The notes under the pieces are model-generated. The model ran no database searches and was not told where the DNA came from. It saw only the letters and a program-made list of their open reading frames with translations. Shown here piece by piece: positions 1-64,000 of a stretch of 64,000 nucleotides of DNA. The stretch is from a virus (lineage: Duplodnaviria > Caudoviricetes). The translations under genes were made by a program, and so were the position numbers. The stretch is from positions 1-64,000 of the IMG/VR virus record IMGVR_UViG_3300028888_000107; one strand, 5' to 3'. Positions within the stretch are counted from its first letter, which is position 1, and every line of letters starts with the position of its first letter.

Positions 1-38
1 AAATCCAAACAACCACCCATGGGTGGTTGTTTGGATTT
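1..38. repeat. Perfect 38-bp palindrome with no spacer at the window edge
   Basis: aaatccaaacaaccaccca|tgggtggttgtttggattt: bases 20-38 are the exact reverse complement of bases 1-19. Confidence 0.95.
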
Positions 39-1414
39 AAACCAATCACAACATCACCAAAATTGTATAGGGAACCTCTTATTTCGTTTCCATTGCTTGA
101 ATTGTTCCTGTTTGACCCACCGGCAATGTAAACATCGCCACCGGTTTTTGTTTTTTGGTTCCACTCACCCCTGCTATCACCGCCATCTATAAGAACATCA
201 TAACCCTTTCCGTTTGTATGTGTACCTCCCTTAATGTGCAAAGTGTTTGCCGAAAAGTTTGTAGAATTTGGTTTTAATGTAATAAGCGGTGAATTATCCT
301 TTATGTTGTTGTTTTGTGTATTGTTTACATTAAGAATATATGTTGGGGTGTTTGCATTTGTTCCGGTTGGTTCAACCTTATCAAAATTAACATATCCAAC
401 ATCGCCAACAGCTGCTCCAACAAGTGTTATATGTCCGCATTTTTGGCTTGTGCCACCGGCAACATAAATACCACTGTTTTCTGTATCATAGTTTAGGTTT
501 TGGTTGTTGCTGTATGAACCAACACATATACCGTTTTTGCTTACCTTCACCACATTCTTTAGGTTTTCACCAGTTGTCTTTGAATTTATTTTAAGGTAAG
601 ATGTATCGGTATCGGCCTTAAAGTTTATGTTTGAATTTTCATCCATCCAAAGTCCATCCAACAAATGTGTTTCATCACCAACATAGCAATTGCTTAATGT
701 ATCGTTTGGCACAACACTTTCATTAATAACACCCCATTCCCAATTTGATTGGTGGGTCAATTCGCCTAAACTGTTTACAGTTATAAATGGATGTATTGTA
801 TTGTCATTGGTTAAACCGGCAAGCGGAGATACCAATATCCTGTTATCACCGTAAAGGGTTAAAGTTGTGTTGCTTGTTTTTAATGAAACTTGGTCGGATT
901 CCACAACAAAAGCACCGCCATCCACTTTTAAATTGGCTATTGTTCCACCTTTCGATATGGAAATTGCGGTGTTGCTCCCAACAATGTTTAATGTTGAATT
1001 TGTTGGAGAATTGCTTCCACCCAAAACTGTTTTGTTGGTTGGGTCAACAGGATGTATTGTTGTACCTGTAAGGGTAAATGGAGAAATGACATTTTCCAAA
1101 AGTTGGTATTCTGTTGTCCACGTACCTTCATTATAACTTTGAACATCTCCGTTTGGGGCAAGATACAAATCGCCATCTTCGGCATCCCCCATATTTGATT
1201 GAGTTACCCATCCAGCACCTCTTCTTCCTTGTATGCCTTGCAAGCCTTGTATGCCGCTAAAGCCAAGTACACCTTGTATGCCTTGCATTCCTTCGGGTCC
1301 GCCACCTTTTAGGTTGACCAAATCAAAATTTGTGTTAATAATGTCAACCATTTCTGATATGGTGTGACCTGCGTTTAAATCAGTAAAAGGTATGTTAGAT
1401 GGTACGTTACTCAT
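1..1414 (-). CDS. Virion structural / tail-fibre-like protein with short collagen segment (3' end outside window)
   Basis: Not in the ORF track because it has no stop in the window. Hand translation from ATG 1414: MSNVPSNIPFTDLNAGHTISEMVDIINTNFDLVNLKGGGPEGMQGIQGVLGFSGIQGLQGIQGRRGAGW..., followed by a G/N/T/S-rich body; open in every stretch I translated, down to base 2. TATAAATA lies 20 nt upstream. Confidence 0.75.
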   Translation of the reverse strand, partial: MSNVPSNIPFTDLNAGHTISEMVDIINTNFDLVNLKGGGPEGMQGIQGVLGFSGIQGLQGIQGRRGAGWVTQSNMGDAEDGDLYLAPNGDVQSYNEGTWTTEYQLLENVISPFTLTGTTIHPVDPTNKTVLGGSNSPTNSTLNIVGSNTAISISKGGTIANLKVDGGAFVVESDQVSLKTSNTTLTLYGDNRILVSPLAGLTNDNTIHPFITVNSLGELTHQSNWEWGVINESVVPNDTLSNCYVGDETHLLDGLWMDENSNINFKADTDTSYLKINSKTTGENLKNVVKVSKNGICVGSYSNNQNLNYDTENSGIYVAGGTSQKCGHITLVGAAVGDVGYVNFDKVEPTGTNANTPTYILNVNNTQNNNIKDNSPLITLKPNSTNFSANTLHIKGGTHTNGKGYDVLIDGGDSRGEWNQKTKTGGDVYIAGGSNRNNSSNGNEIRGSLYNFGDVVIGLNPNNHPWVVVWI

Positions 1415-1433
1415 TTTCTATTTTGTGTTTATG

Positions 1434-1441
1434 TATTTATA
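1434..1441 (-). promoter_or_regulatory. T4-type late promoter TATAAATA
   Basis: Exact match, intergenic, 20 nt upstream of the fibre-like gene start at 1414; a gp55 homologue is in the window. Confidence 0.7.
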
Positions 1442-1449
1442 AAAACGAC

Positions 1450-2523
1450 TTATTTGAAATAAGCGTTAAACGCCATATTGGTCATCGTTCCTATTTTTGG
1501 GTATCCAATAAAGTCGTTTAGGGTTTTGCTATCGGTGTAGCTCATTGCTGATTTTAGGTAGGAAACAAAATTATCCAACCATTGACTCAAAGAATATTCA
1601 ACATCAACAGTTGTTTCAATTCCTTCGGATGTTTTGGTACCGCTTCCCCCAAATTCCTGTTGCGCCTTTTTGGTTGACATACCGTAATATTTGCGGTATT
1701 TTACATATTTCTTATCGCCATAGTATTCGGATTTGTCAACATATACCAATGCCCTTGGGTTATCCCATTCATATTTTATGTGTGTTTCACCGCAAGCCTC
1801 TTCGGTTTTTGCAAAAATGCTTCCAAGCATAACATAGTCCGCCCCAAGTGCCAATGCCTTTATAACTTGGTCAAAGTTTCTAAAGCCGCCATCCGCAACT
1901 ATTTTTGGGTAGTTTGTTTCGGGATGTTGCAAGCGTTTGTTATGGCATTCCCTTATAAGCGATGCCATAGGGTAGTGTATGGAAGTGTTCGCACTTGTTG
2001 TACAACAATATCCCGAACCTATTCCAATGCGAATATAGTCAACACAATTTAAATAATGCAAGCCAATTAGGTTGTAGGTTTCGGGGTTGGCGATGTTGCC
2101 AGCCATTATGGTTATGTTATCACCTATTGTGTCTTTTGCCGTTTTGCAAAGTTCGTAAACATATTTCATGTGTCCGTTTGCAATGTCTATGCAAAAACTT
2201 CTTTTTTTGTTCCAAATGTTCATTTTCAAAAGTTGTTCAAACTCGTTAAGCCCAACAGCGGCAAAACAAGTTTCCGAAAGTTCAATTCTTGTTTGAAAAT
2301 TAACGCTTCTTGGAATAATGGTTTGTATGTTTTTACCTAAAAATTCATTGTAGTTGTTTTCATCAATAACACAACTCATTGGTGCTGTAAACAAGGGCAG
2401 CATACCGTTTTCGTGATAGGTGTTGCATTCTTTTCTGCTTCGTATGCTTGTTAAATCTTCAGGTATTATGCAAACATCGTTCAACCCCAAAAGTTTGTGG
2501 GATTGGTAAAATTCTTTCGACAT
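1450..2523 (-). CDS. guaC: GMP reductase / IMPDH-family oxidoreductase
   Basis: LPLFTAPM, CIDIANGH, IRIGIGSGYCCTT (catalytic Cys loop), IVADGG, ALALGADYVMLGSIFA, KYYGMS and TSEG. The YGMS/SEG pattern fits GMPR better than IMPDH; no CBS domains. Confidence 0.8.
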   Translation of the reverse strand: MSKEFYQSHKLLGLNDVCIIPEDLTSIRSRKECNTYHENGMLPLFTAPMSCVIDENNYNEFLGKNIQTIIPRSVNFQTRIELSETCFAAVGLNEFEQLLKMNIWNKKRSFCIDIANGHMKYVYELCKTAKDTIGDNITIMAGNIANPETYNLIGLHYLNCVDYIRIGIGSGYCCTTSANTSIHYPMASLIRECHNKRLQHPETNYPKIVADGGFRNFDQVIKALALGADYVMLGSIFAKTEEACGETHIKYEWDNPRALVYVDKSEYYGDKKYVKYRKYYGMSTKKAQQEFGGSGTKTSEGIETTVDVEYSLSQWLDNFVSYLKSAMSYTDSKTLNDFIGYPKIGTMTNMAFNAYFK

Positions 2524-2546
2524 ATTGGTTAAATTTTAGAAAACAA

Positions 2547-3503
2547 TTATTCTTTTGATATGCTCTGTGTTACAATAACATTCTTTTTCATCACAAGTTT
2601 TACACGTGACTTTACATTTTTAAATTTGCCAAATTCACTTAAATTTATTTTAATTTTGTTTTGGGCAACATTGTTTATATTATAATATAATAAAGTTTCA
2701 CCGTTTTCGTTATGTTCTTCGGTGTCATCTTCATAAGTGTAGTATTGTGAATTTGCTTTGTGATAAATAAAAGCAATGTATGGGGATGTTGCATTGCTTG
2801 GGTTTCCAACGGTTAACTTGTAAGTTTGTGGTGTGGAAGTAAGGGTATGCAATATTTTATAGTTAAGGGTTATGTCAAGGTTGTTTATAACCGATGTGGA
2901 TGTTCCATAGTTGTAGTATTCTTCTTGGGTATCGACATTGTTGTTTTTAATGCTTGTTATTATATTATCAACATCATAGTTCAAAGCACCCGTGTTAACA
3001 TCCATATATTTGTTATAGTTTAATGCGTGTGCAAAATTATAGTATTGTGCGTTACTTGCAAGTTGAATATAGTTTGAATACAACAAATTGTGTGCGGCAA
3101 CAAGGTCAACATAATGGGTAATTTGATACGATTTGCCTTCTTTTAGAGGTGAACTTATATCGGGACGTGTAAAATCTATACAATTGGTTATGTCTTCCCA
3201 TTCAACATTTGAATTGGCGTTGTATTCACCTTCAACACTTGCCTTTTCAAGTTTAATCCCAACGTAGTTGTACAATATAGCCTTCCCCCAATTTATTTTT
3301 TTGTCAAGATTTGTTCCGCTAAAAACAAATATGTTGTTTATATCGCAAGTTCTTATGTCAAACGGTTGTGCCGATATTTTTATGGTTCCCCAAACTTCGT
3401 TGTTGTTCATATTCTTTGTAAAGGTAACAGACGGGTCAACAACCGAAAAATAGTTTATGCGTTGTTGGGTTATATTTGAATGATTATCTATGTATTCTGC
3501 CAT
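2547..3503 (-). CDS. Hypothetical protein, probably virion-associated
   Basis: 318-aa ORF tightly packed after the collagen gene; no recognisable motif. Confidence 0.6.
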   Translation of the reverse strand: MAEYIDNHSNITQQRINYFSVVDPSVTFTKNMNNNEVWGTIKISAQPFDIRTCDINNIFVFSGTNLDKKINWGKAILYNYVGIKLEKASVEGEYNANSNVEWEDITNCIDFTRPDISSPLKEGKSYQITHYVDLVAAHNLLYSNYIQLASNAQYYNFAHALNYNKYMDVNTGALNYDVDNIITSIKNNNVDTQEEYYNYGTSTSVINNLDITLNYKILHTLTSTPQTYKLTVGNPSNATSPYIAFIYHKANSQYYTYEDDTEEHNENGETLLYYNINNVAQNKIKINLSEFGKFKNVKSRVKLVMKKNVIVTQSISKE

Positions 3504-3522
3504 TTTTGTTTGTGCTTACACT

Positions 3523-5052
3523 TTATTTAGTTCCATTGTTTTGGGGAGGTAATTCAAAAAGTTTGTATCCCATAAGTATAAAGTCACCTTCTTCCACGTA
3601 TTCATATTCAACAACAAGATATGCAACGGTTCCTTCAAAATTAACGGTTAGTTGCTTTGTGTTGGGGTCATAGTCAACTCTGCCACTTAATTCCTCAACA
3701 TTTACAACATTTACAAATATTGGTTGGTCATTATAAACATCATATAAAAGTCTTGGAACATCAACAACATTGGAGTCTTGCGTTACTTGCTTTATTCTTG
3801 TTTCAAAATGTTCTCCATCGCAACCACATCCACAACCACCACCGCCACCACCGCTTGGCACAACCGAACTTTGTCCGGCGGGACCCCTGCAACCTTGTAT
3901 GCCTTGTAAACTTCTTATAAACAACGCAATGGCACCGGGACTTGATGGGTCGGGAAACACACTTTGTATGTTGTTGTATTCATACCAAATGTCATAAGTG
4001 GATTTACCAATTTCACCTTGTTCACCTTGAATACCTTGTATGCCCAAAAAACCTTGTATGCCTTGTGTTCCTTGAACACCTTGTTCACCTTGTATGCCTT
4101 GGTGTCCAATTTCGCCCTGTATGCCTTGGTATCCCATCCAACCTTGTATGCCTTGTGTTCCTTGCATACCTTGATATCCTTGGTATCCTTGGTATCCTTG
4201 CAAACCTTGTTCACCTTGTATGCCCTGATAGCCAAGCCAACCTTGAACACCTTGTGTTCCTTGAGCACCCTGATGTGTCGCTTGTCCCGGTACTCCTTGC
4301 AAACCTTGCATTCCTTGTATTCCTTGCACTGCTATCCAACACCCTTGTATTGCTTGTTGAATTGTGGGGTCTGTCCAAATTGCTTGTATGTATGAACCAC
4401 CATCGATTCCTTGTAAACCCTGCAAACCTTGAAAACCCTCTGTTCCATTTTCGCCATCAAGACCTTGTGCGCCTTGTACCACAATAAATTGAGAACCATC
4501 TGGAGTATAAACCCATGCTTCTCCTTGCGAACCTTGCATTCCCTGCGGACCTTGCGGACCTTGCGGACCAACTTCACCTTTCGGACCAACTTCACCTTGC
4601 GGACCAACTTCACCTTGCGGACCAACGGGCCCGGGTTCACCTTGCGGTCCAACTTCACCTTGCGGACCTTGTTCGCCTTGTTCACCCTGTTCACCTTGCG
4701 GACCAACTTCACCTTGCGGTCCTTGTTCACCTTGCGGACCTTGTTCGCCTTGTTCACCCTGCGGTCCGGCTGGTCCAACTGAACCACCCCCTGTTCCAAA
4801 AGGATACCATATTCCTTGACCAAGCACAGTTCCTTGTGATGGTGCTACATTATGGGATGTGCTTGTTTCGGAATCGCCAATAAAGATATATAGGATGTAA
4901 TTATCATCATAAACCACATCTTGGTGATGGTATATGCGCTCAGGGTTATACGGGTTTGCAACTTTTTTAAAGTTGTTGTCAACTTCAGGTATGGTTAATT
5001 CCACACCTTTTTCTTGACGATATATTATTCTTTCTTTTATCTCTGCTTGCAT
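3523..5052 (-). CDS. Collagen-like fibre protein
   Basis: Long Gly-X-Y tracts ([12 protein letters not shown], then QGIQG/QGYQG); N-terminal [17 protein letters not shown] motif of the kind seen at phage fibre N-termini; CGCGC motif after the helix. Confidence 0.9.
4540..4790. repeat. 9/18-bp tandem coding repeats of the collagen helix
   Basis: Repeated aacttcaccttgcggacc and ccttgttcgccttgttca units encoding GEVGPQ and GEQGEQ. Confidence 0.9.
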
Positions 5053-5061
5053 TTTTACAAA

Positions 5062-6453
5062 TTATTTTTTAATATGCCATTTTGTTGGAATGCCGTTATC
5101 ATTCACGTCTTTTTCATCATATTCAAAGTCGCTAACTTTGTAAAGGTTCTTGTCAACAATATCATCTATTTGCTTTTGCTTAAAACCGTTCACCTTTAAA
5201 AAGTCCCCAAGACCTCTTATACCAAGCACAACATCATCGTACATGTCTTGGTTTGGCAGTTTATCAAAACCAAGTTTTTCCATTTTTTGTTTCATTGAAC
5301 TTGCGTATTCGTTGTTGTCTTTCATTTTGTTGTATTCTTTTTCCATGTTTTCGTGCATTTCCTCCTTAAGTTTGATTTGCTTTTCCCTTTCATCCATTTC
5401 TTTCTGCCAATTCTCACGAGTATCCATTCCTTCAAACAACGAAGAAAGACCTTCTTGCGACCTTATGCTAAACATTTTCAATATATCAATAAGGTTCATG
5501 TGTATTTTTGCACACACCTTGTTGGCTCTTGCCTCCGCAGATAGTTTAACCGACTGGGAATAGGTTCCAAGCATATTGTCCTTTCCTTCCTTTGATGGTT
5601 TCTGTGCAAGGTTGTTAAATTGTTCCACCATTGCGGCAAGTTCCTTTTGGTTATCATCCTTTAAAAGGGAGTCTATGTGTCTACCGGCTTCTTGGAATAT
5701 GTTTTGTCTGTACGCACCGTACATATCGGTTCTCCCCATGTTGTTTACCTCTTTTATTTTTTTAAATGCGTCAATAAGACTTGTGAATTTTCCTTTTTCT
5801 TGCTTTGATAGTTTTTTTCCTCCGATTTCCTTGTTTAGGTAATCGTCGCCTATTCTTAACTTAATTTCATTGTAAATTTGTTCAACAGCCTCTCGTCTTA
5901 TTTCCATAACCTTTTTATCCATTCCCGCAATGCCATCTTTTACAAGCGTAAAAAACATATCTGCGTTTAGTTCAACCTGAACCAACGCCTGTTGCAACGC
6001 TTGCCTAATAATGGTCATATAATATTTGTAGCCAAGTGCCATTATTTTTGCCATTCTTATAGGTGAAAGAAACACACGGTAATTCATTATGTTAGATAGA
6101 AGAATATCGCCAGTAAAAGAACCCGGGCGTATGGAAGTCAGTTCTATTAGTTTTGTTAGTTTTAACTTGTTTTTGTCAAATTCAACCGATAAAAGTTGTT
6201 CCGCCTTGTTTGCGGTTGTTTTCTTGTTTATTTTTAAATCATCGTTGTAGTGTTCAACAAGGTTTTCAATTTCATCAACATTTTCGTTAATGGATTTGAA
6301 TATGTCGTTTCCCGTTGCTATGGTTGGGGCAAGTATCTTTGAAAGTGCGTTTTTGTTTATACTTTTAAAGATACCCTCGTTGATGGGTTCAACATTGTTT
6401 AAACCATAGGTGCTTCTAATAAAATCTTCGGATAAAAGAATGTAGTCCTTCAT
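5062..6453 (-). CDS. Hypothetical late helical protein with INE putative maturation site
   Basis: 463 aa; TATAAATA 20 nt upstream; EPINE|G near the N-terminus. Confidence 0.6.
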   Translation of the reverse strand: MKDYILLSEDFIRSTYGLNNVEPINEGIFKSINKNALSKILAPTIATGNDIFKSINENVDEIENLVEHYNDDLKINKKTTANKAEQLLSVEFDKNKLKLTKLIELTSIRPGSFTGDILLSNIMNYRVFLSPIRMAKIMALGYKYYMTIIRQALQQALVQVELNADMFFTLVKDGIAGMDKKVMEIRREAVEQIYNEIKLRIGDDYLNKEIGGKKLSKQEKGKFTSLIDAFKKIKEVNNMGRTDMYGAYRQNIFQEAGRHIDSLLKDDNQKELAAMVEQFNNLAQKPSKEGKDNMLGTYSQSVKLSAEARANKVCAKIHMNLIDILKMFSIRSQEGLSSLFEGMDTRENWQKEMDEREKQIKLKEEMHENMEKEYNKMKDNNEYASSMKQKMEKLGFDKLPNQDMYDDVVLGIRGLGDFLKVNGFKQKQIDDIVDKNLYKVSDFEYDEKDVNDNGIPTKWHIKK

Positions 6454-6472
6454 AAAAATTTTTGGTTTTTAG

Positions 6473-6484
6473 TATTTATAAATA
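6473..6484. promoter_or_regulatory. Overlapping bidirectional late promoter (TATAAATA on both strands)
   Basis: TATTTATAAATA contains TATAAATA on - (6473-6480) and on + (6477-6484), between the divergent starts at 6453 and 6516. Confidence 0.75.
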
Positions 6485-6515
6485 CATAAAAACATTTCAA
6501 ATTAAATTTGCAAAT

Positions 6516-6803
6516 ATGAAAAAACTTTTGGAATTTTTAAACAGGTGGGGTGTCGTGATTATTGTTTCACTTTCCCTGTTGGTTCTTATGAAAGAATGTT
6601 CAACATCAAAAAGGGTAAAAAAATTGGAAAAGGCAAATGTTGAAATTACCGCCAAGTTAGACTCCCTTAACAACAAAACCCTTAACGCAAACGATGTAAC
6701 AAAACTTATTAAAACCGTTTCCGCTTCACAAACCCTTATTGATGAAGAACTTATAGATAAAAAGCAACTTACGCTTACGGATTTATACAAAGAATTACAA
6801 TAG
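6516..6803 (+). CDS. Small membrane-anchored coiled-coil protein
   Basis: Start reassigned to MKKLLEFL; N-terminal hydrophobic helix WGVVIIVSLSLLVLM followed by a coiled coil. Confidence 0.6.
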   Translation: MKKLLEFLNRWGVVIIVSLSLLVLMKECSTSKRVKKLEKANVEITAKLDSLNNKTLNANDVTKLIKTVSASQTLIDEELIDKKQLTLTDLYKELQ

Positions 6804-6808
6804 TTAAA

Positions 6809-7729
6809 ATGCCAACAAGAATAGAACAACTTGCTTCAAATTCAACAATGTATTACAGGGGTGACCAATGCATGGAAATTGCACCCTTTGATAATTACTA
6901 TATGTTTACCATATACAGGGAAAGCACCGATAAGGAACAAGATGATAGCATACCGCTAAACCTAACCAATCTCGGTTCCCTTTACATATCCTTTATAAAC
7001 GGTGAAGAAGAAGTTAGAATAGAAAACTACAAATATGCCGAAGATGTTGATATGGCAAACGGAGAAGTTGTGTTTAGAATTGGCAAGGATGATGCCAAAA
7101 AGATTCTTGCGCTTGGCAGCAACACCTTTTACATATCAAGCAAAATAACGGATGGTGTAACATCATCCGATGAAACCGTTTTGTACACGGGGGAATGGGT
7201 TGATTTTGCCACCGGTATGCAAACATCCCTTACATCAACCATACAAACGCTTAACAACACAATTCTTGAATTGCAAAACAAACTAACATCGCTTAAAGAA
7301 GAATACGATGTTATGCTGGACTCTTTGTACTCGGAAATAGAAAACCTTAAAAACGAGATAAAGGCAAAAGATGTAACCATAAAGGAATTGCAAGATACAA
7401 TAGACACTTACAATTCAGATGTTGTGGATTACATAACAGCAAACATAATCTCAACCGGTAATTCAAACACAGGTGTTTCCATATCCACCACCAATAAAGA
7501 AAATTCAACAATAAACACCGGTAACATATCAAGGGAAGTTAAATTGGATAGCATTCGCCAAACAACGCACACCATAGAAATTGCCGCAGAAAAACTTCAA
7601 AAAAATTGGCTATCAAATTCAAGAATTAGCAAAAGGGAAGGCATTGTAGAAAATACAAATGTCTCCACCGCAACAAGCAATGAAGACACATATAGTTCTT
7701 TGTTAAACCAAGGAAAAAGAAAAAGATAA
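6809..7729 (+). CDS. Hypothetical late protein: beta-rich N-terminal domain plus coiled coil
   Basis: 306 aa; heptad region TIQTLNNTILELQNKLTSLKEEY. Confidence 0.6.
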   Translation: MPTRIEQLASNSTMYYRGDQCMEIAPFDNYYMFTIYRESTDKEQDDSIPLNLTNLGSLYISFINGEEEVRIENYKYAEDVDMANGEVVFRIGKDDAKKILALGSNTFYISSKITDGVTSSDETVLYTGEWVDFATGMQTSLTSTIQTLNNTILELQNKLTSLKEEYDVMLDSLYSEIENLKNEIKAKDVTIKELQDTIDTYNSDVVDYITANIISTGNSNTGVSISTTNKENSTINTGNISREVKLDSIRQTTHTIEIAAEKLQKNWLSNSRISKREGIVENTNVSTATSNEDTYSSLLNQGKRKR

Positions 7730-7731
7730 TT

Positions 7732-8259
7732 TTAAATTTCCTTTTTGTGTGAATCAATAAACATTTGACGGTAAACATTACCGTAATAACCTTCAACAGC
7801 CATTGCACGAAGGGCAACGTTTTCATCATATTCACCCAACACAATGTATTCGGTATCTGACGGAGATTCGTTTAAAGCAAGTTCCTTTGTTACATCAACA
7901 TAAACATCCCCCACTTTGTTAAAGGCGTGTTCAATTGGTATTCCAAATGTACTCATAAAACCTTCACAATACAATATGTTATCAAAACCTGTTTCTGAAC
8001 ACATGTGGTATGCGTTTGAATAACATTCCTTTTTCTTTGGACGTACACGTTGCTTTATTTTTTTAATTTCTTCTTCCGTAAACACTTCGTTTAACGGTGT
8101 TATTTTTATTGGTTTGGCGTCTTTTACCATTTTTTCGTAAAACTCTTTTTGAAACCCATCCGAGTTGCTTGCTATAAACTTGTATTGGGTAACAAAGGTG
8201 TTGTAAAAACTTCCACCGTTTTCATTTACGAATTGGTTGTATGTTTTAATCCTGTTCAT
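7732..8259 (-). CDS. Papain/transglutaminase-like (Cys-His-Asp) protein with capsid-targeting-like N-terminus
   Basis: Start reassigned to MNRIKTYNQFVNE; motifs KECYSNA, YCEG, PIEHAF and VDVT give a candidate C-H-D triad. Confidence 0.55.
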   Translation of the reverse strand: MNRIKTYNQFVNENGGSFYNTFVTQYKFIASNSDGFQKEFYEKMVKDAKPIKITPLNEVFTEEEIKKIKQRVRPKKKECYSNAYHMCSETGFDNILYCEGFMSTFGIPIEHAFNKVGDVYVDVTKELALNESPSDTEYIVLGEYDENVALRAMAVEGYYGNVYRQMFIDSHKKEI

Positions 8260-8944
8260 TTTCTTCAATGTGTTTTGTTGTTCTTTTTCTTGTTTTTTGC
8301 TTTGAAACCTCTTCCTTGTACTTGTTGGCGTATTCAACAACAAGGTAGTCAACAATGCTGTTTCTGTGGTTTGTTTTTAGTTCTATGCTTACCATACCCG
8401 GAACCCTATCAACACAATCGCAAATAAACCTAAATCCAGAATCCCCCTTGTGCTTTAAGTCTATTTGGGAAACATCACCGCATATAATCATTTTGGAATT
8501 TAAGCCAATTCTGGTTACTATCATTTCCATTTGCTCATCGGTTATGTTTTGGGCTTCATCAACTATTATGCAAGAATCCAAAAAAGTAAGACCCCTCATA
8601 AACGAAACGGGTGCAATTTCTATTGTGCCATCGTTTAGCCATTGGTCTATTCTAAACTTATCGTAAAGCAAGTAAAAGTTGGTTACTATTGGGGATATCC
8701 AAGGTTGCATCTTTTCCCTTAAGTCACCGGGCAAGTAACCAATATCTTCTTTTGAAACCGTTGGTCTGGTTATTACAATTTTTTTGTATTCCTTTTTTAG
8801 AAAACCATCCAACGCTATTTGACAAGCGAGCAATGTTTTACCCGAACCAGCCTTGCCGTGCAACACCCCTATCGTGTTTTGCAATATTAGTTCCTTTGCT
8901 TGCTTTTGTTCTTCGTTTAGGGTAATTTTGAACTTAACGGACAT
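8246..8944 (-). CDS. phoH: PhoH-family ATPase
   Basis: GKAGSGKT, ITRPTV, IGYLPGDLREKMQPW, FMRGLTF, IIVDEAQN, GDVSQID and HRN, all characteristic of PhoH. Confidence 0.95.
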   Translation of the reverse strand: MSVKFKITLNEEQKQAKELILQNTIGVLHGKAGSGKTLLACQIALDGFLKKEYKKIVITRPTVSKEDIGYLPGDLREKMQPWISPIVTNFYLLYDKFRIDQWLNDGTIEIAPVSFMRGLTFLDSCIIVDEAQNITDEQMEMIVTRIGLNSKMIICGDVSQIDLKHKGDSGFRFICDCVDRVPGMVSIELKTNHRNSIVDYLVVEYANKYKEEVSKQKTRKRTTKHIEENEQD

Positions 8945-8982
8945 TGTAATATTGTATATTTGAAAATTATGGCTACATAAAC

Positions 8983-9007
8983 TTTTGAAACAACCTACGT
9001 TTCAAAA
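8983..9007 (-). terminator. Possible stem-loop downstream of 9012
   Basis: ttttgaaac-aacctac-gtttcaaaa; weak stem, no clear U-tract. Confidence 0.3.
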
Positions 9008-9011
9008 CCCG

Positions 9012-9374
9012 TTATGCCTTAATCCCCAAATAGGTGCAAATGGCTGTTGTCATAATTTTGGATGTGAGCAAACTATACAACGGACCTTGTGTAACACCCA
9101 ACGCCTTGCAAATGGCTGCACCAATTTTTGAGCCAAAGGCAAGTCCGCCAATACCGCCAACCAAGCCTCCTATAATGCCTTCGTTTGCTTGGTCTTCCAT
9201 CATTTTTTCAATGTCGTTGTTGTCAACATCGTTTTCTACGCTTTCCTTAATAAAGGCGATTTCCTTTTCGTTAAGGTTTGTGATTTTTTCATAGAGTTGG
9301 GAAAAAAGAACAAGGGCGTCCTTTTCCAACATTTCATCTTTTTTTATGTCAAAATAGGTTTTTACTTTTTCCAT
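9012..9374 (-). CDS. Small protein with acidic N-terminal half and glycine-zipper hydrophobic C-terminal half
   Basis: Start at MEKVKTY; ...QANE|GIIGGLVGGIGGLAFGSKIGAAICKALGV... Confidence 0.65.
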   Translation of the reverse strand: MEKVKTYFDIKKDEMLEKDALVLFSQLYEKITNLNEKEIAFIKESVENDVDNNDIEKMMEDQANEGIIGGLVGGIGGLAFGSKIGAAICKALGVTQGPLYSLLTSKIMTTAICTYLGIKA

Positions 9375-9388
9375 TTTTATATTGTATA

Positions 9389-9994
9389 TTATTGTTGCCA
9401 AGATTCAAAGTTTTCAATCTCTTTAATTGAAGTATCCCAATCACCGTTAAACTTAAGTCCGTGGTCATCAAGATAAATATCCGCAATGGGCTTGCCAGTA
9501 TCGTTTTGCACGCCATACGGGTTTTCGTTTATGTAGTCATAGGTTATGTTGTTTTGCTTTAGCCATTCCCTTAATTCGGGAGTGTTACCCCTGCAGGTAA
9601 ACACAATAATTGTCCAACCTTGTTCCTTTAGTTTAAGGGTTCCCTTATCGGCATTTTCAACAGGTTTGCCAAAAACATTATCGCCAAGCCAACCTTGCGA
9701 GTAATCATGCAAAACACCATCAAAGTCTATACATATAGTTTTGTTGTGGTCTTCCTTTTTTGCGGGAACCGTTTTTAAATAGGGGTCGTTGAACCTTTCA
9801 TCGGATTGGCAAAAGATACGGTCGCAGATGTCCATATTTTTTTCAAAATAATCAATGGCATCATCTGCATTATCAAACCATTCTATTTGCTCACCGTTTT
9901 TATCATATATTATGTATTGCGTGGCAAAAAAATTGTTCAAAAACGAACCCAAGTCGTTTTCGAACATTTCATTTATTCTTTTAATGTGTACCAT
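9389..9994 (-). CDS. HAD-superfamily phosphatase with capsid-targeting-like N-terminus
   Basis: Start reassigned to MVHIKRINEMFE; motif I ICIDFDGVL, motif II VFTCR, motif III/IV GKPIADIYLDD. Confidence 0.8.
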   Translation of the reverse strand: MVHIKRINEMFENDLGSFLNNFFATQYIIYDKNGEQIEWFDNADDAIDYFEKNMDICDRIFCQSDERFNDPYLKTVPAKKEDHNKTICIDFDGVLHDYSQGWLGDNVFGKPVENADKGTLKLKEQGWTIIVFTCRGNTPELREWLKQNNITYDYINENPYGVQNDTGKPIADIYLDDHGLKFNGDWDTSIKEIENFESWQQ

Positions 9995-10014
9995 CAGGGA
10001 ATTCAAATTTATTA

Positions 10015-10022
10015 TATTTATA
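10015..10022 (-). promoter_or_regulatory. Late promoter TATAAATA
   Basis: Exact match 21 nt upstream of ATG 9994. Confidence 0.65.
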
Positions 10023-10025
10023 TTT

Positions 10026-10448
10026 CTATGGTTTCCTAATGGCAATCTTCTTAAACCCTATATCCATCAAACCGTTGCACAACCAAGCCTCGTCATTGTT
10101 TATGTAAACACCATCAAACTTTTGTTCCTTTAGGTACAGGTTTATGCGCTTTAATATGTTCTTTTTATCGGTTTTGTTAACAAGATGGCTCATATCAAAA
10201 AACACAAGTTTGCGAAAAACCTTTCCGTTTTTGTGTATTTTTCTGTTTAGGGCATACATACCCTTATCGTTTTCCATAAGTAATATAAACAAAGGTGACC
10301 CATTTTTCAAACCAATGACACCGTACGAGTGCATAATGTAGTTGTTGGAATAACCAATTGCCCTCGCAAGTGTTTTAAAGTAAACACGGTATTTGGCGTG
10401 CCACACATCCCTTAACTTTTTGAATCCGAGTATTTCCATTTTTAGCAT
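10026..10448 (-). CDS. Hypothetical protein
   Basis: 140-aa ORF packed between neighbouring genes. Confidence 0.55.
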   Translation of the reverse strand: MLKMEILGFKKLRDVWHAKYRVYFKTLARAIGYSNNYIMHSYGVIGLKNGSPLFILLMENDKGMYALNRKIHKNGKVFRKLVFFDMSHLVNKTDKKNILKRINLYLKEQKFDGVYINNDEAWLCNGLMDIGFKKIAIRKP

Positions 10449-10452
10449 ATAT

Positions 10453-12171
10453 TTAAAATATATCCAATAGTTTTTTCACGTCCTCCCTGTTGTAACCCAA
10501 ATTGGTTATTTTTTTATCAAGTCCCTTTGCCTTTTTTGGGTCAAGTTTTGATTTTATTTCTTCTATTTTATTTATGGTTCCCTCACAAAAAGCAACGTAT
10601 TCGTTTAATTTGGAAAAAAACGATTTCCAAGTTTCGGGCAATTTGGCATAGTTTGTTTTTGGCAGTATGCCAAGTTCCCTTTTGTAGTTGGAAATGCTTC
10701 TCCTGCTTTTAACACCAACCAACACGCAAAGGGTATCGTTGTTTTTGGTGTTGTCGTTTATAAGGTTGGGGTGTTCAACCAAGGCAAGCAAAAGTTTTAT
10801 TACACAGGAATACTTTTTGTTCTTTTTTATGTTTATGCTTTTTTGTCTATCTTCGTTGCTCCACACCGCATAGTTTTCATCATAGGTGGTTGTGGCGTAT
10901 TGGTAGGCACCGTTAAAGTCCCTTTCAAATTCTTCAACACTGTATTCATCCCTTTTTACGGTTCCGTTTAAATAGCCGCATTCGCCAAGCATTGCGTTTA
11001 GTTGGTTTTTTACCCTGCTTTTGCATTCGTTTTTGCCTATGTTGTTTCGGCTATCCCTTATAAGTTTCATTGTGTATTCTCGTGTAAAGGAATTTCTTGA
11101 AAGGGATCTCCAATATTCATTGTATTCCTTTTTAGCCAACTTCTCGTTTTTGTTTTTAAGAAGTTTTCTTTTTGCTTGCGGGATGTTTTTAAACAACTTG
11201 TTTTTTGTGTTAAAGCAATTTATGTTCCTGCAGGCAAAGTCAAAAAGTTTGTCGCTGCCAACACCCTTTCTTTCGTTTAGCACCTTGTAAAGTTTTTCAT
11301 ATTTGCCCATATCTTCCACAAAATAATCCTCCACTATTGAATACAAGTCATCAAACTTGTATGTTTTAATGGGTGTTTTGCTTGAAACAATTGGGTGGTA
11401 TGTGTCCTTTACATTCCAATAGGTAATAAAATCGTTTATGTATTCTTTGTCGCTTATGTAGGGGTTTTTTATTTGCCAACCCGTGTACATTAAATCCCCA
11501 TCAAAAAGGTAGGCAATAAAGGTTAGCACATCCCTGTAACGGTTCCAATAGGGAAGTTGTTCCTTTACAAAAATGTTTTTGCTATCAACGTATGCGTTGT
11601 ATATTTTTATTTCCTTTTCAAGTATGTAGTGCAGTTGGGTGTGTCCGTTTTTAATGTGTATTTGAAACATACTTGGCAAGGGCAACCCAAGTTCCTTTAA
11701 TATCTTAAATTTGTTTTTTAGTTTCTTTTGAACCATTTCGGTTTTTTCAAAGGTTTCCCTTGAATCATACCCTTCAAAAAAATCATCAATATCCACCACA
11801 ACATCTTCTCTAACCGAATGGTCAAGTCCTGCCGATACTTGCAAATACTCGGACTTGTCTTCAAAATATTCAATAATGTTGTTGTATTTGTGAAGGCACA
11901 ATTCCCTTGACAGATCTTTGTCCTTTGCAATGTTGTTTGTATGGTTAAACAACCAACACTTTGTTTTGCTTGGGTTTCTTTTTGATTTTTTTCTTTTGGA
12001 AACAACCGAACCATCTTCTTTGCTTATCCAAGCATAATAGGTTTCGTTGTTTACAGTAATTTCTTTTTTTGTTAGATTGCTTTTTGGATAGAACACCTCT
12101 CCCTTGTAAAGCCCATCAACATACTTTTTCCTACTTGTGTCCCAATATGTGCCTTTTTTGGTTTTACTCAT
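10453..12171 (-). CDS. ColE2-type replicase / AEP primase-like protein with C-terminal HTH
   Basis: VVVDIDD, KNGHTQLHYIL, GDLMYTGWQIKNPY and YKFDDL echo ColE2-family Rep motifs (NGHAHLLY, DVNYSGLICKNP, YTLDEL); SRNSF is PriCT-like; LCVLVGVKSRRSISNYK is HTH-like. Confidence 0.6.
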   Translation of the reverse strand: MSKTKKGTYWDTSRKKYVDGLYKGEVFYPKSNLTKKEITVNNETYYAWISKEDGSVVSKRKKSKRNPSKTKCWLFNHTNNIAKDKDLSRELCLHKYNNIIEYFEDKSEYLQVSAGLDHSVREDVVVDIDDFFEGYDSRETFEKTEMVQKKLKNKFKILKELGLPLPSMFQIHIKNGHTQLHYILEKEIKIYNAYVDSKNIFVKEQLPYWNRYRDVLTFIAYLFDGDLMYTGWQIKNPYISDKEYINDFITYWNVKDTYHPIVSSKTPIKTYKFDDLYSIVEDYFVEDMGKYEKLYKVLNERKGVGSDKLFDFACRNINCFNTKNKLFKNIPQAKRKLLKNKNEKLAKKEYNEYWRSLSRNSFTREYTMKLIRDSRNNIGKNECKSRVKNQLNAMLGECGYLNGTVKRDEYSVEEFERDFNGAYQYATTTYDENYAVWSNEDRQKSINIKKNKKYSCVIKLLLALVEHPNLINDNTKNNDTLCVLVGVKSRRSISNYKRELGILPKTNYAKLPETWKSFFSKLNEYVAFCEGTINKIEEIKSKLDPKKAKGLDKKITNLGYNREDVKKLLDIF

Positions 12172-12269
12172 TGTTTGCGTAAAATAATGCCTTAAACGCC
12201 ACGAAAACCGCTTTATTCAAGTTGTGCGTATTCTATAAAAGATATAGCCAACAATATGTTTATATGCGT

Positions 12270-13928
12270 TTATTCAACAAAGTGGCTGAAACCGTTTTGC
12301 TTCTTAACTTCCAGCACCCTATCCACTGTTGAATTTTCAAGGTTGGCGTGGTGTACTATAAACATATTCATATTTAGGTCTTTTGAAAAGTCCTTAAATA
12401 TGTCAAGCAGCTCGTTGCAACTGCCAACATCAATACCGCTTAACACCTCATCCAAAAACAAAAGGTTTATGTCGTTTATTTTGGTTTTCATTATTTTTAA
12501 AAAGGCAAGGGTAACCGCAATGTCCGATTTTTTTCTTTCACCGTTGGAAAGGGTTTTGTAACTAACTTCCTCCCCCATATAAAACAACTTGCAATTGTAG
12601 TTTATGTCAAAGAGTATCTTGTAGCCAATGTTTAGTTTTTCCCTTAACTCATCCACGCACTTGTTTATAATGGGGATGTACATATTGCTTATGTATTGCT
12701 TTAAGCCGTTTTCGGAAAACACACCCAAAACAACATCAAGCAACTTAAGGTTTTTCTCGGTTTTTGCCAATTCCTTTTCTGCCGGTTCTATTTTTTTGGT
12801 TATGTCGTCCACAAGGGATAGCATATCATCAATTTGCTTTTGTTTGTTTTCGTCAAGTGCTTGGATGCTTCTTTTCAAATCGGATGCCAAAAGTTTGGTT
12901 TCGTTTGCCTTTTTTCTTGCACTATCCAATTTTCTATCCAACTCAACAAGGACGTTTCTTATGTGGTCGCTATCCATTTTGGCACGGTTGAACTTGTTTA
13001 GGGCATCGCTGTACTTTGTTTCAAGTTCTTCCTTTATTTTAGTGTGCGCTTCATCGCAAAGGTCGGCACCGCAAGTCGGGCATTTTTTGTTGTTGTAAAG
13101 CGACATTTGCCTTTTAAGGATTTCAAGTTCGGAGTTTGCCTTTACGTATGCCTCCCTTTTTTCGCTTTCCATAGCAACACCCCTTTCCTTTTTTTCAACA
13201 ATTGCCTTACCCGCATCTTCTATTTTTTTGTATTCTTCGTCCAGCCTTTGCAATTCGGTTTCCATTGTTGCCTTTTCGTTGGCTATAACGTCTTCGCTTT
13301 TTTCACCGCTTTTTATAGCCTCTATTTTTTCTTTTATGGAGGTTATGGACTCGTTGTAACTGTTTATTTTGTTTTCCAAGCCAAAGGATGTTTGGTTTAG
13401 TTCCTTGATTTTATCCTTTACCTTTTGGTTTATTTCGTTTAGGATGCTGTAACCAAACAACCTGTCTATAATTTCCCTTTTTTCCTTTGGGGTAAGTTTA
13501 ATAAAGGATTTGAAACTATCAACACTTAACACAATGGAATTTCTAAACAAAGAATAAGGCACTCGGTAAATTTCCTCTTCCAAAAAGTTTTGCACGTTTG
13601 CCTTGCCTGCTGTGTCAACCTTTTTGCCGTTTACAAAAACTTCAAAAATGGATGGGTTCAAGCCACGGTGAATTTCAACCTTGTTATCACCGCTTGATAT
13701 GTAAATCCACCCCTCCATGTTTTTGTTTATTCGGTTTGGTATTTGGGGTAATGTAAACCCATCCACTTGCCCATACAACATAAAAGTTATAAGGTTGGAG
13801 ATACTTGTTTTCCCACTTCCGTTTTCTCCGCAAAGCAAGGTTAAAGAGGAATCTTGGTCAAAAGTTAGTTCTTGCCAAGAATTTCCCCAACTTGTAAAAT
13901 TGCGCCATTTTACCTTTTCTATCTTCAT
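12270..13928 (-). CDS. gp46: T4 gp46-like SbcC/Rad50 ATPase
   Basis: WRNFTSWGN, Walker A GENGSGKT, coiled coils with CPTCG zinc hook, LSNGE signature, Walker B LFLDE, H-loop VHH. Confidence 0.95.
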   Translation of the reverse strand: MKIEKVKWRNFTSWGNSWQELTFDQDSSLTLLCGENGSGKTSISNLITFMLYGQVDGFTLPQIPNRINKNMEGWIYISSGDNKVEIHRGLNPSIFEVFVNGKKVDTAGKANVQNFLEEEIYRVPYSLFRNSIVLSVDSFKSFIKLTPKEKREIIDRLFGYSILNEINQKVKDKIKELNQTSFGLENKINSYNESITSIKEKIEAIKSGEKSEDVIANEKATMETELQRLDEEYKKIEDAGKAIVEKKERGVAMESEKREAYVKANSELEILKRQMSLYNNKKCPTCGADLCDEAHTKIKEELETKYSDALNKFNRAKMDSDHIRNVLVELDRKLDSARKKANETKLLASDLKRSIQALDENKQKQIDDMLSLVDDITKKIEPAEKELAKTEKNLKLLDVVLGVFSENGLKQYISNMYIPIINKCVDELREKLNIGYKILFDINYNCKLFYMGEEVSYKTLSNGERKKSDIAVTLAFLKIMKTKINDINLLFLDEVLSGIDVGSCNELLDIFKDFSKDLNMNMFIVHHANLENSTVDRVLEVKKQNGFSHFVE

Positions 13929-14152
13929 TACTTACCGTTTTTCCTGTAAACAATTCTTCCATTGGTAACATCATAAGGGGATATTTCAACCTTTACAATA
14001 TCGCCAACCATAATTCTAATATTGTTAATTCTTATCTTACCGCCTATGTATGCGGTAACAACGAAACCGTTGTCAAGTTCAACCTTGTACTTGTTGTTTG
14101 AAAGGTCTTCTATTACGGTGCCTTCCATTGAAATTAAGTTTCCTTTTCCCAT
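13928..14152 (-). CDS. infA: Translation initiation factor IF-1
   Basis: EGTVIEDLSNNKYKVELDNG, GKIRINNIRIMVGDIVKVEISPYD and GRIVYR. Confidence 0.95.
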   Translation of the reverse strand: MGKGNLISMEGTVIEDLSNNKYKVELDNGFVVTAYIGGKIRINNIRIMVGDIVKVEISPYDVTNGRIVYRKNGK

Positions 14153-14170
14153 TAATTGTTTTTTCTTTAT

Positions 14171-14181
14171 ATATAATAAAA
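14171..14181 (-). promoter_or_regulatory. Recurring TTTTATTATAT motif (candidate third promoter class)
   Basis: Same 11-mer also lies upstream of the starts at 25829, 29548, 54997 and 59962. Confidence 0.35.
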
Positions 14182-14196
14182 TTAAAAAATCTTGTT

Positions 14197-14640
14197 CTAT
14201 TTTAATTTTTGCAAAACCATATCCGACACAACCTTTCCGTTAGCGGTTGGGTGTTTTGCTTTGACTTTCTTTATAATAGTTCCCATGTTTTTCTTAATTG
14301 GTTCAACACCAGAATCTATAATTGCGTTTATCTCTTTTTCTATATCTTGTTCTGTAACGGGTTCGGGAAGATACATTTTAATAAAATCCGCTTCCTTTCT
14401 TTCGTTGAAGGCAAGATCTTGTCTTCCACCGGCAACATACAACGCCTCGGCTTCTTCCCGTTGCTTAACCATTTTGTTCAGGATTTGTATCTCAATAGCG
14501 TCATCCATTTTTTTGCTAACGGCTTCTTTGGAAGCGTTATATTTTTGAAACTCGGATTTAATAAGTTTTAAAATTCCCAAACAACCTGAATTGCATTTTG
14601 TTTCTTGAGCAATGAGCTCATCAATCTTTTCTCTTAACAT
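14197..14640 (-). CDS. GatB/YqeY-domain protein
   Basis: ILNKMVKQREEAEALYVAGGRQDL, KEADFIKMYLP, MGTIIKKV and ANGKVVS. Confidence 0.9.
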   Translation of the reverse strand: MLREKIDELIAQETKCNSGCLGILKLIKSEFQKYNASKEAVSKKMDDAIEIQILNKMVKQREEAEALYVAGGRQDLAFNERKEADFIKMYLPEPVTEQDIEKEINAIIDSGVEPIKKNMGTIIKKVKAKHPTANGKVVSDMVLQKLK

Positions 14641-14729
14641 CGTTAATATTTTTATAAATTATATGTTTTGCTTAATTACTTTGTATATTTTTGTTTCATA
14701 CTGTAATTTTTGCAAACCTTTACTTTCAT

Positions 14730-14945
14730 TTAACCAAATATTTTTTTGTATTCCACTTGTTTTTTAATTTGTTTAGTTGCATATTTCATCAAATGTTCAT
14801 CTATTTTTACACAAGCACGTGCAAGTTCCATTTGTTCAAATGTGCCACTTTGGGTATGTAACATTTTTAATCTTCTTTTCTTGTTTAGACTATCAATGGT
14901 TATGTGTTTTTTCCAAATACTGTTTTTTATTTTACGTATTTTCAT
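14730..14945 (-). CDS. Hypothetical basic protein
   Basis: 71-aa co-oriented ORF. Confidence 0.5.
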   Translation of the reverse strand: MKIRKIKNSIWKKHITIDSLNKKRRLKMLHTQSGTFEQMELARACVKIDEHLMKYATKQIKKQVEYKKIFG

Positions 14946-14958
14946 TGTTTACAAGTTT

Positions 14959-15756
14959 TTATCTTCTTTTACCTATTATCCAAAACAAGCAATTTGGTTC
15001 CAAATAGGGTACACATTTTGATTCGTATATTGGGTCCAACTCAATATCGCCAACTTTTTTAAAAACCTTGTCCTCATACCCAAGTTCGGACTTAACCACC
15101 GTTAGATTTTTGATATTTAGTGGTGCGTACTTTTTAAGGGTTTTTTGTACGTTATAGCCAACACTTACGGCTGTTACCTTTACATCTGTTCTGTTTGTAA
15201 GAATTAAACCCCAAAGCACACCGCAAAGGTTCATACCGCTTCCTGCTGTTATAACAATATGCTTTACTTCTTTTGGAAGGTTTTTGGTTTGCAATGCGGT
15301 TTGGTAAATGCTTTCCCAACTTTCCATTCCAAAGGGGACGTTAAGGCAATTGTTTTCTTCGGCATCCTTTTTTGCCCTTGCTATAATAACACTGTTGTGC
15401 CAAGTGTCTTCGTGGTGGATAATTTCAGCACCATCGCCAATTGCAATTTTTAATTCTTCGGTATCCTTTCCCCTAATGGTGTGACACCTGCATTTTTTGT
15501 TTAGGTTTTTGCAAATATTGGCAACTATTTGGATTTGCGGGCTAAACCTTGAACCAGCCGTAACAACGGTATCTTTGTCGCTTTTGGAAATTATACCGTA
15601 TGCCTGTCTTGCCTTTGCGCCAACCACATCAAACACTTGGTAAAGGTCATCCCTTTTTACCCAATAATCGCCCACACGATATACTGGTGTTAATTCGGGT
15701 GCTTCCTTGTCAAAGTTGCTAAATACACTTGGTGTTATTTCAAATAAAGAAACCAT
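14959..15756 (-). CDS. PLP-dependent fold-type II enzyme (ACC deaminase / D-cysteine desulfhydrase-like)
   Basis: LTPV...WVKRDDL...GAKARQ (Schiff-base Lys), TAGSGMNLCG phosphate loop, LDPIYESK. Confidence 0.8.
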   Translation of the reverse strand: MVSLFEITPSVFSNFDKEAPELTPVYRVGDYWVKRDDLYQVFDVVGAKARQAYGIISKSDKDTVVTAGSRFSPQIQIVANICKNLNKKCRCHTIRGKDTEELKIAIGDGAEIIHHEDTWHNSVIIARAKKDAEENNCLNVPFGMESWESIYQTALQTKNLPKEVKHIVITAGSGMNLCGVLWGLILTNRTDVKVTAVSVGYNVQKTLKKYAPLNIKNLTVVKSELGYEDKVFKKVGDIELDPIYESKCVPYLEPNCLFWIIGKRR

Positions 15757-15773
15757 TTATGTTTTATATATAT

Positions 15774-16661
15774 TTAGTCATTGTTTTCGTTGTAGGATTC
15801 TTCAACAAAATATTTAATAAGTTCTTTGTGGTTTTCAACATCTTCTTTATACAAGTTAAATCTGTATTCGCCTTTTGCGTAGTAGTTTTTAAGTTCGCCA
15901 AACTTTGTTTCTTCTATTTTCTTGTTGCGTTCTTGTGTTTGCTTGCACTTTACATAAAATGTTGTGTATTTCATTCTTGGAATAAAACTCACAAAGTTTA
16001 TTGTTGTTCCATTCTTTACCAGATTTATATATGATTTAAGATATGATAATTTGTATTCTTTATCAATTGCGGCAATAAATTTGTTGTATATACTATCAAC
16101 AACCGCCATTGCGTTTTCGGTTGTTTTTTTGTCTTCCCTGTTTAACCAAAAGTTTCTGTCTTTATCTTCTTCTATCTTTACATCATCCCCTATATTATAT
16201 GTGTCAAGCACCTTGTGAAAATGTAGTAAAGTTGTGTCGGAACTTTCGGATTTTAAGGGAAGCATTTCATACGCTATTATTGGAGTGATTCTTGAAAGCA
16301 ATTCAAGAGCAATGTACGATTTACTTTTTATAATGTTTTCCGCTATAATAACAGCAACATATTCATGTTCGGCATCGTTTTTTGCAAGCAAGGATTGGTA
16401 GGTAACAGTTCTTACCAAATGGTCGGCATCCAAATCCCCAAGTTGTATTTCAACAGCATATTGCGTGGATTCGTTGCAAGATTGCAAAACCAAGTCAACC
16501 CTTCCATAGCCTATCAAGGAAACTTCTCTTTTTGCGGTTAAGTCTCCAAGGTTCAAAGAATTGGTATATTTTGCTATGTATTTCTGAACATCATATTCGG
16601 AAATCGTTGATTCTTTTTTCAAGTTAACTTTTGTGCAAGATGCTAATTTTTCTTTTTCCAT
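15774..16661 (-). CDS. NucS/EndoMS-like PD-(D/E)XK nuclease-fold protein with C-terminal DUF5655-like domain
   Basis: GRVDLVL...YAVEIQLGDLDADHLVR pattern; start reassigned to MEKEKLAS because the upstream ATG lies inside the promoter. Confidence 0.5.
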   Translation of the reverse strand: MEKEKLASCTKVNLKKESTISEYDVQKYIAKYTNSLNLGDLTAKREVSLIGYGRVDLVLQSCNESTQYAVEIQLGDLDADHLVRTVTYQSLLAKNDAEHEYVAVIIAENIIKSKSYIALELLSRITPIIAYEMLPLKSESSDTTLLHFHKVLDTYNIGDDVKIEEDKDRNFWLNREDKKTTENAMAVVDSIYNKFIAAIDKEYKLSYLKSYINLVKNGTTINFVSFIPRMKYTTFYVKCKQTQERNKKIEETKFGELKNYYAKGEYRFNLYKEDVENHKELIKYFVEESYNENND

Positions 16662-16675
16662 ATCTTTATTGTTTT

Positions 16676-16754
16676 TAATTACAGTGCAAAAATACAAAAA
16701 TGTTTTAATATATGCAACTAAAAAACAAAAAAGTTATTAACAAAGTTATTAACA
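16676..16754 (-). promoter_or_regulatory. Early promoter cassette copy 1 (Bacteroidota TAnnTTTG -7 box plus tandem TTATTAACA boxes)
   Basis: Minus strand: TGTTAATAACTT x2 ... GTTG-N20-TATTTTTG ... TAATTAAAAAC leader. Confidence 0.8.
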
Positions 16755-16872
16755 ATATACTATAAAATTTTTATCAAATAATAATCCACTCAATATATAA
16801 ACAATGGTACATGTGTTTTTACTAAAATTAACAAATTCCTTTAGTGTTAACTTCAAATAAAAATTTATATTA

Positions 16873-17748
16873 TTAGATTCCTATACGTTTATACAAATTT
16901 TCTAACATAGTTTTTCTTTTTTCTTCGCCAACTTGTTTTGTTGATAAAACCACAATTTTTTCAAATTTAATAAAATTACCATTGCATACCCACATTTTAT
17001 GGTTAAACAAATTATCTTGTTTTGGTAATGCCCCAAGATAATGTATTGGATTATAATTAAAATACTCTATGGGGTACACAAAAGATATGTGGCTTTTACC
17101 AAAATTTCCATAAAGGCAAACATTTGTTAACCAATATATATTTTTTCCAACAATTTCAAAAACCTGAATTCCATATAAAACACCATTACACCTATATGAA
17201 ATTTTTATAATGTTAGAATTATTTAATAAAATTTGCTTTTCTATTTTTTTTAAATCAATATCAACACTTGAATTTGAGATATCTTTCCATTTATTTAGCA
17301 AATTATCAATTTCATACGCCTTGTTATCAACATAAAAATTATAATCCAAACCATTATAAGTATATATTTTTATATTTTCATCATTGATTATTCTTTTACA
17401 AGAATTTTTAATTTTGCATTTCTTAACTTTTTTTTCGTCCCAACTAACAATAAAATCATAAAGTGTGTAATCGTTATTTTGTGTTTCATTACTATTTTTT
17501 GGAAAGTACCAAAATATTTGTCCTTCTATGTCCAAATCTTTTCGATTAACATTACCAAACACCATTGCGTATGTGCTGTGATTTGTTCGTTTTAATAAAA
17601 CATATCCACCATTTTTTGATTTCACAAATCCGGGTGTTTCCGAATATGGCAAAAGTGTATAATAAATAGACGGACAAGTTTCAACAAAATTTATTAAATC
17701 TTTTGGTGCTTTTCTAAAATCAACTATATTTAAATCGTTATAATTCAT
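16873..17748 (-). CDS. Very AT-rich hypothetical protein, possibly DUF2156/FemABX-like GNAT
   Basis: Loose similarity only: NDYTLYD, LLNKWK, NGVLYGIQVFE, HYLGA...NLFNHK. TATAAATA at 17762-17769. Confidence 0.45.
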   Translation of the reverse strand: MNYNDLNIVDFRKAPKDLINFVETCPSIYYTLLPYSETPGFVKSKNGGYVLLKRTNHSTYAMVFGNVNRKDLDIEGQIFWYFPKNSNETQNNDYTLYDFIVSWDEKKVKKCKIKNSCKRIINDENIKIYTYNGLDYNFYVDNKAYEIDNLLNKWKDISNSSVDIDLKKIEKQILLNNSNIIKISYRCNGVLYGIQVFEIVGKNIYWLTNVCLYGNFGKSHISFVYPIEYFNYNPIHYLGALPKQDNLFNHKMWVCNGNFIKFEKIVVLSTKQVGEEKRKTMLENLYKRIGI

Positions 17749-17761
17749 GTAAAGTTTTTGC

Positions 17762-17769
17762 TATTTATA
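17762..17769 (-). promoter_or_regulatory. Late promoter TATAAATA
   Basis: Exact match 14 nt upstream of ATG 17748; the local sequence is extremely AT-rich, so chance is possible. Confidence 0.45.
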
Positions 17770-18415
17770 ATATTGGTTCATCTTTCATTTGAATATCGTT
17801 ATAAAGATTTCGTAAGCAAACCCCAGTTTTTTCAACAATCCATTGTGATGTTGGAGAACCCTTATCATTACAAACTTTTTCCGTAATGCTTGTCAAATAA
17901 TATTCTTCATTATCATACAAAATAGTTCTATTTCCAGAAACAATACATTTTATTGTATTATCTTTTTTGTAAACCAAAACATCACCATCTTTTAAACCCA
18001 TTTCATAAAAGTTAAGGGGTCCTCTTTGCAATTTTTTTTCTTTAAATTGTGCAATTTTATCATTTGATGTTAAATTATTTTCAATTTCTTTATTAATTTC
18101 ATTTGTTACTTCTTCTATACTAAATAAACTTATAAGTCCTATAATGCTTTTTGGGTCCAATCTAAAAAATTCACGGTTATTGTTTACACGAACAACCCCA
18201 AATGCTTTATGAAGTTCCTTTTCAACTAAATCGCAATTGTTAACCGTGCAAGAATATTCACACACAAAAGGCACAGGAACTCCTGTTGAAAAAAGTTCTT
18301 TCATTCTATCATTAACATCGGTTCTTGTTGTTTTTCCTATTTTAACAAGACCCGGCATACAAGGGTTTGACAAAACATAAATAATTCCTTGCTTTTTGCT
18401 TAATGTGTTTTCCAT
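17765..18415 (-). CDS. GIY-YIG T5orf172/MUG113-family protein with RAMA-like C-terminus
   Basis: GIIYVLSNPCMPGLVKIGKT, RMKELFSTGVPVPF, VEKELH and REFF; C-terminal NFYEMGLKDGDVL. Confidence 0.85.
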   Translation of the reverse strand: MENTLSKKQGIIYVLSNPCMPGLVKIGKTTRTDVNDRMKELFSTGVPVPFVCEYSCTVNNCDLVEKELHKAFGVVRVNNNREFFRLDPKSIIGLISLFSIEEVTNEINKEIENNLTSNDKIAQFKEKKLQRGPLNFYEMGLKDGDVLVYKKDNTIKCIVSGNRTILYDNEEYYLTSITEKVCNDKGSPTSQWIVEKTGVCLRNLYNDIQMKDEPIL

Positions 18416-18428
18416 ATCTTTGTTGTTT

Positions 18429-18506
18429 TAATTACAGTGCAAAAATACAAAACTTTTTAATATATGCAACTAAAAAACAAAAAAGTTATTAACAAAGATA
18501 TCAACA
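18429..18506 (-). promoter_or_regulatory. Early promoter cassette copy 2
   Basis: Near-identical to copy 1, including the leader up to the ATG at 18415. Confidence 0.8.
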
Positions 18507-18511
18507 ATACA

Positions 18512-19534
18512 CTACAACTTTTTACGGTAAACATACACCTTTTCATTTGTATCCACAAAATGCGTGGTTCCTTGTTCATCCCCTTTTGAACCATAAACAC
18601 GTTTGCCGTTGCTTAATTCAACATCTTCCAAAAACACAAAGCCAACCTCTGTTGCCATTTTGTGAAAATCATCAGCCATCTTGTAGTTTTCGGTGTTTTT
18701 GATGTTGTATGCAAAGAAACCATCATTTACAAGGTATTGCTTGCAATTTTCCATAGTTTTCCTTACATAAACATTTAGCCAATCTTTGTATTGGGGATAC
18801 AACTTTATGCTTTGCTCACCGTGTTTGTAATCTTCCAAATCAAAATAGGGCGGGCTGCTAAAGCACAAACCCATTTTGTTTGTCCATTCTTCCACAAAAA
18901 TTTCACTTCCTTGCGGTCTAATGTCCTTGTGTATTGGTGCAAACAACCTAAATGGATCCGAAGCATAATAATCTTCATACATATTGCCAAGTTGTTCAAC
19001 CAATTCAACATTGGGATCGGTTCCATAATAGTTGGTTTTCATTCTCATACTGCCCAAAAGCCTTGCACCCCAACCGCAACTGTAATCATAATAGTTTTTG
19101 TTTGGGCAATAATTTTCCAACATATAGTTTATAACCTGTATGGGAAATTGGGTTGCCTTTCTTGCAACACCCTTGCCGCCCAGTTGAACCATGTGCATAA
19201 ATTTTTTGCAAGGAGTTGGGTCGTCAAAGATGTGTGGGAATGCTTCTGCTTTTGCCATAAAAAAGCCAACAAGTTCTTTTGATTCAAGTACCTCGTTTAA
19301 CGAAAACTTATCACCGGCAAAACAAACATCCGATGCAATTTTTATAAAATACTTTTTGTATATCTCGCTTGTTACCGAACCACCGTTTGCCACTTTTCTA
19401 AATTGTGCATACAAGTCGCTTTTTGTAGGAACTTTATAGTATTCCTCAACTATTTCATTGTATTCCTCATCGGACAATTCCCTGTAAAACTTTGTTTTAA
19501 GGGTTTTACCGTTATGTGTTATTTCCTTAATCAT
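18512..19534 (-). CDS. Amino-type (m4C/m6A) DNA methyltransferase, paralogue A
   Basis: Motif I YYDYSCGWGARLLG, YYGTDPN, motif IV CFSSPPYFDLEDY. Confidence 0.85.
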   Translation of the reverse strand: MIKEITHNGKTLKTKFYRELSDEEYNEIVEEYYKVPTKSDLYAQFRKVANGGSVTSEIYKKYFIKIASDVCFAGDKFSLNEVLESKELVGFFMAKAEAFPHIFDDPTPCKKFMHMVQLGGKGVARKATQFPIQVINYMLENYCPNKNYYDYSCGWGARLLGSMRMKTNYYGTDPNVELVEQLGNMYEDYYASDPFRLFAPIHKDIRPQGSEIFVEEWTNKMGLCFSSPPYFDLEDYKHGEQSIKLYPQYKDWLNVYVRKTMENCKQYLVNDGFFAYNIKNTENYKMADDFHKMATEVGFVFLEDVELSNGKRVYGSKGDEQGTTHFVDTNEKVYVYRKKL

Positions 19535-19537
19535 ATT

Positions 19538-20611
19538 CTAAAACAACTTGTAAACCTTTCTGTGTTCGGGGTTTTTGCAAAAAACCATTATGCCTTCAAC
19601 ATTATCCACCAACTTGTTTCTATCATCTTCGTTTTTTCTTATTTTGGTTCTTTGCGACCTCCCAATAACCTTATCTTGTTCAACCTTTTTGAAACCAACT
19701 TCCAATGCCAACTTTTTTGTATCGCCAACCAAATCGTATTCGGAGAAATTTTTAATGTTAAGAATAAAATAACCTCCATCTATAAGGTACGCCATACAAT
19801 TTTCCATTGTTTTGACCATATAGCCGTTTAGCCAATCCTTGTATTCAACACCGGGTTTCCAACTTTGGTTTCCCGTTTTGTAATCTTCCAAGTTAAAGTA
19901 TGGGGGTGAACTAAAACACAAGCCCATTTTGTTTTCTATTTCATGGTGTCTTTCTTCGCTTCCGGTTGTCCATATTTTAAAGGTTGTTCTTGTGTCGTTT
20001 GTAACACGCAAATACCTTTGTCCCATTTTGGAAAGTCTTTCAACAAGTTTGTAGTTTGGATCCGTTCCATAATAGTTTATGTGGTTTCTTAAACTTCCTA
20101 TAAGTCTATCACCCCACCCGCAACTAAAGTCATAATAGTTGTTGTTCACATTGTACTTATCCAAAACAAGGTCAACTGTTTGCAAAGGAAACATTCCCGC
20201 TTTTTTGCAAACACCAGCACCAATTAGTTGCATTGACTTGTTCAAATGGGATAATAACCCATCTTTGGGGTCGTACACTTTTTTGTTTACATTCACATAC
20301 CTTAAAATATACCCAACAACTTCTTTGCTTCGCAATGCCTCGGCAGGTGACCAAACTGCATCGTAAAGCGTGGTTTCGCTTAAAATATCGTTTATGTAGT
20401 AACGGTTTAACGCACCTTTGTTGGTGCCGCCATAGGAAATGCTTCTTATATTTTCGTCAACTTCTTCCAAAGTTGGCTTTGCATAGTATTCCCTTACAAG
20501 ATTTTCGTATTCCTCATCAGTAATATCATAAAAGTAAGGACAAGTCATTTTCATTTTCTTGCCCTCGTGTTCAAGCCATTTAACACCGTTTTCTTCGTAA
20601 ATCATAATCAA
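19538..20611 (-). CDS. Amino-type (m4C/m6A) DNA methyltransferase, paralogue B
   Basis: YYDFSCGWGDRLIG, YYGTDPN, CFSSPPYFNLEDY; same architecture as 18512. Confidence 0.85.
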   Translation of the reverse strand: MIMIYEENGVKWLEHEGKKMKMTCPYFYDITDEEYENLVREYYAKPTLEEVDENIRSISYGGTNKGALNRYYINDILSETTLYDAVWSPAEALRSKEVVGYILRYVNVNKKVYDPKDGLLSHLNKSMQLIGAGVCKKAGMFPLQTVDLVLDKYNVNNNYYDFSCGWGDRLIGSLRNHINYYGTDPNYKLVERLSKMGQRYLRVTNDTRTTFKIWTTGSEERHHEIENKMGLCFSSPPYFNLEDYKTGNQSWKPGVEYKDWLNGYMVKTMENCMAYLIDGGYFILNIKNFSEYDLVGDTKKLALEVGFKKVEQDKVIGRSQRTKIRKNEDDRNKLVDNVEGIMVFCKNPEHRKVYKLF

Positions 20612-20621
20612 CTAAATTAAA

Positions 20622-20679
20622 ATGCAAAAATACAAATTATCCTAAAACACAAAAACATTAAAACAAAAAGTTATTAACA
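20622..20679 (-). promoter_or_regulatory. Early promoter cassette copy 3 (divergent, single box)
   Basis: CAAAAATA (reverse complement TATTTTTG) at 20625-20632 and GTTATTAACA at 20670-20679. Confidence 0.65.
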
Positions 20680-20709
20680 TTTCACATCGCATATATCCAA
20701 CATATATCG

Positions 20710-21465
20710 TTATTTTATCAAAAGATGGTCGTATTGCTGGTGGTATTGCTTGCAAAGAGAAAGAAAATTTTTGGCATATTCAACAAGTTCCTTTTCCTCC
20801 ACATACACCAATTGGGGTGAATCGTTTTCAACAGCTATCCAAAGTTCAGCGTGGTGAACCTTTATTCTAAAGATTTGGTAGTATGCAACAAAATACGCTC
20901 CAAGTTGAAGATAGTAACCGGTTAGCCACTCTTTTCTTTTTTTGCGTTTTGAAGTTTTAAAGTCAACCAACACATATTCATCAGCATGGTTTTTCATTAC
21001 AAAATCACACCTACCGGCATATCCTCCACAAGTAAGGGAATACAAGGTATCTTCCATACTTACAACATCCTTTACCCTTTCGAAAAACCCGCACCACATA
21101 AGGCTATTGAACAATTCGTTTCCACACTTTAGTTCATCGGACGTGTAGCCGTTTTCTTGAACAAAGGCATTCATTTTTTTGTTTACATCCAACAACCTAT
21201 CGTTTTTGTTTTCTATGTCGCTTGTAAACCAATATTCAAGTTTTTGGTGCATACAAGTTCCACGATTGGCGGAAAACGTCATAATTCGGTTTGCCTCTTC
21301 TTCGCCAATGTTCTTTCTCCAATTATCAAGGCTGCTGTGGTCGGTCATTGCACCTATAATGGTGGTAACGGATGGCAACTTGTAAAGCACGCCATCCTTT
21401 TCTATGTTGTAGTATCGTTTGTTATCTATGGACTCTGTTAATTCAAGGCTTTCCTTTGTTGCCAT
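20710..21465 (-). CDS. PD-(D/E)XK exonuclease
   Basis: LPSVTT, RGTCMH, YAGRCD, LVDFKTS and QLGAY. Confidence 0.85.
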   Translation of the reverse strand: MATKESLELTESIDNKRYYNIEKDGVLYKLPSVTTIIGAMTDHSSLDNWRKNIGEEEANRIMTFSANRGTCMHQKLEYWFTSDIENKNDRLLDVNKKMNAFVQENGYTSDELKCGNELFNSLMWCGFFERVKDVVSMEDTLYSLTCGGYAGRCDFVMKNHADEYVLVDFKTSKRKKRKEWLTGYYLQLGAYFVAYYQIFRIKVHHAELWIAVENDSPQLVYVEEKELVEYAKNFLSLCKQYHQQYDHLLIK

Positions 21466-21492
21466 ATTTTCATTTTAAATATATATGATAAT

Positions 21493-22425
21493 CTATTTGT
21501 TGTCTAACACGTAATCACTTGTTCCTAAAGTGTGTGGAAGTTTATCGACATAACAATCATAAGCCACTTTTGAAACAATGTTTTTTAACTTGTTTTTGTA
21601 TGTTGTCATTTTATTGTTTATCCATCTTTTAAACCCATCGTATGATTTAAACTTATTGTTTGATAATTTGTTTGCGTATTTAAGAATAAGTTCTTTGTGT
21701 TTGTCATCTTTCACTTCTAAAAATTGTTCGCACCAGCAAAATACAAGTTTGTAATTTTTGTAAAAGTTAGTTCTTTTTATGTATTCCAACACATCGTTTA
21801 CAGATAGAAAAGTTCCATCATATTCCAAAAGTTCGCCTTTTATTGTTCCTATAAACGCATTTCTTTCAAAATCAACAAGCATATACATAACGCTGCCGAC
21901 CATTTTTTCTATTGGGTCATTATTGTTTGTCATTTCAAAATAACCCAAATCCTTTGCAACTTTTTCAAGTGTGTTTCCTTGTTTTCTTAAATTATAATCT
22001 TCATAGGCGTGTTGAAGTTCGTGCATTAATGTACCCAAGTTGACACTTTTTTTGTTTAGTTGAATTTGTATGCTTTGAAATTTTTCACTATTTTTTAATG
22101 TTTTGGTTTTTGAAAAAGCATAGCCCGTTAACCCATCTTCTGTTATGACCAATATAATATTTTTGGTAAAGTTACATTCAGGTGTGTGTACGTTTATTGT
22201 TTTGTCGGATGAACTTTTTGCAATGTTTAACAATTTCCAAGCCAATGCTTCACAATTGTTGAAAACACCATGTTTTTCAAGTATTTTGTTTTTGTTAAAC
22301 CTGTTCTCATTGGAATAATAAAATTGTCTATTTTCATCTCCACAATAAAATTCTATAAACAAATGAGGTTCTAATATATTATTATAATTTATTAAAAATT
22401 CATCAAATTTTAAAATTTTATTCAT
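21493..22425 (-). CDS. Zincin-like (HExxH) protein with capsid-targeting-like N-terminus, paralogue A
   Basis: MNKILKFDEFL; LMHELQHAYED; downstream ERNAF Glu. Confidence 0.6.
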   Translation of the reverse strand: MNKILKFDEFLINYNNILEPHLFIEFYCGDENRQFYYSNENRFNKNKILEKHGVFNNCEALAWKLLNIAKSSSDKTINVHTPECNFTKNIILVITEDGLTGYAFSKTKTLKNSEKFQSIQIQLNKKSVNLGTLMHELQHAYEDYNLRKQGNTLEKVAKDLGYFEMTNNNDPIEKMVGSVMYMLVDFERNAFIGTIKGELLEYDGTFLSVNDVLEYIKRTNFYKNYKLVFCWCEQFLEVKDDKHKELILKYANKLSNNKFKSYDGFKRWINNKMTTYKNKLKNIVSKVAYDCYVDKLPHTLGTSDYVLDNK

Positions 22426-22436
22426 TTATGCGTTGT

Positions 22437-23393
22437 TTATATTTTTGAATTTATGTAATTTGTCATAGCTGTGGAATCCGCAAACCCTTTTGACATTTTT
22501 TCCGAAAACACTTCGTATGCCATTTTTGGTATAATTGTGTTAAACTTTCTTTTGTAGGAATACAACATGGCATTCAACCATCTTTTAACATCTTTATATT
22601 CCATAAAATAGAAATTTGTAATTTTGCCCAAATAATTCAAAACCTTTATCTTATCCTCTTTGTTTTTTATTTCCAAAAATTCGTTTGTCCACTCAAACGC
22701 ATCTTCGTATTGCTGGTAAAAACCCGTGCTTTTTATAAAATCGCAAACAGAATTTATTGTTGTAAACTTTTTCGGGGATTCCATAAGTTCCCCATATATG
22801 GAATTTATGTATGCGTTTCTTTCAAAGGATGTGTACAAATAAACCAATTTGTAAAGTTTGCGTTCCATTGTGTTTGATGGTTTGGAAAGGTTTACCATTA
22901 GTTTTTTGTAGCCAATTTTTTCCAATTTTTTATCGGTGCTTGAACCTTTTTTTCTTAATTCACAATCCTCTTTTGCGTGTTGAAGTTCGTGCATAATAAC
23001 CGATAATTTTAACTTGTCTTTTGATGAAATTATTATTGTTATTTCATCAAACAAACCTTCGTTTTGGTTAAACACAGACTCGTTATAGGCATAGGCGGCA
23101 ACCCCAAAAACATCTTCATCATATTCAACAATAACCTTTTTTGCCACATTGTTGGCGGGCATTTCTATTGTTATTGTTGAATGGTTTTTTAGTTCAACAC
23201 CTTTTGCCTTTTTTATAATTTCTTCGGACATTTCCAAGCATTTGTCAAAAATGCCGTATTTTTCAAAAAGCGTAGTTGTTGATGTCAAGGACTCACCAAT
23301 ATATAGAAAATTTCGGTTTTCATCACCGTAATAAAATTCTATAAAAAGGTGAGATAAAAAAACTATTGCCAGATGCTTTTTCATATTCTTCAA
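22437..23393 (-). CDS. Zincin-like (HExxH) protein, paralogue B
   Basis: IMHELQHAKED and ERNAY; shares HLFIEFY.GDENR and EK.G.F with paralogue A. Confidence 0.6.
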   Translation of the reverse strand: MKNMKKHLAIVFLSHLFIEFYYGDENRNFLYIGESLTSTTTLFEKYGIFDKCLEMSEEIIKKAKGVELKNHSTITIEMPANNVAKKVIVEYDEDVFGVAAYAYNESVFNQNEGLFDEITIIISSKDKLKLSVIMHELQHAKEDCELRKKGSSTDKKLEKIGYKKLMVNLSKPSNTMERKLYKLVYLYTSFERNAYINSIYGELMESPKKFTTINSVCDFIKSTGFYQQYEDAFEWTNEFLEIKNKEDKIKVLNYLGKITNFYFMEYKDVKRWLNAMLYSYKRKFNTIIPKMAYEVFSEKMSKGFADSTAMTNYINSKI

Positions 23394-23426
23394 AACTTAA
23401 AATTCTTCCCATAACCAAATTTGGTT

Positions 23427-23813
23427 CTACAAAAACAATAGAATGACCAATTTGTCAAAAACATCCGAGTTACGCAGAACAACCTTGCAATAGTCGCAAG
23501 TGTAAACACCGTTTTCATAGCAAGGCTCACAAACCGCAAAACCTTTTTCTTTGAAAATGTATTGTGTGCGAACAATGGTGTCGTTAAGCAACACGGTTTT
23601 TTCCTTTGCAATGTTAAAGTTTGAAGTGTATTGCTTTCCGTTTTCAAAAAGTGTAAGTGTAAAGACATCGGTTGTGTCGTTAAATGTAACATCAACCATT
23701 CTTTCAACACTTATGAACTCACCGCCAGCATAACCCTTTACAATGGCGGGTGTTTGGGCGTTTGCCAAAAGGCAAATTGTCATTAAAGCCAATAAGTTAA
23801 AAAATCTTTTCAT
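23427..23813 (-). CDS. Secreted protein with Sec/SPI signal peptide
   Basis: MKRFFNLLALMTICLLANA|Q; Gln at +1 is typical of Bacteroidota exported proteins. Confidence 0.7.
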   Translation of the reverse strand: MKRFFNLLALMTICLLANAQTPAIVKGYAGGEFISVERMVDVTFNDTTDVFTLTLFENGKQYTSNFNIAKEKTVLLNDTIVRTQYIFKEKGFAVCEPCYENGVYTCDYCKVVLRNSDVFDKLVILLFL

Positions 23814-23834
23814 AATCGTTTGTTTTATGCTTTA

Positions 23835-24212
23835 TTAATCCACATTTATTACCAATTCATATTTTTCGGCAAACCAACGCAACTTTTCGGTTAAATGGTT
23901 GCCAAACATCTTGTAATGAAAATTTCGTGCATCATCAAACACCTTTGGATTGTTGTCGTTTTTTTCATAAAGGTCTGCACGTATTTCTTGTATATAGGTT
24001 GCGTCTTCCATAAATTCAATATGGTTAAAGTTTTCATCTTTGAACCTATCTTTAAGGAAACAAGTCAAGCCTTTAATAATGGGGACACAACTAATTTCGG
24101 AATACCAAAGTTTGTTTTCAAATTCCTTTAAGTAATATTCAATATCAAACATTACCATTTCACCGCTTCGGTTTTCTATACCGTTTGGTCTGTAAATTAT
24201 TTGGTATGTCAT
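23835..24212 (-). CDS. Hypothetical protein
   Basis: 125-aa packed ORF. Confidence 0.55.
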   Translation of the reverse strand: MTYQIIYRPNGIENRSGEMVMFDIEYYLKEFENKLWYSEISCVPIIKGLTCFLKDRFKDENFNHIEFMEDATYIQEIRADLYEKNDNNPKVFDDARNFHYKMFGNHLTEKLRWFAEKYELVINVD

Positions 24213-24223
24213 ATTGTAAGGTT

Positions 24224-24661
24224 TTAGAAAATGAGTTTTAATGCAACAACAATACCCGCAACGATTAAACCTGTTGCAAAAAACAACCCAAGCAAGCGTC
24301 CTATTGATGTGTACTTTCTATCAGGTGAAAGCACAACAAGGACGGAGTTTGTTCCATCAAATTGTTCATAGTATTCGGGATACATTATAAGTTCGGATAA
24401 CCTTAATTCGTTTAGCAAGTTGCTTAACGGACCAAGTTGTTCCTTTATGTACATATCTACCGCTATGTTTCTTTCTATGGTTTCGTTTATGCTTTTTTGG
24501 GGCAAGTTGTTTAGGTCATCGGGTATATCAATAACGGTGTAAACCCTTCCGATCCAATCAACATCAAAGCCAAGTTCGTTTAGTTTGTCCTTGTTTTCGT
24601 TGACTGTTTTTTTAACTATGTTCCAAATTTTTATTTCCCTAATTAAATTTTTAATATACAT
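24224..24661 (-). CDS. Hypothetical protein with C-terminal transmembrane anchor
   Basis: Ends LLGLFFATGLIVAGIVVALKLIF. Confidence 0.65.
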   Translation of the reverse strand: MYIKNLIREIKIWNIVKKTVNENKDKLNELGFDVDWIGRVYTVIDIPDDLNNLPQKSINETIERNIAVDMYIKEQLGPLSNLLNELRLSELIMYPEYYEQFDGTNSVLVVLSPDRKYTSIGRLLGLFFATGLIVAGIVVALKLIF

Positions 24662-24662
24662 A

Positions 24663-25355
24663 TCACTTTGCCTTTGAAATTATTTTCATAATGTTATCGT
24701 ATGTAACTGGTGCGTACCCGCAAAAGTCAACACCCACATTAAAACGTCTTTCTTTTTTAAGGTTTGGGGGTGTTGGGATTGTACCACCGTGCAAGTTTAC
24801 AACGCCCTTTTCTTTTCCATTCCAATCAAGCAAAGGGTAATGGGATAACACAATACCGTATTCGGGCATTTCCACAATGTTGTTGTGCAACACCAAAAAG
24901 TCATCGTTGTTGTCTTCTATTTTCTTTTGCAAAAACGCAAACATGCTTTCCGATGTGGTTAAGCCAACACTTTCGTATGCCTTGTATGAAATGTAGTCGC
25001 TTTCAAAAAGATTGCCAAAATTTGACACACCCCCGGTTTCGCTTGATAAAACAGATGTTAAAAGGTCGTTGTTTTGTATAACGCAACGCTTGTCAAAATC
25101 GGTTGGCAAAAGAACCTTTATGCCACGAAGCATATTCAAAAGCATATCGTATCTTGAAAAGTCGTACACAAAGTTGCCAAGCACAAACACCACATCATCT
25201 TCCCTTACATTTATGTTCCATTTTTCAATAAGGGTATCGTTCATACCCTCAACTGTTTTGAAGTTTCTTTTTCTAATGTCTATTATGTTATCACGGTAAA
25301 GCCACAAATCGCTTGTAAAAAACAGCCTTCTTTTCTTGTCCTTTTTATCCGCCAT
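24663..25355 (-). CDS. Calcineurin-like metallophosphoesterase, apparently catalytically degenerate
   Basis: Family framework intact (FFTSD, MNDTLIEKWN, VFVLG, LSHYPL..W, NVGVD) but metal ligands are altered. Confidence 0.75.
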   Translation of the reverse strand: MADKKDKKRRLFFTSDLWLYRDNIIDIRKRNFKTVEGMNDTLIEKWNINVREDDVVFVLGNFVYDFSRYDMLLNMLRGIKVLLPTDFDKRCVIQNNDLLTSVLSSETGGVSNFGNLFESDYISYKAYESVGLTTSESMFAFLQKKIEDNNDDFLVLHNNIVEMPEYGIVLSHYPLLDWNGKEKGVVNLHGGTIPTPPNLKKERRFNVGVDFCGYAPVTYDNIMKIISKAK

Positions 25356-25358
25356 GTT

Positions 25359-25829
25359 TTAAAAGTTTAAGTTTCTTATTAAAATGTTTTGTTTGTTAAA
25401 GCCTTTGAATTGTTTTCTATCGGCATTCATTCTCCTAAACACGCTATCAACATCATTTCTTTTTAGCAACCTGAACAACCTTTCCCAAAAAGGTATTTTT
25501 AGGTAGATTACAACAAAGTTGTGTATGTTTTTGTCGTGCAACATATTTATATATTCGGGGGTTAGCACAAAAACATCCTTGTTTTTCCATTCGCCTTTCC
25601 TTAACCCGTACCACCAGTTGTTGTAGGAGTATGAAAAAAGGTAATCGCTTTTGTCAAAATTTTCCTCGCTTTTAAAGTAGTAATCAACACCATCCTTTTC
25701 ACCCTTCCTTATGGGTCGTGTTGTATCAAGAACACCTGCAAGAAACCCCTTGTTGGCAAAAACGTTTTTAAGGTAATCCTTGCCGCTTGCCGCCGGTCCC
25801 GTTATTACTATTTTTGTTTTGTTAGCCAT
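25359..25829 (-). CDS. gmk: Guanylate kinase-like protein
   Basis: ITGPAASGKD, TTRPIRKGEKDGVDYYF and WYG; start likely MANKTK. Confidence 0.85.
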   Translation of the reverse strand: MANKTKIVITGPAASGKDYLKNVFANKGFLAGVLDTTRPIRKGEKDGVDYYFKSEENFDKSDYLFSYSYNNWWYGLRKGEWKNKDVFVLTPEYINMLHDKNIHNFVVIYLKIPFWERLFRLLKRNDVDSVFRRMNADRKQFKGFNKQNILIRNLNF

Positions 25830-25832
25830 AAC

Positions 25833-25840
25833 TATAAATA
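25833..25840 (+). promoter_or_regulatory. Possible late promoter TATAAATA
   Basis: Exact match about 47 nt upstream of 25887. Confidence 0.4.
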
Positions 25841-25855
25841 AACCATACATATTTA

Positions 25856-25866
25856 ATATAATAAAA
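25856..25866 (-). promoter_or_regulatory. TTTTATTATAT motif
   Basis: 27 nt upstream of the probable gmk start. Confidence 0.35.
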
Positions 25867-25886
25867 AAACCAAGATTTTTTGATTT

Positions 25887-26540
25887 ATGCCCACAATCTT
25901 TTACACCGATGATAGTGTTTTAAAGCATTTGCCAAAAAGCATAGAAGAGGCTGAAAACATATTGGACGAATACACTGAAATTATAAACAAAACAATTGAA
26001 TCAATCTCACAAGTTTGCTATGCCACCCCAAACGGCATAACACCAACCAACAAAGGTGTTGAACCTGTTGACTATATAAACCACCTTTTTGATAAATACT
26101 ACAACAACGCATACAGCGAAAACATTTTTAAGTATTGCGATATGTTGTTGCTTTGCGAAGAATACGATAAAAACCCAAAGGGGGATAACTACTTTAAAAC
26201 CCTTCAACGTGAAATTACAATAAACGATAACATTTCCTCGGAAAAGGAACGAATGGTTTTGTACAGGAAATTATGGAACGAAAACAAAGAGATGGAAGAA
26301 AGGTTAAAGGCGTTTATGTCCGCATCCCCAAAGGATGTAACACCCGATGGCAAAGATTGTTTGGAATACATTGCAAAGGAACTTGATTCACTTTTTTCAA
26401 TAATATTGGAAAACAACATTGAAATGCTTAAACTCACTTTTCTTGAAAACGAAAGCCTGTGCTACAACACAAAGGAATGCAAAGGGTTGGGGCAAAGCGA
26501 AAAGCAAGAACTTTTTTACGATACAAAAGTTAAACATTAA
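25887..26540 (+). CDS. Hypothetical helical protein
   Basis: 217-aa ORF opening a plus-strand island. Confidence 0.6.
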   Translation: MPTIFYTDDSVLKHLPKSIEEAENILDEYTEIINKTIESISQVCYATPNGITPTNKGVEPVDYINHLFDKYYNNAYSENIFKYCDMLLLCEEYDKNPKGDNYFKTLQREITINDNISSEKERMVLYRKLWNENKEMEERLKAFMSASPKDVTPDGKDCLEYIAKELDSLFSIILENNIEMLKLTFLENESLCYNTKECKGLGQSEKQELFYDTKVKH

Positions 26541-26545
26541 CAGTA

Positions 26546-26755
26546 ATGAAAACTACAATTTGGGTTGCAAGGGATATGAGTGGCGAACTTAACTTTTTTA
26601 AGTCCGAACCAAAAGAGTATATTGGCGGTACCTTTTACCACAAAAGCATTTTGCGTATTGGCGAATACCTTGCCGATAAGTACAAATGGGTCACCTATGA
26701 AATGTCCCCTGTTGAATTAAACCTTTCCATTACAAAAAAGAAAAAAGGTGTATAA
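26546..26755 (+). CDS. Small hypothetical protein (WVARD motif)
   Basis: 69 aa; the WVARD.SG.L..F...P pattern recurs in gut phages. Confidence 0.55.
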   Translation: MKTTIWVARDMSGELNFFKSEPKEYIGGTFYHKSILRIGEYLADKYKWVTYEMSPVELNLSITKKKKGV

Positions 26756-26758
26756 ATA
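26751..26758 (+). promoter_or_regulatory. Late promoter TATAAATA
   Basis: Exact match 19 nt upstream of ATG 26777. Confidence 0.65.
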
Positions 26759-26776
26759 CTAAAAACAAATATTGCT

Positions 26777-27274
26777 ATGCACATTTTTAGAATAAACGAA
26801 ATGTATTCCGTCCATCCAGAAAACTTGGGTGAATTTAGGGAATACCTTATGCAAAACGGTTACGAAATTGAAGAAAGGGAAACAAACCACGAATACAGGG
26901 GCAGTAAGAAAGGCATTATGATATGTGTAAAGGATAAAAAAAGACCCAACTACACCATTTGCTTTGATTTTACATCCGATAAACCCAATGCGTATGAATT
27001 TTTGTATTTTGTTGAAAAGGATGGTGAAAAAGACAACTTCTTTTACATAGGAAGCACAATGGAAATAGAATACGTTAAGGATTTGAACCTTTTGCTTGAT
27101 GTGAAGGGAACATATAAAAAGTATTTTGTGGATTATAGAAAAAAGATGTTAAAGAAAGCGGAAGCCGCTTACAAAAGGGATGTTATGAAAAACGGACGCT
27201 TTGCTTCCGATTATGATTTGGAAATAGCACGTGAAAAACTTAAATTGGCTGAACAAAAATATAATAATATATAA
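26777..27274 (+). CDS. Hypothetical late protein with capsid-targeting-like N-terminus
   Basis: MHIFRINEMY. Confidence 0.6.
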   Translation: MHIFRINEMYSVHPENLGEFREYLMQNGYEIEERETNHEYRGSKKGIMICVKDKKRPNYTICFDFTSDKPNAYEFLYFVEKDGEKDNFFYIGSTMEIEYVKDLNLLLDVKGTYKKYFVDYRKKMLKKAEAAYKRDVMKNGRFASDYDLEIAREKLKLAEQKYNNI

Positions 27275-27309
27275 TAAAAGATATAACACATATTAAAAGA
27301 ATAAATGAA

Positions 27310-27933
27310 ATGCATCCAAGCACTTATTTAAGTGCTGCAGATAAAAGAGAGGCGCAAATAAAACAAACACCAAAAGAGTTAAGAAAAAATTTGCCAAAAC
27401 ATATATTGGAATCACCTAAAAAATTAAGGTCACATGCACAAAAAATGGACAAAACCCCCAAAGTTTATGAATTAATTACACGCTCTAATGAAAGTCTTAC
27501 AAGATTTAGTTGTGATTATAATGAATTTGAATGGGTTGATAAAAGCAGATGGATTAATTATATGGCAAGCACTTATGAAGCGTGCTATTTAACAAAAGAT
27601 GATATTAAAGAAGTTAAAAATAATAAAGAAAATAGTGATATAAAATATAAGTTTAACGAAAATTCACTTAAAGACAATGTTGAATACCCATTTGTTTTGG
27701 TTGATGGTGGTGGATGGAATAATACTTGCTATATGTTATTACTTGACATTGAAAGTGCCACACCAGATGAATGGGAGTATGACACCGAAGTTGTAAAATT
27801 TATAGCAACAAAATACCAATTATATGATGGAATTATAGATTTTAGTCTCCTTGACGATGGTTCTAATGAAGATGAAGTAAAAGAGGCTGAACAAAATTGG
27901 GATAATATGATACACAGATTAATGAAAAAATAA
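27310..27933 (+). CDS. Hypothetical protein
   Basis: 207 aa, AT-rich. Confidence 0.55.
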   Translation: MHPSTYLSAADKREAQIKQTPKELRKNLPKHILESPKKLRSHAQKMDKTPKVYELITRSNESLTRFSCDYNEFEWVDKSRWINYMASTYEACYLTKDDIKEVKNNKENSDIKYKFNENSLKDNVEYPFVLVDGGGWNNTCYMLLLDIESATPDEWEYDTEVVKFIATKYQLYDGIIDFSLLDDGSNEDEVKEAEQNWDNMIHRLMKK

Positions 27934-27991
27934 ACATAACACTTTTTAAGAAAGAAAAAAGTTAAATTATAAACCACATAACACAACAAAC

Positions 27992-28022
27992 AAAAAGGTG
28001 CGTCAAAAACGCACCTTTTTTT
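27992..28022. terminator. Bidirectional rho-independent terminator
   Basis: aaaaa-ggtgcgt-caaaa-acgcacc-ttttttt between convergent genes. Confidence 0.9.
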
Positions 28023-28042
28023 CATAAATCATTAACCTAAAT

Positions 28043-29548
28043 TTAAATTCCCCAAGGGGGCAATTCAATATCTCCGCATTTGGTTTTCACCACATTGTAA
28101 TTTTTTCCTTCTTTGTTTGGTTGGTTGTAAATGTTTGGCTTGTTTTTTATGTAATCACATTCACTATCTTTTGTACTGTCATCATTTTCCTTAACCTGTT
28201 CCCAGTTTAGTTGGGAGGGGAGTATTTGCAAACCGCTTTGGTATTCTATTTCCAACAAGGCACAATCGCTTTTTGTAAGGGTAAATATCTTTTCGTTGTT
28301 TCCCGATAGTTGCTTCACTACCAAGCAATCAAGCACAATGCCAAATATATCGTGGATATATTTAACGAGCAAATATGTCTTTTCTTGTTGTTCGGAACCA
28401 TCCAAGGACTCGTGCTTTAACAAATACACACGGTTTTCTTCAAACAAGGTTGGTTGTTCTTGTTGGTAATTGAACATATTGGCGTAGTTGTATTGTTCAA
28501 TTTTATCAACATCCATATTAGGCAGCACATCCAACTCGTGACTCTTCCTTTCATCTTCATATTTAATTTCTTGCCAAAAGTAGCCGTCAAATATTTCGGA
28601 CTTGTTGGTTTCCTTGTTAAAATACACATTTCCAAGCACATTTTCTTTATGGTCAACATCGATTCCTTTGTAAACAAGAGCGGGACCCTTTGCTTTTATA
28701 TTTAGAATTTCATAATCAAGTGGATAGTGGGTATCATACCGCCACACTTTTATGCAATTCACTTGGATATATGAAATATCAGCGAAAACAAAATTGTAAA
28801 GTATATCCACGTGGTATGGTTTCCTTGTGGACATATCAATTACGTTTTTTTTGCAATACTCATGATAACTGTTGTGCAAGCCGCAAAAGTCAACAGTAAG
28901 GTATCCAAATTCATCACCGGTTGACGGCACACCCTTGTTAATTAAATGCTCGCACAATATATCCAAAGATGATTTAACAAACTCCTTGTTATCCTTGTTG
29001 GGGGTTAGCAAGGGGACGTAGTTAAACCTTTCTTCGGTTGTTTCATAAATTACCAAACATTTTCTTTGGGTGCTAAAATAGGTATCGCAATCGTTTGGCT
29101 TGCTATGAAAAATCCCATTTTTTATTTCGCTTTTGTTTTTTATCCAACCAAGAAATGTGTATGGTCCAAAACTGCGTCCAATTTGTTGACCATCTTCCTT
29201 AAAAAAGTCAACCTCGTTGCACATTGCTTGCAAGAAAAAACTTTTGCTGTAATCAAACCTTCTTGTGCTGTAAGGTCTGTTATATGTACCCTTGCTTGAT
29301 GCTTCCATATTTTCCCTTGCCTTTTCACAAATTTTTCTTATGTAATCGTTTACATAGTCATTGTGTTCGTTGTTTGCATTGCCATCAAACTTTGATTTTA
29401 GGTATGCGCTTATAGCATCCTTTGTTCTATCGGACACCCCTTGTTCATTAGATTCCCGTTTTCCGGCATTAAAGTATTTGGACAATTTGGCTATCCTTTT
29501 ATCAAGGTCGTCATCGCTATATGTAGTTCTTATGATGGTTCTTGCCAT
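28043..29548 (-). CDS. Hypothetical multidomain protein
   Basis: 501 aa; no recognisable motif. Confidence 0.6.
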   Translation of the reverse strand: MARTIIRTTYSDDDLDKRIAKLSKYFNAGKRESNEQGVSDRTKDAISAYLKSKFDGNANNEHNDYVNDYIRKICEKARENMEASSKGTYNRPYSTRRFDYSKSFFLQAMCNEVDFFKEDGQQIGRSFGPYTFLGWIKNKSEIKNGIFHSKPNDCDTYFSTQRKCLVIYETTEERFNYVPLLTPNKDNKEFVKSSLDILCEHLINKGVPSTGDEFGYLTVDFCGLHNSYHEYCKKNVIDMSTRKPYHVDILYNFVFADISYIQVNCIKVWRYDTHYPLDYEILNIKAKGPALVYKGIDVDHKENVLGNVYFNKETNKSEIFDGYFWQEIKYEDERKSHELDVLPNMDVDKIEQYNYANMFNYQQEQPTLFEENRVYLLKHESLDGSEQQEKTYLLVKYIHDIFGIVLDCLVVKQLSGNNEKIFTLTKSDCALLEIEYQSGLQILPSQLNWEQVKENDDSTKDSECDYIKNKPNIYNQPNKEGKNYNVVKTKCGDIELPPWGI

Positions 29549-29584
29549 TTTTGGTAAGGGTTAAACAAAATTGCTTTTTTAATA

Positions 29585-29595
29585 ATATAATAAAA
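29585..29595 (-). promoter_or_regulatory. TTTTATTATAT motif
   Basis: Intergenic, 37 nt upstream of ATG 29548. Confidence 0.35.
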
Positions 29596-29619
29596 AAAGC
29601 AAAGTATTTTGGCACAAAA

Positions 29620-30699
29620 CTATTGGTTGTTAAGTTCGTTGGAAAGTTTTTCAGAAAGTTCCTTTAAGGTTTCGTTTATTTCATTTCTTTTCCTTTCACC
29701 CTCATCGTGTATCCTTTTGTACTCGTTCATTGTGTCAATAAGGGATTGTGTGGTTTTCCTTAAAGTATCCGCACTAACAACGCTTTCTTCGTTTGCCTTT
29801 GCCACGTTAATGGTGTTCATTTTCAAAAGTTCGGCATTTCTAACAAGTATTTCGTTTGTGGCATTGGACGCCATTCGTTGAACCTCAATGTTGTTCCTTT
29901 GGTTTTGCATTGTTACCGATATGCTTAATTGGTTCTTCCAAATGGGGATAACGGTGTTCACAATGTTATCGGACTTTTGGGCAATCATATTGTTGCTGTT
30001 TTGCAACGCCCGTATTTGCAAAAGGTCTTGCCCCATAATATACTCGGTAACTTTCATATCGGTTATCCTTTTTTGAAGGGCTTCCCTAAACGCATACATA
30101 TCCTGCAACATATAGGGTTCGGTATCGGGGTTGTTTTCCATATCGGCTATGGTGTTGCCCAATTCCTTTTCCTTTAGCATTGCCGCAATAATTAGTTCAC
30201 GCATACGCTTTACATAGGAAACATTGTTGTCAAAAATGATTTGCAATGTTCCGTTATCCTTTAGGGCGATAAGTTTTGTTGCGGTAATCTTCTTTGCCAC
30301 ATCATCAACATTATCGGCAATGTTGTTAAACTTAACAAGGTTGGTTTTGTACCTTTTTATAAGTTTTTTGATTAGGGGTATTTGCCTAATAAACTTAATA
30401 AAGGAGTTTTCCTCGTTTAGTTTGTCAAGGTCAATATCGTTTAACCCCACCAAAAGGTTGTTAATAATGTTGCAAGCATCTTCGGTGGTTTCGCTGTTTG
30501 ACTTGGTAATACGCAAAAGGTCATCACCGTTTTTTCTTACAATTTGGGAAAGGTCGCTACCATAGGTTTGTATGGAGTTGATGTCGTTTTCCCTTATGCT
30601 TTTGGCAATGGTTGTTAGTTTTTTAAGTTCCTTTTCGTCCATATTGGCTATGCTTTTGTCATAGTCATAGGACTTAATTGCAACGTTGTTGTTTTCCAT
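29620..30699 (-). CDS. telA: Toxic anion resistance protein (TelA/KlaA family)
   Basis: SIQTYG, DNGTLQIIFDNN, QIRALQNSN, IPIWKNQL, ATNEIL..NAELLK and LRKTTQSLI. Confidence 0.85.
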   Translation of the reverse strand: MENNNVAIKSYDYDKSIANMDEKELKKLTTIAKSIRENDINSIQTYGSDLSQIVRKNGDDLLRITKSNSETTEDACNIINNLLVGLNDIDLDKLNEENSFIKFIRQIPLIKKLIKRYKTNLVKFNNIADNVDDVAKKITATKLIALKDNGTLQIIFDNNVSYVKRMRELIIAAMLKEKELGNTIADMENNPDTEPYMLQDMYAFREALQKRITDMKVTEYIMGQDLLQIRALQNSNNMIAQKSDNIVNTVIPIWKNQLSISVTMQNQRNNIEVQRMASNATNEILVRNAELLKMNTINVAKANEESVVSADTLRKTTQSLIDTMNEYKRIHDEGERKRNEINETLKELSEKLSNELNNQ

Positions 30700-30732
30700 A
30701 TCACTTGTTTGTTAAAGGGTTTGTAATTCTTG

Positions 30733-31257
30733 TTAAATTGTTCTTAAATTGTTAAGTATTTGCTTTTTAATAACATTGTCCTTTCCGCCCACATATTCTT
30801 CAAAGGCACGCATTAGTTCAAGTCCATCGGGGTCGGCAAGTGCCAAAGTGTATGTAACGGGGTCATTCGGGTAAAGTTGTTCCCTAACAAAATCGGCAAA
30901 GTTTTCAAACTTGGGATAATCCTTTTGGTTCCACACCCTTTCATCTGCAAGCAGGCAAATGCTTGTGGTAAGCCCGCCAAGGTCTTCCTCTTCAAAGGTT
31001 TCAAAGGCGATGTTGTTTTCAACAAGAATGGATTTAATTTCATCCATATCCTTTGTTGAACCACCGTTAAGAATAACAAGGGTTTTGTCTTCACTAATCC
31101 ACTTGTTTAAGTCGGGTTCGCCAATATGTTTCCAAACGTATTCGCAAACACCGTGTGTGGTTTGAACACCGTTGTTAATGCCGTTTAATTGTCGAAGCAC
31201 AATACTGTACATTTTGTATTCGTGCTTGTATGCTTCTTCTTTTGTAATTTCTTTCAT
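30733..31257 (-). CDS. Peptidyl-tRNA hydrolase 2-like protein
   Basis: KMYSIV..QL....GVQTTH, KTLVILNGG and FEEEDLGGLTTSI match phage PTH2-like patterns. Confidence 0.5.
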   Translation of the reverse strand: MKEITKEEAYKHEYKMYSIVLRQLNGINNGVQTTHGVCEYVWKHIGEPDLNKWISEDKTLVILNGGSTKDMDEIKSILVENNIAFETFEEEDLGGLTTSICLLADERVWNQKDYPKFENFADFVREQLYPNDPVTYTLALADPDGLELMRAFEEYVGGKDNVIKKQILNNLRTI

Positions 31258-31433
31258 TTTGGTTTGCTTTTAAAATTTTCAACAAGTTTTCTTATTTGCC
31301 ATTTTCCACATTTGGCTATTTCTTTTGCAATTTCTTTGTTATAAAACCTAAAAACATTGGGTATGTATATAGGGTAGTGGGAATTGGCTTCACGTTTTCT
31401 TGCCAACCTTAACACATCATTCATTTCATCCAT
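31254..31433 (-). CDS. Small hypothetical protein (59 aa, below ORF-track cutoff)
   Basis: Hand translation MDEMNDVLRLARKREANSHYP...KSKPK; ATGA overlap with the next gene. Confidence 0.55.
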   Translation of the reverse strand: MDEMNDVLRLARKREANSHYPIYIPNVFRFYNKEIAKEIAKCGKWQIRKLVENFKSKPK

Positions 31434-31441
31434 AGCGTTTA

Positions 31442-31855
31442 CTATTTATTGGGTTTAACTATGTTATTATCTGGAATTTTTAAAAACCTGCAAACCGATT
31501 CATAAACCGCACCAAACAAGTTTTCGTTTCTTACAATAAAGGATAGGTACGAGTATTCGCATTCAACATCCCAAACATTGTTAATTGCCTTTCCATCATC
31601 ATCAAAAGTTATGGGCAAATATTGAACGCACACCCAAACGTTTGCCTTTTGCAAAACCATCAAAAGGGCATCCAACGTCCAACAGGGTATGCTTTGTTCA
31701 TCTTCAATGTCGCTCTTTATGCAATCATCTTTAACGCTTGGTATCCCAAACACACCCAAATCGTTGTGGGGGTTAAACGGGTACAAAAGGTCTGCGGTTT
31801 CGCTTGGCAAACCCAACTTAAGCAATTCCTTTGATTGTTCTATTGTTGTGTACAT
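31442..31855 (-). CDS. Hypothetical protein
   Basis: YTTIEQSKELLKLGL...PCWTLDALL; packed early array. Confidence 0.6.
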   Translation of the reverse strand: MYTTIEQSKELLKLGLPSETADLLYPFNPHNDLGVFGIPSVKDDCIKSDIEDEQSIPCWTLDALLMVLQKANVWVCVQYLPITFDDDGKAINNVWDVECEYSYLSFIVRNENLFGAVYESVCRFLKIPDNNIVKPNK

Positions 31856-31866
31856 AGTGTATGGTT

Positions 31867-32388
31867 TTAATCTTCTTCAATTTCATAACCAAATGGTATA
31901 ATTCCATCGGCAATGCTTTTCCAATGTTTAACAACATCTTTGTGTGCGGGAAACGATGAATTTTTGTTTTCTTCCAGCAACCTTTTTGCTTCCTTTTGCA
32001 AACTTTCCCAAGCCCATTTTGGAAGTGTTTTAAACTTGTATTCATATTGTGGAAACAACATATCATCATAACTTAAAAGCATCATGCCAACATTGTTTCT
32101 TCCCAAATGCAATTGTTTTATAAGTTCCCACATAACGCAACCCATTTGAAACCCAGTCATTCCAAAAACAAACGACAACAGTTGAACAGACGCATAACCC
32201 AACGCACCCGCACCGTAAACGGATTCTTCATACAAGTCAGAACCATCGTGTGTGTTTTCCAAATGTTTAATTATCTCGGTTGCGAATTGCTTAAGGTCAT
32301 CCTCCGATTTAATTTCGGTTTTCGCCTTGTTGTACCAAGCCTCTTTTATTTCATTCCATTTTTTTCTTTGTTCTTCCGTTATGTTCAT
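31867..32388 (-). CDS. Hypothetical protein
   Basis: 173 aa; GMTGFQMGCVMWE. Confidence 0.6.
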   Translation of the reverse strand: MNITEEQRKKWNEIKEAWYNKAKTEIKSEDDLKQFATEIIKHLENTHDGSDLYEESVYGAGALGYASVQLLSFVFGMTGFQMGCVMWELIKQLHLGRNNVGMMLLSYDDMLFPQYEYKFKTLPKWAWESLQKEAKRLLEENKNSSFPAHKDVVKHWKSIADGIIPFGYEIEED

Positions 32389-32390
32389 AG

Positions 32391-32621
32391 TTATTGCTTT
32401 TTTGATTTGTTGTTTCTTTCGGATGTCACAAGATAGCCAATTCTAATTTTAAAACTCCCGTCCTTACTTTCATAGGGGGTGTTCTTGTCCAAAAGTCCGC
32501 CCTTCCGAAACATATTGTAGGTTGTGCCAATCTCTTCCTTTGTGTGGTGGTTAAACACTTCCTTTACACATCCATAATACTCGTGGTTTCCGTTAAATTC
32601 CACATGAACAATTTTTCTCAT
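32391..32621 (-). CDS. Small hypothetical protein
   Basis: Start reassigned to MRKIVHVEF to remove the overlap. Confidence 0.55.
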   Translation of the reverse strand: MRKIVHVEFNGNHEYYGCVKEVFNHHTKEEIGTTYNMFRKGGLLDKNTPYESKDGSFKIRIGYLVTSERNNKSKKQ

Positions 32622-32631
32622 TTTTGTTTTT

Positions 32632-33054
32632 TTATTTGTTAATACTAATATCTTCAATAATAATTTTAATTGCGTTGTTAATTGCTTCTTCGGGTGTGGC
32701 GTATTCGTCTTTACTTTTAACAGAACCGCACCCCGTATAATTGTTGCCAACCCTCAATCTTTTTTTGTGGCAATATTTCCACATTAAATCCGTCACCCCA
32801 TCTACGGTTTCGGCAACGGGTTCCACCCATACCCACATATCCATAGCAATCCTTAACCATTTAATAACCATTTGAAGTGGTGGGGATATTACACAATCTT
32901 CATCATCTTCCCAATAATTTATTTCACCATTTGGTAGATATGAAATAGAGTTGTATGGATTAAGTTCAAAAGAAACACCTTTTTCTTTTAAAAGTTTTGC
33001 AACCTCAAAAGAACAATAATCTTCTTCAATTTCATACGTTTTTACTACTTTCAT
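32632..33054 (-). CDS. Hypothetical protein
   Basis: EEDYCSFEVAKLLKEKG...QMVIKWLR. Confidence 0.6.
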   Translation of the reverse strand: MKVVKTYEIEEDYCSFEVAKLLKEKGVSFELNPYNSISYLPNGEINYWEDDEDCVISPPLQMVIKWLRIAMDMWVWVEPVAETVDGVTDLMWKYCHKKRLRVGNNYTGCGSVKSKDEYATPEEAINNAIKIIIEDISINK

Positions 33055-33391
33055 TGTTTTTGCTGTTTTTGTTTTTTAACCACCATTGTCCGTCCATAAA
33101 ACCTCGAATGTAAACTTGCAAGGCGTTTGGAAATTTTGTAAGTTGTATCCCGTATGCCTTTTTTCTTGCAACTTCAAGAACTTCGTCATCGGTCAAATAT
33201 TGGGTGCTTTCAGTTTCAATAGTTTCTTGGTCATCCTCAATAAGTTTAACAATCCAATCCATCCATTCTTTTGTCCAGTCACGCTTTTTTGACAAAGGGC
33301 AACCCTCAAATTGATATGTCGCGTTGGCGAGATGCACAAAGGACTTTTCAAATGCGTCCCTAATTACCATAAGTTTTTCTTCCGGTGTCAT
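33032..33391 (-). CDS. Hypothetical protein
   Basis: 119-aa packed ORF. Confidence 0.55.
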   Translation of the reverse strand: MTPEEKLMVIRDAFEKSFVHLANATYQFEGCPLSKKRDWTKEWMDWIVKLIEDDQETIETESTQYLTDDEVLEVARKKAYGIQLTKFPNALQVYIRGFMDGQWWLKNKNSKNNESSKNV

Positions 33392-33459
33392 TGCTATTTG
33401 TTTTTTTCGTTTTTTAATTCTAAAGTTTTTTATCTTTTACAAACCAATTTTGTTATTTC

Positions 33460-33663
33460 TTAATACACCACATTAAGTTTTTTCTCTATACCTAATTCGT
33501 ATTCGGTCTCCCTTTTGTCAAGAAATTCTTTTATTTCCTTTAAGTTCATTTCTTTAAAAAACGGGTAGGTTTCCAACATATCTTTGGTGCATTGAAGAAA
33601 TTTTGAAATCATTGACAATGTTGCAAAATCTTCTCTAATATTGTAATATTCTTGTTTTGTCAT
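33460..33663 (-). CDS. Small hypothetical protein
   Basis: 67 aa; ATGA coupling. Confidence 0.5.
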   Translation of the reverse strand: MTKQEYYNIREDFATLSMISKFLQCTKDMLETYPFFKEMNLKEIKEFLDKRETEYELGIEKKLNVVY

Positions 33664-33917
33664 TGTTCTTTCATTGCTTTTTTAAAAAAATGAATAAGTT
33701 CACCCGTGTTGTAATCATGAAGCGAACACGTTGGTGGCATAAAATCTTCAACGTGTTTTTCCAACCATTCACACGCTTTGGCTATAATTTGTTCTTCTTT
33801 CCATTTGGACATTCGCATGGCTGAATTATACGCCATTTCGTAAAATGTTCTATTGGTGTTAAACCCAGATGAAAAGATACTATCAACTATTTTCTTTGCG
33901 TTTTGTTCATCCAACAT
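33660..33917 (-). CDS. Small hypothetical protein (WKEEQ...KACEWL family)
   Basis: Related to 42174 and more weakly to 35373/35603. Confidence 0.55.
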   Translation of the reverse strand: MLDEQNAKKIVDSIFSSGFNTNRTFYEMAYNSAMRMSKWKEEQIIAKACEWLEKHVEDFMPPTCSLHDYNTGELIHFFKKAMKEQ

Positions 33918-33960
33918 ATTGTTTTTTATTATGTGTTAATAATCTAATTATTTTTGTAAT

Positions 33961-34407
33961 TTAATCGTATGTTTCTTCAAGATAGCCATTAACCATTTCA
34001 GTTTCGCCTTCTTCTTTCCAAAATCCTACAACATCATCAAATATTTTACCGGTTACATCAACCCGTCCACCTTGCCAAGAAGATTGAACATCCAATGTAA
34101 ACCATCCACCGTCCTTTGTTCTTACCGCCCATAGGTTTTTTTCGTCATAACTCGGACAAGATACTTCCACAAAGTAATCGGTATCTTTGGCAAAAAGAAA
34201 ACCACAATTTGAAGACTCATCTTTCCATATATCATACAATGTTGTTTTAATATTATTCAAGTCAAAAATTATTTTTTTGGCTTCTTCGGGTGTTATCACC
34301 CTTTCACACCTACAGACATAATGTCTTGAAAGTGATGTTTTTCCATCATCAAAAAAATGATATTCCTTTCCAATTTCTGGAATATTGTTGTTCTGTTTTT
34401 GTTTCAT
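33961..34407 (-). CDS. Hypothetical protein
   Basis: PEIGKEYHFFDDGK...GGWF. Confidence 0.6.
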   Translation of the reverse strand: MKQKQNNNIPEIGKEYHFFDDGKTSLSRHYVCRCERVITPEEAKKIIFDLNNIKTTLYDIWKDESSNCGFLFAKDTDYFVEVSCPSYDEKNLWAVRTKDGGWFTLDVQSSWQGGRVDVTGKIFDDVVGFWKEEGETEMVNGYLEETYD

Positions 34408-34421
34408 AATATCCTTAAATT

Positions 34422-34883
34422 TTAGTTATATCTTCTTTCGTACATCCCTTTAGGTGCTTCAAGAGCTAACCCTTTTTCTATCAAACCATTGTAATCAAGA
34501 TGACTTTTGTTGTAAAATTGCACCATTTCGTACGTCCTTTTCGCAACTGCTTTTTGAAGAAGATGTCTTCTTTCATTATCGTCTTTTATTTGTTGGACTT
34601 TTTTGACCAAAGTTTCTAAAAATTCACTCTCTATATCTGAAAAAACTTTTTGTTCATCCTCTGTCATACTTGACATCGGACGTAGATAGGGAATATAGTT
34701 ATCCGAATAAGTGGAACCCATTTCATCCGTGAAATAGAAATTACCGTCTTCAAACATTCCAGACAATTTCATATCTTCTTCCACTAATCTACCATCCTTC
34801 TTATGTACAACACTACATATTACCCTATAAGGAAACATTGCGCATAAGAGTTTATTTAAAAGTTCTTTTTCTTCTTTATTCAT
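34422..34883 (-). CDS. Hypothetical protein, PYLRPMSSMT family copy 1
   Basis: EEKELLNKLLCAMFPY...PYLRPMSSMT...HLDYNGLIEKGLALEAPKGMY. Confidence 0.65.
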   Translation of the reverse strand: MNKEEKELLNKLLCAMFPYRVICSVVHKKDGRLVEEDMKLSGMFEDGNFYFTDEMGSTYSDNYIPYLRPMSSMTEDEQKVFSDIESEFLETLVKKVQQIKDDNERRHLLQKAVAKRTYEMVQFYNKSHLDYNGLIEKGLALEAPKGMYERRYN

Positions 34884-35067
34884 ACCTATATGGTTTTATT
34901 GTATAATATTCATCAGCATAATCATAAGGGTATCTTTTCATTTCTTCGCATTTTTTATGCAATGCCAATTTTGCCGCATTGTGCGATGGAAATGATTCAA
35001 CAAACACCCCGTTGCAATACATAGCCCAAGGTTTTGGTTCGTACAATTTTTCTTTTTTATTGTTCAT
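34876..35067 (-). CDS. Small hypothetical protein
   Basis: Start reassigned to MNNKKEK. Confidence 0.5.
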   Translation of the reverse strand: MNNKKEKLYEPKPWAMYCNGVFVESFPSHNAAKLALHKKCEEMKRYPYDYADEYYTIKPYRYE

Positions 35068-35323
35068 TTTCATTTTCACCATCAACAATTTCACACAATA
35101 TAACATCATAATCATCAAAACAAGATGTGCTATGAACCATTATTTCGTTACCGCAATCTGGACAAATTACATAATCTTTACACAAAGGACGACTATGCAA
35201 CAGGTCACCGTTACAGTAAGCATCTTTATCAACAAAAGAAAACACACAGCCGCATTCATCGCATCTTGTTGTTATTTCTTTGCCTTTAGGCATTTGGTTC
35301 CCGTGTTTTACCACTTTAATCAT
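35057..35323 (-). CDS. Small zinc-ribbon protein
   Basis: CDECGC...CPDCG. Confidence 0.6.
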   Translation of the reverse strand: MIKVVKHGNQMPKGKEITTRCDECGCVFSFVDKDAYCNGDLLHSRPLCKDYVICPDCGNEIMVHSTSCFDDYDVILCEIVDGENENEQ

Positions 35324-35372
35324 AATTTTTGTTTATATTGTAAAAATTTGTTTAGACATATATTTTAGCCCG

Positions 35373-35624
35373 CTATAACTTTTTGCTTTTTTGTTCGCAA
35401 AAGTTTTTAAAAGCACCAACAAAACAATCAATCATAAGGGGTGTCATTTCGCTATACGTTGGCAAATTATCCATTAACCAATCACATGCACCATCAACGT
35501 CAAAAAGCCCGTTTCTGGGGTGTCTGTCCGCCCACTCAACACCCTTTTCGAAACAGGCTGCCCTTCCCATTTTTGTTGAGTAAACAAACTTGGATAACTT
35601 TTTTACATTTTCTTTTCTTGCCAT
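35373..35624 (-). CDS. Small hypothetical protein, WAD.HP family copy 1
   Basis: GVEWADRHP...DVDGACDWL...FKNFCE. Confidence 0.6.
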   Translation of the reverse strand: MARKENVKKLSKFVYSTKMGRAACFEKGVEWADRHPRNGLFDVDGACDWLMDNLPTYSEMTPLMIDCFVGAFKNFCEQKSKKL

Positions 35625-35872
35625 AATTCTTTGTTTCTTATTTCGCAAAAGTTTTTAAATCCTCCCACAAAGTATTCAACGGCTGTTATTGGCATTAAAT
35701 TGTACGCCTTTAAACTATCAATTAGCCAAAGGCAAGCAGCATCAATATCAACAAGCCCGCTTTTTGGATGTTCATCTGCCCATTTAATACCTTGACGATA
35801 TGACTCTTTATCTACACCCGCTTTTAGGAATGCGTCACGTGTTGCCAAATTAATTTCATCTTCCCTTGTCAT
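35603..35872 (-). CDS. Small hypothetical protein, WAD.HP family copy 2
   Basis: GIKWADEHP...DIDAACLWL...FKNFCE. Confidence 0.6.
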   Translation of the reverse strand: MTREDEINLATRDAFLKAGVDKESYRQGIKWADEHPKSGLVDIDAACLWLIDSLKAYNLMPITAVEYFVGGFKNFCEIRNKELWQEKKM

Positions 35873-35980
35873 AGTTTACCGATAAATGTAATCATAATAG
35901 TTGTAGGCAAACCCCGTCCAAAAATAGCGGTAGCCGTTCCAAACCAAATCACCGTTGCAAGCAGTATAAATGCACATAAC

Positions 35981-36220
35981 CTACTTCTTTGTTTGTTGTT
36001 CGCAAATCTTTTGAATTAGTTCCTCCTGTTCCTTTTTGCGTCTTTCTTCGCAATACTTGCAGTTTCCCTTGTGTGCAAGTTTGTATCCGGTGCTAATGTA
36101 TTCGCAATTATCAATTACAACAATTTTACCGCCCCACGGAATATTGTTGTAACTTGTACCAACTTGATAGCATCCCGTTAACAACATTGAAATCAAAATA
36201 AAAACCATTATCTTTTTCAT
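35981..36220 (-). CDS. Small lipoprotein
   Basis: MKKIMVFILISMLLTG|C lipobox. Confidence 0.65.
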   Translation of the reverse strand: MKKIMVFILISMLLTGCYQVGTSYNNIPWGGKIVVIDNCEYISTGYKLAHKGNCKYCEERRKKEQEELIQKICEQQTKK

Positions 36221-36224
36221 ACCT

Positions 36225-36527
36225 TTAATTTTTAAGGTTTTTGCTATTTTTTCTTTTTTGCAGCCAATCTATGATTTTAAACGATACCTTTGCAAGAATA
36301 ATGACCAATGCCACATACAACGCCACATTAAGCAGTATAAGGCAACCAAACAAAACAAGGTTTGGTTCAAGTTTCAAAATTTTGTATTGCAAAAACACAA
36401 ACAAAGCGGTTGCGATACAAAACGAAACAACAACACCCAAGCATCCACGCATTTCATCTTTGTTGTGCGGGTTTAAGTCAGGTATGTCATCGGGGTTATA
36501 GGAAGCCCAAGGAAACACAGGTATCAT
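36225..36527 (-). CDS. Two-TM membrane protein
   Basis: Two hydrophobic helices. Confidence 0.6.
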   Translation of the reverse strand: MIPVFPWASYNPDDIPDLNPHNKDEMRGCLGVVVSFCIATALFVFLQYKILKLEPNLVLFGCLILLNVALYVALVIILAKVSFKIIDWLQKRKNSKNLKN

Positions 36528-36589
36528 ATTGTTTGCTTTTATTCGGTTAAATCAAGAAAATGTTCAACAAAGTTGGGTATTTCGCCAAA

Positions 36590-36985
36590 TTAGTACATTC
36601 CCTCAGGTGCTTCCAATGCCAACCCCATTGCAATTAAGCCGTTGTAATCAAGGTGGTGTTCGTTGCAATAGTGAATGAACTCAGCCATTTGTCCCCAAGC
36701 GGCAGGCGACCAACCATCGCCATAGTTTTCGTTTTCAATAATGTTTAGGCATTGTTGAAAATTATCCCTTTCTTCTTGTGTCATACTTGACATTGGACGC
36801 AAGTATGGTTTAAACTGTTCACCAACGTGGCAGGTCAATCCCCCGTTTGTAACAATAAACGGGTATTCGGAAAGGCAGATTGTTTTGATTGTGTCGATTT
36901 TCTTTCCGAGAGCCAATCCCTTGACACCGTACTGTGCTGTTTCGCACAGCGATTTCAGTAATATTTCTTTTTCTTCTTTTGACAT
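36590..36985 (-). CDS. Hypothetical protein, PYLRPMSSMT family copy 2
   Basis: EEKEILLKSLC...KPYLRPMSSMT...HLDYNGLIAMGLALEAPEGMY. Confidence 0.65.
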   Translation of the reverse strand: MSKEEKEILLKSLCETAQYGVKGLALGKKIDTIKTICLSEYPFIVTNGGLTCHVGEQFKPYLRPMSSMTQEERDNFQQCLNIIENENYGDGWSPAAWGQMAEFIHYCNEHHLDYNGLIAMGLALEAPEGMY

Positions 36986-36996
36986 ATTTTTGTGTT

Positions 36997-37176
36997 TTAA
37001 TTTTGGCTAATTGCAAACAAGTTTTTCCATCCAAAAAGGGTTAGTTTTTGTCCAACCGCTTTTTCTATGTTTGGACTAAATTGGCAAAACGTGGCATTGT
37101 AATCCAAGTCTTCATAATCTTCGTAATAATGCTTTCTTGTTAAGCCGCATTTTGTTGTTACAACAAGTCTATACAT
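36997..37176 (-). CDS. Small hypothetical protein (59 aa, below cutoff)
   Basis: Hand translation MYRLVVTTKCGLTRKHYY...FAISQN; fills the gap exactly. Confidence 0.5.
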   Translation of the reverse strand: MYRLVVTTKCGLTRKHYYEDYEDLDYNATFCQFSPNIEKAVGQKLTLFGWKNLFAISQN

Positions 37177-37180
37177 ATTG

Positions 37181-37675
37181 CTATTTTTTAATTTTGTACT
37201 TTAAATTTTCAAATTTCATTCTTATATTACCCAAAACAGTAATACGCCATTCGTCTAACTTGTACAAAAAACGGTTAAGTTTAACACCTGCCTTGTGCCA
37301 CCACCAAACCTTAAACTTAAGCAGTTTGCTTCTTTGTCTGTAAAGTTCGTTGTAAGTTAGTTCACACTTGATATAATCACCCTTTGAAACATATCTGTAT
37401 TGCTTTAAGCCCTTGGGGGGTTCGTTTGGGTCGCACTTTTCTTCATAAGTTCTAAACCTAACAGGAATAAGCATTAGTTTTCTCATTCCAAAATGTCCAG
37501 AAAATCCCCAACCATAACAATGCCGGCATTTTATGCACACATTGCTGCCAACACAAATTTGGGAAGAATATTCCGAACCATCTGCACGTTTGTGGGAAAC
37601 TTGCTCGTTAAACGGGCAAAGTTGCTCAAGTTCTCCATCAAAACTATTGTTATCTTCTGTATAGTAAATTTTCAT
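37181..37675 (-). CDS. Hypothetical Cys-containing protein
   Basis: CPF...CVGSNVCIKCRHC. Confidence 0.55.
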   Translation of the reverse strand: MKIYYTEDNNSFDGELEQLCPFNEQVSHKRADGSEYSSQICVGSNVCIKCRHCYGWGFSGHFGMRKLMLIPVRFRTYEEKCDPNEPPKGLKQYRYVSKGDYIKCELTYNELYRQRSKLLKFKVWWWHKAGVKLNRFLYKLDEWRITVLGNIRMKFENLKYKIKK

Positions 37676-37683
37676 AACTTTAC

Positions 37684-37959
37684 TTATTTAATTTCTTTGC
37701 CGCACATAGGGCAATACTTAACTGGAATGTAAATGTGGGTTACGCGCCTTTTATCATCGGCAAAGTAAACCTCAATGGTTGATACATAGCCATCCTCCTC
37801 GTGTGTTCTTTTGGATATTGGAGTGGGAGGTATAATGCTTGCCATAACTTCCCAATCTCCAATATCGTTGCTATCTGTTTTTGTTGGCAACAATTCACGA
37901 TACTTGTGTTTGTAGGCATCCATTTTATCGGATGTAAGGGCTTCACAATATTTGCACAT
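37684..37959 (-). CDS. Small zinc-ribbon protein
   Basis: MCKYC...YCPMCG. Confidence 0.6.
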   Translation of the reverse strand: MCKYCEALTSDKMDAYKHKYRELLPTKTDSNDIGDWEVMASIIPPTPISKRTHEEDGYVSTIEVYFADDKRRVTHIYIPVKYCPMCGKEIK

Positions 37960-37962
37960 AGT

Positions 37963-38334
37963 TTATTGGTTTTTTTCGTTTACAATTTCAAAATTAAATG
38001 CCATTTTGGGGCATACATAATTTTCAAGGTCTTTCCTGCCAACTATTTCTGAAAGTTTTGCAACAATGTTTTGGGCAAAGCAAACCGAAATTTCTCGGTA
38101 AAGGGAATAGGTGGAAACACTGCTCATATCATATAACTTCGTGTTTACGGTGTTGTATTTGACACTGTTGGTTTTTGTGAACACAATTTCAATTTCTTTG
38201 TTAAGTGTGTTTATATCGCACATGGCAACGCATACATTATCGTTTACCTTGCTAACCGAGTATTTGTAGTCTGGCGATTGGTTGTATTCATCACAAACCA
38301 AGTCAGCAGCCATATAAAGAGCTTCTTGTAACAT
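37963..38334 (-). CDS. Hypothetical protein, MAAD family copy 1
   Basis: ALYMAADLVC...EIEIVFT....KYNTV. Confidence 0.6.
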   Translation of the reverse strand: MLQEALYMAADLVCDEYNQSPDYKYSVSKVNDNVCVAMCDINTLNKEIEIVFTKTNSVKYNTVNTKLYDMSSVSTYSLYREISVCFAQNIVAKLSEIVGRKDLENYVCPKMAFNFEIVNEKNQ

Positions 38335-38344
38335 AACCTTTAAT

Positions 38345-38803
38345 TTATTTTTTCATATAAGACAATTTTGACGATAAATCGTTTGCCATTAAATCATCGT
38401 TGTTATCCTTAAGCATTTTAAGTTTGCAATCAATGGGAAACTTAACAATGTTATCAACATTATCCTCGCCAATTATTTCGGCAAGTTTTTCGGCGGTTTT
38501 TTGAACAATGCTGTTGATTATGCCTTTGTAAACAACAAAGCCAAATGCATCAATGATTTTGTGTTCGCTTTTAATGTTGCTCCACACATTTGCAATAACG
38601 GTGTTGTATTGGTCGCAATCGTTTTGCGTAAACTTGATTTCGACCTCCTTTGCAACCAATTCCTTGTTGTACAAGGTTATGCAAACATCGTTATCCCTTC
38701 TATCCGCCAAATGGGAAAAGATGTAGGAATTGTTGATGTTAAGGTAATCGCAAGTTTCATCTGCCGCCATAAAAAGGGCTGCTTGTCTGTCTTTATTTTC
38801 CAT
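38345..38803 (-). CDS. Hypothetical protein, MAAD family copy 2
   Basis: ALFMAADETC...EVEIKFT....QYNTV. Confidence 0.6.
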   Translation of the reverse strand: MENKDRQAALFMAADETCDYLNINNSYIFSHLADRRDNDVCITLYNKELVAKEVEIKFTQNDCDQYNTVIANVWSNIKSEHKIIDAFGFVVYKGIINSIVQKTAEKLAEIIGEDNVDNIVKFPIDCKLKMLKDNNDDLMANDLSSKLSYMKK

Positions 38804-38960
38804 ATCCTTTGTTTTTTAATTGTTGTTTTTTCAATTCAATTTCAAGGTACTTTACTTTTTCTTCCAATTCAATGGCACGAGCCTTTAGTTCATCCCTTTC
38901 TTTTATAATTTCAAGCATAATAGCCATTGTGCTTTGGTTTTGCAATTCCTTGTGTTCCAT
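38793..38960 (-). CDS. Small coiled-coil protein
   Basis: Start reassigned to MEHKELQ. Confidence 0.5.
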   Translation of the reverse strand: MEHKELQNQSTMAIMLEIIKERDELKARAIELEEKVKYLEIELKKQQLKNKGYGK

Positions 38961-38973
38961 AATGGCAATGTGT

Positions 38974-39648
38974 TTATTTGTACATATCTTTAGTGGTTTC
39001 CAAGACAAGTCCTTTTTTAATCAATCCATGATAGTTTAAATGGTCACTGCTATCAAAGGCGGACCTTGTGGATTATGTTGCGGTTAAAATTAAACAATTC
39101 CTCCTTGTTGCAATTGCCCTTAAATCTTCGGCAATTTGCTTTATGTTCATATAGGTGTTTTCCGAGTTGGGGTTGCGGTAGTTACGCATAATGTTAATAT
39201 AGTCAATAACCACAACGTGTATCTTAAACCCTTCCGTATCTTCAATTTGCTTAATGTGATTTTCCAAATCAATGGTGGTGCAACAACTTGTGGGGTATTC
39301 CTTTATAAAAAGCCTGCCCAACGGGATAAGTTGCTTCCTTCTAAATTCTTGAAGCCTTTTACCCATCCTTTCATCATCATTGGATATACTATCATAATCC
39401 TTCATATCAATATCCAAAACATTTGCACCTATTCTTTTTATAACCTTTTTGTCACTCATCTCGCAAGTTACAAAAAGAACATTTTTACCGGCTTTCATAA
39501 AGTTGGCGGCATCGTTGCACAAAAATATTGAGTTAGATAGAATTCGATCAATCGCTGCGAAATCTTGGCAAAACGAATCACCGGTTGGTGTGTGCGGCAC
39601 CCTCATGCAAAGGTTTTTTAACAGCCATTCTTTATCTTCTTGTTTCAT
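38974..39648 (-). pseudogene. Chimeric gene: PYLRPMSSMT-family termini enclosing a T4 gp41/DnaB helicase fragment, with one internal TAA
   Basis: Family N-terminus MKQEDKEWLLKNLCMRVPH; helicase segment SIFLCN..VLFVTCEMS..IKEYPT..VIDYINIM..IAEDLRAIA..TAT*STRSAFDSSD; then in frame the family C-terminus HLNYHGLIKKGLVLETTKDMYK*. Confidence 0.8.
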
Positions 39649-39660
39649 ACCACTTGTTTT

Positions 39661-39739
39661 TAATTACACCGCAAAAATACAAAACTTTTTAATATATGCA
39701 ACTTTTGCTACAAAAAAGTTATTAACATTGTTATTAACA
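39661..39739 (-). promoter_or_regulatory. Early promoter cassette copy 4
   Basis: taattacaccgcaaaaatacaaaa...tatgcaac...gttattaacattgttattaaca. Confidence 0.8.
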
Positions 39740-39752
39740 TAACCAAAATTGG

Positions 39753-41102
39753 TTACAATTCAAAAAGGTTACGCAATTTCTCCTCAGGCATATCATACAA
39801 ATCCTTTGGGTTAAATTCAGTGTCGTTAAAGCCACCGGTGTCTGTACACAACTTTCCATCGCACCACTTTTCGGCATATTCAACCATTCTGTCAATTTGT
39901 CGCTTTGTTAACGGCTTATCACGCAGTGCATAGCCACAAGCAACAAGTTCATAGCCCAAAAAGCGTATTTTGCCAAAATGGAAGCGAACCCATCCAGCCT
40001 TATCAATGGCATAGTCCTTGTTGTAATCCTTATCATAGGCAGGGAGGTATTCGCCAACACCATGCTTTTCGTACAAGGCGTCAGCCAATTCAACGTGTAT
40101 AAGGGGTGATTCATTCATTCCCATTGCATATACATTGCCATAAGGGTCAATGTATCCCGCCTCCCAATGGTCATCAAAGGTAACGGGTTCCGCAAGGTCT
40201 CTTTTCTTTTGGGTTTCTTTTTTCTTGGCAATTTCCTTGTTGATTTTGTTGGTGTTTGCTTCCATTGCGGTTTCGCCTCTAACCATATCTTCCACCACAA
40301 CATCCGCAACTTTGTTATAACCGTTTTTGTAAAACAACTCGTTTAGTTTATCCAAGTTTTCAACATCGTACAAAAGCAAAAGGTCGTAAAGTTTTTTAAA
40401 GTCCTCGTACTCTTTTTTATAATCGTTGTATTCGTATGATGGTACACTGTCAGGTCCAAACTTAAAGCCAAAGTTTTTTTGAAACCATTCAACCATTGGG
40501 ATAAACTTTTCCGAATCTTCAACAAAGGTTTTAAGGCAATCCAAATCCATAAACCTATCATAAATTCTCCTGTTAAACAACGGTTGCGTATCACCGTGTT
40601 CCAAAATGTTTAACGCTTCCCTATCGTTTTCTTTCCAAACCCTTATAATATCCCCTGCTGTTATCTTAATGCTTCCGCTTATCTTTCCAACAGGGACGCT
40701 AACACCAAAAAGTTCAAGCAAATCTTTATCATCCAAATCAACAGTGTAAACACATTCTTTGGCAAAGGTGTCCATTATTTTTTTTCTTAAAGCATCACGG
40801 TATTTGTAATCGTTGTTAAAAAGATAATGCTTAACATAGCCAACATAATCGCTTTCGTTGTACATTGAAAGTTCCTCTTGGCTTAACACTTCCTTTTTGC
40901 AAATGCCCATTCTTGTATCGCTTTCTGTTTTAAGAAAAAGTTCGTTTTTAAGAATCGGCAAAACGTATTGTTTTGGAACACCGGAATCCGTCAAGGTTTT
41001 AACAGCCCATTCTGGATTTTTGTCATAATAAAGGTGTTCGTTTGCTATGTTTTGCAAAACAATTCCAAGATTTTCCCCAAGTGTAAAATGCAAGGTTTCC
41101 AT
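39753..41102 (-). CDS. Hypothetical protein
   Basis: 449 aa; C-terminal GYIDPYG...H...A...GWVR motif. Confidence 0.6.
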   Translation of the reverse strand: METLHFTLGENLGIVLQNIANEHLYYDKNPEWAVKTLTDSGVPKQYVLPILKNELFLKTESDTRMGICKKEVLSQEELSMYNESDYVGYVKHYLFNNDYKYRDALRKKIMDTFAKECVYTVDLDDKDLLELFGVSVPVGKISGSIKITAGDIIRVWKENDREALNILEHGDTQPLFNRRIYDRFMDLDCLKTFVEDSEKFIPMVEWFQKNFGFKFGPDSVPSYEYNDYKKEYEDFKKLYDLLLLYDVENLDKLNELFYKNGYNKVADVVVEDMVRGETAMEANTNKINKEIAKKKETQKKRDLAEPVTFDDHWEAGYIDPYGNVYAMGMNESPLIHVELADALYEKHGVGEYLPAYDKDYNKDYAIDKAGWVRFHFGKIRFLGYELVACGYALRDKPLTKRQIDRMVEYAEKWCDGKLCTDTGGFNDTEFNPKDLYDMPEEKLRNLFEL

Positions 41103-41115
41103 AACTTTGTTGTTT

Positions 41116-41322
41116 TTAGTCTTTGCTATCTTCGGAAATTAAACAAGGTGCTCCATAATAAACAGCGTTAGGCACTTCTTCAAAATCGGAAACATTGTAA
41201 CTGTACTTAAGGCAATCATCCTCACGAACCATAACCCCAAATGCTTCCTCCGGGCTGTTTGCGGCAACAACACACAAACCCCTCCCGCAACTTCTTTTGG
41301 CAATATAAATCTTTGTTTGCAT
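41116..41322 (-). CDS. Small hypothetical protein
   Basis: Start reassigned to MQTKIY because the upstream ATG lies inside the promoter. Confidence 0.55.
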   Translation of the reverse strand: MQTKIYIAKRSCGRGLCVVAANSPEEAFGVMVREDDCLKYSYNVSDFEEVPNAVYYGAPCLISEDSKD

Positions 41323-41336
41323 ATCTTTATTGTTTT

Positions 41337-41415
41337 TAATTACACCGCAAAAATACAAAAATATTTTATATATGCAACTTTTTATGAAAAAAAGTTATTA
41401 ACAAAGTTATTAACA
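41337..41415 (-). promoter_or_regulatory. Early promoter cassette copy 5
   Basis: Same cassette with two TTATTAACA boxes. Confidence 0.8.
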
Positions 41416-41420
41416 AATTT

Positions 41421-41789
41421 TTATTCGGGATAATAAAGTGTTGTTTTGGGGTAGCCAAACTCTTCAATCTCATCTGCTTGTTTGGAGAGTTTGTATGCCA
41501 TAATTTTAAGTCTTTCCGCGGAGTCTCTTAAATGAACAACAAACTTTCTTTTGCCTTCTTCGGTATCAATAAACGGTCCAGATCCTTGGCATCCACAACT
41601 CCACACACTGTTTTTTCTTGGGTGGTAAACATCGGGGTTTACTTGAATAAATTTGTTTCCATCTTCATCCAAACCATCCTCACTGCCAAACAATTGAACT
41701 ATAATGTTCATTTCACCGTTTGGATGTTTTAGGTTGTCGGGGTTTACCCCAATTTCAATTAGTTGTTCTGTTGTTAAAACATCTTCCAT
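41421..41789 (-). CDS. Hypothetical protein
   Basis: 122 aa. Confidence 0.55.
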   Translation of the reverse strand: MEDVLTTEQLIEIGVNPDNLKHPNGEMNIIVQLFGSEDGLDEDGNKFIQVNPDVYHPRKNSVWSCGCQGSGPFIDTEEGKRKFVVHLRDSAERLKIMAYKLSKQADEIEEFGYPKTTLYYPE

Positions 41790-42239
41790 AACTTTAATGC
41801 TTTAATTACATTGTTGGAAAAAACTCATTTCTTTCCGCATATTCAATGGTTTCTGACAATTTTTTATCTATTATTTTCTTACCAAGAAATTCTCAATAAA
41901 TCCCTATCGTTTTCAAAGACGATTTTTGTTTTATATCCTTTATCATAAAGGGTGTTTTCTATCGCAACCAAAGAGCATTTCAAATGTTCATCATTTTCAT
42001 CGAAGAACCAATCACATGAATTAAATCCGCCTTTGGATGATTTGTCTATAAGTTTATATATATCATCAAGATAAATTGACGCCAAATAACTCAAACTCCC
42101 CTGTTCGGTTTGTTTTCGCGCATCATTTGCCGTTATATTCATTTTGCAGTTTTTCATAACTTTATGTTTTTAATTACATTGTTGGAAAAAACCCATTTTT
42201 TTCTGCATATTCAATGGTTTCCGACAATTTTTTGTCTTT
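41788..42239. repeat. About 80-bp imperfect direct repeat (41788-41871 and 42156-42239)
   Basis: Both copies encode DKKLSETIEYAE.N.FFPTM* plus the next gene's leader. Confidence 0.85.
41879..42157 (-). CDS. Small hypothetical protein
   Basis: Begins MKNCKMN, identical to 42174. Confidence 0.55.
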   Translation of the reverse strand: MKNCKMNITANDARKQTEQGSLSYLASIYLDDIYKLIDKSSKGGFNSCDWFFDENDEHLKCSLVAIENTLYDKGYKTKIVFENDRDLLRISW

Positions 42240-42401
42240 TGCTTTATCCAACATTTGTTGTTCTTTCCATTTAGCCATATCAATTAAGGCATCATATACA
42301 TCCTGAGCAAGGTCTTTGTTATGGTGGTTTATGTCGCACCACTTTTGAACCAATTCCTTTGCCTTTTGTTCATCCGTCATATTCATTTTGCAATTTTTCA
42401 T
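42174..42401 (-). CDS. Small hypothetical protein (WKEQQ family)
   Basis: MKNCKMN...MAKWKEQQ...FFPTM. Confidence 0.55.
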   Translation of the reverse strand: MKNCKMNMTDEQKAKELVQKWCDINHHNKDLAQDVYDALIDMAKWKEQQMLDKAKDKKLSETIEYAEKNGFFPTM

Positions 42402-42414
42402 AACTTTATGTTTT

Positions 42415-42493
42415 TAATTACACCGCAAAAATACAAAACTTTTTAATATATGCAACCACTTAAACAAAAAAGTTATTAACAAACTTATCAACA
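42415..42493 (-). promoter_or_regulatory. Early promoter cassette copy 6
   Basis: Same cassette; second box is TTATCAACA. Confidence 0.8.
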
Positions 42494-43159
42494 TTTAACA
42501 CATCTAACACCCATTGCCAAAGCTCTTGCACCAAAAGCACCGACAACATTTGCCCCTTTGTGCCAAATCCTAATAAACCAAGTATATTCATCGCTATCTT
42601 GGTATTCATCGGAACACCATAGATGTGAAGTGATGCCAAGTGGATTCTTTGTGTTTATGGAATAACCGTTTGGGTATATGTTTAAGTTTGTTTCGTTGTT
42701 TGTTTCTGCATTCCTACCAACGCTGTTTTCTACATCGCTTTTTAGCCAATCATTGTTTGAACAAATTGCCTTTGCGGTGTGTGCCAAATAAGGACGCATT
42801 TCTTCTTTGTTTAGGTTATGTTCACCTTTGCCCAAAAAAGTTAAAAGTTCTGTCCAATCGTTAATGGCGGTAACACGCCAACCCTTTGGGGCAAGCAATT
42901 CCGTGTCAACCGCCTCAAAATTGTAATGCAAACCGTAATTGGGCAACCTGCTTGACTTTGGCGTTAAGTTACCGGGGTATTCATAATAGGGTAGTTTGCC
43001 AAGTTCGGATGTGGCGTATGTGTTAAGGGGTGTGCCATCGTTTAACCGTGTAACCCTCAAATTGGAAGCCAACCATAACTTGTTGTTGATGTTAACGGCA
43101 TCATAGATATTGCCATCAATATCGGTTACTGCGTTTCTTATCAATTCAAAATTTTTCAT
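42488..43159 (-). CDS. Fibrobacter succinogenes major paralogous (FISUMP / Fib_succ_major) domain protein
   Basis: VTDIDGNIY, WLASNL, YGLHYNF, LAPKGWR, HLWCS and GVRCVK; no signal peptide; start MKNFEL. Confidence 0.85.
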   Translation of the reverse strand: MKNFELIRNAVTDIDGNIYDAVNINNKLWLASNLRVTRLNDGTPLNTYATSELGKLPYYEYPGNLTPKSSRLPNYGLHYNFEAVDTELLAPKGWRVTAINDWTELLTFLGKGEHNLNKEEMRPYLAHTAKAICSNNDWLKSDVENSVGRNAETNNETNLNIYPNGYSINTKNPLGITSHLWCSDEYQDSDEYTWFIRIWHKGANVVGAFGARALAMGVRCVKC

Positions 43160-43176
43160 AGTAACAAAATCAATGT

Positions 43177-43234
43177 GGCAAAAATACAAAATATTTTATA
43201 TAGGCAACCACAAACAACAAAAAAGTTATTAACA
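43177..43234 (-). promoter_or_regulatory. Early promoter cassette copy 7
   Basis: ggcaaaaatacaaaatattttatataggcaac...aaaagttattaaca. Confidence 0.75.
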
Positions 43235-43376
43235 CATTAAGGTTTGAACGGAACCGGTTTAACAGATTAACAGAATAACAAATTTATTTCTCTTATATAA
43301 TACACTTTGCCAAATGTTGATAATTAGGTTGTTGTAAATTTAGGGTATATATGTGGCATATATCCAAACCACCAAA

Positions 43377-43384
43377 TATAAATA
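43377..43384 (+). promoter_or_regulatory. Late promoter TATAAATA
   Basis: 19 nt upstream of the neck gene. Confidence 0.75.
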
Positions 43385-43402
43385 CTAAAAACAAAAAACT
43401 TT

Positions 43403-44266
43403 ATGGCATCATACATAGATTGTTCCGATAACGAATCCCAAGAATGCCTATCGGAACTTATAGATAGGGTAAACAACCAAATGACATTAAGTTGCCAACT
43501 TCCATTCAAGTTGCCAGCAGCCGCCATTGCCCAAATAGTGCAAGAGGCTAAAAAGTGGTTTTACAACAACTATGAAGACGCAGTTGAGGAACTTTATATA
43601 TCAGCTCCCGGTTGGGTGTTTAGGGATCCTTCGTTTCTTTTGGGGTTAACCAACAGAAAAGGTATGGATGGAAACGAAATACAAAAATCTGAAACGCAAA
43701 AGAATAGGGGTGTTTTGGTAATGCCCGGTAACGTGTTTTCGGTTTTAAGGGTGTTTCAACTAAACCGCTTTTCGGGTGAAGCCGGTTGGGGCGGTGATAG
43801 AATAGACGCCTACAACAGGGATTTTAGCACAAGAAGGATGTTTGCTTCCTATATGTATTCGGATTCAATTGCCCAAAGTGCTGACAATTTGCTTTATTGG
43901 ACTTGCAACTGGTACTATTTTGACGAATCAAGGCAAATGCTTCAAGAGATGCACGGTTTTAGTTACAACCGCCTAACCAAAAAATTAAGGTTTACGGGAG
44001 AGTTGCCAAAATACAGTTGTGTATTCAATGTATTAACAACCATACCCGATTGCGATCTGTTTCAAGATGATTTGTTCTTTAGGTATGTGGTTGCCCAATG
44101 CTTAAGGCAAATGTCAAGAATACTTGGAACCTTTACATATTCTCTACCGGGAAATGTTAGCATCAACTACGACCAATATTCAAGTTGGGGCGAAACCGAA
44201 TTGCAAGACATCAAAGATGAAATACAAAACAACAGACACAGCGTTGCGTATTTCTACACAACATAA
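43403..44266 (+). CDS. gp13: T4 gp13-like neck / head-completion protein
   Basis: AKKWFYNNYEDAVE, YNRLTKKL.F.GE and LPGNVSINYD...GETEL resemble gp13-family features; under a late promoter. Confidence 0.7.
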   Translation: MASYIDCSDNESQECLSELIDRVNNQMTLSCQLPFKLPAAAIAQIVQEAKKWFYNNYEDAVEELYISAPGWVFRDPSFLLGLTNRKGMDGNEIQKSETQKNRGVLVMPGNVFSVLRVFQLNRFSGEAGWGGDRIDAYNRDFSTRRMFASYMYSDSIAQSADNLLYWTCNWYYFDESRQMLQEMHGFSYNRLTKKLRFTGELPKYSCVFNVLTTIPDCDLFQDDLFFRYVVAQCLRQMSRILGTFTYSLPGNVSINYDQYSSWGETELQDIKDEIQNNRHSVAYFYTT

Positions 44267-44286
44267 TTCGTGTATGTTTTGAAAAT

Positions 44287-44316
44287 AAAAAAGGTTGGCA
44301 AGTAGCCAACCTTTTT
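44287..44316. terminator. Bidirectional rho-independent terminator
   Basis: aaaaaa-ggttggc-aagta-gccaacc-ttttt between convergent genes. Confidence 0.9.
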
Positions 44317-44338
44317 GTTTATAAATACATTTGCGTTT

Positions 44339-44983
44339 TTAGATCTCTTCGTATTCATAGAAGCAACCGCTGTAGCCGTTTGCAGCCGCATTGTTGGAAG
44401 CGTTGTAAAGGTTTTTAACCAAACTTTCAATGTTCTTTGGATTGGTGTTAATCTTTTTGTTGCCTTTTTCGTGTTCGTAACTTTGTCCGGTTTCAAGGGT
44501 GTATTTGTAATACTTAACCAACTCTTCCAAAGTTCCTTCGTGAGTGTAAACACTATCCTTGCCAAACATTCTTGATTTGGTTTGGGTAATTCTGTAAACC
44601 TTCTTTCCTTTATCCTTGCCAATTATTTTGTTAAGAATTTTTTCAAGGGTACCGTTTGTTATATCATCTTTTTTAATATAAGTGTCTTTGGCAACCAATT
44701 TCATGGATTTTAAAAAAGGTTCCTTTGTTTTTTCATCCGTTTGTTTTGGAAAGGCAAACCAACAAAGTATTTCGTTTGTGTATTCTTTTTCATAACCAAC
44801 AGCCAAATAAACACTTGGGTTATCCATTTCACCGTAAATTGGAAACATTGAGGTGTGTTCCATCTTTTCGGCTGAAACAATGGCTTGACTTGCCATTTCA
44901 ACTATTTGTTTTGGTGTATAGGCAAGTTTAATTTGGCTTGCCCCCTCCACCATATATTCATTAAGTTTTAATATTCTTGACAT
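44339..44983 (-). CDS. Hypothetical late protein with capsid-targeting-like N-terminus
   Basis: MSRILKLNEYMVE. Confidence 0.6.
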   Translation of the reverse strand: MSRILKLNEYMVEGASQIKLAYTPKQIVEMASQAIVSAEKMEHTSMFPIYGEMDNPSVYLAVGYEKEYTNEILCWFAFPKQTDEKTKEPFLKSMKLVAKDTYIKKDDITNGTLEKILNKIIGKDKGKKVYRITQTKSRMFGKDSVYTHEGTLEELVKYYKYTLETGQSYEHEKGNKKINTNPKNIESLVKNLYNASNNAAANGYSGCFYEYEEI

Positions 44984-44999
44984 AATTGTTTTCTATATA

Positions 45000-45917
45000 T
45001 TAGTAGTATAAAAGTTTACCATTATCCAAATCGTAAACTTCACCGCTAAAGGTGCTTAAAAAGAATTTAGGTCCATCGTTATCAACAACAATTTTAACAA
45101 GTTTTTCCCATTGGTTGTTGTCAATTATTGCATTGGCTTCATCTTCCCCAACACCGGCTCCAACCAAATAGGATTTCCAATCTTCATCGCTCATTGCACC
45201 TTTCACAAGGTCAACCGCATTTTGGTGGTCATCACCGCTTAACACACTTTTTGCTGCATCTTCTTCGCTATTAAAAATACTGCCGTTGCAACCGTTTTTT
45301 GTTACAAAGTAGGTATCGGTAAGCCATTCAATGCCATCAACATCAGCACCAATTTCACCAAGTTTGCTTATAACCAGTGCTTTGGTTTCTTCCGCTTCTT
45401 GGTTGTTAAGGTTTTCTTTGATAAACTCATCGATTTTTAAAATATAAACCCCTTTGCTTTCTTGTAATTTTTGGGATGGTCTTGCCACTTGGGTAAACTT
45501 GTATTTGTTGGTTTGCCAATCAAACGATGCCATGCAATAACCATTATCTTCCACCCAATTATCTTCTTCATCATAATAGCCCCCATCTGAATTTTCATAA
45601 CTTGCAAAAGGTTGTTGTTCAAATCCCTCGCCAAGTCCATCGGAACATTGTCCGCTTACCCATTCGGAAATCTTATCAAGGGTGGCGGGAAGCAATTTAT
45701 CGTTTGCCGTTAGAACAATGCTTCCTGTATCGTTACTTGTCATTGTCCAATAAATATCTTCAACTTTATCAATTTCTTCTGGAGCAACCTTATCATTACG
45801 CAGGGAGTCCAAAAGGTATTTGGTCATATCATCTTCTTGCAAATAATCGTTTGCTTCTTGAATATCCAAAACGGGACAATCAAGGTTAAAGTTTGTTTTG
45901 TAATAAACGTTTCTCAT
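45000..45917 (-). CDS. Two-domain hypothetical late protein with an internal tag-like motif
   Basis: SGQCSDGLGEGFEQ motif; internal LQESKGVYILKIDEFIKE. Confidence 0.6.
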   Translation of the reverse strand: MRNVYYKTNFNLDCPVLDIQEANDYLQEDDMTKYLLDSLRNDKVAPEEIDKVEDIYWTMTSNDTGSIVLTANDKLLPATLDKISEWVSGQCSDGLGEGFEQQPFASYENSDGGYYDEEDNWVEDNGYCMASFDWQTNKYKFTQVARPSQKLQESKGVYILKIDEFIKENLNNQEAEETKALVISKLGEIGADVDGIEWLTDTYFVTKNGCNGSIFNSEEDAAKSVLSGDDHQNAVDLVKGAMSDEDWKSYLVGAGVGEDEANAIIDNNQWEKLVKIVVDNDGPKFFLSTFSGEVYDLDNGKLLYY

Positions 45918-45930
45918 ATTTTTAAATGTA

Positions 45931-46374
45931 TTATTTTTTCAATTTTATTCCAAGCATTCTTGAAACATCCTCGCCCCAATTTCGGTGGTGGGTGTTTGGC
46001 AACACAACAAACAAATGGGAACCCGTTCCAATATGTTTCATAATGTTGTTACTGTAAATGGCATTGACAAATTCATCTTCATTCACTTCCCTCATTATTC
46101 TATCATACAAAAACGACTTTAGACATTTTTCAATCTCAACCATAACCTCTCTATCAATAAAACCGTTTTTATTATTTTCATAATACTTATTTATGTACTC
46201 GTAAAAATCAATTGTATCATGAATAAAGTATTCGTTGTAAAAAGTGCCATACACCGCAACAAGCCCATTTATAGTCATTTCATAAACGTAGTTTCCAATG
46301 CCAAGCACAAGATCTTTTAAGGTGATATTATTTCTTTTTGTGTTAATTTCGTTAATCTTTTTTATGTGTGACAT
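45931..46374 (-). CDS. Hypothetical late protein with capsid-targeting-like N-terminus
   Basis: MSHIKKINEI. Confidence 0.6.
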   Translation of the reverse strand: MSHIKKINEINTKRNNITLKDLVLGIGNYVYEMTINGLVAVYGTFYNEYFIHDTIDFYEYINKYYENNKNGFIDREVMVEIEKCLKSFLYDRIMREVNEDEFVNAIYSNNIMKHIGTGSHLFVVLPNTHHRNWGEDVSRMLGIKLKK

Positions 46375-46389
46375 AGTGGTTTTTATATT

Positions 46390-46989
46390 TTATTCAGCCA
46401 AGAACCTTATTAACACATCAGGTCTCCCATACAAGCCATAATTCCAATTAGGTTCGGCATATTGTTCATCAAACATTGTTTTAAGGTAAATCACAGTAAA
46501 CCCGTTTCTTTCGTAAAATTCGCTTAAAAAACCATCGTAATGGTCAACCGTATTACCCCCGTTTTTAATGGCGTATCTTATAATAGCATCGCCAACACCC
46601 CCAATGTTTTGTTCATTGTTGTGCAAGGACACTATTTCACAACGCATTCTTGTACCCATTTTTGTTTGCTTTAACGCAAACCCAATATCATATCCCTTTA
46701 GTTTAAAAGTTTTAATTCCAAGTTCCTTTAATTCCTTTTCGTTGTATTTGGTTAAAAATTCAGTTCTTTCTGATTTGTAAGCCGATTTCAAAAAAGAAGC
46801 ATAGTTGTTTATTTCCCAAGAATCATCAATTCCAATAAGTTTTTTTACTTTGTTGCTTAATTCAACATCAAACACTTTTTCCAACAAAATTTTATCGCAC
46901 AAGAAACTGTTATGGGAACACTCCTTGTACAATTCCTTCATACATTGCGTGTTAAATACAAACTCTTCAAAAAGCATAATTCTTTTCAT
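46390..46989 (-). CDS. GNAT-like protein with capsid-targeting-like N-terminus
   Basis: MKRIMLFEEF; EIVSLHNN, GVGDAII..AIKNGG..VDHYDGFL..FYERNGF and W....GRPDV. Confidence 0.55.
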   Translation of the reverse strand: MKRIMLFEEFVFNTQCMKELYKECSHNSFLCDKILLEKVFDVELSNKVKKLIGIDDSWEINNYASFLKSAYKSERTEFLTKYNEKELKELGIKTFKLKGYDIGFALKQTKMGTRMRCEIVSLHNNEQNIGGVGDAIIRYAIKNGGNTVDHYDGFLSEFYERNGFTVIYLKTMFDEQYAEPNWNYGLYGRPDVLIRFLAE

Positions 46990-47003
46990 AATAGCAAAAT
47001 TTT

Positions 47004-47612
47004 TTAATCGTTGTAATGCTCAATTTTTTGGTACATATCATACATAATGTCAAAGAAAGGTCTTGTTATGTAATATGTTTTCATTTTGTTCCAATTGGTT
47101 TCTTTGTCCAAACCATCATCAAAATGAAAAACACTCATAAACCAATAAAAATCGTTTCCCATTAGAAGAAGGTCGTAAAAGAAAAATTCCAAAAAACCAC
47201 GTTTGTTTGTTGGCAACTCATCGTCATTAAAGGTAACAACAACACCATCTATAACGGTTAGATATTTGTCTTCTGCATCATAACCGCCTTCATTGTTAAG
47301 AAGGTCAAACACACCTATGCCGTTATCGTTTATTAGTTTAACCGCTTCGCTTGAATTGTTTTCACATATTTGGGGGCATTTGTCTTTGTATTCAACAACC
47401 TCGTTGTAAAGACCCAGCAAATCATCTATTTTTACAAATTCTTCAAAAAGCCTTTGGGCATCATCGGCAAGGTATGGATAATTCATTTTAAATTCATACT
47501 TTGCATCAATACCCATTTGAATTCGGTTATCTACAAAATTTCTTAAAAAACGTTTTCCCATTGTTGTGTTGCTTTCCCCAATAAATTGTGAAAAAGATGA
47601 AAGTTTTTTCAT
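47004..47612 (-). CDS. Hypothetical late protein with capsid-targeting-like N-terminus
   Basis: MKKLSSFSQFIGE. Confidence 0.6.
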   Translation of the reverse strand: MKKLSSFSQFIGESNTTMGKRFLRNFVDNRIQMGIDAKYEFKMNYPYLADDAQRLFEEFVKIDDLLGLYNEVVEYKDKCPQICENNSSEAVKLINDNGIGVFDLLNNEGGYDAEDKYLTVIDGVVVTFNDDELPTNKRGFLEFFFYDLLLMGNDFYWFMSVFHFDDGLDKETNWNKMKTYYITRPFFDIMYDMYQKIEHYND

Positions 47613-47630
47613 TTTATAAAGTGTTTTTTA

Positions 47631-47638
47631 TATTTATA
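47631..47638 (-). promoter_or_regulatory. Late promoter TATAAATA heading the 47612-44339 operon
   Basis: 19 nt upstream of ATG 47612. Confidence 0.75.
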
Positions 47639-47654
47639 AAAATTGCAAAATCCA

Positions 47655-47966
47655 CTATTGTTTAAAAATTAGGTTTAATATGCCCAACAACAAATCTTGT
47701 TCCTCCTTTACACGTTTAATCATGTGGCGGTAGTTTCTTTTGTTTTTCGGGGTGTTTTCCACACATACGTGCCTGCTACCCCTGCCCAATGCGTAAAATT
47801 GTGTGTGGTAGTGCTCGCTTAATTTCTCAAGCGAATTATCGCAAGCATCGTTCCACACGTATTCCATAACACCATTGGGAACTTCCCAAAGCAAACGCCT
47901 ATCGGAAAGTTCAAGCATATCCTTTCTTAACTCTTCCGAGTAGTAGGTGTTAAATTGCGTTTTCAT
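47655..47966 (-). CDS. Hypothetical protein
   Basis: 103 aa; GRGSRHVCV. Confidence 0.55.
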   Translation of the reverse strand: MKTQFNTYYSEELRKDMLELSDRRLLWEVPNGVMEYVWNDACDNSLEKLSEHYHTQFYALGRGSRHVCVENTPKNKRNYRHMIKRVKEEQDLLLGILNLIFKQ

Positions 47967-48243
47967 ATTTTTTCAATTTGTTTAAAATGTTTTCCAAGTT
48001 GATGTTGTTGTTGGAGTACAGAGGCATTTCGCCATCGGAAATAGCCAAATGGTATCTTAATTCGTTAAACACCCCGGTTGCCCTGTGGTTGAACCTGATT
48101 TCAAAGCAAATTCTTTTGCCATCACGCAAGTTGATTGCAACAACGTGTCTTGGGTTGGGCTCGCCATTGTGGTAGGTTTCGTAAGAGGTGTATTTAATAC
48201 CTGCTTTTTCCAAATGCTTTTCAATTTCTTTGTGTGCTAACAT
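47950..48243 (-). CDS. Hypothetical protein
   Basis: 97 aa. Confidence 0.55.
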   Translation of the reverse strand: MLAHKEIEKHLEKAGIKYTSYETYHNGEPNPRHVVAINLRDGKRICFEIRFNHRATGVFNELRYHLAISDGEMPLYSNNNINLENILNKLKKYENAI

Positions 48244-48268
48244 AACTTTTATTTTTTAATTGTTATAC

Positions 48269-48661
48269 TTATTGTTCATTGGCGGCAACTGCCAAGCCGT
48301 TTTGGGTTTGGGCTGCATAGTTCACTTTCCACACCTTGCCTTCCTTTACATAAAGGTTTTTGGAAATGGCTTGGCGGGTCAACTGTCCTGCGTACTTACC
48401 AATCTTTTTGAAAAGGATTGCCACCTGCTTGTCGGTAAGCGATTTTCTTCTTTCAAATTGCTTGCAAAAAGATGTAAGCAATTCGGCATCCGTTCCGGCA
48501 AAGCCAACACCGTTAAGGTTATCCACCGTACCGCAAGCCTTTTCATCTTCGGTTTGGTACTCGTAAATCCTTAACAGTGCCTTAATTGCACGGTTTTTTT
48601 CAGTGGTAATGGCGGCTTTAATTGCCATTTCAATTTCCTTTTTGCTTTTGTACTCTTTCAT
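48269..48661 (-). CDS. Conserved jumbo-phage-type hypothetical protein
   Basis: RAIKAL..IY..QT.DE...NGVGF...DA..L...LTDKQ...KY..QL. Confidence 0.6.
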   Translation of the reverse strand: MKEYKSKKEIEMAIKAAITTEKNRAIKALLRIYEYQTEDEKACGTVDNLNGVGFAGTDAELLTSFCKQFERRKSLTDKQVAILFKKIGKYAGQLTRQAISKNLYVKEGKVWKVNYAAQTQNGLAVAANEQ

Positions 48662-48693
48662 AATTTTTGGGTTTTAGGATTAGTTATTACTTT

Positions 48694-48772
48694 TAATTAC
48701 ACTGCAAAAATACAAAAATATTTTATATATGCAACCTTTTAGCAAAAAAAGTTATTAACAAAGTTATCAACA
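48694..48772 (-). promoter_or_regulatory. Early promoter cassette copy 8
   Basis: Same cassette with TTATTAACA and TTATCAACA boxes. Confidence 0.8.
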
Positions 48773-48864
48773 ACGCCCAAATGTTAAAAAGTTAAAAACA
48801 CACTTGTTTGGATATATGTAGTATATAAAACATATTTAGAAATATGCACCATATAATTAATATT

Positions 48865-50814
48865 TTAATCATTACAGTTTAATGTATATGTAACTTGCCC
48901 ACAATCCCAAACGGGAAGATATCCGTTGTTTTTCATTATTTCTTCATTACTGCTGCCTTTTCCAAAAGTTGTTCCAAGCAATCTATCCGCACCGTGTATA
49001 ACAAGCAAATTGTTTGTAATATGTCGTTTCCCGTTCCACCAATGCAAACTTGGGTTTGTTTCTTTTATCTTTTCAAAACCAAGACTTTCGTAAACGTTTC
49101 CAACAAACTTTGACAAATCGCAATAACTTACAATGTTTTTTGGATTTGTGTCTTTTTTAAAAAAATCAAACAATCTTTTTGAACCTCCAACAACAAGAAA
49201 TTTTGATTGTGCGCATAGCCTTAACAATTCCCATTCATAGTTCTTGTTGTATCTTGGCTTTCCGAATGACATAAGTTGAATAAGAACACCGTTATGATAA
49301 AGCCCGTAGGATTTTTCAACCCCTCTGCAAGAACCCTGCAGATGCCATAAATTTAAAAATTCAACGGCTTCGTTTTTTGCAACGGTTTTAATTTCACAAC
49401 TTCTTGCATATATTACCGTTTTTGGCATTAGCAAACCAATTATTTTGGAAATATCGTCCCAATCCCAGACATGAACACATCTGTAGCCGGCTTTTTGAGC
49501 GGCCAATGTTTTGCTTTTGTGATAATCTTGCCTTAACGGTTTACCCCCAAAAACATTAACAAGCGAATTGTGTGTGATGGTTGGGTTTATTTCAACAAGA
49601 ATATTTTCTATTTTAAAATCGTATGAATATCCGTTTATGTGAAACTCTCTTTCATGCTTAATTCCGGCATTTGTCAAAAGTTCGGAAAACCTTTTGTTTG
49701 GCTTGCTATCGTTTTTGTAGCCAAGCCTTGCTTCCTTACGTTGGCAACACCAATCAACACCGTATCTTTCTTGGTTGGTTAGCCTTGTTTTTTCTCTTGT
49801 TTCTTGATTTTGTGAGGTGTAGGCGCATCCATACCTTTTAAAATTGGTTTCCTTTGTTTTTCTTTTAACTTCTTCGTTTTGTGTTGGATATGGTGTTCCG
49901 TATTTTTTAATGTTAGTTTCCCTTGTCTTTGCTTCAGTTTCAATTCCATGCAAAGAACAAGCATTTCCATATTTTTCAAGGTTTGTGTTTTCTATTCTTT
50001 TCTTTCCTTCTTCGGTCTGCTGATAGTAATCCTTTCCATATAACTTGTTGTTGGTTTCCTTTACCTTTTCTTTAACAACAACACTTTGTGATGGATGGTT
50101 TGTGTTGTAATGCGTTTGTGATGTTTTCTTTGCCTTTTCCTTCACAACAACGCTTTGCATACTGTATTCGCAGCCAATGTTTTTCAAGTTTGTTTGCCTT
50201 GCCTTTTCCTTGGTTTTGTTTAAAGAAAAAACATTTTCAACACCATATCGTTTTAGGCAAGTTTCTTTGTTTTTTTCTTGGTTGTTGTAATTAGTGTCTC
50301 CATACCTTTTTAATTTGGTTTCTTTTGTTTTTTCTGAGTTTGAATATGTTGGCGAACCGTATTTCTCTGTTTTTGTTTTTTGTACCTTTTCTTGTGTTTC
50401 CTTTAGTTTTTGCGGGTTATCAACACCGTATTTTTTCAAACAAGTTTGCTTTGCGCCATGTCTGTTATTGTAGTTCTTGTTACCGTATTTTTGTAAACAG
50501 GTTTCTTCTTTTTTTAGTAAAATTTCCTTGCTTTTTTGCGCATGGCTGTTGCAACAATATGTGTTGTAGCCTTTTTTAAACCCGTTAAACGAACAACGCT
50601 TCCCACAATGGCAAACACCTATTTTTAAATCTTTATCGTTTAGTAAATAATGGTAAAGTTTTTGCCTAAACGAAAATTCTTTGGGAAACAACCAAGTTAA
50701 CATAACAGCATATTCATCAGGAAATGTTTCGGAAAACCCCTTTTCTTGTATTTGGTTTAAACCTCCCTTGCTTTTTGGAAGCAATAACAAATTGTATATT
50801 TCTTCTTTTGTCAT
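48865..50814 (-). mobile_element. Free-standing homing-endonuclease-like gene 1 (Zn finger, 23-aa KYG repeats, Vsr-like nuclease, Mom-like GNAT)
   Basis: CHCGK..YCC; about 12 T..KYG repeats; YSYDFKI..ILVEIN...VHVWDWD; IYARSCEI..HLQG..WELLRLC..SYCD..VYESLGF. Confidence 0.7.
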
Positions 50815-50832
50815 AAGGTATTTATTTGTTTG

Positions 50833-50862
50833 CAAAGATACAAAAAAATCAAATACAGCAAA
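50833..50862 (-). promoter_or_regulatory. Bacteroidota-type promoter (TTTG...TATCTTTG) for endonuclease 1
   Basis: TATCTTTG at 50840-50833 with TTTG about 18 nt upstream. Confidence 0.5.
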
Positions 50863-50864
50863 AC

Positions 50865-50895
50865 AAAAAACCCGCTCACTTGTGAGCGGGTTTTT
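50865..50895. terminator. Rho-independent terminator of the major capsid gene
   Basis: aaaaaa-cccgctca-cttg-tgagcggg-ttttt. Confidence 0.9.
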
Positions 50896-50920
50896 ATAGT
50901 GTCCCCATTAAGGGGTTGGG

Positions 50921-52672
50921 TTAAATCAAACTAACACCATCGTTTAATTTAATGCCAAAGGTGTAATATTGCACCTGTGGATGTTGTCCAGCTTCCACAA
51001 CAGCAAACCTACTCTTCATAGAAATTGCGGGAGCAAACGTAAATTCGGAAACAGTTTCCACCTTATCTGCGAGAAGATACGGCATGAATACAATACCGGG
51101 TTCGTTTTCTTTGCCTTTTCTGCCTACGCAAACCCTGCCATCGCTGTAAGCCATGTTAGGATCAACATAGATGCTAATGCCAGCCAAGTTGCCAATAGGA
51201 TACAAACTGTTACCGTTTGCGCTAATGGTGTTGGAAAGAGGATAAGGAACGAAACCAGCGCAATCTTGCAAAGCGGTTCCAATCATACCGGAAACCACTG
51301 CAAATGTGCCTTGTCCCCTACGACCCCTAACAGCAATAATGTTAGAAGCGGCAATAATTTTGGTCATAATCCTTCTTTGGATTGTACCCATAACTTCGCC
51401 ACCCATAGAAACATTGGTAGGAGTAATCTCACCAGTCTCAATAGGATTGCCTTCTTTGTCAAAACCTAACCACAATTTTTCAGGTGTAGTGGTTGTGCCA
51501 TCGCAGAAAATAGCGGAAATGTTGTTTTTACCTTCAACTTCCTCAATCTGCATAGCATTCAAAGCACCCAAGTTGAACATCTTTTCAAGGATGAGCTTGT
51601 TGATGCATTGGGTCAACTCGTTAACCAAAGCAGCCTCTGCCTGTGCAACGGCGTCAATGCCAAATTGTTTAAGGTCTTGAACCTGCTCACGAGTAATGGC
51701 ACTGTTAACTTGGAAAGTCTCAGCCTTAACATCCAAAGTGTAGGATTTCAAGCCAATCTGCCTACCGGCTGTTGCTTCGCCCATTTCCCTTGTGTAAGGG
51801 TTATTGGAAGTAACATTTCCTTTAACAAAACCTTCGCCACTGAAAGAAGTAACGTGGTCTTCAAATGCCCTAACCAATTCAACACCCTCTGATTTTTCAA
51901 CGGTCAAAGCGGTTTCTTCAGAACCTTCGCCTTTTTCAACCAAAGTGTAGGTACCGTCTGCCAAACCTTCGAAAAGTTCGTAAATTGGGGTCTCAGCACC
52001 TTCGCCACCCAGCATGTTGTTACCTTTGAAATAGGTTTTTTCCAAAACCCTAAACATAGGTTTGCCATCAATACGAGCGGGATAAATAAATGTTAATTCA
52101 TAATCATCGTTGCCTTGGAAAGCGTATTTTGCATTAGGTTTGAAAGTGTATTTCTCACCATTAACAGTAACACCGCTAATCATACCCTTAATCATATAAG
52201 GAGATGCTGTGTTCTTGTTTCCAAAAGGATTGGAAGTGGTTTCCCAACCGCCTTGGTTGTGCAACCTGCCACCTTCGTAAACATAGTCAAGGTATTGCAA
52301 CAAACCGTGAGGTCCTTGCATTGGAACAACGGGAACAAGGTCCAAAGCGATTGTCTGAGCTGCAACTTGCAAAGCAAGAGGAAGCACGCTGTAAACATTG
52401 TCACCGCTACCTGCCAAAGAAGGAGTGTAAGAGTTGGTTGTACCGGCTTGCGGGAAGGTGATAGCACCCATGCCACCGATGTTCATATTGGGGTTCAAAT
52501 GGACGTGTCCATCAACCGCCTCATTAACCATTTGTTTGTCATGCAAATCATGCAAGTAAGCATATTTTGCAATCCAGTTTACTTTAGAAGCATCTTGAAT
52601 ACCAAGGGATTCCTTGATGTGCTGACCCCATGAATTCATAATTTGCGCTTCGTTCAATTGAATTGAGTACAT
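50921..52672 (-). CDS. gp23: T4 gp23-like major capsid protein
   Basis: AAQTIALDLVPVVPMQGPHGLL, IDAVAQAEAALVNELTQCINK, RGRRGQG.F.V.S, G.LAG.SIYVDP, G..FMPY and MKSRFAV. Confidence 0.95.
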   Translation of the reverse strand: MYSIQLNEAQIMNSWGQHIKESLGIQDASKVNWIAKYAYLHDLHDKQMVNEAVDGHVHLNPNMNIGGMGAITFPQAGTTNSYTPSLAGSGDNVYSVLPLALQVAAQTIALDLVPVVPMQGPHGLLQYLDYVYEGGRLHNQGGWETTSNPFGNKNTASPYMIKGMISGVTVNGEKYTFKPNAKYAFQGNDDYELTFIYPARIDGKPMFRVLEKTYFKGNNMLGGEGAETPIYELFEGLADGTYTLVEKGEGSEETALTVEKSEGVELVRAFEDHVTSFSGEGFVKGNVTSNNPYTREMGEATAGRQIGLKSYTLDVKAETFQVNSAITREQVQDLKQFGIDAVAQAEAALVNELTQCINKLILEKMFNLGALNAMQIEEVEGKNNISAIFCDGTTTTPEKLWLGFDKEGNPIETGEITPTNVSMGGEVMGTIQRRIMTKIIAASNIIAVRGRRGQGTFAVVSGMIGTALQDCAGFVPYPLSNTISANGNSLYPIGNLAGISIYVDPNMAYSDGRVCVGRKGKENEPGIVFMPYLLADKVETVSEFTFAPAISMKSRFAVVEAGQHPQVQYYTFGIKLNDGVSLI

Positions 52673-52775
52673 TTCGTTTTTTTATATATTCTTTTAAGTT
52701 ATTTTAAATACTTCATTCACACTCAAGTTCTTTTCTTCTATAACCTAAAGGAATTTCGTATTTTGTTTCACAATA

Positions 52776-52783
52776 TATTTATA
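52776..52783 (-). promoter_or_regulatory. Late promoter TATAAATA for the capsid gene (second copy at 52823-52830)
   Basis: Two exact matches in the intergenic region upstream of gp23. Confidence 0.7.
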
Positions 52784-52872
52784 ACACTTAATTTTTGTGT
52801 TATTTTTACTCTGTTTTTATTATATTTATAAATGTAAGAATTTGTAATTGTTTTTCATTATAATTCTTTGCA

Positions 52873-52880
52873 TATAAATA
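52873..52880 (+). promoter_or_regulatory. Late promoter TATAAATA for endonuclease 2
   Basis: Exact match just upstream of ATG 52888. Confidence 0.5.
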
Positions 52881-52887
52881 TGTTAGT

Positions 52888-54903
52888 ATGTTAGCAAATG
52901 TTATTGAAACAACTGATAGAAACACACTTTTTAAGTATTTTCTGCAAAAGCCAAATCCTGACAAAAATGGAAGGCTAAAGCAAGAAAAGTGGTTTTCACA
53001 ATATTTTCCAGAAATCTACAAAGATTACAAAAAAACTGTTTTCGCAAAAGAAGCAGACAAGATGAAGTTTTCTCAAAAACTTTGGCATTTTTTACAATAT
53101 GATGAACAATTGTGTCTTGGCAAATGCAAAGAGTGTGGAAAGCGCACATCCTTTATAAGTTTTGCAAGCGGGTACTTAACATTTTGTTCAACCGAATGTT
53201 CAAACAAAAACAATGAAACAAAAGATGCCATTAAAAGCACCCTTATACAAAAATACAACGGTGTGGGTTTTGCTTCACAACAAATATCAAACAAATTTAA
53301 AAAAACCATGACCGATAAATATGGTTGTGAATATTCGGCACATTCAAACGAAATAAAAGAAAAAACAAAAAAAGTTAATCTTGAAAAATATGGAGGCACC
53401 GGTTTTGCTTCAGACATAACAAAAAGGTTGTTTATAAAAACAATGAATGAAAAATATGGTGTTAACTATTCTTGGGAATCCGAGGAATTGCGAAACAAAA
53501 CATATAAAACAAGCAAAGAGCGTTATGGTAATCCACATTACACAAATAAAGAAAAAGGCATTCAAACCCATTACAACAAAATAATAAAAAACTCAAAAGA
53601 CATCTTAAAAATAGAACAAGATTACTATGTGTGCAAATGCACCGAGCCTACTTGTGAAAAATGTGTGGAAAAGACCTTTAAAATAAGCAAGCAATTATAC
53701 TATATGAGAAGCATAAACGGTGATGTTGCTTGTGTAAAACTAAATAACCCAAAAAGCAAGAACACAAGCAACGATGAAAGAATTGTTTATGACCTTGTTT
53801 GCGAACTTTACAAAGGGGAAGTGCAAAGAAACAACAGAAAGGAACTAAACAAAAAGGAAATAGATATATACTTGCCCGAACTAAAAAAGGGAATTGAATT
53901 TAACGGTGACTATTGGCACAACAACCCCAACACAATGTTTGATGCGGAAAGGATGGATGTTTGGGAAAAGGATGAACAAAAAGAATTTTTAGCCAACCAA
54001 AACGGAATAGAAATTTTGCATATATGGGAAAACGAACTATCGGATATTGAATACGTCAAGTACAAAATAGCAAGGTTTGTTAAATCCACAACACCAAAAA
54101 CATCAGCATACTACAAGTTAAAAACCTTTTTGGATGGGTTGCAATCACAATATGTTGAAAACGTGTTTGGGGAGTTTGAATACAACAATGTTGTTGTTAA
54201 ATATGTCAACGCCTTTTACTACAACAACGCCACCACAAAAGGTTCCTTTTTTGCAAATTCGGAAAAGCGTGTAATTTACGCATACGATTACGAGGTAAAC
54301 GATGATAGAAAGTTTGGCGTCTTAAAATCCCAAATAGAGCATTCGCTTGGACTTACCAAAACAAAAATATACGCAAGGAATTGTGAATTGCGTGAAATAA
54401 CAAACCAACAAGCCAAACCCTTTTTGGAAGAAAATTCCTTGTATGGGTACAGGGGTGCAACAATAACGCTTGGTTTGTTTTACAAAGGCGAACTTGCAAT
54501 GGTTTACAGTTTTGGACATAATTACTATGGAAGAAAGGGTGCTTTGGAAGCCATTCGTGTATGCACCCTAAAAAACGTTGTTGTGGTGGGGGGAAGCAGC
54601 AAATGCCTTTCGTATTTCCTTAAAAAGTACGCACCAAGTTACAAGGGCAACAAACTTGTGTTTTACGTTGATAAAATTCACCAAGATGGAAAATCCTTAA
54701 AAGGTTTTAACTTTGTTCACCATTACGATGGTGTAATGAACTATTGGCTAAAGGAAAACTTTGGTGGAGCTTTGTATGGTGAGGCTGGAACCGCCTTTGG
54801 CAGAAACCCTTCCAAAAACAAGGAAATTGCAAAGTTGGAAAAAGATGGATACATTGTTTCGGTTCCAACTGTCGGTGTGGATGTTTATGAAATGGTTTTA
54901 TAG
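52888..54903 (+). mobile_element. Homing-endonuclease-like gene 2 (Zn finger, KYG repeats, Vsr-like domain, degenerate second domain, Mom-like GNAT)
   Basis: CKECGK..FCS..C; KEIDIYLPE..GIEFNGDYWH..LHIWENE; KIYARNCELREI..EAIRVC..VGGSSK. Confidence 0.7.
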
Positions 54904-54960
54904 ATAAAATTCCAATAAAAATAACAATTTATTGGCTGTTTTGGTTAAACTTTTTGGATT

Positions 54961-54971
54961 TTTTATTATAT
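54961..54971 (+). promoter_or_regulatory. TTTTATTATAT motif upstream of gp55
   Basis: 26 nt upstream of ATG 54997. Confidence 0.4.
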
Positions 54972-54996
54972 ATTATATAGATATACAGCACTTCAA

Positions 54997-55371
54997 ATGG
55001 GAAGGAAAAAAGGAAAACATTATATTGACCCAAAAGAGTTTTACGATGAAATGGTCATATCTTTGGAAAAAGATGAATTAACACCCAAAGCAATCCAATT
55101 TTGCCAAGAAATAATAGATAGAACTGCAATGTGCAACCACTATGATTCCAAAGAAGATTTGGAAGATTGCAAGGCATACGCAATGTTCAACATTTTAAGG
55201 TATTGGCGTAACTTTAACCCCGCCTTGTACGATAACCCATTCTCTTATTTTAGTTCATACAGCTGGACGGGGCTTTCGCAAGGTTGGAATATTTTGCACC
55301 CCAAAAAGGAAAGCGGATACACAAGGATTAGCATAAACGATTTGGATGACGGAGGGGATAAGGATTACTAA
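54997..55371 (+). CDS. gp55: T4 gp55-like late sigma factor
   Basis: KHYIDPKEFY, FNP....NPFSYFS and the Y..EDL.DC..A region are typical of gp55 homologues; matching TATAAATA promoters are present. Confidence 0.8.
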   Translation: MGRKKGKHYIDPKEFYDEMVISLEKDELTPKAIQFCQEIIDRTAMCNHYDSKEDLEDCKAYAMFNILRYWRNFNPALYDNPFSYFSSYSWTGLSQGWNILHPKKESGYTRISINDLDDGGDKDY

Positions 55372-55382
55372 AACCCGCAAAT

Positions 55383-55649
55383 ATGAAAATTGCAATTGAA
55401 GATTGTGTTAAGGTTCTTGGCAGGGGAACTGTAATAGTATGCAACCCACCCGAAGAACTTTTTGAATATGTAGATGACTTTTGTTATGCTTGCAAAATAA
55501 AATCGGGTGAAACAATAACAATAGATTCTTTAAGGTACATAATAAAAGGTGTTGAACAATTATCAACAAGCAAAAGTGTTGGACTTGTTATAAGCGGTAT
55601 TGGCGATTGCAACAAACTTATAGGAAAGAATTTTGAATATTTGAAATAA
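55383..55649 (+). CDS. Small hypothetical protein
   Basis: 88 aa. Confidence 0.55.
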   Translation: MKIAIEDCVKVLGRGTVIVCNPPEELFEYVDDFCYACKIKSGETITIDSLRYIIKGVEQLSTSKSVGLVISGIGDCNKLIGKNFEYLK

Positions 55650-55677
55650 AAAAGGGGCAATTTGTGTTGCCCCTTTT
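55648..55677. terminator. Bidirectional rho-independent terminator
   Basis: aaaaaa-ggggcaa-tttgtg-ttgcccc-tttt. Confidence 0.9.
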
Positions 55678-55697
55678 GTTTTTTGTTTGTGCTTGGA

Positions 55698-55997
55698 TTA
55701 ATCGTAAATTTCCTTTTCAAGTTCAAAAACATCACGTGTACTTACTTCTATTTTAAAAGTAACATTGCCACCGTTGTTAAAAACAAGTTCAACCGTGTTT
55801 TCTTTTTCGTTATATATGTAGTCTTCGTAAAAAACATCTTTTCCATGTGCAACTGATTCATAAAATTCTTCAAAGTTGTCATATTCGTTTTTTAGGTTTA
55901 AAATATCAACCATTTCTTTTGACAATATGGTGATTTTCATATCCATTTCACCACCGTTTACGTCCATCATTTCATTTATCTTTTTAATGTGTGTCAT
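55698..55997 (-). CDS. Small acidic late protein with capsid-targeting-like N-terminus
   Basis: MTHIKKINEMMD; TATAAATA at 56017-56024. Confidence 0.6.
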   Translation of the reverse strand: MTHIKKINEMMDVNGGEMDMKITILSKEMVDILNLKNEYDNFEEFYESVAHGKDVFYEDYIYNEKENTVELVFNNGGNVTFKIEVSTRDVFELEKEIYD

Positions 55998-56016
55998 AAC
56001 TTTTAATTTATTTTTA

Positions 56017-56024
56017 TATTTATA
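56017..56024 (-). promoter_or_regulatory. Late promoter TATAAATA
   Basis: 20 nt upstream of ATG 55997. Confidence 0.7.
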
Positions 56025-56027
56025 ATT

Positions 56028-57725
56028 TTAAAAATCGATTCTATATTTAATTTTACCGGCATCCCAACATTTGACATAACCACGGTTTCTCATAACTTCA
56101 TCTTCTGTTAATTCAGGATGTTCAACACATTCAACCAAATTTGATTTTTGAAAACGGTATCTTGGCAAACGAATATCCATTGTTGTCCAATAGTAAGTTG
56201 GTGGAACAATGTGTTCCTTTTCAAACCCCATCTTTTCATAAACATCACCGTTTGAAACAGATAAATCTGCAAATGTTATAATTGTTTTTGGATTATATAA
56301 CTTTACAAAGTGTTTTAGCAACTTGCTTGCACCGCCCCTTACGTGGGTATCAAAAGGTGAACACATACGACTTAACTCCCATTCGCCCTCCTTTGGTTTT
56401 CCACCGATTAAACGCCTTTTCTTTGCAAACAAGCAAACCATTACAAGTTGGTTATCTTTGTAAAGACCAAGTTTAACTTGCGAAGGTGTGTAGCCTTGGA
56501 TGTGGTATGTTTCACAAAACGCTTTGGCTGTTTTTGTATCAATTTCTCTAACAACACAATCTCTTGCGTTTATTTTGTTGGTATGCAATCCAAATTTACC
56601 ACGAATTATATTTTTAACAATATCTTTTTTGTATTTCCAATCATCTTCCCATATATGCAACAATTGTGTGCTTTTGTACGTGCATAATAATGTTTTATCG
56701 TAATGGTAATTTTTATCTTTGTATATGTCGCTATGCCAATACACACCGTTAAACTCAAATGCAAGATTTTTTTCCGGTAAGTATATGTCAAGTTCCTTAC
56801 CGTTTAAAAGTTTTCTATCGTTTTCTATTATTTTGCCATTGTATATATCTTGGATATATAGTAATAATTCTTGTTCACACCCACTGCTTAAAGCACCAAT
56901 AGGGTTTAATTTTGTGCAAGTTTCATAACCGTATCTTTTTCTATCGTTGTATAGTTGTTGTTTTGTTATGTAAGTTTTTTCTATACATTTGTCGCAATTT
57001 GGATTTGTGCATTTGCAAATCCAATCACCCGTTTCAGTAAAGCCAACAACAAAATCTTTATTGCCAAGTAATCGGGTTCTTCTGTTTTTCCTTGTTTTTT
57101 CTTTAACTTCCTTTATTGAATACGGGTTGTCCACACCATACTTTGTTAAAAAGGTGTTTTTTCTTTTTTCTTTAATTTCATTGCTTGAACTTGGGTTTTC
57201 TGTACCGTACTTTTTTAAACAGGTTTCTTTTGACAAATTTCTTACTGATTGAAGGCATAACGTGCATTTGACACCGTACTTTTTTAAGTTGATAACATCT
57301 CTTGATTTGTTTGCCCTTTCTACAACTTGTTTGTTTTGCGATGGGTTTTTAACACCATAATGTTTTATGTATGCTTCTTCCCTCTTTCTTTGCATTTCAT
57401 TGGCTTTTTCTTCACCGTATTTTTCCTTGTTTGATTTTCTTTTCTCATTTAAAATGTTTTCATCTTTTTGGCAACAAGAATATGAACAATGTTTTCTGTA
57501 TCCTGTGTTATAACCCGTGAATTTTGTTCTTTTTCCGCATATAACACATTTTCCAAGAAAAAAGTTTTTATCGTTATGAATGTAATGATACAACATTTGC
57601 ATAAATGAAAATTCTTCAGGAAAATTCCACAATTGCAAATCTTTGTAAATTTCAGGGTATTTTTTGGAAAATGACTTCTTGTTTAACCCTTGTATGTTTT
57701 CGTATGTTAATTCATCTTTTGTCAT
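56028..57725 (-). mobile_element. Homing-endonuclease-like gene 3
   Basis: CVICGK..CSYSC; 5 KYG repeats; KELDIYLPE..FEFNGVYWH..HIWEDDW; WELSRMC..GGASKLL..TFADL..YEKMGF. Confidence 0.7.
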
Positions 57726-57727
57726 AT

Positions 57728-59962
57728 TTAAAAATCGATTCTGTATTTAATTTTACCGGCATCCCAACATTTGACATATCCACGGTTTCGCATAACTTCA
57801 TCTTCTGTTAGTTCGGGATGTTCAACACATTCAACCAAATTTGATTTTTGAAAACGGTATCTTGGATATCTAACACCGTTAATTGCCCAATAGTATGTTG
57901 GCGGTACAACATATTCCTTTTTAAATCCCATCTTTTCGTAAACACCACCGTTTGAAACAGAAAGGTCTGCAAAAGTAACAATTGTTTTTGGATTGTATAG
58001 CCTTGCAAAGTGTTTCAACAACTTGCTTGCGCCTCCCCTTACATGGGTGTCAAAGGGTGAACACATTCTATAAAGTTCCCACTCCCCATCCTTTTTACCG
58101 GCACCGCTAATTCTTCTAACCGGACCAAACAAGCAAACCATTACAAGTTGGTTGTCTTTGTAAAGCCCAAGTTTAACTTGTGAAGATGTGTAGCCTTGGA
58201 TATGGTAGGTATCACAAAACTTTTTTGCCGTTTTTGAATCTATTTCTTTAACAACACAATTTCTTGCGTTTAATTTGTTGGTATGCAAACCAAGTTTTCC
58301 TCGTATCAGGTTTTTAAGTATGTCTTTCTTGTTTAGCCAATCATCTTCCCAAATGTGAATTAGTTGTACGCCCTTGTTTAAACAAGATATTGATTTGTTG
58401 TAATGGTAATCTTTTTCTTTATATATGTCGCTGTGCCAATACACACCGTTAAATTCAAAGGCAAGTTTTTTTTCCGGTAGATAAATATCAAGTTCCTTGC
58501 CGTTCAAAAGTTTTCTATCGTTTTCAATTATTTTACCGTTGTATATATCTTGAATATATAGCAACAATTCTTGTTCCCTTCCACTGTTTAAAACACCTAT
58601 CGGGTTTAACTTGGTGCAAGTTTCATAACCACCAATTATTCTATCCTTGTTTATGTTTGCATTTGTTATATATGTTTTTTCTATACATTTGTCGCAATTT
58701 GGATTTGTGCATTTGCAAATCCATTGTCCGTTTTCTGTGTATCCCAACAAAAAATTATGTTTTTCTACTGTGTTTTTTCTAACTTTTTTTAAATTGGCTT
58801 CTTTTGCCGTATTTGTTTCCAAAAAACTGTTTACACCATATTTTTCTTGGTTTGTTTTTATTACCCTTTTCTTTACTTCATCATTTTGGGATGGATGTTC
58901 AACACCATACTTTTTTATAGAAGTTTTCTTTGTTTTGCTTTTAAAATCTTCTGTTTGTGTATAGTATTCTTTTCCATATTTGGTTAAGTTGGTTTGTTTT
59001 GTTTTTTCTTTTATTTCATGTGAACACACAGGCGAATTTCCGCCATACCTTTCTTGGTTAGTTTCTTTTATTTTATCCCTTACTTCTTTTGCCCTTAATG
59101 AATTTGAAACACCGTAGTTTTTTAAAAAAGTTTCTTCCCTTTTTTGCTTTACTTCTTCTGCTTGTGAAACATTATCAACACCATACCTTTCTTGATTTGT
59201 TTTTCTTATTTTTTCTTTTATTTCTTCATTTTTTAAAGGAGATGTTTCACCATATTTTAACATACAAGTTCTTTTTATTTTTTCTTGAACTTTTTTTGAT
59301 TGTGCAGGATTGTTAACACCGTAGTTTTTTAAAAAGGTTTCTTCCCTTTTTTGCTTTATTTTTTCTGCCTGTGAAACATTAACCACACCATACCTTTCTT
59401 GGTTGGTTTTTCTTATTTTTTCTTTTATCTCCGTGTTTTTAAGTGGTGTCGTCTCACCGTATCTTTCCAAACAAGTTTCTGTTCGTTTTTTCAAAACACT
59501 TTTGTTTTGTATTGCGTGTTTTACACCGTATTTTTTAAGGGTGGTTTGCTCTTGCTTTCTTTTTATTTCTTCCTTTTCTTTTTCTGTTTTGTTTTTATAA
59601 TTCTCTTGTTTTTTTATTTTTATTGCTTCTTTTTCTTCGTTTGTTCTTTTGTTTATGGTATCTTTCATTCTTTTTGAAACAACACCGCTTTTGTTTATGC
59701 AATCCCTTGAACAATATTCATGATAGCCTTCATATATGTTAACAAAATTGCAACGCTTTCCACAAAATGGACAAACACCAAGTAAAAGGTCGACATCTTC
59801 ATTTATATAGTGATACAGTTTTTGCTTAAATGAAAAACCCTCTGGATAGTTGGTAGAAGATATTTCACCATATTCTTGAGGAAATGTTTTTGCAAACCCC
59901 TTTTCGGTTGTAAAATATCCGCTTTTAGATTCTTTGCATTTTGCTATTATGTAATCTTTCAT
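57728..59962 (-). mobile_element. Homing-endonuclease-like gene 4 (tandem paralogue of gene 3)
   Basis: Start reassigned to MKDYIIAK; 11 KYG repeats; C-terminal region nearly identical to gene 3, both ending CWDAGKIKYRIDF. Confidence 0.7.
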
Positions 59963-59976
59963 ACTGTATATATAAT

Positions 59977-60007
59977 AAAAAACGGGCAAAATATTTTTGC
60001 CCGTTTT
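59977..60007 (-). terminator. Rho-independent terminator of the tail tube gene
   Basis: aaaacgggcaaaa-tat-ttttgcccgtttt; T-tract on the minus strand. Confidence 0.85.
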
Positions 60008-60035
60008 ATTTTTTAAATTATTGATATTAAATATA

Positions 60036-60590
60036 TTAAATACCAATCAACTGCTCGTCCCAATAATCGCATCTCAAATTCAAGGTAAGTTCAGCGGCTT
60101 CGGAGTTATCGTATGCCAAATCACCCATACCCGTTAAGTTGCCGGTTGGAAACACATCCTTAAGGATAATCTTTCTGTACACACTGCCATCACGGTTAAA
60201 TTGAACAATTACACCGGAACCACAGTAATCTTTTTTCATACCACTTGCACCAGTAAGCGGATCCCAAATCATGTTTCTCCACCTTCTTAAAGATGTGTAA
60301 ACATAGTTTTCGTTTGAGTCATCCAAGTTCATTGTAAACACAACTGTTAGGTCAAGAGTGGTTTTTTCAGGAAATCCCGCATAACTTCTTGTAGCCTGCT
60401 TGTATTTTTGTTCCGTTGTTGTCACACTTGGGTTAAGGTCATCCAAACCGCCTATTGATTTGACGTGTTCAATAAGAATTGGGGATAGGGATGTTGGGCT
60501 GAACAAAGTAAGTTCAAACATTGCGTTATAAACCGGTTCCCAATGGTTTATAGCGGCTTGCGAGTTTCTATAATGAGGTAAACCTGCCAT
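60036..60590 (-). CDS. gp19: T4 gp19-like tail tube protein
   Basis: WEPVY..MFEL, W...IWDPLTG..G.KKDY, Q..RDG, VFPT and LRCDYW. Confidence 0.85.
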   Translation of the reverse strand: MAGLPHYRNSQAAINHWEPVYNAMFELTLFSPTSLSPILIEHVKSIGGLDDLNPSVTTTEQKYKQATRSYAGFPEKTTLDLTVVFTMNLDDSNENYVYTSLRRWRNMIWDPLTGASGMKKDYCGSGVIVQFNRDGSVYRKIILKDVFPTGNLTGMGDLAYDNSEAAELTLNLRCDYWDEQLIGI

Positions 60591-60613
60591 AATTCTTATA
60601 TGTATATTCTTTT

Positions 60614-60638
60614 CAACACCACACCTTTGGCGGTGTTG
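60614..60638 (-). promoter_or_regulatory. 5' leader hairpin of the tail tube mRNA
   Basis: caacacc-gcc-aaa-ggt-gt-ggtgttg immediately after the late promoter. Confidence 0.5.
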
Positions 60639-60644
60639 TTATTA

Positions 60645-60652
60645 TATTTATA
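60645..60652 (-). promoter_or_regulatory. Late promoter TATAAATA
   Basis: Upstream of the tail tube gene. Confidence 0.75.
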
Positions 60653-60685
60653 AAAATGAATTTTGGCGGTTGTTTTGCAAAAGCG

Positions 60686-60790
60686 AATTTACCCATAAAA
60701 TGTGTTTATAGGTAAATTTGCCTATAAACTGTTTATAAGCGATAAAACTTATAAATTGTGATTATAAGTGAATACGCTTATAGTTTTATC
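60686..60790. repeat. Cluster of overlapping AT-rich inverted repeats
   Basis: Hairpins at 60686-60718, 60723-60737 and 60748-60768, plus a near-perfect pairing of 60741-60754 with 60778-60790. Confidence 0.7.
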
Positions 60791-61596
60791 ATATCCCCAA
60801 ACATTTTATCCACGTTTGGGTCAGACCATTTTATAAACCCTGTGCCGGGTGTAAAGGTAAGTTCTCCCAAATATACGTTATCATTTACTTCATAAAAGTC
60901 AACCCTTACAAACCTAAAATCGTTTGATAGTTTTTTTGCGTAGTCAACCATTGTTTCAAATTTGTTTGGCTTTATGTCTATTTTGTTTGGGTTGTTTTTT
61001 ATGTCGCATCTTGATATGTCAACAAAGTTAAAGTCCATATCATAGTAGTTAAGGTGAAAATCTTGGGTATGCCTGCCGTTAATTACTTGGCAATATGTTG
61101 GGTTGCCGTTAAAACACAAAAACTTGTAATCGGTTAGTTCCTTTTGGTTGTGGGCTTTAAGGTAGGTTTCTGCATAGCATTTTCTTTTAATTTTAAGGTA
61201 GTGGGGTTCCAACGAATTGTAGCCAAATGGTGTGTTTATCCATTGTTGCATTTTGGTTTGGCAATCGGTTTCGCTTAAACAGGATTTGCTCCTGCATATA
61301 ATGTTGTAGCCGTAGCCGTGGTTGCATTTTAACACAAATTGGTTTGGCAATTCGGCAAACCTTATATCTTGCGGTTTTGTGTAGGTTTTTATAACAGGAA
61401 CACAAATATCCATTCCTATCTTTTCCTTTGCGTATTCGTGCAAAAGAAGTTTGTCTGAGCATTTTGAACGAAGGCTAATGTCATCGTAAAGTTGCAACCA
61501 TTGTGATTTTTCACACCAAGTTTCGGGATTGTCTATGTTAAAATTGTTATACCCAAAACACTTTGCCTTTTTTATGATAAGTTCTTTTAAAGACAT
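60778..61596 (-). CDS. TupA-like ATP-grasp protein
   Basis: WCEKSQWL, DKLLLHEY, LPNQFVLKCNHG, DYKFLCFNG and VRVDFY...GELTFTPG. Confidence 0.9.
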   Translation of the reverse strand: MSLKELIIKKAKCFGYNNFNIDNPETWCEKSQWLQLYDDISLRSKCSDKLLLHEYAKEKIGMDICVPVIKTYTKPQDIRFAELPNQFVLKCNHGYGYNIICRSKSCLSETDCQTKMQQWINTPFGYNSLEPHYLKIKRKCYAETYLKAHNQKELTDYKFLCFNGNPTYCQVINGRHTQDFHLNYYDMDFNFVDISRCDIKNNPNKIDIKPNKFETMVDYAKKLSNDFRFVRVDFYEVNDNVYLGELTFTPGTGFIKWSDPNVDKMFGDMIKL

Positions 61597-61625
61597 ATTT
61601 GTTGCTTTTGGTTACTAAATATAGT

Positions 61626-62894
61626 TTACAATCTAATTATATTGTCGCTTTTTGGTAAAACCGATTTTACATCGTACACAAAACCGTTTTCGCTTAAATA
61701 ATCGTTGTAGTTTATGTCAAGATAGTTTTCGTGCGGCACCGCCAAAACAACCACATCGTATTTTTTGTTTGGTATCTTTTCCACAACATCAACGCCAAGT
61801 TCATCTTTTGCAAATTGTTTGTTGCAATAGCCATCCACAACCGTTATGTTGTTGGTGTACTCGGATAGTTTGTTGTATATTTTAACAACTTTTGTGTTTC
61901 TTATATCAGGGCAGTTTTCCTTAAAAGTAACACCCATTACAAGTATGTTGGAACCTTTTACAAGAATGCCACGTTTGTTCATGTGGTGAATTATTTTGTT
62001 GGCTATGTAATCTGACATATCTTCGTTTACTTGCCTGCCGCTTTTTATAAGCACGGGATTTACCTTGTAATCCTCAGCCTTTTGTATTAAGTAGTAGGGG
62101 TCAACACCTATGCAATGCCCTCCAACCAACCCGGGTTGCAAGCGTATAAAGTTCCATTTTGTGGAAGCGGCATCAACAACCTCCTTTGTGTCAATCCCCA
62201 TTGCGTTAAAAATCTTCGCAAGTTCGTTAAAAAAGGCAATATTGATATCCCTTTGGGTGTTTTCAATAATCTTGGATGCTTCGGCAACCTTAATTGAACT
62301 TGCCCTAAATGTACCGTTAAGCAAAACCGAGTTGTAAAGTTCATCAACAATTAGGGATGTATTTTCGTTGGAACCGCTTGTTACCTTTTTTATTTTTTCA
62401 ACCGTGTGTTCCTTGTCACCGGGGTTTATTCTTTCGGGGGAGTAACCAACAAAAAAGTCCTTGTTGTACTTTAACCCGCTTGCCTTTTCTATTTCAGGTA
62501 CACAAACCTCTTCTGTGCAGCAAGGAAACGTGGTGCTTTCATATATGACAATATCGTTCTTTTTAACAACACTTCCCACAAGTTCGCTTGACTTAATTAG
62601 TGGTGTTAAGTCGGGTTTGTACTTGTCATCAACGGGCGTTGGAACCGCCACAACATAAATGTTGCAATCCCTTATGTCTTCCTTGTTGGTTGTGCATACA
62701 AGCATCTTTGTGTTTATGGCTATTTCAAGAAGTTTGTTGTCAACTTCAAGTGTGGAATCAATTCCTTTGTTTAATTCTTCCACACGCTTTTCATTTATGT
62801 CATACCCTATGACGTTGTACTTGGTTGAAAACAACCTTGCAAGTGGCAAGCCAACATAACCCAATCCTATTACTGCTATCTTGTGTTCTTTCAT
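61626..62894 (-). CDS. tviB: UDP-N-acetylhexosamine 6-dehydrogenase (TviB/WbpO family)
   Basis: VIGLGYVGLPLA, AVPTP, YESTT.P, GYSPERINPGD, KIIENTQRDINIA, GGHCIGVDPYYL, GVTFKENCPDIRN; start MKEHK. Confidence 0.9.
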   Translation of the reverse strand: MKEHKIAVIGLGYVGLPLARLFSTKYNVIGYDINEKRVEELNKGIDSTLEVDNKLLEIAINTKMLVCTTNKEDIRDCNIYVVAVPTPVDDKYKPDLTPLIKSSELVGSVVKKNDIVIYESTTFPCCTEEVCVPEIEKASGLKYNKDFFVGYSPERINPGDKEHTVEKIKKVTSGSNENTSLIVDELYNSVLLNGTFRASSIKVAEASKIIENTQRDINIAFFNELAKIFNAMGIDTKEVVDAASTKWNFIRLQPGLVGGHCIGVDPYYLIQKAEDYKVNPVLIKSGRQVNEDMSDYIANKIIHHMNKRGILVKGSNILVMGVTFKENCPDIRNTKVVKIYNKLSEYTNNITVVDGYCNKQFAKDELGVDVVEKIPNKKYDVVVLAVPHENYLDINYNDYLSENGFVYDVKSVLPKSDNIIRL

Positions 62895-62914
62895 CTGTTT
62901 TTGTGTTGTGTATT

Positions 62915-63631
62915 TTAATATAAGTTCCAATATTCGTACCAATTTAAATCCCTGCAATAAAGTTGCATTATAACATCCGTAAATGTTATGTCCTTGTATG
63001 TTTCGGAAAATGAAACAAATTTATCTTCGTGAAATTCAAATTCATTGGTTTTCTTGTTTTTTATATAACCAGTTCTATTATCAAAATACCACACCTCTTT
63101 AAAGTAATATGTTAGGGGTGCTATGGATGGTATCATTTGCGAATCACCGCTAACCATTAGTTTTCTTTCGCTTTTGGTTGTGTGGTTAACAATTCTTGAA
63201 CATTTGTGGTTGTACCTGTTAAGCAATCTGTACGATGGTGTTTCCATAAAGTTTTCATTAAACAACTTCATATATCCACCGCTTATGGTTTCGTTATCGT
63301 TAAAACAAGTTATGGTGTATTCAGGTTCCTTGTTTGGAAAAAGATATGATAAATCTCCTGTTTCCAAAATTAAAGGAACCAAATGAAAATCGTTTTGGCT
63401 AAAGCCAAACCTTATAAGTTCATCCACAAGCGGCAACACATATTTATAGGTGTATTCGGTTGTGTAATGGTGTTCGTTACCGGGCATGTTTGAATACAGC
63501 ACATCTTTATCCTTAAAAATGGGAAGTTTGTGAATATCTCTCCCAGAATTATCATACTTGACGCCATACACTTTGTTACGATATGGAAAACAAATGTATT
63601 TTGCCATTTTTAATATGTTTTCCCTTTCCAT
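62915..63631 (-). CDS. Possible DHHW/AlgX-like SGNH polysaccharide-modifying protein
   Basis: NEHHYT and LMVSGDSQ...PL..YFKEV..FDNR resemble DHHW/ALGX motifs; start chosen at the TAATG overlap with the upstream gene. Confidence 0.4.
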   Translation of the reverse strand: MERENILKMAKYICFPYRNKVYGVKYDNSGRDIHKLPIFKDKDVLYSNMPGNEHHYTTEYTYKYVLPLVDELIRFGFSQNDFHLVPLILETGDLSYLFPNKEPEYTITCFNDNETISGGYMKLFNENFMETPSYRLLNRYNHKCSRIVNHTTKSERKLMVSGDSQMIPSIAPLTYYFKEVWYFDNRTGYIKNKKTNEFEFHEDKFVSFSETYKDITFTDVIMQLYCRDLNWYEYWNLY

Positions 63632-64000
63632 TAGAAACTTGTTATATTTATCATATCGCCCCAATACAAACTTGTTTCATAATCCCTGCATCCAAAAATT
63701 CCACCGTTTGGGGTAAATGTTAGTTCACCAAGATACAATTTATCATTAACTATATAAAAGTCAACCCTTACAAAATCAAAATCTTTTGATAACTTTCTTG
63801 AATAGTCAAGCATTTCATCAAGATTCACTGGCTTTTTATCCAAGTTGTTAAAGTCTTGCCTTGCACAACTCCAACCTATATCAAAGGTGTTCCAATCGGT
63901 ATCGTATATGTTTTCGTGCAAATTGTTTGAATACCTATCCGATATTACCATTATCATTTTTGGTTCGCCATTGCAGCACCAAACCTTGTAATCCACAAGC
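63631..64000 (-). CDS. Second TupA-like ATP-grasp protein (5' end outside window)
   Basis: Open to the window edge: LVDYKVWCCNGEP, KPVNLDEMLDYSRKLS and FVRVDFY..LYLGELTFTP.GG. Confidence 0.9.
   Translation of the reverse strand, partial: LVDYKVWCCNGEPKMIMVISDRYSNNLHENIYDTDWNTFDIGWSCARQDFNNLDKKPVNLDEMLDYSRKLSKDFDFVRVDFYIVNDKLYLGELTFTPNGGIFGCRDYETSLYWGDMINITSF

Follow-up and report, generated by a model that had tools for sequence, protein, structure and literature searches.

A short N-terminal leader resembling the T4 capsid-targeting sequence on unrelated late proteins of a huge T4-type phage

Leader genes and their products

The window (the whole 64,000-nucleotide stretch) belongs to a 78.6-kb fragment of a huge T4-type phage recovered from ruminant-gut metagenomes, ca. 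33% complete by CheckV. T4-type genes on the fragment code for the major capsid protein (50921-52672, minus strand; PF07068, E 2.5e-33; phrog_138), in which ca. 95 N-terminal residues precede the Gp23 domain (match from residue 97), a gp20-type portal (phrog_213, E 4e-64), tube, a gp5-like hub, gp32 and a gp55-like late sigma factor (54997-55371, plus strand; phrog_234, E 9e-7). No gp21-type protease was detected on this ca. 33%-complete fragment by the PF03420 profile or tblastn; given how little of the genome is covered, that this phage encodes one is an assumption based on its relatives. The host would be a member of the Bacteroidota, since Shine-Dalgarno sites are missing and the early promoters are of the TAnnTTTG type.

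According to the original prediction, nine ORFs begin with a common motif, roughly M-x(1-3)-[IL]-x-x-[FYIL]-[NDES]-[EQ]-[FYMI], and all nine are there, each with its start at the first ATG of a long reading frame. The leader occupies 10 to 13 residues at the extreme N terminus of otherwise unrelated proteins, with M-x-[RHK] ahead of the core I-K-x-[FYIL]-[ND]-E-[FMY]-[VILM]-x-E. We found additional copies at 6453 (minus), 23412 (minus), 70088 (plus) and 77206 (minus), the last two outside the window, and one inside an ORF at 45414-45449 (minus). The fragment has at least 13 bearers, all of them separate ORFs (98 to 463 aa).

Two belong to a minus-strand operon (9994 to 7732) headed by the late-promoter-like box TATAAATA at 10015-10022. 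The gene at 9389-9994, 28 nt from the box, codes for 201 aa with the type A leader MVHIKRINEMFE (the two types are compared below) and a HAD-like phosphatase domain, as had been proposed (phrog_1238, E 5.1e-27; phrog_415, E 9e-6; DFDGV [DxD] motif at residue 90). At 7732-8259, a 175-aa product with the type B (T4 internal protein-like) leader MNRIKTYNQFVNE belongs to a large viral family of unknown function; its ESM Atlas relatives, ca. 10 aa shorter, align solely from residue 15 to 18, and the ortholog in G001, the nearest near-complete relative, begins MVRKYNEYRLLE.

A zincin was among the cargoes originally proposed, and the 310-aa product of 21493-22425 (minus; leader MNKILKFDEFLIN) is the candidate. 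The HExxH motif (HELQH) with its downstream Glu is indeed invariant (H135, E136, H139 and E187 across 13 sequences) and the AF2 model places a beta-sheet ahead of the motif helix, but structure searches did not confirm the fold: metallopeptidase matches in Foldseek were weak (E 0.2 to 1) and the VIA matches fell mostly on the C-terminal helical bundle. Its close homologs P0001 and P0002 have the leader; 16 distant ones start ca. 10 aa ahead of a conserved HLFIEFY and are leaderless. A paralog (22437-23412, minus; 36% identity) has its leader, MGRILSFEEYEK, out of frame with the body (ORF 22437-23384), the two being separated by a T7 run at 23356-23362; its homolog P0002 begins MGRILSFDEFMEE in a single frame. 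On the plus strand, 26777-27274 (165 aa) begins MHIFRINEMYS (type A), with TATAAATA at 26751-26758.

A further group is a minus-strand cluster (47612 to 44339) preceded by TATAAATA at 47631-47638. Its first gene, 47004-47612 (202 aa; MKKLSSFSQFIGE), has the weakest leave-one-out score of all. The second, 46390-46989 (199 aa; MKRIMLFEEFVFN), would be the GNAT acetyltransferase among the proposed cargoes, and the fold is supported at borderline E values: the Foldseek top matches of its AF2 model (pLDDT 80) are all GNATs (E 1e-3 to 1e-2, probability 0.94 to 1.0, TM 0.31 to 0.54), with no match by sequence in Pfam or PDB. Close homologs retain the leader and distant ones lack it. Next come 45931-46374 (147 aa; MSHIKKINEINT, type A) and 45000-45917, a 305-aa ORF with no N-terminal leader and an internal copy, VYILKIDEFIKE, at residues 157-168, with a GTT codon at the Met position. 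Residues 157-305 of this product are 41% identical to their ortholog in G001 (350929-351384), a stand-alone leader-bearing protein of 151 aa, and an RNA-library contig spans the internal copy unchanged. The final gene, 44339-44983 (214 aa; MSRILKLNEYMVE), is matched without differences by an RNA-library contig over 44332-44804. A papain-like protein had also been listed as a cargo, a proposal that found no support from any tool applied.

Two more bearers lie apart on the minus strand: 55698-55997 (99 aa; MTHIKKINEMMD, type A), with TATAAATA at 56017-56024, and 5062-6453, coding for a coiled-coil-rich late protein of 463 aa with a diverged leader, MKDYILLSEDFIRS, and TATAAATA 27 nt upstream. 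The latter product is a candidate head-core or internal protein; its G001 ortholog (47% identity) begins MATHIFSVNEYQTALE (position-matrix score 9.7). Modularity of the leader is supported by the leaderless distant homologs of the zincin-like and GNAT-like proteins, by the Atlas relatives of 7732-8259, which align from ca. residue 16, and by the two AF2 models (zincin-like and GNAT), in which residues 1-14 lie outside the fold with pLDDT below 50.

Leader conservation and late promoters

Over the first 7 residues of the 103 called ORFs, a regular expression for the core gave 12 matches (in 11 ORFs) where ca. 0.5 were expected; the remaining ca. 24,400 residues gave 16. The leaders score 15 to 22 on the position matrix built from them, against a background maximum of 10 (the internal copy, at 19.5, apart). 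It should be noted that matrix and expression were trained on the very ORFs scored, so that the independent tests are the cross-genome ones. Leave-one-out scores span 1.3 to 17.3, and the weakest members (47612, 46374 and 23412) therefore rely partly on context. An unbiased comparison of every N terminus with every other, over 16 residues each, gave 21 pairs scoring at least 25, and none among random internal 16-mers.

G001 (388 kb, 49% GC; capsid protein 58% and portal 69% identical) has about 34 to 45 leader ORFs out of 542. At a matrix score of at least 12, hits there occupy 28 of 2,710 N-terminal positions vs 8 of 113,931 internal ones, a 147-fold enrichment. The low-GC genome LR756500.1 (24%) has at least 15 ORFs beginning MKYIKEYEEF[IV]xE (53-fold enrichment). 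Could the pattern be due to chance or shared ancestry, that is, to a paralogous family or to biased N-terminal composition? N termini of AT-rich phages are rich in Lys, Ile and Asn, the bearers at 21493 and 22437 are paralogs, and the products of 7732 and 9389 are alike over ca. 13 residues beyond the leader. However, trimming 14 residues leaves 12 unrelated families among the 13 bearers, with those paralogs as the sole related pair (31 families among 34 bearers in G001), the folds differ, and the 50- to 150-fold enrichment recurs in two other genomes that differ widely in GC content, leaving this explanation close to refuted. Synonymous codons differ among the leader genes (ATT/ATA, AAC/AAT, TTC/TTT, AGG/AGA) and the amino acid replacements are conservative, so the constraint acts on the protein.

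As for the promoters, the exact TATAAATA was recovered at the four sites that had been indicated (those at 10015-10022, 26751-26758, 47631-47638 and 56017-56024). A fifth, one-mismatch box, TATAAACA, does exist at 22434-22441, but the ATG is 16 nt away, against 26 to 28 nt elsewhere. The counts fit the caution that the position of this box, and not its presence, is informative: the 22 copies hardly differ from the ca. 19 expected, while 9 or 10 of them sit 26 to 28 nt before a start codon. The expected linkage of leaders to late promoters rather than to early genes also holds. On the fragment, the box is found within 60 nt upstream of 5 of 11 tagged vs 7 of 92 untagged ORFs (odds ratio, 10; P = 0.003), none of the early-promoter cassette genes having a leader, and in G001 the figures are 19 of 34 vs 65 of 508 (odds ratio, 8.6; P = 1.7e-8). 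The box is likely read by the gp55-like sigma factor. RNA-library contigs cover both the leader cluster and the capsid gene, a faint indication of late expression.

Comparison with the T4 capsid-targeting sequence

The internal proteins IPI, IPII and IPIII of T4 carry a capsid-targeting sequence (CTS), and Alt and gp24 have propeptides (Mullaney and Black 1996, as relayed in PMC9026906, PMC3012670 and PMC5694885). The T4 record (NC_000866) agrees with the original claim for IPII and IPIII, reading MKTYQEFIAE↓A, and gp24 reads MAKINELLRE↓S. Diverse internal proteins with nothing but the CTS in common are known for T-even phages (PMC3012670, PMC9026906). Within the CTS, residues 4 and 7 control targeting and residues 8 and 10 processing (PMC9026906). 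It aligns to the leader core gap-free and in register (7.1 bits on the matrix), with Y4 and F7 matching the conserved aromatic/hydrophobic columns and I8 and E10 the aliphatic and Glu ones. Both are short N-terminal leaders of unrelated late proteins, with Y/F at 4, E at 6, F at 7, I/V at 8 and E at 10; the leader at 77206, MLVKNYNEFINE, is identical to KTYQEFIAE at six of nine positions. Differently from T4, three residues (M-x-[RHK/Y]) stand ahead of the core and a conserved Ile replaces T4 Met1. There are also two classes here: type B, IP-like (8259, 44983, 47612, 70088 and 77206), with all the T4 targeting and processing determinants, and type A, gp24-like (HIKRINEM...), with no [ILV]-x-E at columns 8 to 10 and just an I/L-x-E (I-N-E) at columns 4 to 6.

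The leader might instead have no role in the capsid and be recognized in some other process, by a modifying enzyme or a chaperone, as an address for a membrane or compartment, or as a context for translation initiation. Radical-SAM genes in G001, G002 and LR756500.1 would suit a modification. However, there is none on this contig, the only one in G001 (at 301.6 kb) lies over 13 kb away from each of the 34 dispersed leader genes, codons vary while the leader is conserved over 24 to 49% GC, which speaks against an RNA-level signal, and its hydrophobicity is too low for a signal peptide. With the in-register likeness to the CTS including the mapped determinant positions (PMC9026906), we consider such a role improbable.

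A gp21-type (Peptidase S77) protease is present in G001, G002, G003, G004, LR756500.1 and PTm1 (above the Pfam cut-off in the last two), and the profile matched all five large IMG/VR contigs retrieved by the leader DNA pattern, four of them above cut-off. PTm1 has the protease, yet gave no matches with the leader matrix, and the protease-scaffold protein of LR756500.1 has no leader-like repeats. Further likenesses to T4 are a T4-type head and late promoter in this phage and a gp21-type protease in its relatives.

Packaging into the head and its alternatives

The leader is probably this lineage's version of the T4 CTS. The original claim of an equivalent packaging tag is supported in part, by comparison: by the T4 match, the T4-type head, the late promoters and the protease in relatives. 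Since a dozen unrelated late proteins have a CTS-like leader in common, the phage head is their probable destination. In the late phase of infection, a gp55-type sigma factor would transcribe the leader genes from the TATAAATA promoters, alongside the head genes. The short amphipathic leader would then bind the scaffolding core during prohead assembly, enclosing the attached protein whatever its fold, and a gp21-type protease would cut after the Glu of an [ILVMF]-x-E site within it. The mature protein would remain in the head with the DNA, probably to be released into the host on infection. We infer core binding, cleavage, packaging, ejection and any effector role.

A less likely reading is that of a prohead assembly or propeptide signal, with bearers that are head-core, scaffold-like or decoration parts, degraded or retained like T4 gp67 and gp68, and not delivered effectors. 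The 103-aa leader ORF at 70088 (plus) lies directly behind the portal gene, the place held in T4 by core genes 67 and 68 (which speaks for the CTS reading as well), and the coiled-coil protein of 5062-6453 is conserved and leader-bearing in G001. With a median pI of 5.5 on the fragment and 5.2 in G001 (lengths, 91 to 574 aa), the bearers are acidic, as core proteins are, unlike the small, basic, DNA-associated T4 internal proteins, and most of those in G001 have no enzyme domain in Pfam. Basic charge, though, belongs to the T4 internal proteins and is no part of CTS function: Alt, like foreign fusions, is packaged too. Moreover, HAD-like, GNAT-fold and HExxH proteins would make poor scaffolds, and relatives have strongly different sets, with no ortholog in G001 or LR756500.1 for most bearers of the fragment, so that accessory cargo fits better than core structure.

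A bolder extension, which we regard as rather doubtful, is that of a sequence-readable address label, used from T4 to ruminant-gut megaphages and marking ca. 8% of genes as head cargo, with two classes for two fates. Type A (M-x-H-I-K-R-I-N-E-M), which resembles the T4 vertex protein gp24, might denote shell- or vertex-associated proteins that are retained, and type B (Y/F-x-E-F-I-x-E), resembling the T4 internal proteins, core-associated ones that are ejected. In this view, the copy inside 45000-45917 would be a processing site at which a long pro-region is cut away from a cargo domain.

For the uncultivated huge phages of gut Bacteroidota, most genes are without a known function. Should the leader act as in T4, capsid-carried proteins could be read from sequence alone, about a dozen on the fragment and some forty in the near-complete relative. 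These would be the first phage products that host defenses meet, hence a focused list of counter-defense or takeover candidates. Such leaders are also relevant for loading proteins into capsids. The in-register CTS match across very distant T4-type phages (24 to 49% GC) suggests that core targeting is an old and portable mechanism. As the principle is already established for T-even phages, this is known biology extended and no new field; what is new is the much larger scale. T4 has a handful of bearers, in a system characterized by genetics, while here, where the evidence is sequence, there are at least 13 in 78.6 kb and 34 to 45 among 542 ORFs in the 388-kb relative, dispersed over the genome. 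As in T4, cargo sets vary among related phages, and for an enzyme cargo the T4 precedent is Alt.

Other large phages offer partial parallels. In the giant phages phiKZ, 201phi2-1 and SPN3US, ejection or inner-body propeptides are mostly 80 to 130 residues long and have an A/S/G-x-E motif (PMC5694885). Head-internal proteins of these large phages are likewise cut after Glu by a T4-related prohead protease (in our phage, a proposal), and their conserved N termini on diverged paralogs can be counted as a further likeness, but their propeptides have no common short tag, unlike the T4-like leader of 10 to 13 residues found here. Polyvalent proteins are single giant multidomain polypeptides. By analogy, the idea of several enzyme activities delivered with the DNA may be common to both, although the units here are separate ORFs that have only the leader in common.

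Distribution of the leader and its promoters

All nine ORFs listed in the original prediction begin with the motif (9/9 N-termini were found in the sequence), and the observation of a leader, a short N-terminal sequence of 10 to 13 residues on otherwise unrelated late ORFs, is confirmed. In a simple gene call on the contig (103 ORFs), the motif falls within the first 7 residues of 11 ORFs (12 matches), and 16 matches are scattered across the remaining ca. 24,400 residues. An unbiased all-against-all comparison of N-terminal 16-mers recovered 21 pairs with a BLOSUM score of at least 25, and none was recovered among internal 16-mers. A scoring matrix built from 12 leaders gave them 15 to 22 bits versus a background of 10 or less, bar one internal copy in ORF 45000-45917; in leave-one-out scoring the three weakest leaders drop to 1 to 4. 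The codons of the leader differ synonymously, so the constraint acts on the protein. After trimming 14 residues, the only related bearers (leader-carrying ORFs) are the pair 21493/22437, and an origin of the motif by chance or paralogy is extremely improbable. Further copies lie beyond the window at 70088 (+), immediately 3' of the portal gene, and at 77206 (-), and a diverged leader opens a 463-aa protein at 6453; in a relative, the ortholog of this protein starts with a clearer leader. Right after the leader, 7732-8259 and 9389-9994 (both on the minus strand) have ca. 13 more residues in common (GGSFYNTFVTQY, LGSFLNNFFATQY), which could stem from a recently transferred leader or represent a second module common to both.

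The late-promoter-like box TATAAATA is not overrepresented overall (22 copies, ca. 19 expected), and 9 to 10 copies are located 26 to 28 nt upstream of a start codon. It was found within 60 nt of 5/11 leader ORFs versus 7/92 others (odds ratio 10, P = 0.003), and most of the other leader ORFs sit in operons headed by it (47612 to 44339, 9994 to 7732, and portal to 70088). None of the genes with the early cassette carries a leader. This repeated cassette of the TTTG...TAnnTTTG type, which precedes early genes, reads TTTTGTATTTTTGC..GTAATTAAAAAC, includes the Bacteroidota-type TAnnTTTG element and is located upstream of 16661, 18415, 20605, 39648, 41322, 42401 and 43159. Shine-Dalgarno sites are absent at start codons, a combination that we take to indicate a Bacteroidota host.

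Contigs of one sheep gut metatranscriptome library match, with no differences, the gene of the major capsid protein (MCP) (50903-52298, word depth 56 to 75) and the leader cluster 44332-47039 (word depth 5 to 8), while a DNA run over these regions has a flat word depth of ca. 13; because contigs do not allow expression levels to be ranked and may stem from carried-over DNA, late-gene expression in vivo is at most hinted at. The region 48808-50100 was not covered by contigs of the RNA library.

Resemblance to the T4 capsid-targeting sequence

The 78,597-bp IMG/VR viral contig, whose first 64 kb are the window, is ca. 33% complete by CheckV and encodes a T4-type gene set: a Gp23-family MCP (50921-52672, PF07068, E value 2.5e-33), a gp20-like portal (68381-70072), a gp55-like late sigma factor (54997-55371), a tail tube, a gp5-like hub, a gp32-like SSB and a gp46-like nuclease subunit. 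The T4 record gives MKTYQEFIAE|A as the start of both IPII and IPIII, MKTFKEFTST as that of IPI and MAKINELLRE|S as that of gp24. The core of the leader, I-K-x-[FYIL]-[ND]-E-[FMY]-[VILM]-x-E, aligns without gaps to the T4 capsid-targeting sequence (7.1 bits), with Met1 of T4 on the conserved Ile. Targeting by the T4 sequence is reported to be set by residues 4 and 7 and processing by residues 8 and 10 (PMC9026906); these four residues fall on columns of the leader that are conserved as aromatic, aliphatic or Glu. Type B leaders (...Y-N-E-F-I-N-E) are like the T4 internal proteins, whereas type A leaders (M-x-H-I-K-[KR]-I-N-E-M) are nearer to the N terminus of gp24. The internal proteins of T-even phages are already described as a diverse set with the targeting sequence as their sole common feature (PMC3012670, PMC9026906). 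We found no description of such leaders in the literature that we covered, incompletely, on Lak-like or PTm1-like huge phages.

On these grounds the leader is probably a T4-type capsid-targeting propeptide. It would bind the core, so that the bearer would be enclosed in the prohead; an S77 prohead protease would cleave after Glu, and the bearer would probably be ejected. The sequence and comparative parts of the capsid-targeting interpretation stand, and the rest is a proposal. Bearers that are core components, retained or degraded, instead of effectors are unlikely, and we give somewhat less weight still to a leader that is the recognition site for another process: relatives do have radical-SAM genes, but these are unlinked to the dispersed leader genes.

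Leaders and proteases in related genomes

Among GenBank relatives, the MCP is nearest to those of huge phages, namely LR756500.1 (462 kb, 44% identity), the Lak megaphages (32%) and, at 30% each, Sphingomonas phage PAU and Tenacibaculum phage PTm1. A search of IMG/VR with the MCP returned only two distant loci (37% identity), and megablast of 44000-56100 against GenBank phages gave no match. Gut metagenomes of sheep, goats and cattle, from 16 studies in all, contain DNA of the contig. Within the first 250 kb of LR756500.1 (24% GC), at least 15 ORFs begin MKYIKEYEEF[IV]xE, and matrix matches are enriched 53-fold at its N termini. The nearest near-complete relative, IMGVR_UViG_3300031998_000001 (G001; 387,654 bp, 93% complete, 49% GC), has 58% identity to this phage in the MCP and 69% in the portal. 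There, 34 of 542 ORFs reach a matrix score of 10 (ca. ten more resemble weaker leaders), the N-terminal enrichment is 147-fold, and the bearers belong to 31 unrelated families; TATAAATA lies 29 to 37 nt upstream of 19/34 bearers versus 65/508 others (P = 1.7e-8). The GC content of leader-sharing relatives runs from 24% to 49% (ca. 35% in the window), a large compositional spread for one phage clade.

The type A leader, searched as a degenerate DNA pattern against IMG/VR, hit 20 stretches, mostly in very large contigs. Peptidase_S77 matched in all five of the large contigs tested and exceeded the Pfam cut-off in four; the S77 protease domain of G001 is at 380818-382878. Peptidase_S77 is also found in LR756500.1 and PTm1, between the portal and capsid genes. 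On the contig itself, a ca. 33%-complete fragment, PF03420 and tblastn with the PTm1 protease-scaffold protein and ORF-299 retrieved no protease. The protease-scaffold protein of LR756500.1 has no leader-like repeats (best score, 4.5), and no second Gp23-family (gp24-like) gene was found in G000, G001 or LR756500.1.

The matrix gave no match at PTm1 N termini. Several PTm1 ORFs (AP019524.1) open with a different common motif, e.g., RKLYSVISENFIVE, MKKLYDHISENLVTE and MKLFETINESF, which may be that lineage's own leader (208828-209517 [-], 224211-224432, 139854-141695, 141765-142505, 81708-82109 and 148753-149277); by eye, KLYxxISENFxxE on ORF-293, ORF-307 and others is a candidate.

The head gene order of T4, PTm1 and LR756500.1 (portal, protease-scaffold, MCP) is broken up on this contig. 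At 68381-75523 (L001 4381-11523), two ORFs come after the portal, one of 103 aa with a leader and one for a 1704-aa protein of unassigned function (ortholog at G001 35584-40338), and the MCP is ca. 16 kb off. Four large paralogs flank the capsid and gp55-like genes (48865-50814 [-], 52888-54903 [+], 56028-57725 [-] and 57728-59962 [-]); they fall in phrog_3339/559, labeled "homing/HNH endonuclease" (DUF7487), and one has an early-type promoter.

Candidate cargo proteins and leader modularity

The bearers are acidic. Among the proposed cargoes, 9389-9994 is HAD-like, as predicted, and the model of 46390-46989 agrees with a GNAT fold; the papain-like assignment found no support. For the zincin, HExxH plus a Glu is invariant in the 21493-22425 family, and Foldseek and VIA searches with the model gave no clear fold match. 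PDB sequence searches with a profile of either family, zincin-like or GNAT-like, found nothing below an E value of 0.1, and none of ten G001 bearers hit a Pfam family above the cut-off.

In the zincin-like family, the two closest homologs have the leader; sixteen more distant ones are leaderless and start ca. 10 residues ahead of the conserved HLFIEFY box. One homolog (P0001), 98% identical, is encoded on a 139-kb contig of the same phage that might also hold the protease gene, and another (P0007) begins MSNLDNLISEDKL. The GNAT-like family follows the same pattern, with the leader in close homologs only. ESM Atlas relatives of 7732-8259 align only from residue ca. 16, and residues 1 to 14 lie outside the fold in both AF2 models, those of the zincin-like and GNAT-like ORFs (pLDDT, <50).

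The internal copy, VYILKIDEFIKE, is at 45414-45449 (-), residues 157 to 168 of ORF 45000-45917, with GTT in place of the Met codon. Residues 157 to 305 are orthologous to a stand-alone, leader-bearing 151-aa G001 protein; judged from this alignment, the ORF is an in-frame fusion with a former leader now internal. An independent RNA-library contig spans the fusion site unchanged. The acidic N-terminal 156 aa gave no match. They might serve as an extended pro-region that is processed at an internal site; alternatively, the fusion could be dead. A second zincin-like paralog (-) has its leader at 23323-23412 and its body at 22437-23384. Its MGRILSFEEYEK at 23412 is out of frame with the body across a T7 run (23356-23362), where a one-base length change would place both in one frame; the break may reflect slippage, a pseudogene or a mistake in the assembly.

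Follow-up and report, generated by a model that had tools for sequence, protein, structure and literature searches.

Gene-fragment duplications and mosaic joints produced by illegitimate, microhomology-guided recombination are known in phage genomes, and the capture of a gene fragment by microhomology is already a known kind of event. The chimeric gene described here resembles such mosaic joints in the short microhomology at its joints, in the intact target and in the new chimeric open reading frame (ORF) that results. It differs from them in that the donor, the product and the empty site are all available, in that an essential gene of this very genome served as the donor, and in that the captured piece begins exactly at a protein-splicing junction. 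What is unusual here is the completeness of the case together with the start at the splice junction of a split-intein gene.

When compared with the replicative helicases of the T4 gp41/DnaB type (PF03796; PDB 8dtp), the inserted piece is a near-exact helicase copy that has motif H1a and Walker B, whereas the chimera as a whole has about half of the ATPase core, a stop at the motif H3 glutamine, and a foreign leader and tail. The recipient belongs to a family of small genes represented by the paralogue at 34422. The likeness lies in the N-terminal and C-terminal (..HLNYHGLIKKGL..) blocks of the chimera, while the family centre is gone and the C-terminal block is split and lies behind the stop. 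The donor, for its part, resembles the fractured gp41 genes with split inteins (Dassa et al. 2009, PMC2677866) and the VidaL intein in being the C-half of a split helicase. In gp41-1 to gp41-7 the split falls at the position that corresponds to residue 356 in the gp41 of cyanophage P-SSM2 (PMC2677866). In contrast to the fractured gp41 genes, the split is here at the P-loop, the halves lie 75-158 kb apart without an endonuclease gene between them, and the chimera itself, which has no intein sequence, cannot splice.

The window, i.e. the whole stretch of DNA that was analysed, comprises the initial 64 kb of a viral record of 78,597 bp with a CheckV completeness of 33%. This 78.6-kb record is part of the genome of a T4-like giant phage; related phages have genomes of about 400 kb.

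The chimeric gene and its empty target site

The ORF at 39073-39648 on the minus strand starts with the ATG at 39648 and consists of 191 codons, ending at the TAA at 39075-39073; past this stop the reading frame is open for 32 further codons, to the TAA at 38976-38974. Along this frame the chimera is composed of three parts, namely the 5' codons 1-39 of the recipient gene, the helicase copy (codons 40-202) and the 22 3' codons of the recipient gene. The features of the locus and the two relevant paralogues are as follows.

39656..39701, minus strand: repeated promoter cassette, 46 nt (GTTG, 19 nt, TATTTTTG, A-rich leader), upstream of the chimeric gene
39532..39648, minus strand: 5' part of the recipient gene, codons 1-39 (family profile positions 1-20, E 4e-5)
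39043..39531, minus strand: inserted helicase copy, 489 nt, 163 codons (40-202), aligned without gaps to L041:10004-10492
39073..39075, minus strand: TAA stop at the motif H3 glutamine (..LTATQ..), which is CAA in L041, in the contig end and in L042
38974..39042, minus strand: 3' part of the recipient gene, 22 codons HLNYHGLIKKGLVLETTKDMYK and a stop (family profile positions 105-142, E 1e-9)
34422..34883, minus strand: full-length family paralogue, 153 aa (family profile E 1e-66)
36590..36985, minus strand: second family paralogue, 131 aa (family profile E 3e-39)

A profile of the small-gene family, built from 28 members, matches both ends of the chimera. The match at 39589-39648 (positions 1-20, E 4e-5) is the N-terminal block M..EEKELLLKDLC.R.PY, and that at 38977-39090 (positions 105-142, E 1e-9) is the C-terminal block ..DWLN.HHFDYRGLIEKGLALEAP.GMY, which is divided by the insert and is located after the stop. 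Codons 1-39 hold the N-terminal block, residues specific to the recipient and the start of the C-terminal block (..IDRILSN). The 3' part matches the 34422 paralogue in tblastn (E 1.7e-5); it is in frame but behind the TAA, and is thus probably untranslated. The initial annotation had read codons 1-19 as the N-terminus shared with paralogues 34422 and 36590, and had seen the frame continue after the TAA into the family C-terminus; both observations hold. It had also considered that the flanks might not align to the 34422/36590 family, and both were found to match the profile.

The middle part is of helicase origin. It matches Pfam DnaB_C (PF03796) with E 1e-12 and 48.3 bits (cut-off 27) over profile positions 35-173 of 255, and PHROG 19, a DnaB-like replicative helicase, with E 5e-32. 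The insert begins with the Walker A serine, which is also the residue that opens the C-extein, and ends at ..SAFDSSD; it contains H1a (CEMS) and Walker B (VVVIDY). The DnaB_C match begins downstream of Walker A, at profile position 35, as expected from the earlier statement that the helicase part starts just after this motif.

The recipient without the insert was found on a 3.5-kb contig of another metagenome (JAEEGL014530529.1; L043), which is collinear with window positions 39917-35484 at about 95% identity (90-96% in most aligned blocks). It is without exactly the 489-nt insert and has an intact 61-codon gene, L043:270-455, in its place. By this alignment the contig is from a sister strain that carries the empty target site. 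The first 39 residues of its 61-aa product correspond to the leader of the chimera (80% identical over residues 1-41) and the last 22 to the tail, so that the 5' and 3' parts are continuous there. When the short recipient is aligned to the family, the N-terminal and C-terminal blocks are kept, and ..IDRLLSN|HFNYHGLIKKGL.. corresponds to ..IDWLN.HHFDYRGLIEKGL.., while the invariant centre of the family, KPYLRPMSSMTEEE, is missing from both the chimera and the 61-aa allele.

Taken together, the empty-site allele and the family alignment identify the 20 codons between the family N-terminus and the helicase piece, formerly described as a linker of unknown origin, as a part of the recipient gene. 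The event is also not a swap of helicase sequence into a family gene, as had been proposed. The empty-site alignment indicates a clean 489-nt insertion into the C-terminal block, in which no family sequence was replaced and the family core was not exchanged; since the short allele of the sister strain has no family centre, the family member that received the insert had been reduced earlier.

The same holds for the promoter cassette, which had been credited to the gene as its own. It is present upstream at 39656-39701, with an exact copy at 42410-42455 and a copy with 3 mismatches at 41332-41377 (expected by chance: 0), and looser copies occur at 16678, 18431, 20616 and 48696 on the minus strand. 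The sequence upstream of the empty site is the same as that of the chimera (384 nt aligned, 95.8% identical) and includes the cassette, which therefore predates the insertion. The cassette appears to resemble promoters of the Bacteroidota -33/-7 type, a hint that the host may be a member of the Bacteroidota.

The family itself is large. For the 34422 paralogue, more than 5500 relatives were found at E<=0.01; it matches no Pfam family, and against PHROGs there is a weak match to PHROG 10841 (unknown function). Its AF2 model has a pLDDT of 89.5, and Foldseek searches of this model against PDB and BFVD, together with a wide VIA search, returned only generic helical-hairpin or small-barrel matches. 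Another difference between the strains involves a family member: the 467-nt block 36531-36997, which carries the paralogue at 36590-36985, is missing from the sister strain, where the stop of a 59-aa gene directly abuts the ATG of a 100-aa gene. Both large strain differences in this 4.4-kb stretch therefore involve the same small-gene family. A junction rule shared by this block and the helicase insertion was looked for and discarded, as the two have no common motif, only AA. The 264-aa protein P0048 is a natural tandem fusion of two complete family members in one ORF, and is another sign that the family is prone to rearrangement. A match of P0185 to chimera residues 6-37 was discarded as spurious, this being a low-complexity repeat protein.

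The donor helicase and its split intein

In its last 131 nt (78597-78467, minus strand) the record holds the 3' portion of a truncated helicase gene, which aligns to 39174-39044 with 2 mismatches. One of the two is synonymous, and the other is C versus T at 39075 (CAA for glutamine versus TAA). A JGI metagenome contig, Ga0310697_10002324 (L041), overlaps the tail of the record over 3012 nt with 0 mismatches; we therefore take it to be the same genome, from which the complete resident helicase gene is obtained (L041:9644-10918, 1275 nt, 424 aa). The copy at 39531-39043 corresponds to L041:10004-10492, or positions 361-849 of the donor gene, with 489-492 nt aligned, no gap and 10 mismatches. At 98% nucleotide identity, this comparison with the phage's own gp41, which the initial annotation had proposed, identifies the donor by sequence as the resident gp41/DnaB-type replicative helicase gene. 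In the alignment of the resident gene with T4 gp41 (PDB 8dtp, E 7e-36), the first copied residue is paired with the S of the Walker A GKS. The fetched part of L041 extends the genome by about 10 kb beyond the record end. Directly downstream of the helicase gene is a gene of the Hsp20/alpha-crystallin family (E 3.7e-7) at L041:10939-11448 (plus strand), which is the record near 78250-77740 (minus strand).

Since the record ends 131 nt inside a repeated segment, the repeat did disturb the assembly; most likely it was the 489-nt repeat at 39043-39531 that broke the assembly at the record end (78467-78597). This raises the question of whether the helicase piece was wrongly threaded into the small gene. 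Against such an artefact, the copy and the resident gene are not identical (10 of 489 positions differ), the joints of the copy share only 4 nt and 1 nt, far under the word length of an assembler, both flanks of the insert are unique and collinear with the sister strain, and an identical ORF occurs on a second contig. On these grounds the structure of the chimera is secure, and an artefact is very unlikely, to the point of being hardly credible.

The 90% cluster of the chimera consists of 2 sequences, this record and a 16,991-bp JGI contig (P0404), both of which end at the TAA. An intact allele in related sequences had been suggested as something to look for; among 5.8 billion clusters, with the stop searched as X, neither an allele without the stop nor any other chimera was found, the other matches being ordinary helicases. 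Neither the chimera nor the neighbouring 449-aa gene was found among the IMG/VR and INPHARED phages searched. The parent helicase belongs to a cluster of 36 members, and the contigs that carry them reach 408 kb. One member, P0390, is deposited under an 'Alphaproteobacteria bacterium' MAG (MBR4624719.1) on a 230-kb contig, which is probably a giant-phage contig binned as a bacterium.

The resident gene opens with about 120 residues ending in ..NGLLSHN, directly before the Walker A serine (..LLSHN|S in L041), and the gene upstream of it is on the opposite strand. Close relatives match the C-terminal end of Pfam Intein_splicing at that spot. For the resident gene the score against this profile is 23.5 bits, below the cut-off of 35.8, with the inner part of the profile covered, and residues 18-121 match the VidaL intein, which is atypically split (PDB 6vgv; E 5.6e-4). 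In two complete relatives of 413 and 388 kb (G001 and G002), the N-half of the helicase has a gene of its own, at a distance of 75 and 158 kb from the C-half. The two halves are located at the following positions.

G001: 299282-299989 and 375058-375681
G002: 324861-325577 and 166803-167408

The N-half genes of both relatives end in ..GQSNIGK|CVC.. followed by an N-intein part of about 35 aa; the phage's own N-half was not found within the 89 kb of its genome examined. By these features the donor is the C-half of a helicase that is split at the P-loop (GK|S), the intein having a short N-part and a long C-part. The intein is probably new, a natural and atypically split one whose site differs from those of gp41-1 to gp41-7. 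About 0.9 kb upstream of the helicase C-half lies a gene for a 107-aa MUG113/T5orf172 protein of the GIY-YIG superfamily (L041:8445-8768, minus strand, E 6.6e-15), which could possibly be a free-standing homing-type nuclease.

We also considered whether the end of the former linker, ..DRILSN, is a relic of the intein or the C-part of a split intein, and rejected this: the residues are present at the empty site and align to the family's ..IDWLN.., and their codons differ from those of the donor's ..GLLSHN, only TAAC being shared.

Joints and mechanism of the insertion

With the donor, the product and the empty site in hand, both joints can be compared directly; at the empty site a single position serves for both.

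Chimera: left ..CTA TCT AAC / TCA ATA.., right ..AGC AGT GAC / CAT TTA AAC..
Donor: left ..AGC CAT AAC / TCA ATA.., right ..AGC AGT GAT / ATA ACA TTG..
Empty site (L043): ..CTA TCC AAT / CAT TTC AAC..

If the recipient formerly read TCTAAC|CAT, zero recipient bases were lost or duplicated. At the left joint TAAC is common to the donor and the target, and at the right joint 1 nt is shared, directly before the donor's second ATAAC. There are four TAAC sites in the 1275-nt donor gene and just two ATAAC sites; the latter, at positions 356 and 850, directly bracket the copied stretch 361-849. The chance of a breakpoint so near to one of the four TAAC sites is about 2% as a rough estimate. The presence of TAAC and ATAAC at the joints leads us to infer illegitimate recombination guided by microhomology. 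A simple TAAC-to-TAAC exchange would have placed the right joint 5 nt further on; either a one-base joint or secondary trimming would account for the difference.

Either illegitimate recombination mediated by microhomology or a double template switch in the course of replication or repair would thus have taken place, within one genome or between co-infecting strains. Through this event, 489 nt would have been copied in frame into a 61-codon, shortened family member, the first gene behind the promoter cassette, and a later C-to-T change would then have turned the glutamine codon of motif H3 into TAA. The earlier view that illegitimate recombination captured a helicase core is borne out by the donor, the empty site and the joints of short microhomology.

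The left breakpoint is also the ..HN|S.. splice junction of the donor. It could be asked whether a break at the intein insertion site by a homing-type nuclease, or an intein-associated gene conversion, set the breakpoint; this concerns the mechanism and not the function. The MUG113/T5orf172 gene lies close by, and fractured gp41 genes are accompanied by free-standing endonucleases (PMC2677866). On the other hand, the intein part of the donor has about 120 aa and no endonuclease domain, the right breakpoint has no connection with the intein, and nuclease cleavage at the site is putative, while the TAAC microhomology suffices for the breakpoint, as the two of the four TAAC sites that were used are the only ATAAC sites. 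We therefore regard a nuclease-set breakpoint as decidedly improbable. Under microhomology-guided recombination, the coincidence of the breakpoint with the splice junction is accounted for most simply by the asparagine codon AAC, which creates ATAAC where it follows CAT.

Probable decay of the copy and fate of the product

The TAA of the copy is CAA in the resident helicase, both in L041 and in the contig end, and in the gene of a sister strain (L042), so that the CAA-to-TAA change suspected at the ATQ glutamine of helicases is supported. In a three-way comparison of the copy, the resident gene and the sister-strain gene, the copy has 8 states in common with the resident gene against the sister strain and 1 in common with the sister strain against the resident gene. 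Its 10 private states consist of 7 synonymous changes, 1 Thr-to-Ile change, 1 nonsense change and 1 junction base; the Ile, at insert codon 69, is also found in the helicase allele P0271. With the junction base set aside, 7 of the 9 copy-specific changes are synonymous (P = 0.005 for neutral change under the same mutation spectrum), and this excess indicates that most of the private differences arose in a working helicase. The simplest reading is a donor allele from a related strain that had diverged by about 2%, the alternative being selection on the copy itself. Six of the 9 copy-specific changes are C-to-T, and 6 of 82 C sites would yield a stop on such a change. The computed chance of at least one stop among six C-to-T changes is about 36%, and hence neutral decay alone can explain the TAA. 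Recoding of TAA was rejected, as table 11 leaves the long ORFs of the window open, CAA stands in the resident gene, and TAA also ends 36590-36985 and 38974-39042.

The 191-aa product is predicted to consist of the 39-aa leader and the central third of a RecA-type core. H1a (..TCEMS..) and Walker B (..VVVIDYINIM..) are present and align to T4 gp41. Walker A, GxxGxGK(S/T), is missing from the copy, which begins at the serine after GK, and so are the H3 glutamine (TAA instead), motif H4 and the arginine finger; the copy extends 10 codons past the stop and does not reach the ..KIRDG.. of the resident gene. The P-loop had been noted as absent, in agreement with the DnaB_C match from position 35 and with the T4 gp41 alignment, in which the copy starts at the Walker A serine. 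Neither the P-loop with its strand nor H4, the arginine finger or the N-terminal domain is present in the predicted product. The strand preceding the P-loop belongs to the interior of the RecA/ASCE sheet, and its loss makes an autonomous fold doubtful. Most likely, the predicted product neither binds ATP nor folds stably.

Three fates had been offered for the fragment, namely a decoy, a dominant-negative inhibitor and debris. We favour the last: the locus is probably a young, decaying, non-functional by-product of recombination, in view of the truncated and incomplete RecA core, the occurrence of the chimera in one strain only and the failure to find an intact allele, while the decoy and the dominant-negative roles are without support. 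Several facts were counted against debris, including the synonymous excess, the in-frame insertion (a 1 in 3 chance), an apparently active promoter upstream, a start exactly at the intein/extein boundary, and the same truncated ORF on two contigs. The frame, the promoter, the boundary and the second contig do not, any of them, demonstrate function.

These facts are nevertheless those from which a function would be argued, in which the 191-aa product would act as a dominant negative on helicase hexamers, of its own or of competing phages, or as a decoy for a host defence that senses helicases. For it speak the in-frame insertion downstream of a repeated promoter cassette, the excess of synonymous differences from the resident gene, the identical 191-aa ORF on the second contig, and the retention of H1a and Walker B. 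This has to be set against the loss of about half of the RecA core, which includes the Walker A strand and loop and everything from H3 on, and against a chimera known from one strain only, when the sister strain manages with an empty site. The synonymous excess follows more simply from a diverged donor allele, and a direct repeat of 489 nt, 39 kb distant from the essential gene that it duplicates in part, would be a recombination hazard in a recombination-proficient T4-like phage. A functional product is therefore unlikely. It is quite unlikely that the truncated 191-aa protein is made from the early-type promoter as a helicase mimic without a P-loop, starting where the spliced C-extein starts. 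If true, such a mimic could cap or poison the gp41-type hexamers that competing phages assemble, or titrate a sensor by which the host detects the phage helicase, and a newly born anti-competitor or anti-defence gene would have been caught at its origin.

As a probable by-product of recombination, the locus still provides a rare snapshot of the birth of a chimeric gene in a phage, with the donor, the product and the untouched target known and both joints resolved to the base. It makes the mechanism concrete, as TAAC/ATAAC microhomology and a clean in-frame gain of 163 codons, and it illustrates that an essential replication gene can seed new ORFs. For annotation it is a warning, as the 'helicase' ORF at 39073-39648 is not the replicative helicase. 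The split-intein helicase of these phages of about 400 kb may matter more than the chimera, as natural inteins with a short N-part are wanted as tools for protein engineering.

Follow-up and report, generated by a model that had tools for sequence, protein, structure and literature searches.

Four genes for probable Hef-type homing endonucleases, each with a Mom-related C-terminal domain, beside late genes in an uncultured T4-like phage

The locus and its four paralogous genes

The source of the DNA described here is an uncultured T4-like phage, in which four probably selfish cassettes are lodged in intergenic gaps beside conserved late genes. Within the window, i.e., the whole stretch of 64,000 nucleotides that was analysed, the first-pass annotation had placed four paralogous fusion genes that share a zinc finger, KYG repeats, a nuclease and a C-terminal domain, and the open reading frames and motifs were all found there. 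The gene that we call H1 (48865..50814, minus strand) encodes 649 aa from an ATG at 50814, H2 (52888..54903, plus strand) encodes 671 aa, H3 (56028..57725, minus strand) 565 aa, and H4 (57728..59962, minus strand) 744 aa from an ATG at 59962. The frame of H1 extends to a TTG at 50835; the ATG codons are the likely starts of H1 and H4, since the longer TTG frames overrun an upstream terminator or the tail-tube gene. Between H1 and H2 lies the gene for the major capsid protein (gp23-like; 50921..52672, minus strand; phrog_138 and phrog_28442), a gp55-type late sigma factor is encoded at 54997..55371 (plus strand; phrog_234, E 9e-7), and the tail tube protein (gp19-like; 60036..60590, minus strand; phrog_3629/4542) is encoded directly upstream of H4. 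The annotation had described these neighbours as core structural genes, which is correct for the capsid and tail tube genes but not for gp55, a transcription factor.

The part common to the four proteins runs from an N-terminal CxxC...C...C finger through the KYG repeats and the nuclease to a C-terminal domain of ~180 aa, in which the motifs AR.C, H.QG, E..R.C, GG.SK, D and G..Y..GF occur in all copies. The repeats are 23-aa units corresponding to Pfam DUF7487, the only Pfam match of the full-length proteins, and their number varies from 4-5 in H2 and 5 in H3 to 11 in H4 and ~12 in H1. The nuclease of H1 is the most divergent of the four and is not preceded by a second Cys cluster, and in H2 an extra stretch of ~90 aa separates the nuclease from the C-terminal domain. 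H4 stands in tandem with its paralogue H3: the two genes are 82.6% identical over their last 1029 nt, and their C-terminal domains are 83% identical. The pair combines the same catalytic half with differing DNA-binding arms.

Separate promoter contexts (host-type, late and read-through) had been proposed for the copies, and they are roughly as described. The H1 cassette (48856..50860, minus strand; 2005 nt) consists of the promoter-like TATCTTTG, the open reading frame and a short tail. H2 is divergent from the capsid gene and has the late-type TATAAATA at -15. H3 starts 2 nt past the stop codon of H4 and is therefore probably co-transcribed with it.

Membership in the Hef family

All four copies match phrog_3339, "homing endonuclease" (E 4.6e-84 for H1, 4e-58 for H2, 1.7e-117 for H3 and 1.4e-149 for H4), as well as phrog_559, and with matches that range from E 4e-58 to 1e-149 the shared architecture is not a matter of chance. 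By tblastn, homologues were found in 419 phage records, many of them annotated as "Hef-like homing endonuclease", with less than 40% identity between H1-H4 and any phage record; one of these, a 522-aa homologue in Tequatrovirus LH2, lies between nrdA and nrdB, which is the published position of hef (PMC2988022). Hef, the prototype of the family, is reported to act as a homing endonuclease with nrdB as its target (PMC2988022), and Hef-type enzymes were placed in the EDxHD family by Taylor 2011 (PMC3239194). Neither a megablast comparison of the 11-kb region with 50,697 phage records nor an NCBIfam scan of the four copies gave a match.

By comparison with annotated Hef-like relatives, the whole architecture of repeat arm, Vsr-type nuclease and C-terminal GNAT domain is common to H1-H4, to Hef of the T-even phage U5 and to other Hef-like enzymes (PHROG 3339/559), among them F-LimIII, VII, VIII and X of Dickeya phage LIMEstone1 and those of the Campylobacter CPX/CP220-type phages. 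Those genes, too, are free-standing beside conserved genes and occur as several diverged copies per genome. The copies described here differ in their low identity to the phage records (<40%), in arms of up to 12 repeats and in a GNAT domain that is partly decayed in two of the four. We regard it as very probable that H1-H4 are free-standing homing endonuclease genes of the Hef type (EDxHD/Vsr-like) and that their tail is related to Mom, a judgement that covers the identity of the genes and not the function of the tail.

The nuclease domain

The nuclease had been described as Vsr/DUF559-like, and both profile and fold comparisons bear this out. A 70-sequence profile matches I-Bth0305I (3R3P) at E 1.3e-6, and 3R3P was also the only match when the PDB was searched by sequence with whole-protein profiles, a search in which Mom was not found. 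The model of H3 residues 225-384, which comprise the second Cys cluster and the Vsr-type (EDxHD) domain (56574..57053, minus strand), has a pLDDT of 93.5; its best Foldseek match is 3R3P (E 9e-4, TMt 0.71, 29% identity), followed by Vsr (1CW0, E 0.025; 1VSR) and the DUF559-like 3HRL.

The motif in the copies is D...E-x-N...H...H/D...HIW. As judged from the alignment, every copy retains the putative catalytic D (ELDIY), E-x-N (FEFN) and H (YWH), and the conservation of these residues across the family is 90% or more; E87, D89, E100, H107, H117 and K120 of the modelled H3 segment reach the same level. The positions compared were D196, N208, H213, D222 and E170 of I-Bth0305I; the mapping comes from sequence alignment, in which the equivalent of E170 is not clear for H1. 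At the position of D222, an alignment anchored on the following K-G places Asp in H2 and His in the other three copies, and the Hef family appears mostly to have a conserved His ("YH") there. A first alignment had put N at this position of H3, as if its nuclease were dead, a reading that we rejected when the 70-sequence profile and ungapped anchoring on K-G gave the family-conserved His, which H3 retains. The nuclease domains of H3 and H4 have diverged with a dN/dS of 0.08.

I-Bth0305I is the prototype of the EDxHD family and has the same Vsr-like core, in which D, E-x-N and H are placed alike, and, as here, its DNA-binding arm lies towards the N-terminus. It differs in being intron-encoded, in having NUMOD motifs where the copies have KYG repeats, and in lacking a GNAT domain, since its chain stops after the nuclease.

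Relationship of the C-terminal domain to phage Mu Mom

Structure prediction and profile comparison agree with the earlier suggestion that the C-terminal domain is a Mom-like GNAT. The AF2 model for H3 (56031..56573, minus strand) has a pLDDT of 93.9, and its top Foldseek match in the PDB is phage Mu Mom (8BV8, E 5.5e-9), which stands first among 251 matches at E <= 1e-3, those listed being all GNATs. A VIA comparison aligns 156 residues of the model with Mom at Z 14.6, a near-tie with ordinary acetyltransferases at ~14, and hhalign pairs the family with a Mom alignment over 136 columns (probability 95.7%, E 1e-8). Pfam Mom (PF25680) was the only family matched by the isolated domains, with 27.7 bits for H3, 26.6 for H4 (57731..58273, minus strand) and 16.1 (E 0.009) for H1 (48868..49413, minus strand), and no match for H2 (54367..54900, plus strand); the gathering score is 27.1 bits, so that H3 is above it and H4 just below. 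The full-length proteins had no PF25680 match, and the Mom match appears only when the C-terminal domain is scanned alone. The C-terminal domain is thus a GNAT fold and a true relative of Mom.

In dsDNA, Mom (8BV8; PF25680) carbamoylmethylates adenine at N6 in a Gly-tRNA(Gly)-dependent reaction. The domain described here resembles it in its GNAT core, in what the model shows as an insertion that follows the core, and in equivalents of Mom H58, E108, R111, S124, D149 and Y159. It differs in that identity is only ~18-24%, that equivalents of Mom R151 and W48 are missing in the copies, that Mom has P-R-N-S-E-S where the family has a G-G-A-S-K loop, and that Mom stands alone whereas its relative is fused to a nuclease. 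By model and conservation, the glycine-rich G-G-A-S-K loop lies at the GNAT cofactor-binding position. The insertion in the model (138-163) has short helices and carries the near-invariant R138 and K143; its putative Mom counterpart is an HTH-like insertion (175-209) that is needed for Mom activity, and the VIA alignment reaches Mom residue 221.

The family of the C-terminal domain is very large, with 15,714 matching cluster representatives at 50% identity, and nearly every instance of the domain follows a DNA-binding arm and a DNase in the same protein. Viewed from the other side, proteins of the Hef-like family carry, with few exceptions, a conserved Mom-like domain at their end.

A graded series of GNAT domains

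An alignment-based mapping equates Mom H58 with family H24, R111 with R69, S124 with S83, D149 with D103 and Y159 with Y112. Among 150 family representatives, E66, R69, Y112 and G80 are present in all and H24 in 149. Mom H58, E108, R111 and Y159 thus each have a counterpart in 149-150 of them; S124 has one in 117 and D149 in 104. H3 and H4 retain every family-invariant GNAT residue, including R69, S83, H24, D103 and Y112, and with a dN/dS of 0.20 between them their GNAT domain is under purifying selection. H1 keeps H24, E66, R69, D103 and Y112, has a Ser one register off the S83 position, and has lost the near-invariant Y127, R138, K143 and E157. In H2 the substitutions are H24 to S, Q26 to Y and Y112 to L, together with losses at R138, K143 and D171, and to judge from these residues its GNAT domain is apparently decayed. 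At the position of Mom R151, which is essential (R151A is inactive; PMC13219725), the four copies have S, I, S and S, and R is found in 65 of the 150 relatives; the position of W48, at the Mom dimer interface, is occupied by K, N or Q in the copies.

The first-pass annotation had supposed that each protein couples a cutter with an active modifier. This does not hold for all four, given the residue losses in H2 and H1; an equivalent of R151 is absent from every copy. Since H1 and H2 keep open frames despite lost near-invariant GNAT residues, an active GNAT may be dispensable for the nuclease part.

H1 as a mobile cassette

A metagenome contig (L009) that is 92-94% identical in nucleotide sequence on both sides of H1 joins window position 50861 to 48855, with 17 nt in place of the H1 cassette (48856-50860). 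Because it lacks exactly H1, it represents a natural endonuclease-minus allele, and H1 is a mobile cassette, in keeping with the expectation that these genes behave like free-standing homing endonuclease genes. The metagenome scan yielded this one close contig, which covers the H1 side only, and no close relative that spans H2-H4, so that the cassette-free allele is known for H1 alone. Hef-like genes were also seen beside the capsid gene in two more distant capsid loci as well as in Acinetobacter phage Apostate and Pseudomonas phage PAC2. A scan of IMG/VR by capsid returned only relatives that are 37% identical, with no Hef-like gene nearby, a result that does not bear on presence or absence.

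How the proteins might work

In the scheme that we propose, the N-terminal zinc finger and the variable KYG-repeat arm would bind a long DNA site in a cassette-free phage, as the comparable NUMOD arm of I-Bth0305I suggests. The Vsr-type domain, whose fold and catalytic residues are supported by model and alignment, would cut the bound site, and recombinational repair would then copy the cassette in; the presence/absence polymorphism itself is observed for H1. For the tail of H3 and H4, and less surely of H1, the reading that we put foremost, with less than even confidence, is that it has remained an enzyme and acylates a base of nucleic acid near the place where the protein binds. The more specific version is a rather doubtful one: the tail would be an active DNA base acyltransferase held at its own target by the repeat arm, with acyl-CoA perhaps the donor instead of a charged tRNA, and the cassette would write a site-specific mark that controls its own cutting. 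It is the glycine-rich cofactor loop that makes acyl-CoA a possible donor.

Jumbo-phage Mom domains fused to REase-fold nucleases have been described by Iyer, Anantharaman, Krishnan, Burroughs and Aravind (2021; PMC7824862), who predicted modification together with restriction. The domain combination is the same and there are several copies per phage (five in PA5oct); the difference is that those fusions were treated as modification-restriction systems, by prediction only, and were not called Hef homing endonucleases, whereas here H1 is seen as a presence/absence cassette. Transferred to H1-H4, their proposal would have the Mom-like domain modify adenines of the phage's own DNA, which the fused nuclease would spare while attacking unmodified DNA of the host or of co- or superinfecting phages; the protein would be a one-chain restriction-modification weapon and not a homing element. 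The relationship to Mom, the conserved active-site equivalents and the purifying selection on the GNAT domain all fit such a role, and PAC2, a PA5oct-related phage, has five matches to the H1-H4 proteins, from which it may be supposed that the "five momylating enzymes" of PA5oct are Hef-like genes. We nevertheless consider this unlikely for the present genes: the prototype Hef is reported to home to nrdB (PMC2988022), H1 comes and goes as a cassette at a fixed intergenic site, many diverged paralogues per genome with different DNA-binding arms suit site-specific homing better, and H1 and H2 persist with decayed GNAT residues. Moreover, a modifier cannot easily tell carrier from target DNA in a mixed infection, so that modification would protect the rival too, which weakens any self-protection reading. 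Cutter and modifier are also joined in one polypeptide in the MmeI-like single-chain Type IIG/IIC enzymes, which are cellular defence genes with a SAM methyltransferase and a target-recognition domain; apart from the shared coupling on one chain, we saw no homology to them.

If the GNAT domain is no longer an enzyme, it might instead bind DNA, flip bases or mediate dimerisation, and in this way bring two Vsr-type nuclease domains into position for cutting both strands. Mom is a dimer that binds dsDNA (PMC13219725), I-Bth0305I requires dimerisation (PMC3239194), and H1 and H2 tolerate the loss of conserved residues, while the equivalents of Mom R151 and W48 are not kept; all of this would suit a structural role. 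Against it, the residues that are invariant or nearly so (E66, R69, Y112, G80 and H24) line the Mom/GNAT active site, the G-G-A-S-K loop is found where GNATs bind their cofactor, and such conservation is typical of catalysis and not of a scaffold, so that this explanation, too, seems improbable to us. Least probable, in our estimation, is an acyltransferase whose substrate is a charged tRNA or a host protein, with an addiction or host-takeover role unrelated to the cut. GNAT toxins such as TacT and AtaT acylate charged tRNA, the structural neighbours that follow Mom are protein N-acetyltransferases such as RimI, Naa50 and Ard1, and the motif-A-like loop x-x-x-G-G-A, absent from Mom, suggests an acyl-CoA donor; yet Mom is the only relative at the sequence level, and the near-constant fusion behind a DNA-binding arm and a DNase points to DNA.

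Significance

The family, the fusion and the idea of combined cutting and protection are already in print, the last as a prediction (PMC7824862); our literature search found no paper that ties "Hef-like" to "acetyltransferase". The window adds a natural cassette-free allele for H1, which names a candidate cleavage substrate. Useful handles are also provided by the H3/H4 tandem pair, with its common catalytic half and different DNA-binding arms, and by a series of GNAT domains, graded from intact to decayed, in one genome. Were the reading of the tail as a site-specific marking enzyme true, these genes would be homing elements with a built-in, modification-based immunity, and would bring a DNA modification of a new kind as well as a novel logic for selfish genes. 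More generally, should the tail modify DNA, phages would have in the Hef-type genes a common but so far neglected source of DNA hypermodification, and these genes could serve as a model of a selfish nuclease that spares its carrier.

Four Hef-like genes beside conserved late genes

Four paralogous genes, designated here as H1 to H4, map to 48865-50835 (minus strand), 52888-54903 (plus), 56028-57725 (minus) and 57728-60046 (minus) of the window, with the genes for the major capsid protein (50921-52672) and a gp55-type late sigma factor (54997-55371) lying between them and the tail tube gene (60036-60590) as a further neighbor. The probable true starts of H1 and H4 are the ATG codons at 50814 and 59962, because the longer TTG frames overrun the capsid terminator or the tail tube gene. 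Full-length alignment of the four proteins (31-36% identity to H1) reveals a common order of parts: a conserved N-terminal finger (CxxCGK...GY...C...C), KYG repeats of 23 aa each (about 12 in H1, 4-5 in H2, 5 in H3 and 11 in H4), a second Cys cluster on the N-terminal side of the nuclease in H2, H3 and H4 (lacking in H1), the nuclease itself and a C-terminal domain of ~180 aa. The ORFs, the alignment and the neighboring genes confirm the placement and shared architecture described in the first-pass annotation. No further copies occur in the source record, which spans 78.6 kb of the genome of an uncultured virus at an estimated completeness of 33%. H2 alone carries ~90 additional residues separating its nuclease from its GNAT-like domain (54043-54327, residues ~386-480), a Y-, N- and V-rich stretch with no counterpart among H1, H3 and H4. 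A 199-aa ORF at 46390-46989 has phrog_2563 (unknown function) as its sole match (E 1e-8).

Predicted signals also agree roughly with the earlier description of a separate promoter context for each copy. H1 lies after the capsid terminator, with TATCTTTG (TAnnTTTG) 26 nt upstream of its ATG; H4 lies after a hairpin behind the tail tube gene, and H3 starts 2 nt past the H4 stop. H2 has TATAAATA at -15, and the 215-nt gap that separates it from the divergent capsid gene (52673-52887) contains such late-type boxes in both directions, those of the capsid gene being at -158 and -111.

All four proteins match PHROG 3339, "homing endonuclease" (E 4e-58 to 1e-149), as well as PHROG 559; DUF7487, which represents the KYG repeats, is the only Pfam match of the full-length proteins. 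Homologues were detected by tblastn in 419 phage records, every one at <60% identity, including phages of Vibrio, Campylobacter, Klebsiella and Acinetobacter, T-even coliphages and jumbo phages; in Campylobacter phages they occur at 10-12 places per genome. Annotated homologues are named "Hef-like homing endonuclease" and, in one case, "putative nuclease/acetyltransferase". In Tequatrovirus LH2, a 522-aa homologue consisting of nuclease and C-terminal domain sits between nrdA and nrdB; nrdB is the target of the phage U5 Hef, as it is for MobE (reviewed in PMC2988022).

Mobility at the capsid locus

A metagenome contig, JAEEGL010524474.1, matches the capsid gene's 3' end and terminator (51395-50861) at 92% identity and 48773-47607 at 94%, and connects position 50861 to 48855 via 17 nt, so that H1 and a short leader (48856-50860) are absent there. 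The contig thus represents a natural minus allele for H1, and this presence and absence is typical of free-standing homing endonuclease cassettes. Hef-like genes also adjoin the capsid gene at two more distant capsid loci, lie between gp23 and gp24 in Acinetobacter phage Apostate, and directly follow the major head gene in Pseudomonas phage PAC2.

In place of 48774-48794, the same contig carries (646-1078) a small gene of ~144 aa, beginning MTHIKRINE, that is missing from the window at that point. A related N-terminal "tag" opens the ORFs at 55698-55997 (MTHIKKINEM) and 45931-46374 (MSHIKKINE), and the region therefore forms a hot spot for turnover of small tagged genes and endonuclease cassettes. 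An intergenic element of ~85 nt, found at 84-89% identity via contig positions 1137-1226, recurs at least six times in the window (48689-48773, 41327-41416, 42412-42496, 16666-16756, 18426-18508, 39658-39739 and 43178-43234). All copies lie on one strand at the starts of small genes, and the element may for this reason represent a promoter or leader module common to them.

The nuclease and the Mom-like domain

Hef-type enzymes have been assigned to the EDxHD family founded by I-Bth0305I (Taylor et al. 2011, PMC3239194). A profile of 70 family members matches the catalytic domain of that enzyme (3R3P, E 1.3e-6), which is also the top PDB match (E 9e-4, TMt 0.71, 29% identity) of an AlphaFold model of H3 residues 225-384 (pLDDT 93.5), ahead of Vsr (1CW0, 1VSR) and then the DUF559-like 3HRL. 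By alignment, each of the four copies has equivalents of D196, N208 and H213, with a conservation of at least 90% across the family, and the D222 position is a conserved His ("YH"), or Asp in H2. An apparently inactivating Asn at this position of H3 was an artefact of one alignment, as judged from the 70-member profile. The nuclease of H1 is the most divergent, and no sequence feature speaks for a dead enzyme in any copy.

For the C-terminal domain, the first-pass annotation was right in proposing a GNAT fold like that of phage Mu Mom. The H3 domain (P0005; 56031-56573, minus strand), modeled with AlphaFold on an alignment of 70 family sequences (pLDDT 93.9), retrieves Mom (8BV8) first in a Foldseek search of the PDB (E 5.5e-9, TMq 0.70) and ordinary GNAT acetyltransferases thereafter. 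VIA-align gives Z 14.6 over 156 residues for Mom and about 14 over about 130 residues for other GNATs; the fold is thus that of a GNAT, with the longest alignment given by Mom, yet the Z-scores are tied. BLASTP lines up the motifs of P0005 and Mom (E 0.019), hhalign, comparing the family with 31 aligned Mom sequences, returns a probability of 95.7% (E 1e-8, 136 columns), and PF25680 (Mom) is the sole Pfam family matched by the isolated domains, at 27.7 bits for H3, 26.6 for H4 and 16.1 for H1 against a cut-off of 27.1, with no match for H2. With P0005 as the query, an exhaustive HMMER search yielded 15,714 matching cluster representatives (E <= 1e-3); in the top 150 the domain forms, with few exceptions, the C-terminus of proteins of 450-700 aa.

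Mom moves glycine from Gly-tRNA(Gly) onto adenine N6 in dsDNA; R111, S124 and R151 are essential, and H58, Y59, W48, D149, Y159, W181 and the HTH-like insertion are important (2026 study, PMC13219725). In an alignment of 150 family representatives with Mom, the counterparts of E108, R111 and Y159 (P0005 E66, R69 and Y112) are kept in all 150, that of H58 (H24) in 149, that of S124 (S83) in 117 and that of D149 (D103) in 104. The R151 position (S105) is Arg in 65 of the 150 and in none of the window copies, and W48 (K14) is not kept. The invariant G80 falls within a V-x-G-G-A-S-K loop where beta4 meets alpha3, the position of the GNAT cofactor pyrophosphate loop, where Mom has P-R-N-S-E-S; this glycine-rich loop hints at an acyl-CoA donor.

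The four copies are not equivalent, since all family-invariant GNAT residues are present in H3 and H4, the near-invariant Y127, R138, K143 and E157 are lost from H1, and H24, Q26, Y112, R138, K143 and D171 are lost from H2. The GNAT domain of H2 is, to judge from these losses, probably inactive. Comparison of H3 with H4 gives a dN/dS of 0.20 in the GNAT domain and 0.08 in the nuclease, which indicates purifying selection on both halves. These tandem genes are 82.6% identical over their last 1029 nt, and their N-terminal arms share only ~43% protein identity and differ in repeat number, a pattern that fits a duplication after which the DNA-binding arm changed. Synonymous divergence along the pair (56028-60046) is uneven (N-terminal part saturated, nuclease ~1.3, GNAT domain 0.57) and may stem from gene conversion of the 3' halves or from a duplication that was only partial.

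Possible roles of the GNAT domain

H1 to H4 are best read as genes for Hef-type homing endonucleases, each ending in a Mom-related tail, and this identity is well supported. That the intact GNAT domains acylate a DNA base near the bound site is a tentative proposal, one we regard as a real possibility that falls short of probable. The self-protecting cutter of the first-pass annotation is the prediction of Iyer et al. (PMC7824862), who listed five such enzymes in PA5oct and suggested that modification shields the phage, with the nuclease directed against host DNA or that of superinfecting phages. We consider such a restriction-modification-like pairing unlikely: the founding member of the family is reported to be a homing enzyme, H1 occupies a fixed site as a cassette, each genome carries several copies whose arms differ, H1 and H2 are maintained despite decayed GNAT residues, and a modifier would shield the rival as well during mixed infection. 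A purely structural, non-catalytic tail is likewise doubtful, given that residues lining the Mom/GNAT active site are almost perfectly conserved, and action on some other substrate seems more improbable still.

The family, its EDxHD nuclease, the Mom fusion and the proposed logic are already published; our literature search found no paper with a test of the Mom-like half and none joining "Hef-like" to acetyltransferase. To these Hef-type genes with a Mom-related tail, the window adds the H1 minus allele, the H3/H4 pair and a graded decay of the GNAT domain.

Follow-up and report, generated by a model that had tools for sequence, protein, structure and literature searches.

Cj1438, from the HS:2 capsule locus of Campylobacter jejuni, is composed of a GT2 domain, a linker domain and a TupA-like ATP-grasp amidoligase, the last of which acts on glucuronate that is already part of the chain, converting its C6 carboxylate to an amide (PMC11800397, PMC11800379). 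In the HS:2 system, it is accompanied by the polymerizing glycosyltransferases (GTs) Cj1432 and Cj1434. The Vi genes tviBCDE of Salmonella Typhi are alone sufficient for an acetylated polymer to be made inside the cell, with TviD acting as a cytoplasmic SGNH-superfamily O-acetyltransferase (PMC8760489). The K4 chondroitin polymerase of E. coli (K4CP, 2z86) and heparosan synthase 2 of Pasteurella (PmHS2; 8viw, 8vh7) are soluble enzymes that alternate uronic acid and HexNAc with two GT-A domains. Virus-encoded glycosylation is known from the virions of mycobacteriophages Che8, Corndog and Myrna and from the glycan clusters of chloroviruses and mimiviruses, where soluble viral GTs, at times accompanied by nucleotide-sugar enzymes, are co-expressed with structural genes and the particle is decorated without host export machinery. 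To our knowledge, none of these viral systems includes TupA amidoligases, a UDP-HexNAc dehydrogenase or a DHHW-fold enzyme.

The window analysed here, a 64,000-nucleotide stretch whose numbering is also that of the contig, belongs to a giant T4-like phage (megaphage) from sheep and cattle rumen; the 78.6-kb fragment examined represents 33% of its genome. We found a tightly packed four-gene operon on the minus strand, in the order 821-aa tri-domain enzyme, 238-aa protein, TviB-like dehydrogenase and second TupA ligase, bounded on one side by a terminator-like hairpin and a T4-type late promoter, and on the other by a probable tail-tube gene:

66210-66226 of the contig (L003 7613-7629): terminator-like G+C-rich hairpin closing the upstream gp32/orf114/orf203 unit
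66115-66122 of the contig, minus strand: late-promoter motif TATAAATA of the operon, 18 nt before the first ATG
63631-66096, minus strand (in-window end 63631-64000): 821-aa tri-domain enzyme, GT92-like/GT2_4 + GT2 + TupA, assigned from domains and model
62915-63631, minus strand: 238-aa protein of predicted PatB1/DHHW SGNH fold, assigned from predicted fold, motifs and homologues
61626-62894, minus strand: 422-aa TviB/WbpO-like UDP-N-acetylhexosamine 6-dehydrogenase, assigned from profile matches and motifs
60778-61596, minus strand: 272-aa stand-alone TupA-like ATP-grasp amidoligase, assigned from PF14305 and conserved residues
60704-60729 (L003 2107-2132), minus strand: A+T-rich hairpin, a weak terminator-like site ~50 nt past the last stop codon of the operon
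60036-60652, minus strand: next transcription unit, context rather than module, with TATAAATA at 60645-60652 and a 184-aa probable tail tube at 60036-60590

The four coupled reading frames described in an earlier note on this DNA are real and lie where it placed them, including the TAATG stop/start overlap at 63633-63629. The same note had considered that the block might be co-assembled host DNA, which is contradicted by the continuous GC content across the module, by the phage genes on both flanks in one contig and by bridging contigs from two other studies with the same order, tail tube-module-gp32, at ~95% identity. The same gene order was assembled from independent cattle metagenomes and thus does not result from host DNA joined by assembly. 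None of the four operon products has a TM segment or a signal peptide, and no initiating transferase, flippase, polymerase or ABC transporter was found in the operon or in the 78.6-kb fragment.

The earlier note had pointed past base 64000 as the place to look for GTs, and two GT-A domains are present just beyond this edge. The gene crossing it encodes 821 aa, with a GT92-like/GT2_4 GT-A domain (residues ~1-262, DVD at 94-96), a GT2 GT-A domain (residues ~283-500, DSDD at 375-378), both thus carrying DxD motifs, a poorly modelled linker and a TupA-like ATP-grasp amidoligase domain (residues ~551-821), of which the last 122 residues alone lie inside the window. In the AlphaFold2 model of residues 1-560 (pLDDT 84), the top fold matches are K4CP (E 4e-18, spanning both GT-A domains) and PmHS2 (24% identity, rmsd 3.5 Å over 251 columns). 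Like these enzymes, this part is soluble with two GT-A domains; it differs by its low identity (13% and 24%, respectively), its GT92-like N-terminal domain and its domain orientation, the last accounting for TM-scores of only ~0.33 to GT-A polymerases. The modelled two-GT-A part thus resembles polymerases through the generic GT-A fold, and polymerization by the phage enzyme is a prediction.

Compared by domain layout, the 821-aa protein is like Cj1438 in joining GT2 and TupA-like ATP-grasp domains through a linker in one soluble polypeptide, and both loci have a nucleotide-sugar dehydrogenase alongside. In contrast to Cj1438, the phage protein carries the extra N-terminal GT92-like domain, the phage has a second, stand-alone ligase, and its dehydrogenase is of the UDP-HexNAc (TviB) type and not of the UDP-glucose type. 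Unlike in HS:2, no serinol-phosphate/ethanolamine-phosphate pathway, phosphatase, Kdo-linker or KpsMT export genes were seen with the phage genes, which sit in a putatively late phage operon.

The stand-alone ligase matches PF14305 at 155 bits (cut-off 25) and shares 44% identity with its counterpart domain in the 821-aa protein. It retains all positions that are at least 90% conserved among 121 homologues, and the fused copy retains all but one (F87 to Y); K90, E143, D233 and E245 are present in both. Two TupA ligases had been proposed: both units exist, but since the window-edge gene is the final domain of the 821-aa protein, they correspond to one stand-alone ligase and one ligase domain.

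In the dehydrogenase reading frame (61626-62957), translation probably begins at the ATG at 62894, for a product of 422 aa, the length also seen in the relative L004. Its identity as a uronic-acid dehydrogenase is borne out by three UDPG_MGDP_dh domains and by TIGR03026 at 373 bits (cut-off 190). Against the TviB equivalog, the score is 460 bits, under that model's cut-off of 592, while ManNAc and UDP-glucose dehydrogenase models reach at most 222 and 137 bits, respectively. The NAD motif GLGYVG and a catalytic-type Cys in GGHCIGVDP are present. The phage operon has in common with Vi a TviB-like UDP-GlcNAc 6-dehydrogenase, a putative polymerizing GT and a putative cytoplasmic SGNH O-acetyltransferase, for a HexNAc-uronate chain. 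It differs from Vi in lacking the TviC epimerase and the vex export genes, in its added amidoligases, in its two-domain GT-A enzyme in place of the GT4 TviE, and in an SGNH protein of the permuted DHHW/AlgX type instead of TviD.

For this last protein, the start of the 249-aa reading frame (62915-63664) was reassigned to the ATG at 63631; the resulting length, 238 aa, is that of 47 of 47 homologues. The DHHW/AlgX-like assignment made earlier has no Pfam support (no DHHW or ALGX match for any of 43 family members, even at E ≤ 1), yet it is upheld by fold and motifs. The AlphaFold2 model (pLDDT 93) aligns with Bacillus cereus PatB1 at Z 16.1 over 212 residues and with the DHHW protein 4nzk at Z 15.2, compared to 6.9 for AlgJ and 5.9 for AlgX. 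The motifs are E53-H54-H55-Y56, G162-D163-S164 and D184-N185-R186; H55, D163, S164 and D184 are invariant in the family and R186 is found in 42 of 43 members. D184 and R186 lie at +20 and +22 from the serine, a spacing identical to that at which the Block II DxRY motif of PatB1 follows the Block I serine (PMC9487903). The phage protein shares with the DHHW family (PF14286; PatB1, 5v8d/5v8e; EUBSIR_00411, 4nzk) and AlgX/AlgJ the fold, the permuted motif order and the HH, xDS nucleophile and DxR oxyanion motifs. It differs from DHHW/AlgX proteins in having no signal peptide, membrane anchor or MBOAT partner, in being ~60-150 residues shorter, in the frequent fusion of family members to cytoplasmic GTs and in that the residue at the acid position of the DHHW triad (residue 53) varies across the family. 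On the model, we confidently predict a circularly permuted SGNH enzyme of PatB1/DHHW fold, probably a glycan O-acyl(acetyl)transferase or esterase. The family is seen solely in viral or metagenomic DNA, always adjoining or fused to GTs: all ten fused members carry a GT domain, and in relatives the gene adjoins GTs and, in L004 and L007, the same dehydrogenase. Neither of two pattern scans found it in 185,579 prokaryote species genomes, and the Atlas clusters closest to it are viral.

The timing of the operon can be read from its promoter. The TATAAATA motif is found at 7 sites in 20 kb, where 1.7 would be expected, and lies 18-20 nt from the ATG at 8 genes, the 18 nt of the operon being the modal spacing. 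It also precedes the portal, tail-tube and capsid genes and heads the operon in L004. By analogy with T4, we read the operon as expressed late, set apart from gp32 by the hairpin and its own promoter. Note that an RNA library contains near-identical pieces of the 821-aa gene, RNA contigs being no proof of transcription.

Together, we tentatively favor a self-contained, late cytoplasmic pathway leading to an amidated, probably O-acetylated HexNAc-uronate glycan, most likely on virion proteins; the chemistry by itself, i.e. cytoplasmic synthesis of a HexNAc-uronate glycan that is amidated and acylated, we regard as likely. Our inferred scheme, comprising every reaction, the identity of donor and amine and, most of all, the acceptor, is as follows. 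The dehydrogenase would convert UDP-GlcNAc (or UDP-GalNAc) to a UDP-HexNAc-uronic acid, a donor that the infected cell may not produce in quantity. Both GT-A domains of the 821-aa enzyme would attach the uronic acid and a second sugar to the acceptor, possibly alternating like glycosaminoglycan polymerases. Using ATP, the fused and stand-alone TupA units would then couple an amine or amino acid drawn from host metabolism to the C6 carboxylates of chain-bound sugars, forming amides; the two paralogues suggest two amines or two sites. The soluble DHHW-fold enzyme would add an O-acyl group, probably acetyl, or possibly remove one. As no MBOAT was found in the 78.6-kb fragment, the acyl group would come from a cytoplasmic donor, as for TviD in the Vi system.

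The acceptor is most likely a phage structural protein (capsid decoration, fibre or tail), because the enzymes are soluble, initiating, flipping and export proteins are missing, and the operon sits behind a late promoter amid virion genes. The progeny particles would then exit the cell with a charge-modified glycan coat, a virion glycosylation that is known in the mycobacteriophage and giant-virus systems and predicted here. Counting against this acceptor, the credible ORFs of the 78.6-kb fragment showed no Ser/Thr-rich tag. Of the earlier interpretation, the gene identities, the linkage in one operon and the proposed chemistry, from supply of uronic acid to amide ligation and O-acylation, hold and are now better grounded. 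Among the targets that it named (virion, host capsule and DNA), the weights shift toward a phage-made acceptor and away from DNA, owing to the late-promoter motif at modal spacing, the lack of any membrane or export component, the polymerase-like two-GT-A enzyme and the lack of a hydroxymethylase-type gene in 78.6 kb.

An unlikely alternative is remodelling of the host envelope: at the inner membrane face, these enzymes would lengthen or re-decorate a lipid-linked precursor of host capsule, O-antigen or exopolysaccharide, which the host's own transporters would export, altering the infected cell's surface; progeny might then not be lost on debris or already infected cells, or rival phages might be blocked. 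The closest characterized relatives of every part (Cj1438, K4CP, PmHS2, TviB and TviD) are indeed cytoplasmic capsule enzymes acting on lipid-anchored chains, TupA domains also occur as fusions with members of the polysaccharide flippase family, and PF14305 occurs in Bacteroides thetaiotaomicron. The last gene of the operon differs between close relatives, being TupA here and exchanged for a second DHHW paralogue in L004, as in serotype loci. Moreover, bacterial capsule loci using lipid-linked primers just as typically contain soluble GTs, TupA ligases and dehydrogenases, so the missing membrane segments are compatible with a host-envelope target. However, the operon and fragment provide none of the initiating, flipping, polymerizing or ABC-transport functions, and a lytic T4-like phage that expresses these genes late has little time to renew a cell surface. 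The DHHW-like family, not found by the two pattern scans of prokaryote species genomes and with viral clusters nearest, is also unlike a recently borrowed host capsule gene.

It is improbable that the two-GT enzyme makes a free intracellular polyuronate, amidated and acetylated, which is not covalently attached to virions, builds up in the cytoplasm and, once lysis sets it free, serves as a matrix, decoy or adhesive around the burst. TviBCDE alone do pile up O-acetylated Vi polymer as intracellular inclusions without export genes (PMC8760489), the top fold matches are processive two-domain polymerases and no acceptor protein is evident; against this, known two-GT-A capsule polymerases require a primer, the benefit is demonstrated in no phage, and the same evidence suits a chain grown on protein.

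We give very little weight to DNA hypermodification, i.e. HexNAc-uronate placed on hydroxymethylated phage bases and amidated into a bulky anti-restriction modification: T4-type phages do glycosylate their own DNA, some with their own nucleotide-sugar genes, and the operon is downstream of gp32, but a hairpin and a late promoter intervene, no thymidylate-synthase-family hydroxymethylase was found in 78.6 kb (33% of the genome), T4 produces its DNA glucosyltransferases early, while replication is under way, both GT domains are of GT-A type and resemble polysaccharide polymerases, and the known contexts of TupA and DHHW relatives all involve glycans or proteins. Equally remote is direct modification of a phage protein side chain, rather than a sugar carboxylate, by one or both TupA-like enzymes, as is reported for Klebsiella CfmP, assigned to the TupA-like family, which acts on the pilin FimA independently of surface polysaccharides (PMC13419641). 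The stand-alone ligase gene does abut the probable tail-tube gene; against this reading, one TupA copy is covalently joined to two GT domains, the ligases are co-transcribed with a dehydrogenase that forms uronic acid, members of this TupA clade are fused overwhelmingly to GTs, and the paralogue replacing the stand-alone copy in L004 is a glycan-type DHHW protein.

The tail-tube neighbor reported earlier is adjacent here, the 184-aa product being a probable tube (E 1.5e-5 and 1e-4 to PHROG tail-tube families, 0.12 to T4 gp19), but this adjacency is restricted to the present lineage, a point against a virion acceptor: the module follows an ADP-ribosyltransferase gene in L004 and collagen-like genes in L007. 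The module itself is under purifying selection, its genes displaying a dN of 0.07 relative to L004, with dS saturated.

The IMG/VR record analyzed is a 78.6-kb linear virus sequence, 33% complete according to CheckV, and the window spans its initial 64 kb; the remaining 14.6 kb were added to the analysis (within stretch L003, the 3′ part of the record). The record represents a T4-type phage and carries a gp23-family capsid gene (50921-52672), a gp20 portal, gp32 and a baseplate hub fragment. The reading-frame check confirmed as real the four minus-strand frames that the earlier note had described, and identified the frame crossing the window edge as the C-terminal portion of a protein of 821 aa (contig 63631-66096). 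From its upstream end, the operon is laid out as follows (GT, glycosyltransferase; TupA, the ATP-grasp amidoligase family PF14305; DHHW, the SGNH family PF14286):

66210-66226: G+C-rich hairpin with T runs on both strands, closing the upstream unit gp32/orf114/orf203
66115-66122: -10-like octamer TATAAATA, 18 nt before the ATG of the 821-aa gene
63631-66096, minus strand: 821-aa protein with a GT92-like/GT2_4 N-terminal domain, a GT2 domain and a TupA-like ATP-grasp domain (residues 565-816)
ATG at 63631, minus strand: 238-aa protein, start overlapping the stop of the 821-aa gene (TAATG)
ATG at 62894, minus strand: 422-aa dehydrogenase, start 20 nt after the preceding stop
last operon gene, minus strand: 272-aa TupA-like ligase, start 29 nt after the dehydrogenase stop

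The octamer TATAAATA occurs at seven sites in the 20-kb locus for 1.7 expected, and contig-wide it lies 18-20 nt upstream of the ATG at eight genes; the portal, capsid and probable tail-tube genes are likewise preceded by it. From this enrichment and placement, the operon bears a predicted T4-type late-promoter signal at the usual spacing. Downstream of the last operon gene, an A+T-rich hairpin is followed by a new TATAAATA for a 184-aa probable tail-tube gene. The operon of the closest relative (contig L004) is also headed by TATAAATA, one gene farther upstream. An extra exact copy lies inside the 238-aa gene (window 63441-63448, minus strand); no ORF begins within 60 nt of it, and it probably arose by chance. 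Between gp32 and the operon lie two minus-strand ORFs of 203 aa (contig 66263-66874; L003 7666-8277) and 114 aa (contig 66886-67230; L003 8289-8633), neither with a family match; near-identical contigs from a sheep RNA library span both of them and gp32.

Is this block phage DNA, or host DNA that was co-assembled with it, as the earlier note had envisaged? GC is even across the region (0.32-0.39), and phage core genes lie on either side of the operon on one contig. The stretch was found in sheep and cattle gut metagenomes from 14 studies, indicating that the module is not a one-off. Contigs from two other studies bridge the region (~95-96% identity, flat depth): a 6.6-kb contig covers L003 97-6737 and a 31-kb contig L003 1438-10000; combined, they run from the tail tube through the ligase, dehydrogenase, 238-aa and 821-aa genes to gp32. 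In the comparison with L004, the operon genes display a dN of ~0.07 with dS saturated. Overall, these data argue against co-assembly and indicate that the module is real, conserved and phage-borne. As to its expression, a sheep metatranscriptome (library X12) provides near-identical contigs on parts of the 821-aa gene and on its junction with the 238-aa gene, and leaves stretches of the dehydrogenase and ligase genes without cover, a weak sign from which, DNA carry-over being possible, neither expression nor silence follows.

In other metagenomes, contigs break or diverge within a large ‘homing endonuclease’ gene (PHROG 3339/DUF7487; window 57728-60046, L003 1-1449) located directly downstream of the tail-tube gene, with joints or loose ends at about L003 600-1440; the match of the 31-kb contig from sequencing run X4 begins only at L003 1438. 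This selfish gene thus seems to differ in presence or sequence among strains.

The dehydrogenase matches the three UDPG_MGDP_dh domains (PF03721, PF00984 and PF03720) above their cut-offs, and TIGR03026 at 373 bits (cut-off 190). Its best model is the TviB equivalog NF011729, at 460 bits, below the 592 cut-off, followed by ManNAc dehydrogenase models (222 and 206 bits) and UDP-glucose dehydrogenase models (at most 137 bits); we thus name it TviB-like rather than TviB, and infer its substrate. It carries an NAD motif, GLGYVG, at residues 10-15 and a catalytic-type cysteine, Cys261, in GGHCIGVDP. A literature search returned no paper on bacteriophage and UDP-GlcNAc 6-dehydrogenase.

In the 821-aa protein, the first GT domain (residues 12-248) matches PF13704 at 62.5 bits and PF01697 at 28.1 bits, with a DVD at 94-96, and the second matches PF00535 at 69.8 bits (residues 287-396), with a DSDD at 375-378. 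The AF2 model of the two-GT region (pLDDT 84) contains two GT-A domains, and its best structural matches are the glycosaminoglycan polymerases K4CP and PmHS2. K4CP aligns across both GT domains (E 4e-18) with a TM of just 0.33, and PmHS2 over one domain at 24% identity. The modeled likeness, which rests on the common GT-A fold, is suggestive of a polymerase. Among GenBank phages, the 821-aa protein has single-domain matches only, including its N-terminal GT in Lak megaphages.

Both ligases are well-preserved members of PF14305 (cut-off 25 bits): the 272-aa protein reaches 155 bits (profile positions 1-241) and the 821-aa protein 125 bits (residues 565-816). Of the 38 positions conserved at ≥90% among 121 homologous domains, the stand-alone copy keeps all 38 and the fused copy all but one (F87 to Y); the two are 44% identical, and each retains the K, E, D and E of VLKCNHG, E143, RVDFY and GELTF. 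The sole biochemically defined close analogue is the Campylobacter jejuni capsule enzyme Cj1438, in which a linker separates a GT2 domain from a TupA-like ATP-grasp domain. The ATP-grasp domain uses serinol phosphate or ethanolamine phosphate to amidate the C6 carboxylate of a glucuronate already in the chain, and Cj1438C is the only such domain known to form an amide on a uronate carboxylate at the expense of ATP (PMC11800397, PMC11800379). A database search restricted to longer proteins recovered the same TupA clade repeatedly fused to GT2, GT92, TOD1/MUCI70, Stealth and GT4 domains, many of these fusions being on contigs of 240-370 kb. A PDB sequence search with the stand-alone ligase gave a chance match only, and no paper joining TupA, ATP-grasp and phage was found in the literature.

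The 238-aa protein has no match in Pfam (E ≤ 0.01), PHROG or NCBIfam, and a PDB profile search with its family yielded nothing at E ≤ 10. Its near relatives, 47 among 5.8 billion proteins, are all metagenomic. The AF2 model computed from their alignment (pLDDT 93.4, pTM 0.90) is matched best by PatB1 of B. cereus (5v8d; Z 16.1 over 212 aa, rmsd 3.1) and by the DHHW protein 4nzk (Z 15.2), then by AlgJ (Z 6.9) and AlgX (Z 5.9), all others being at Z 4.2 or below; Foldseek gave an E of 4e-8. The protein is accordingly modeled as a circularly permuted SGNH fold. The hallmarks of DHHW enzymes are Block I KDS (Ser337), Block II DxRY (Asp357, Arg359) and Block V TDHHW (Asp200, His202) (PMC9487903). 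In the 43-member family alignment, H55, D163, S164 and D184 are present in every sequence and R186 in 42, and D184 and R186 stand at +20 and +22 from the serine, a spacing identical to that of S337, D357 and R359 in PatB1. The acid position is a Glu in the 238-aa protein and varies across the family, and the residue following HH is Y or F, not W. The DHHW/AlgX assignment proposed in the earlier note therefore holds for the modeled fold, probably holds for the active-site motifs, and fails for Pfam membership, as none of the 43 members matches the DHHW or ALGX models at E ≤ 1.

The 238-aa protein differs from known DHHW members in two respects: it has neither a signal peptide nor a hydrophobic segment (maximum 19-residue hydropathy 0.69), and the 78.6-kb record, itself 33% complete, contains no MBOAT partner gene. 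To our knowledge, work on DHHW-type enzymes has to date been confined to those that act outside the cytoplasm together with an MBOAT protein. A cytoplasmic SGNH-type O-acetyltransferase acting on a HexNAc-uronate polymer is known in the Vi antigen system, where it is TviD, and TviBCDE alone yield the acetylated polymer inside the cell (PMC8760489).

An exhaustive profile search of 1.84 billion representatives extended the family to 237 clusters at 50% identity. The nearest ESM Atlas clusters are viral, homologues occur on metagenome contigs of 140-307 kb, and three nearly complete gp23-bearing megaphage records (334-412 kb) also carry the family. No match to the 238-aa protein was found in 50,697 GenBank phage records, and two pattern scans of 185,579 prokaryotic species genomes returned no relatives, which suggests, within the reach of such patterns, that the family is absent from cells. 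All ten fused members tested contain a GT domain of some kind. At least seven GT families are fusion partners of the DHHW-like domain, which may be joined at either end (L009 9992-11425, plus strand; P0171, P0178, P0202, P0257, P0299): DUF4422, GT92, GT2, GT4, GT8, TOD1/MUCI70 and rhamnosyltransferase-like domains.

We then compared the module among relatives, whose gene orders are:

L004 (closest relative): ADP-ribosyltransferase, 1115-aa three-GT + TupA protein, DHHW, dehydrogenase, second DHHW paralogue
L007 (411-kb phage): two collagen-like genes, small GT-like protein, dehydrogenase, DHHW, GT2
L009 (relative contig): DHHW fused to DUF4422, behind a GT92 gene

The L004 operon proteins are 77-90% identical to those of the window; a further homologue, from NCBI and 87% identical, lies on a 322-kb contig. 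Its second DHHW paralogue (L004 15341-16057, plus strand), 62% identical to the first, occupies the place of the stand-alone ligase (window 60778-61596), so that a decorating enzyme is swapped at a fixed operon position between the two phages; close relatives do exchange decorating genes. The recurrent core across lineages is a DHHW-like gene adjoining or fused to GT genes, and the dehydrogenase is also carried by the closer relatives L004 and L007. TupA is missing from the three near-complete megaphages, indicating that amidation is an accessory feature of this lineage. The L004 operon begins, behind TATAAATA, with a gene for a 195-aa ADP-ribosyltransferase (L004 9399-9986, plus strand; PF03496, E 4e-14) that is coupled to the following GT-TupA gene by a TAATG stop/start overlap; the window phage has no counterpart at that operon position.

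Taken as a pathway, these components would act in four steps. A UDP-HexNAc would be oxidized to its uronic acid, which the two GT domains would incorporate along with a second sugar; the two ligases, presumably of differing specificity, would then amidate carboxylates of the chain in an ATP-dependent manner, and the chain would finally be O-acylated. As acceptor we favor a phage structural protein, given the late signal, the soluble nature of the enzymes and the lack of any associated function for initiation, flipping or export. No credible Ser/Thr-rich acceptor tag was found in the fragment; the sole tag match, a Ser/Thr-rich antisense ORF over gp32, was judged spurious. Among the module neighbors in L004 and L007, none has a homologue on the window contig except for collagen repeats, and no shared acceptor gene emerged. 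A serious rival is that the chain is built on a host lipid-linked molecule, since the closest characterized homologues all come from bacterial capsule pathways and are likewise cytoplasmic. A free polymer is a possible product. DNA modification is unlikely, the 78.6 kb containing no gene of the thymidylate-synthase/hydroxymethylase families, a weak argument from a record that is 33% complete and leaves two thirds of the genome unseen.

Returning to a structural protein as acceptor, the most far-reaching reading is a capsule-like coat made by the phage itself. A self-contained cytoplasmic polymerase-ligase would extend, straight from a virion protein, a HexNAc-uronate polysaccharide that bears amide and O-acetyl groups and resembles Vi antigen or glycosaminoglycans; the O-acetylation enzyme would belong to a virus-only, cytoplasmic branch of DHHW/AlgX proteins able to take its acyl group without MBOAT, and the decorations would be swapped between strains. 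We consider this whole scenario improbable. If true, this would be a bacteriophage coated in polysaccharide and varying in serotype in its own right, with a ligase in this phage where the relative has a second DHHW.

Giant eukaryotic viruses are known to encode glycan synthesis of their own, and mycobacteriophages do so for short glycans. The unusual components here are the TupA amidoligases and the apparently virus-restricted, soluble DHHW-fold family. Our literature search found no phage described with a TupA-type amidoligase, with a UDP-HexNAc-uronate supply of its own linked to a polymerase-like two-GT enzyme, or with a soluble DHHW-fold enzyme. Should the product coat the particle, it would bear on the resistance of rumen megaphages to proteases, on their adhesion to mucus or feed particles, and on their recognition or avoidance of cells. 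The 238-aa family, always GT-associated and covered by no Pfam model, would be a compact, soluble version of the extracytoplasmic MBOAT-partner enzymes, useful for studying how acyl groups are acquired and possibly as a tool for glyco-engineering.

Collagen repeats also occur at the other end of the window, in a 509-aa protein with two runs of 30 G-x-y triplets (3523-5052, minus strand). Its gene lies directly downstream of a 463-aa ORF (5062-6453, minus strand) with TATAAATA located 19 nt upstream of the ATG, and the two probably form a late fibre unit. In L007, the collagen-like genes are directly upstream of the glycan genes.
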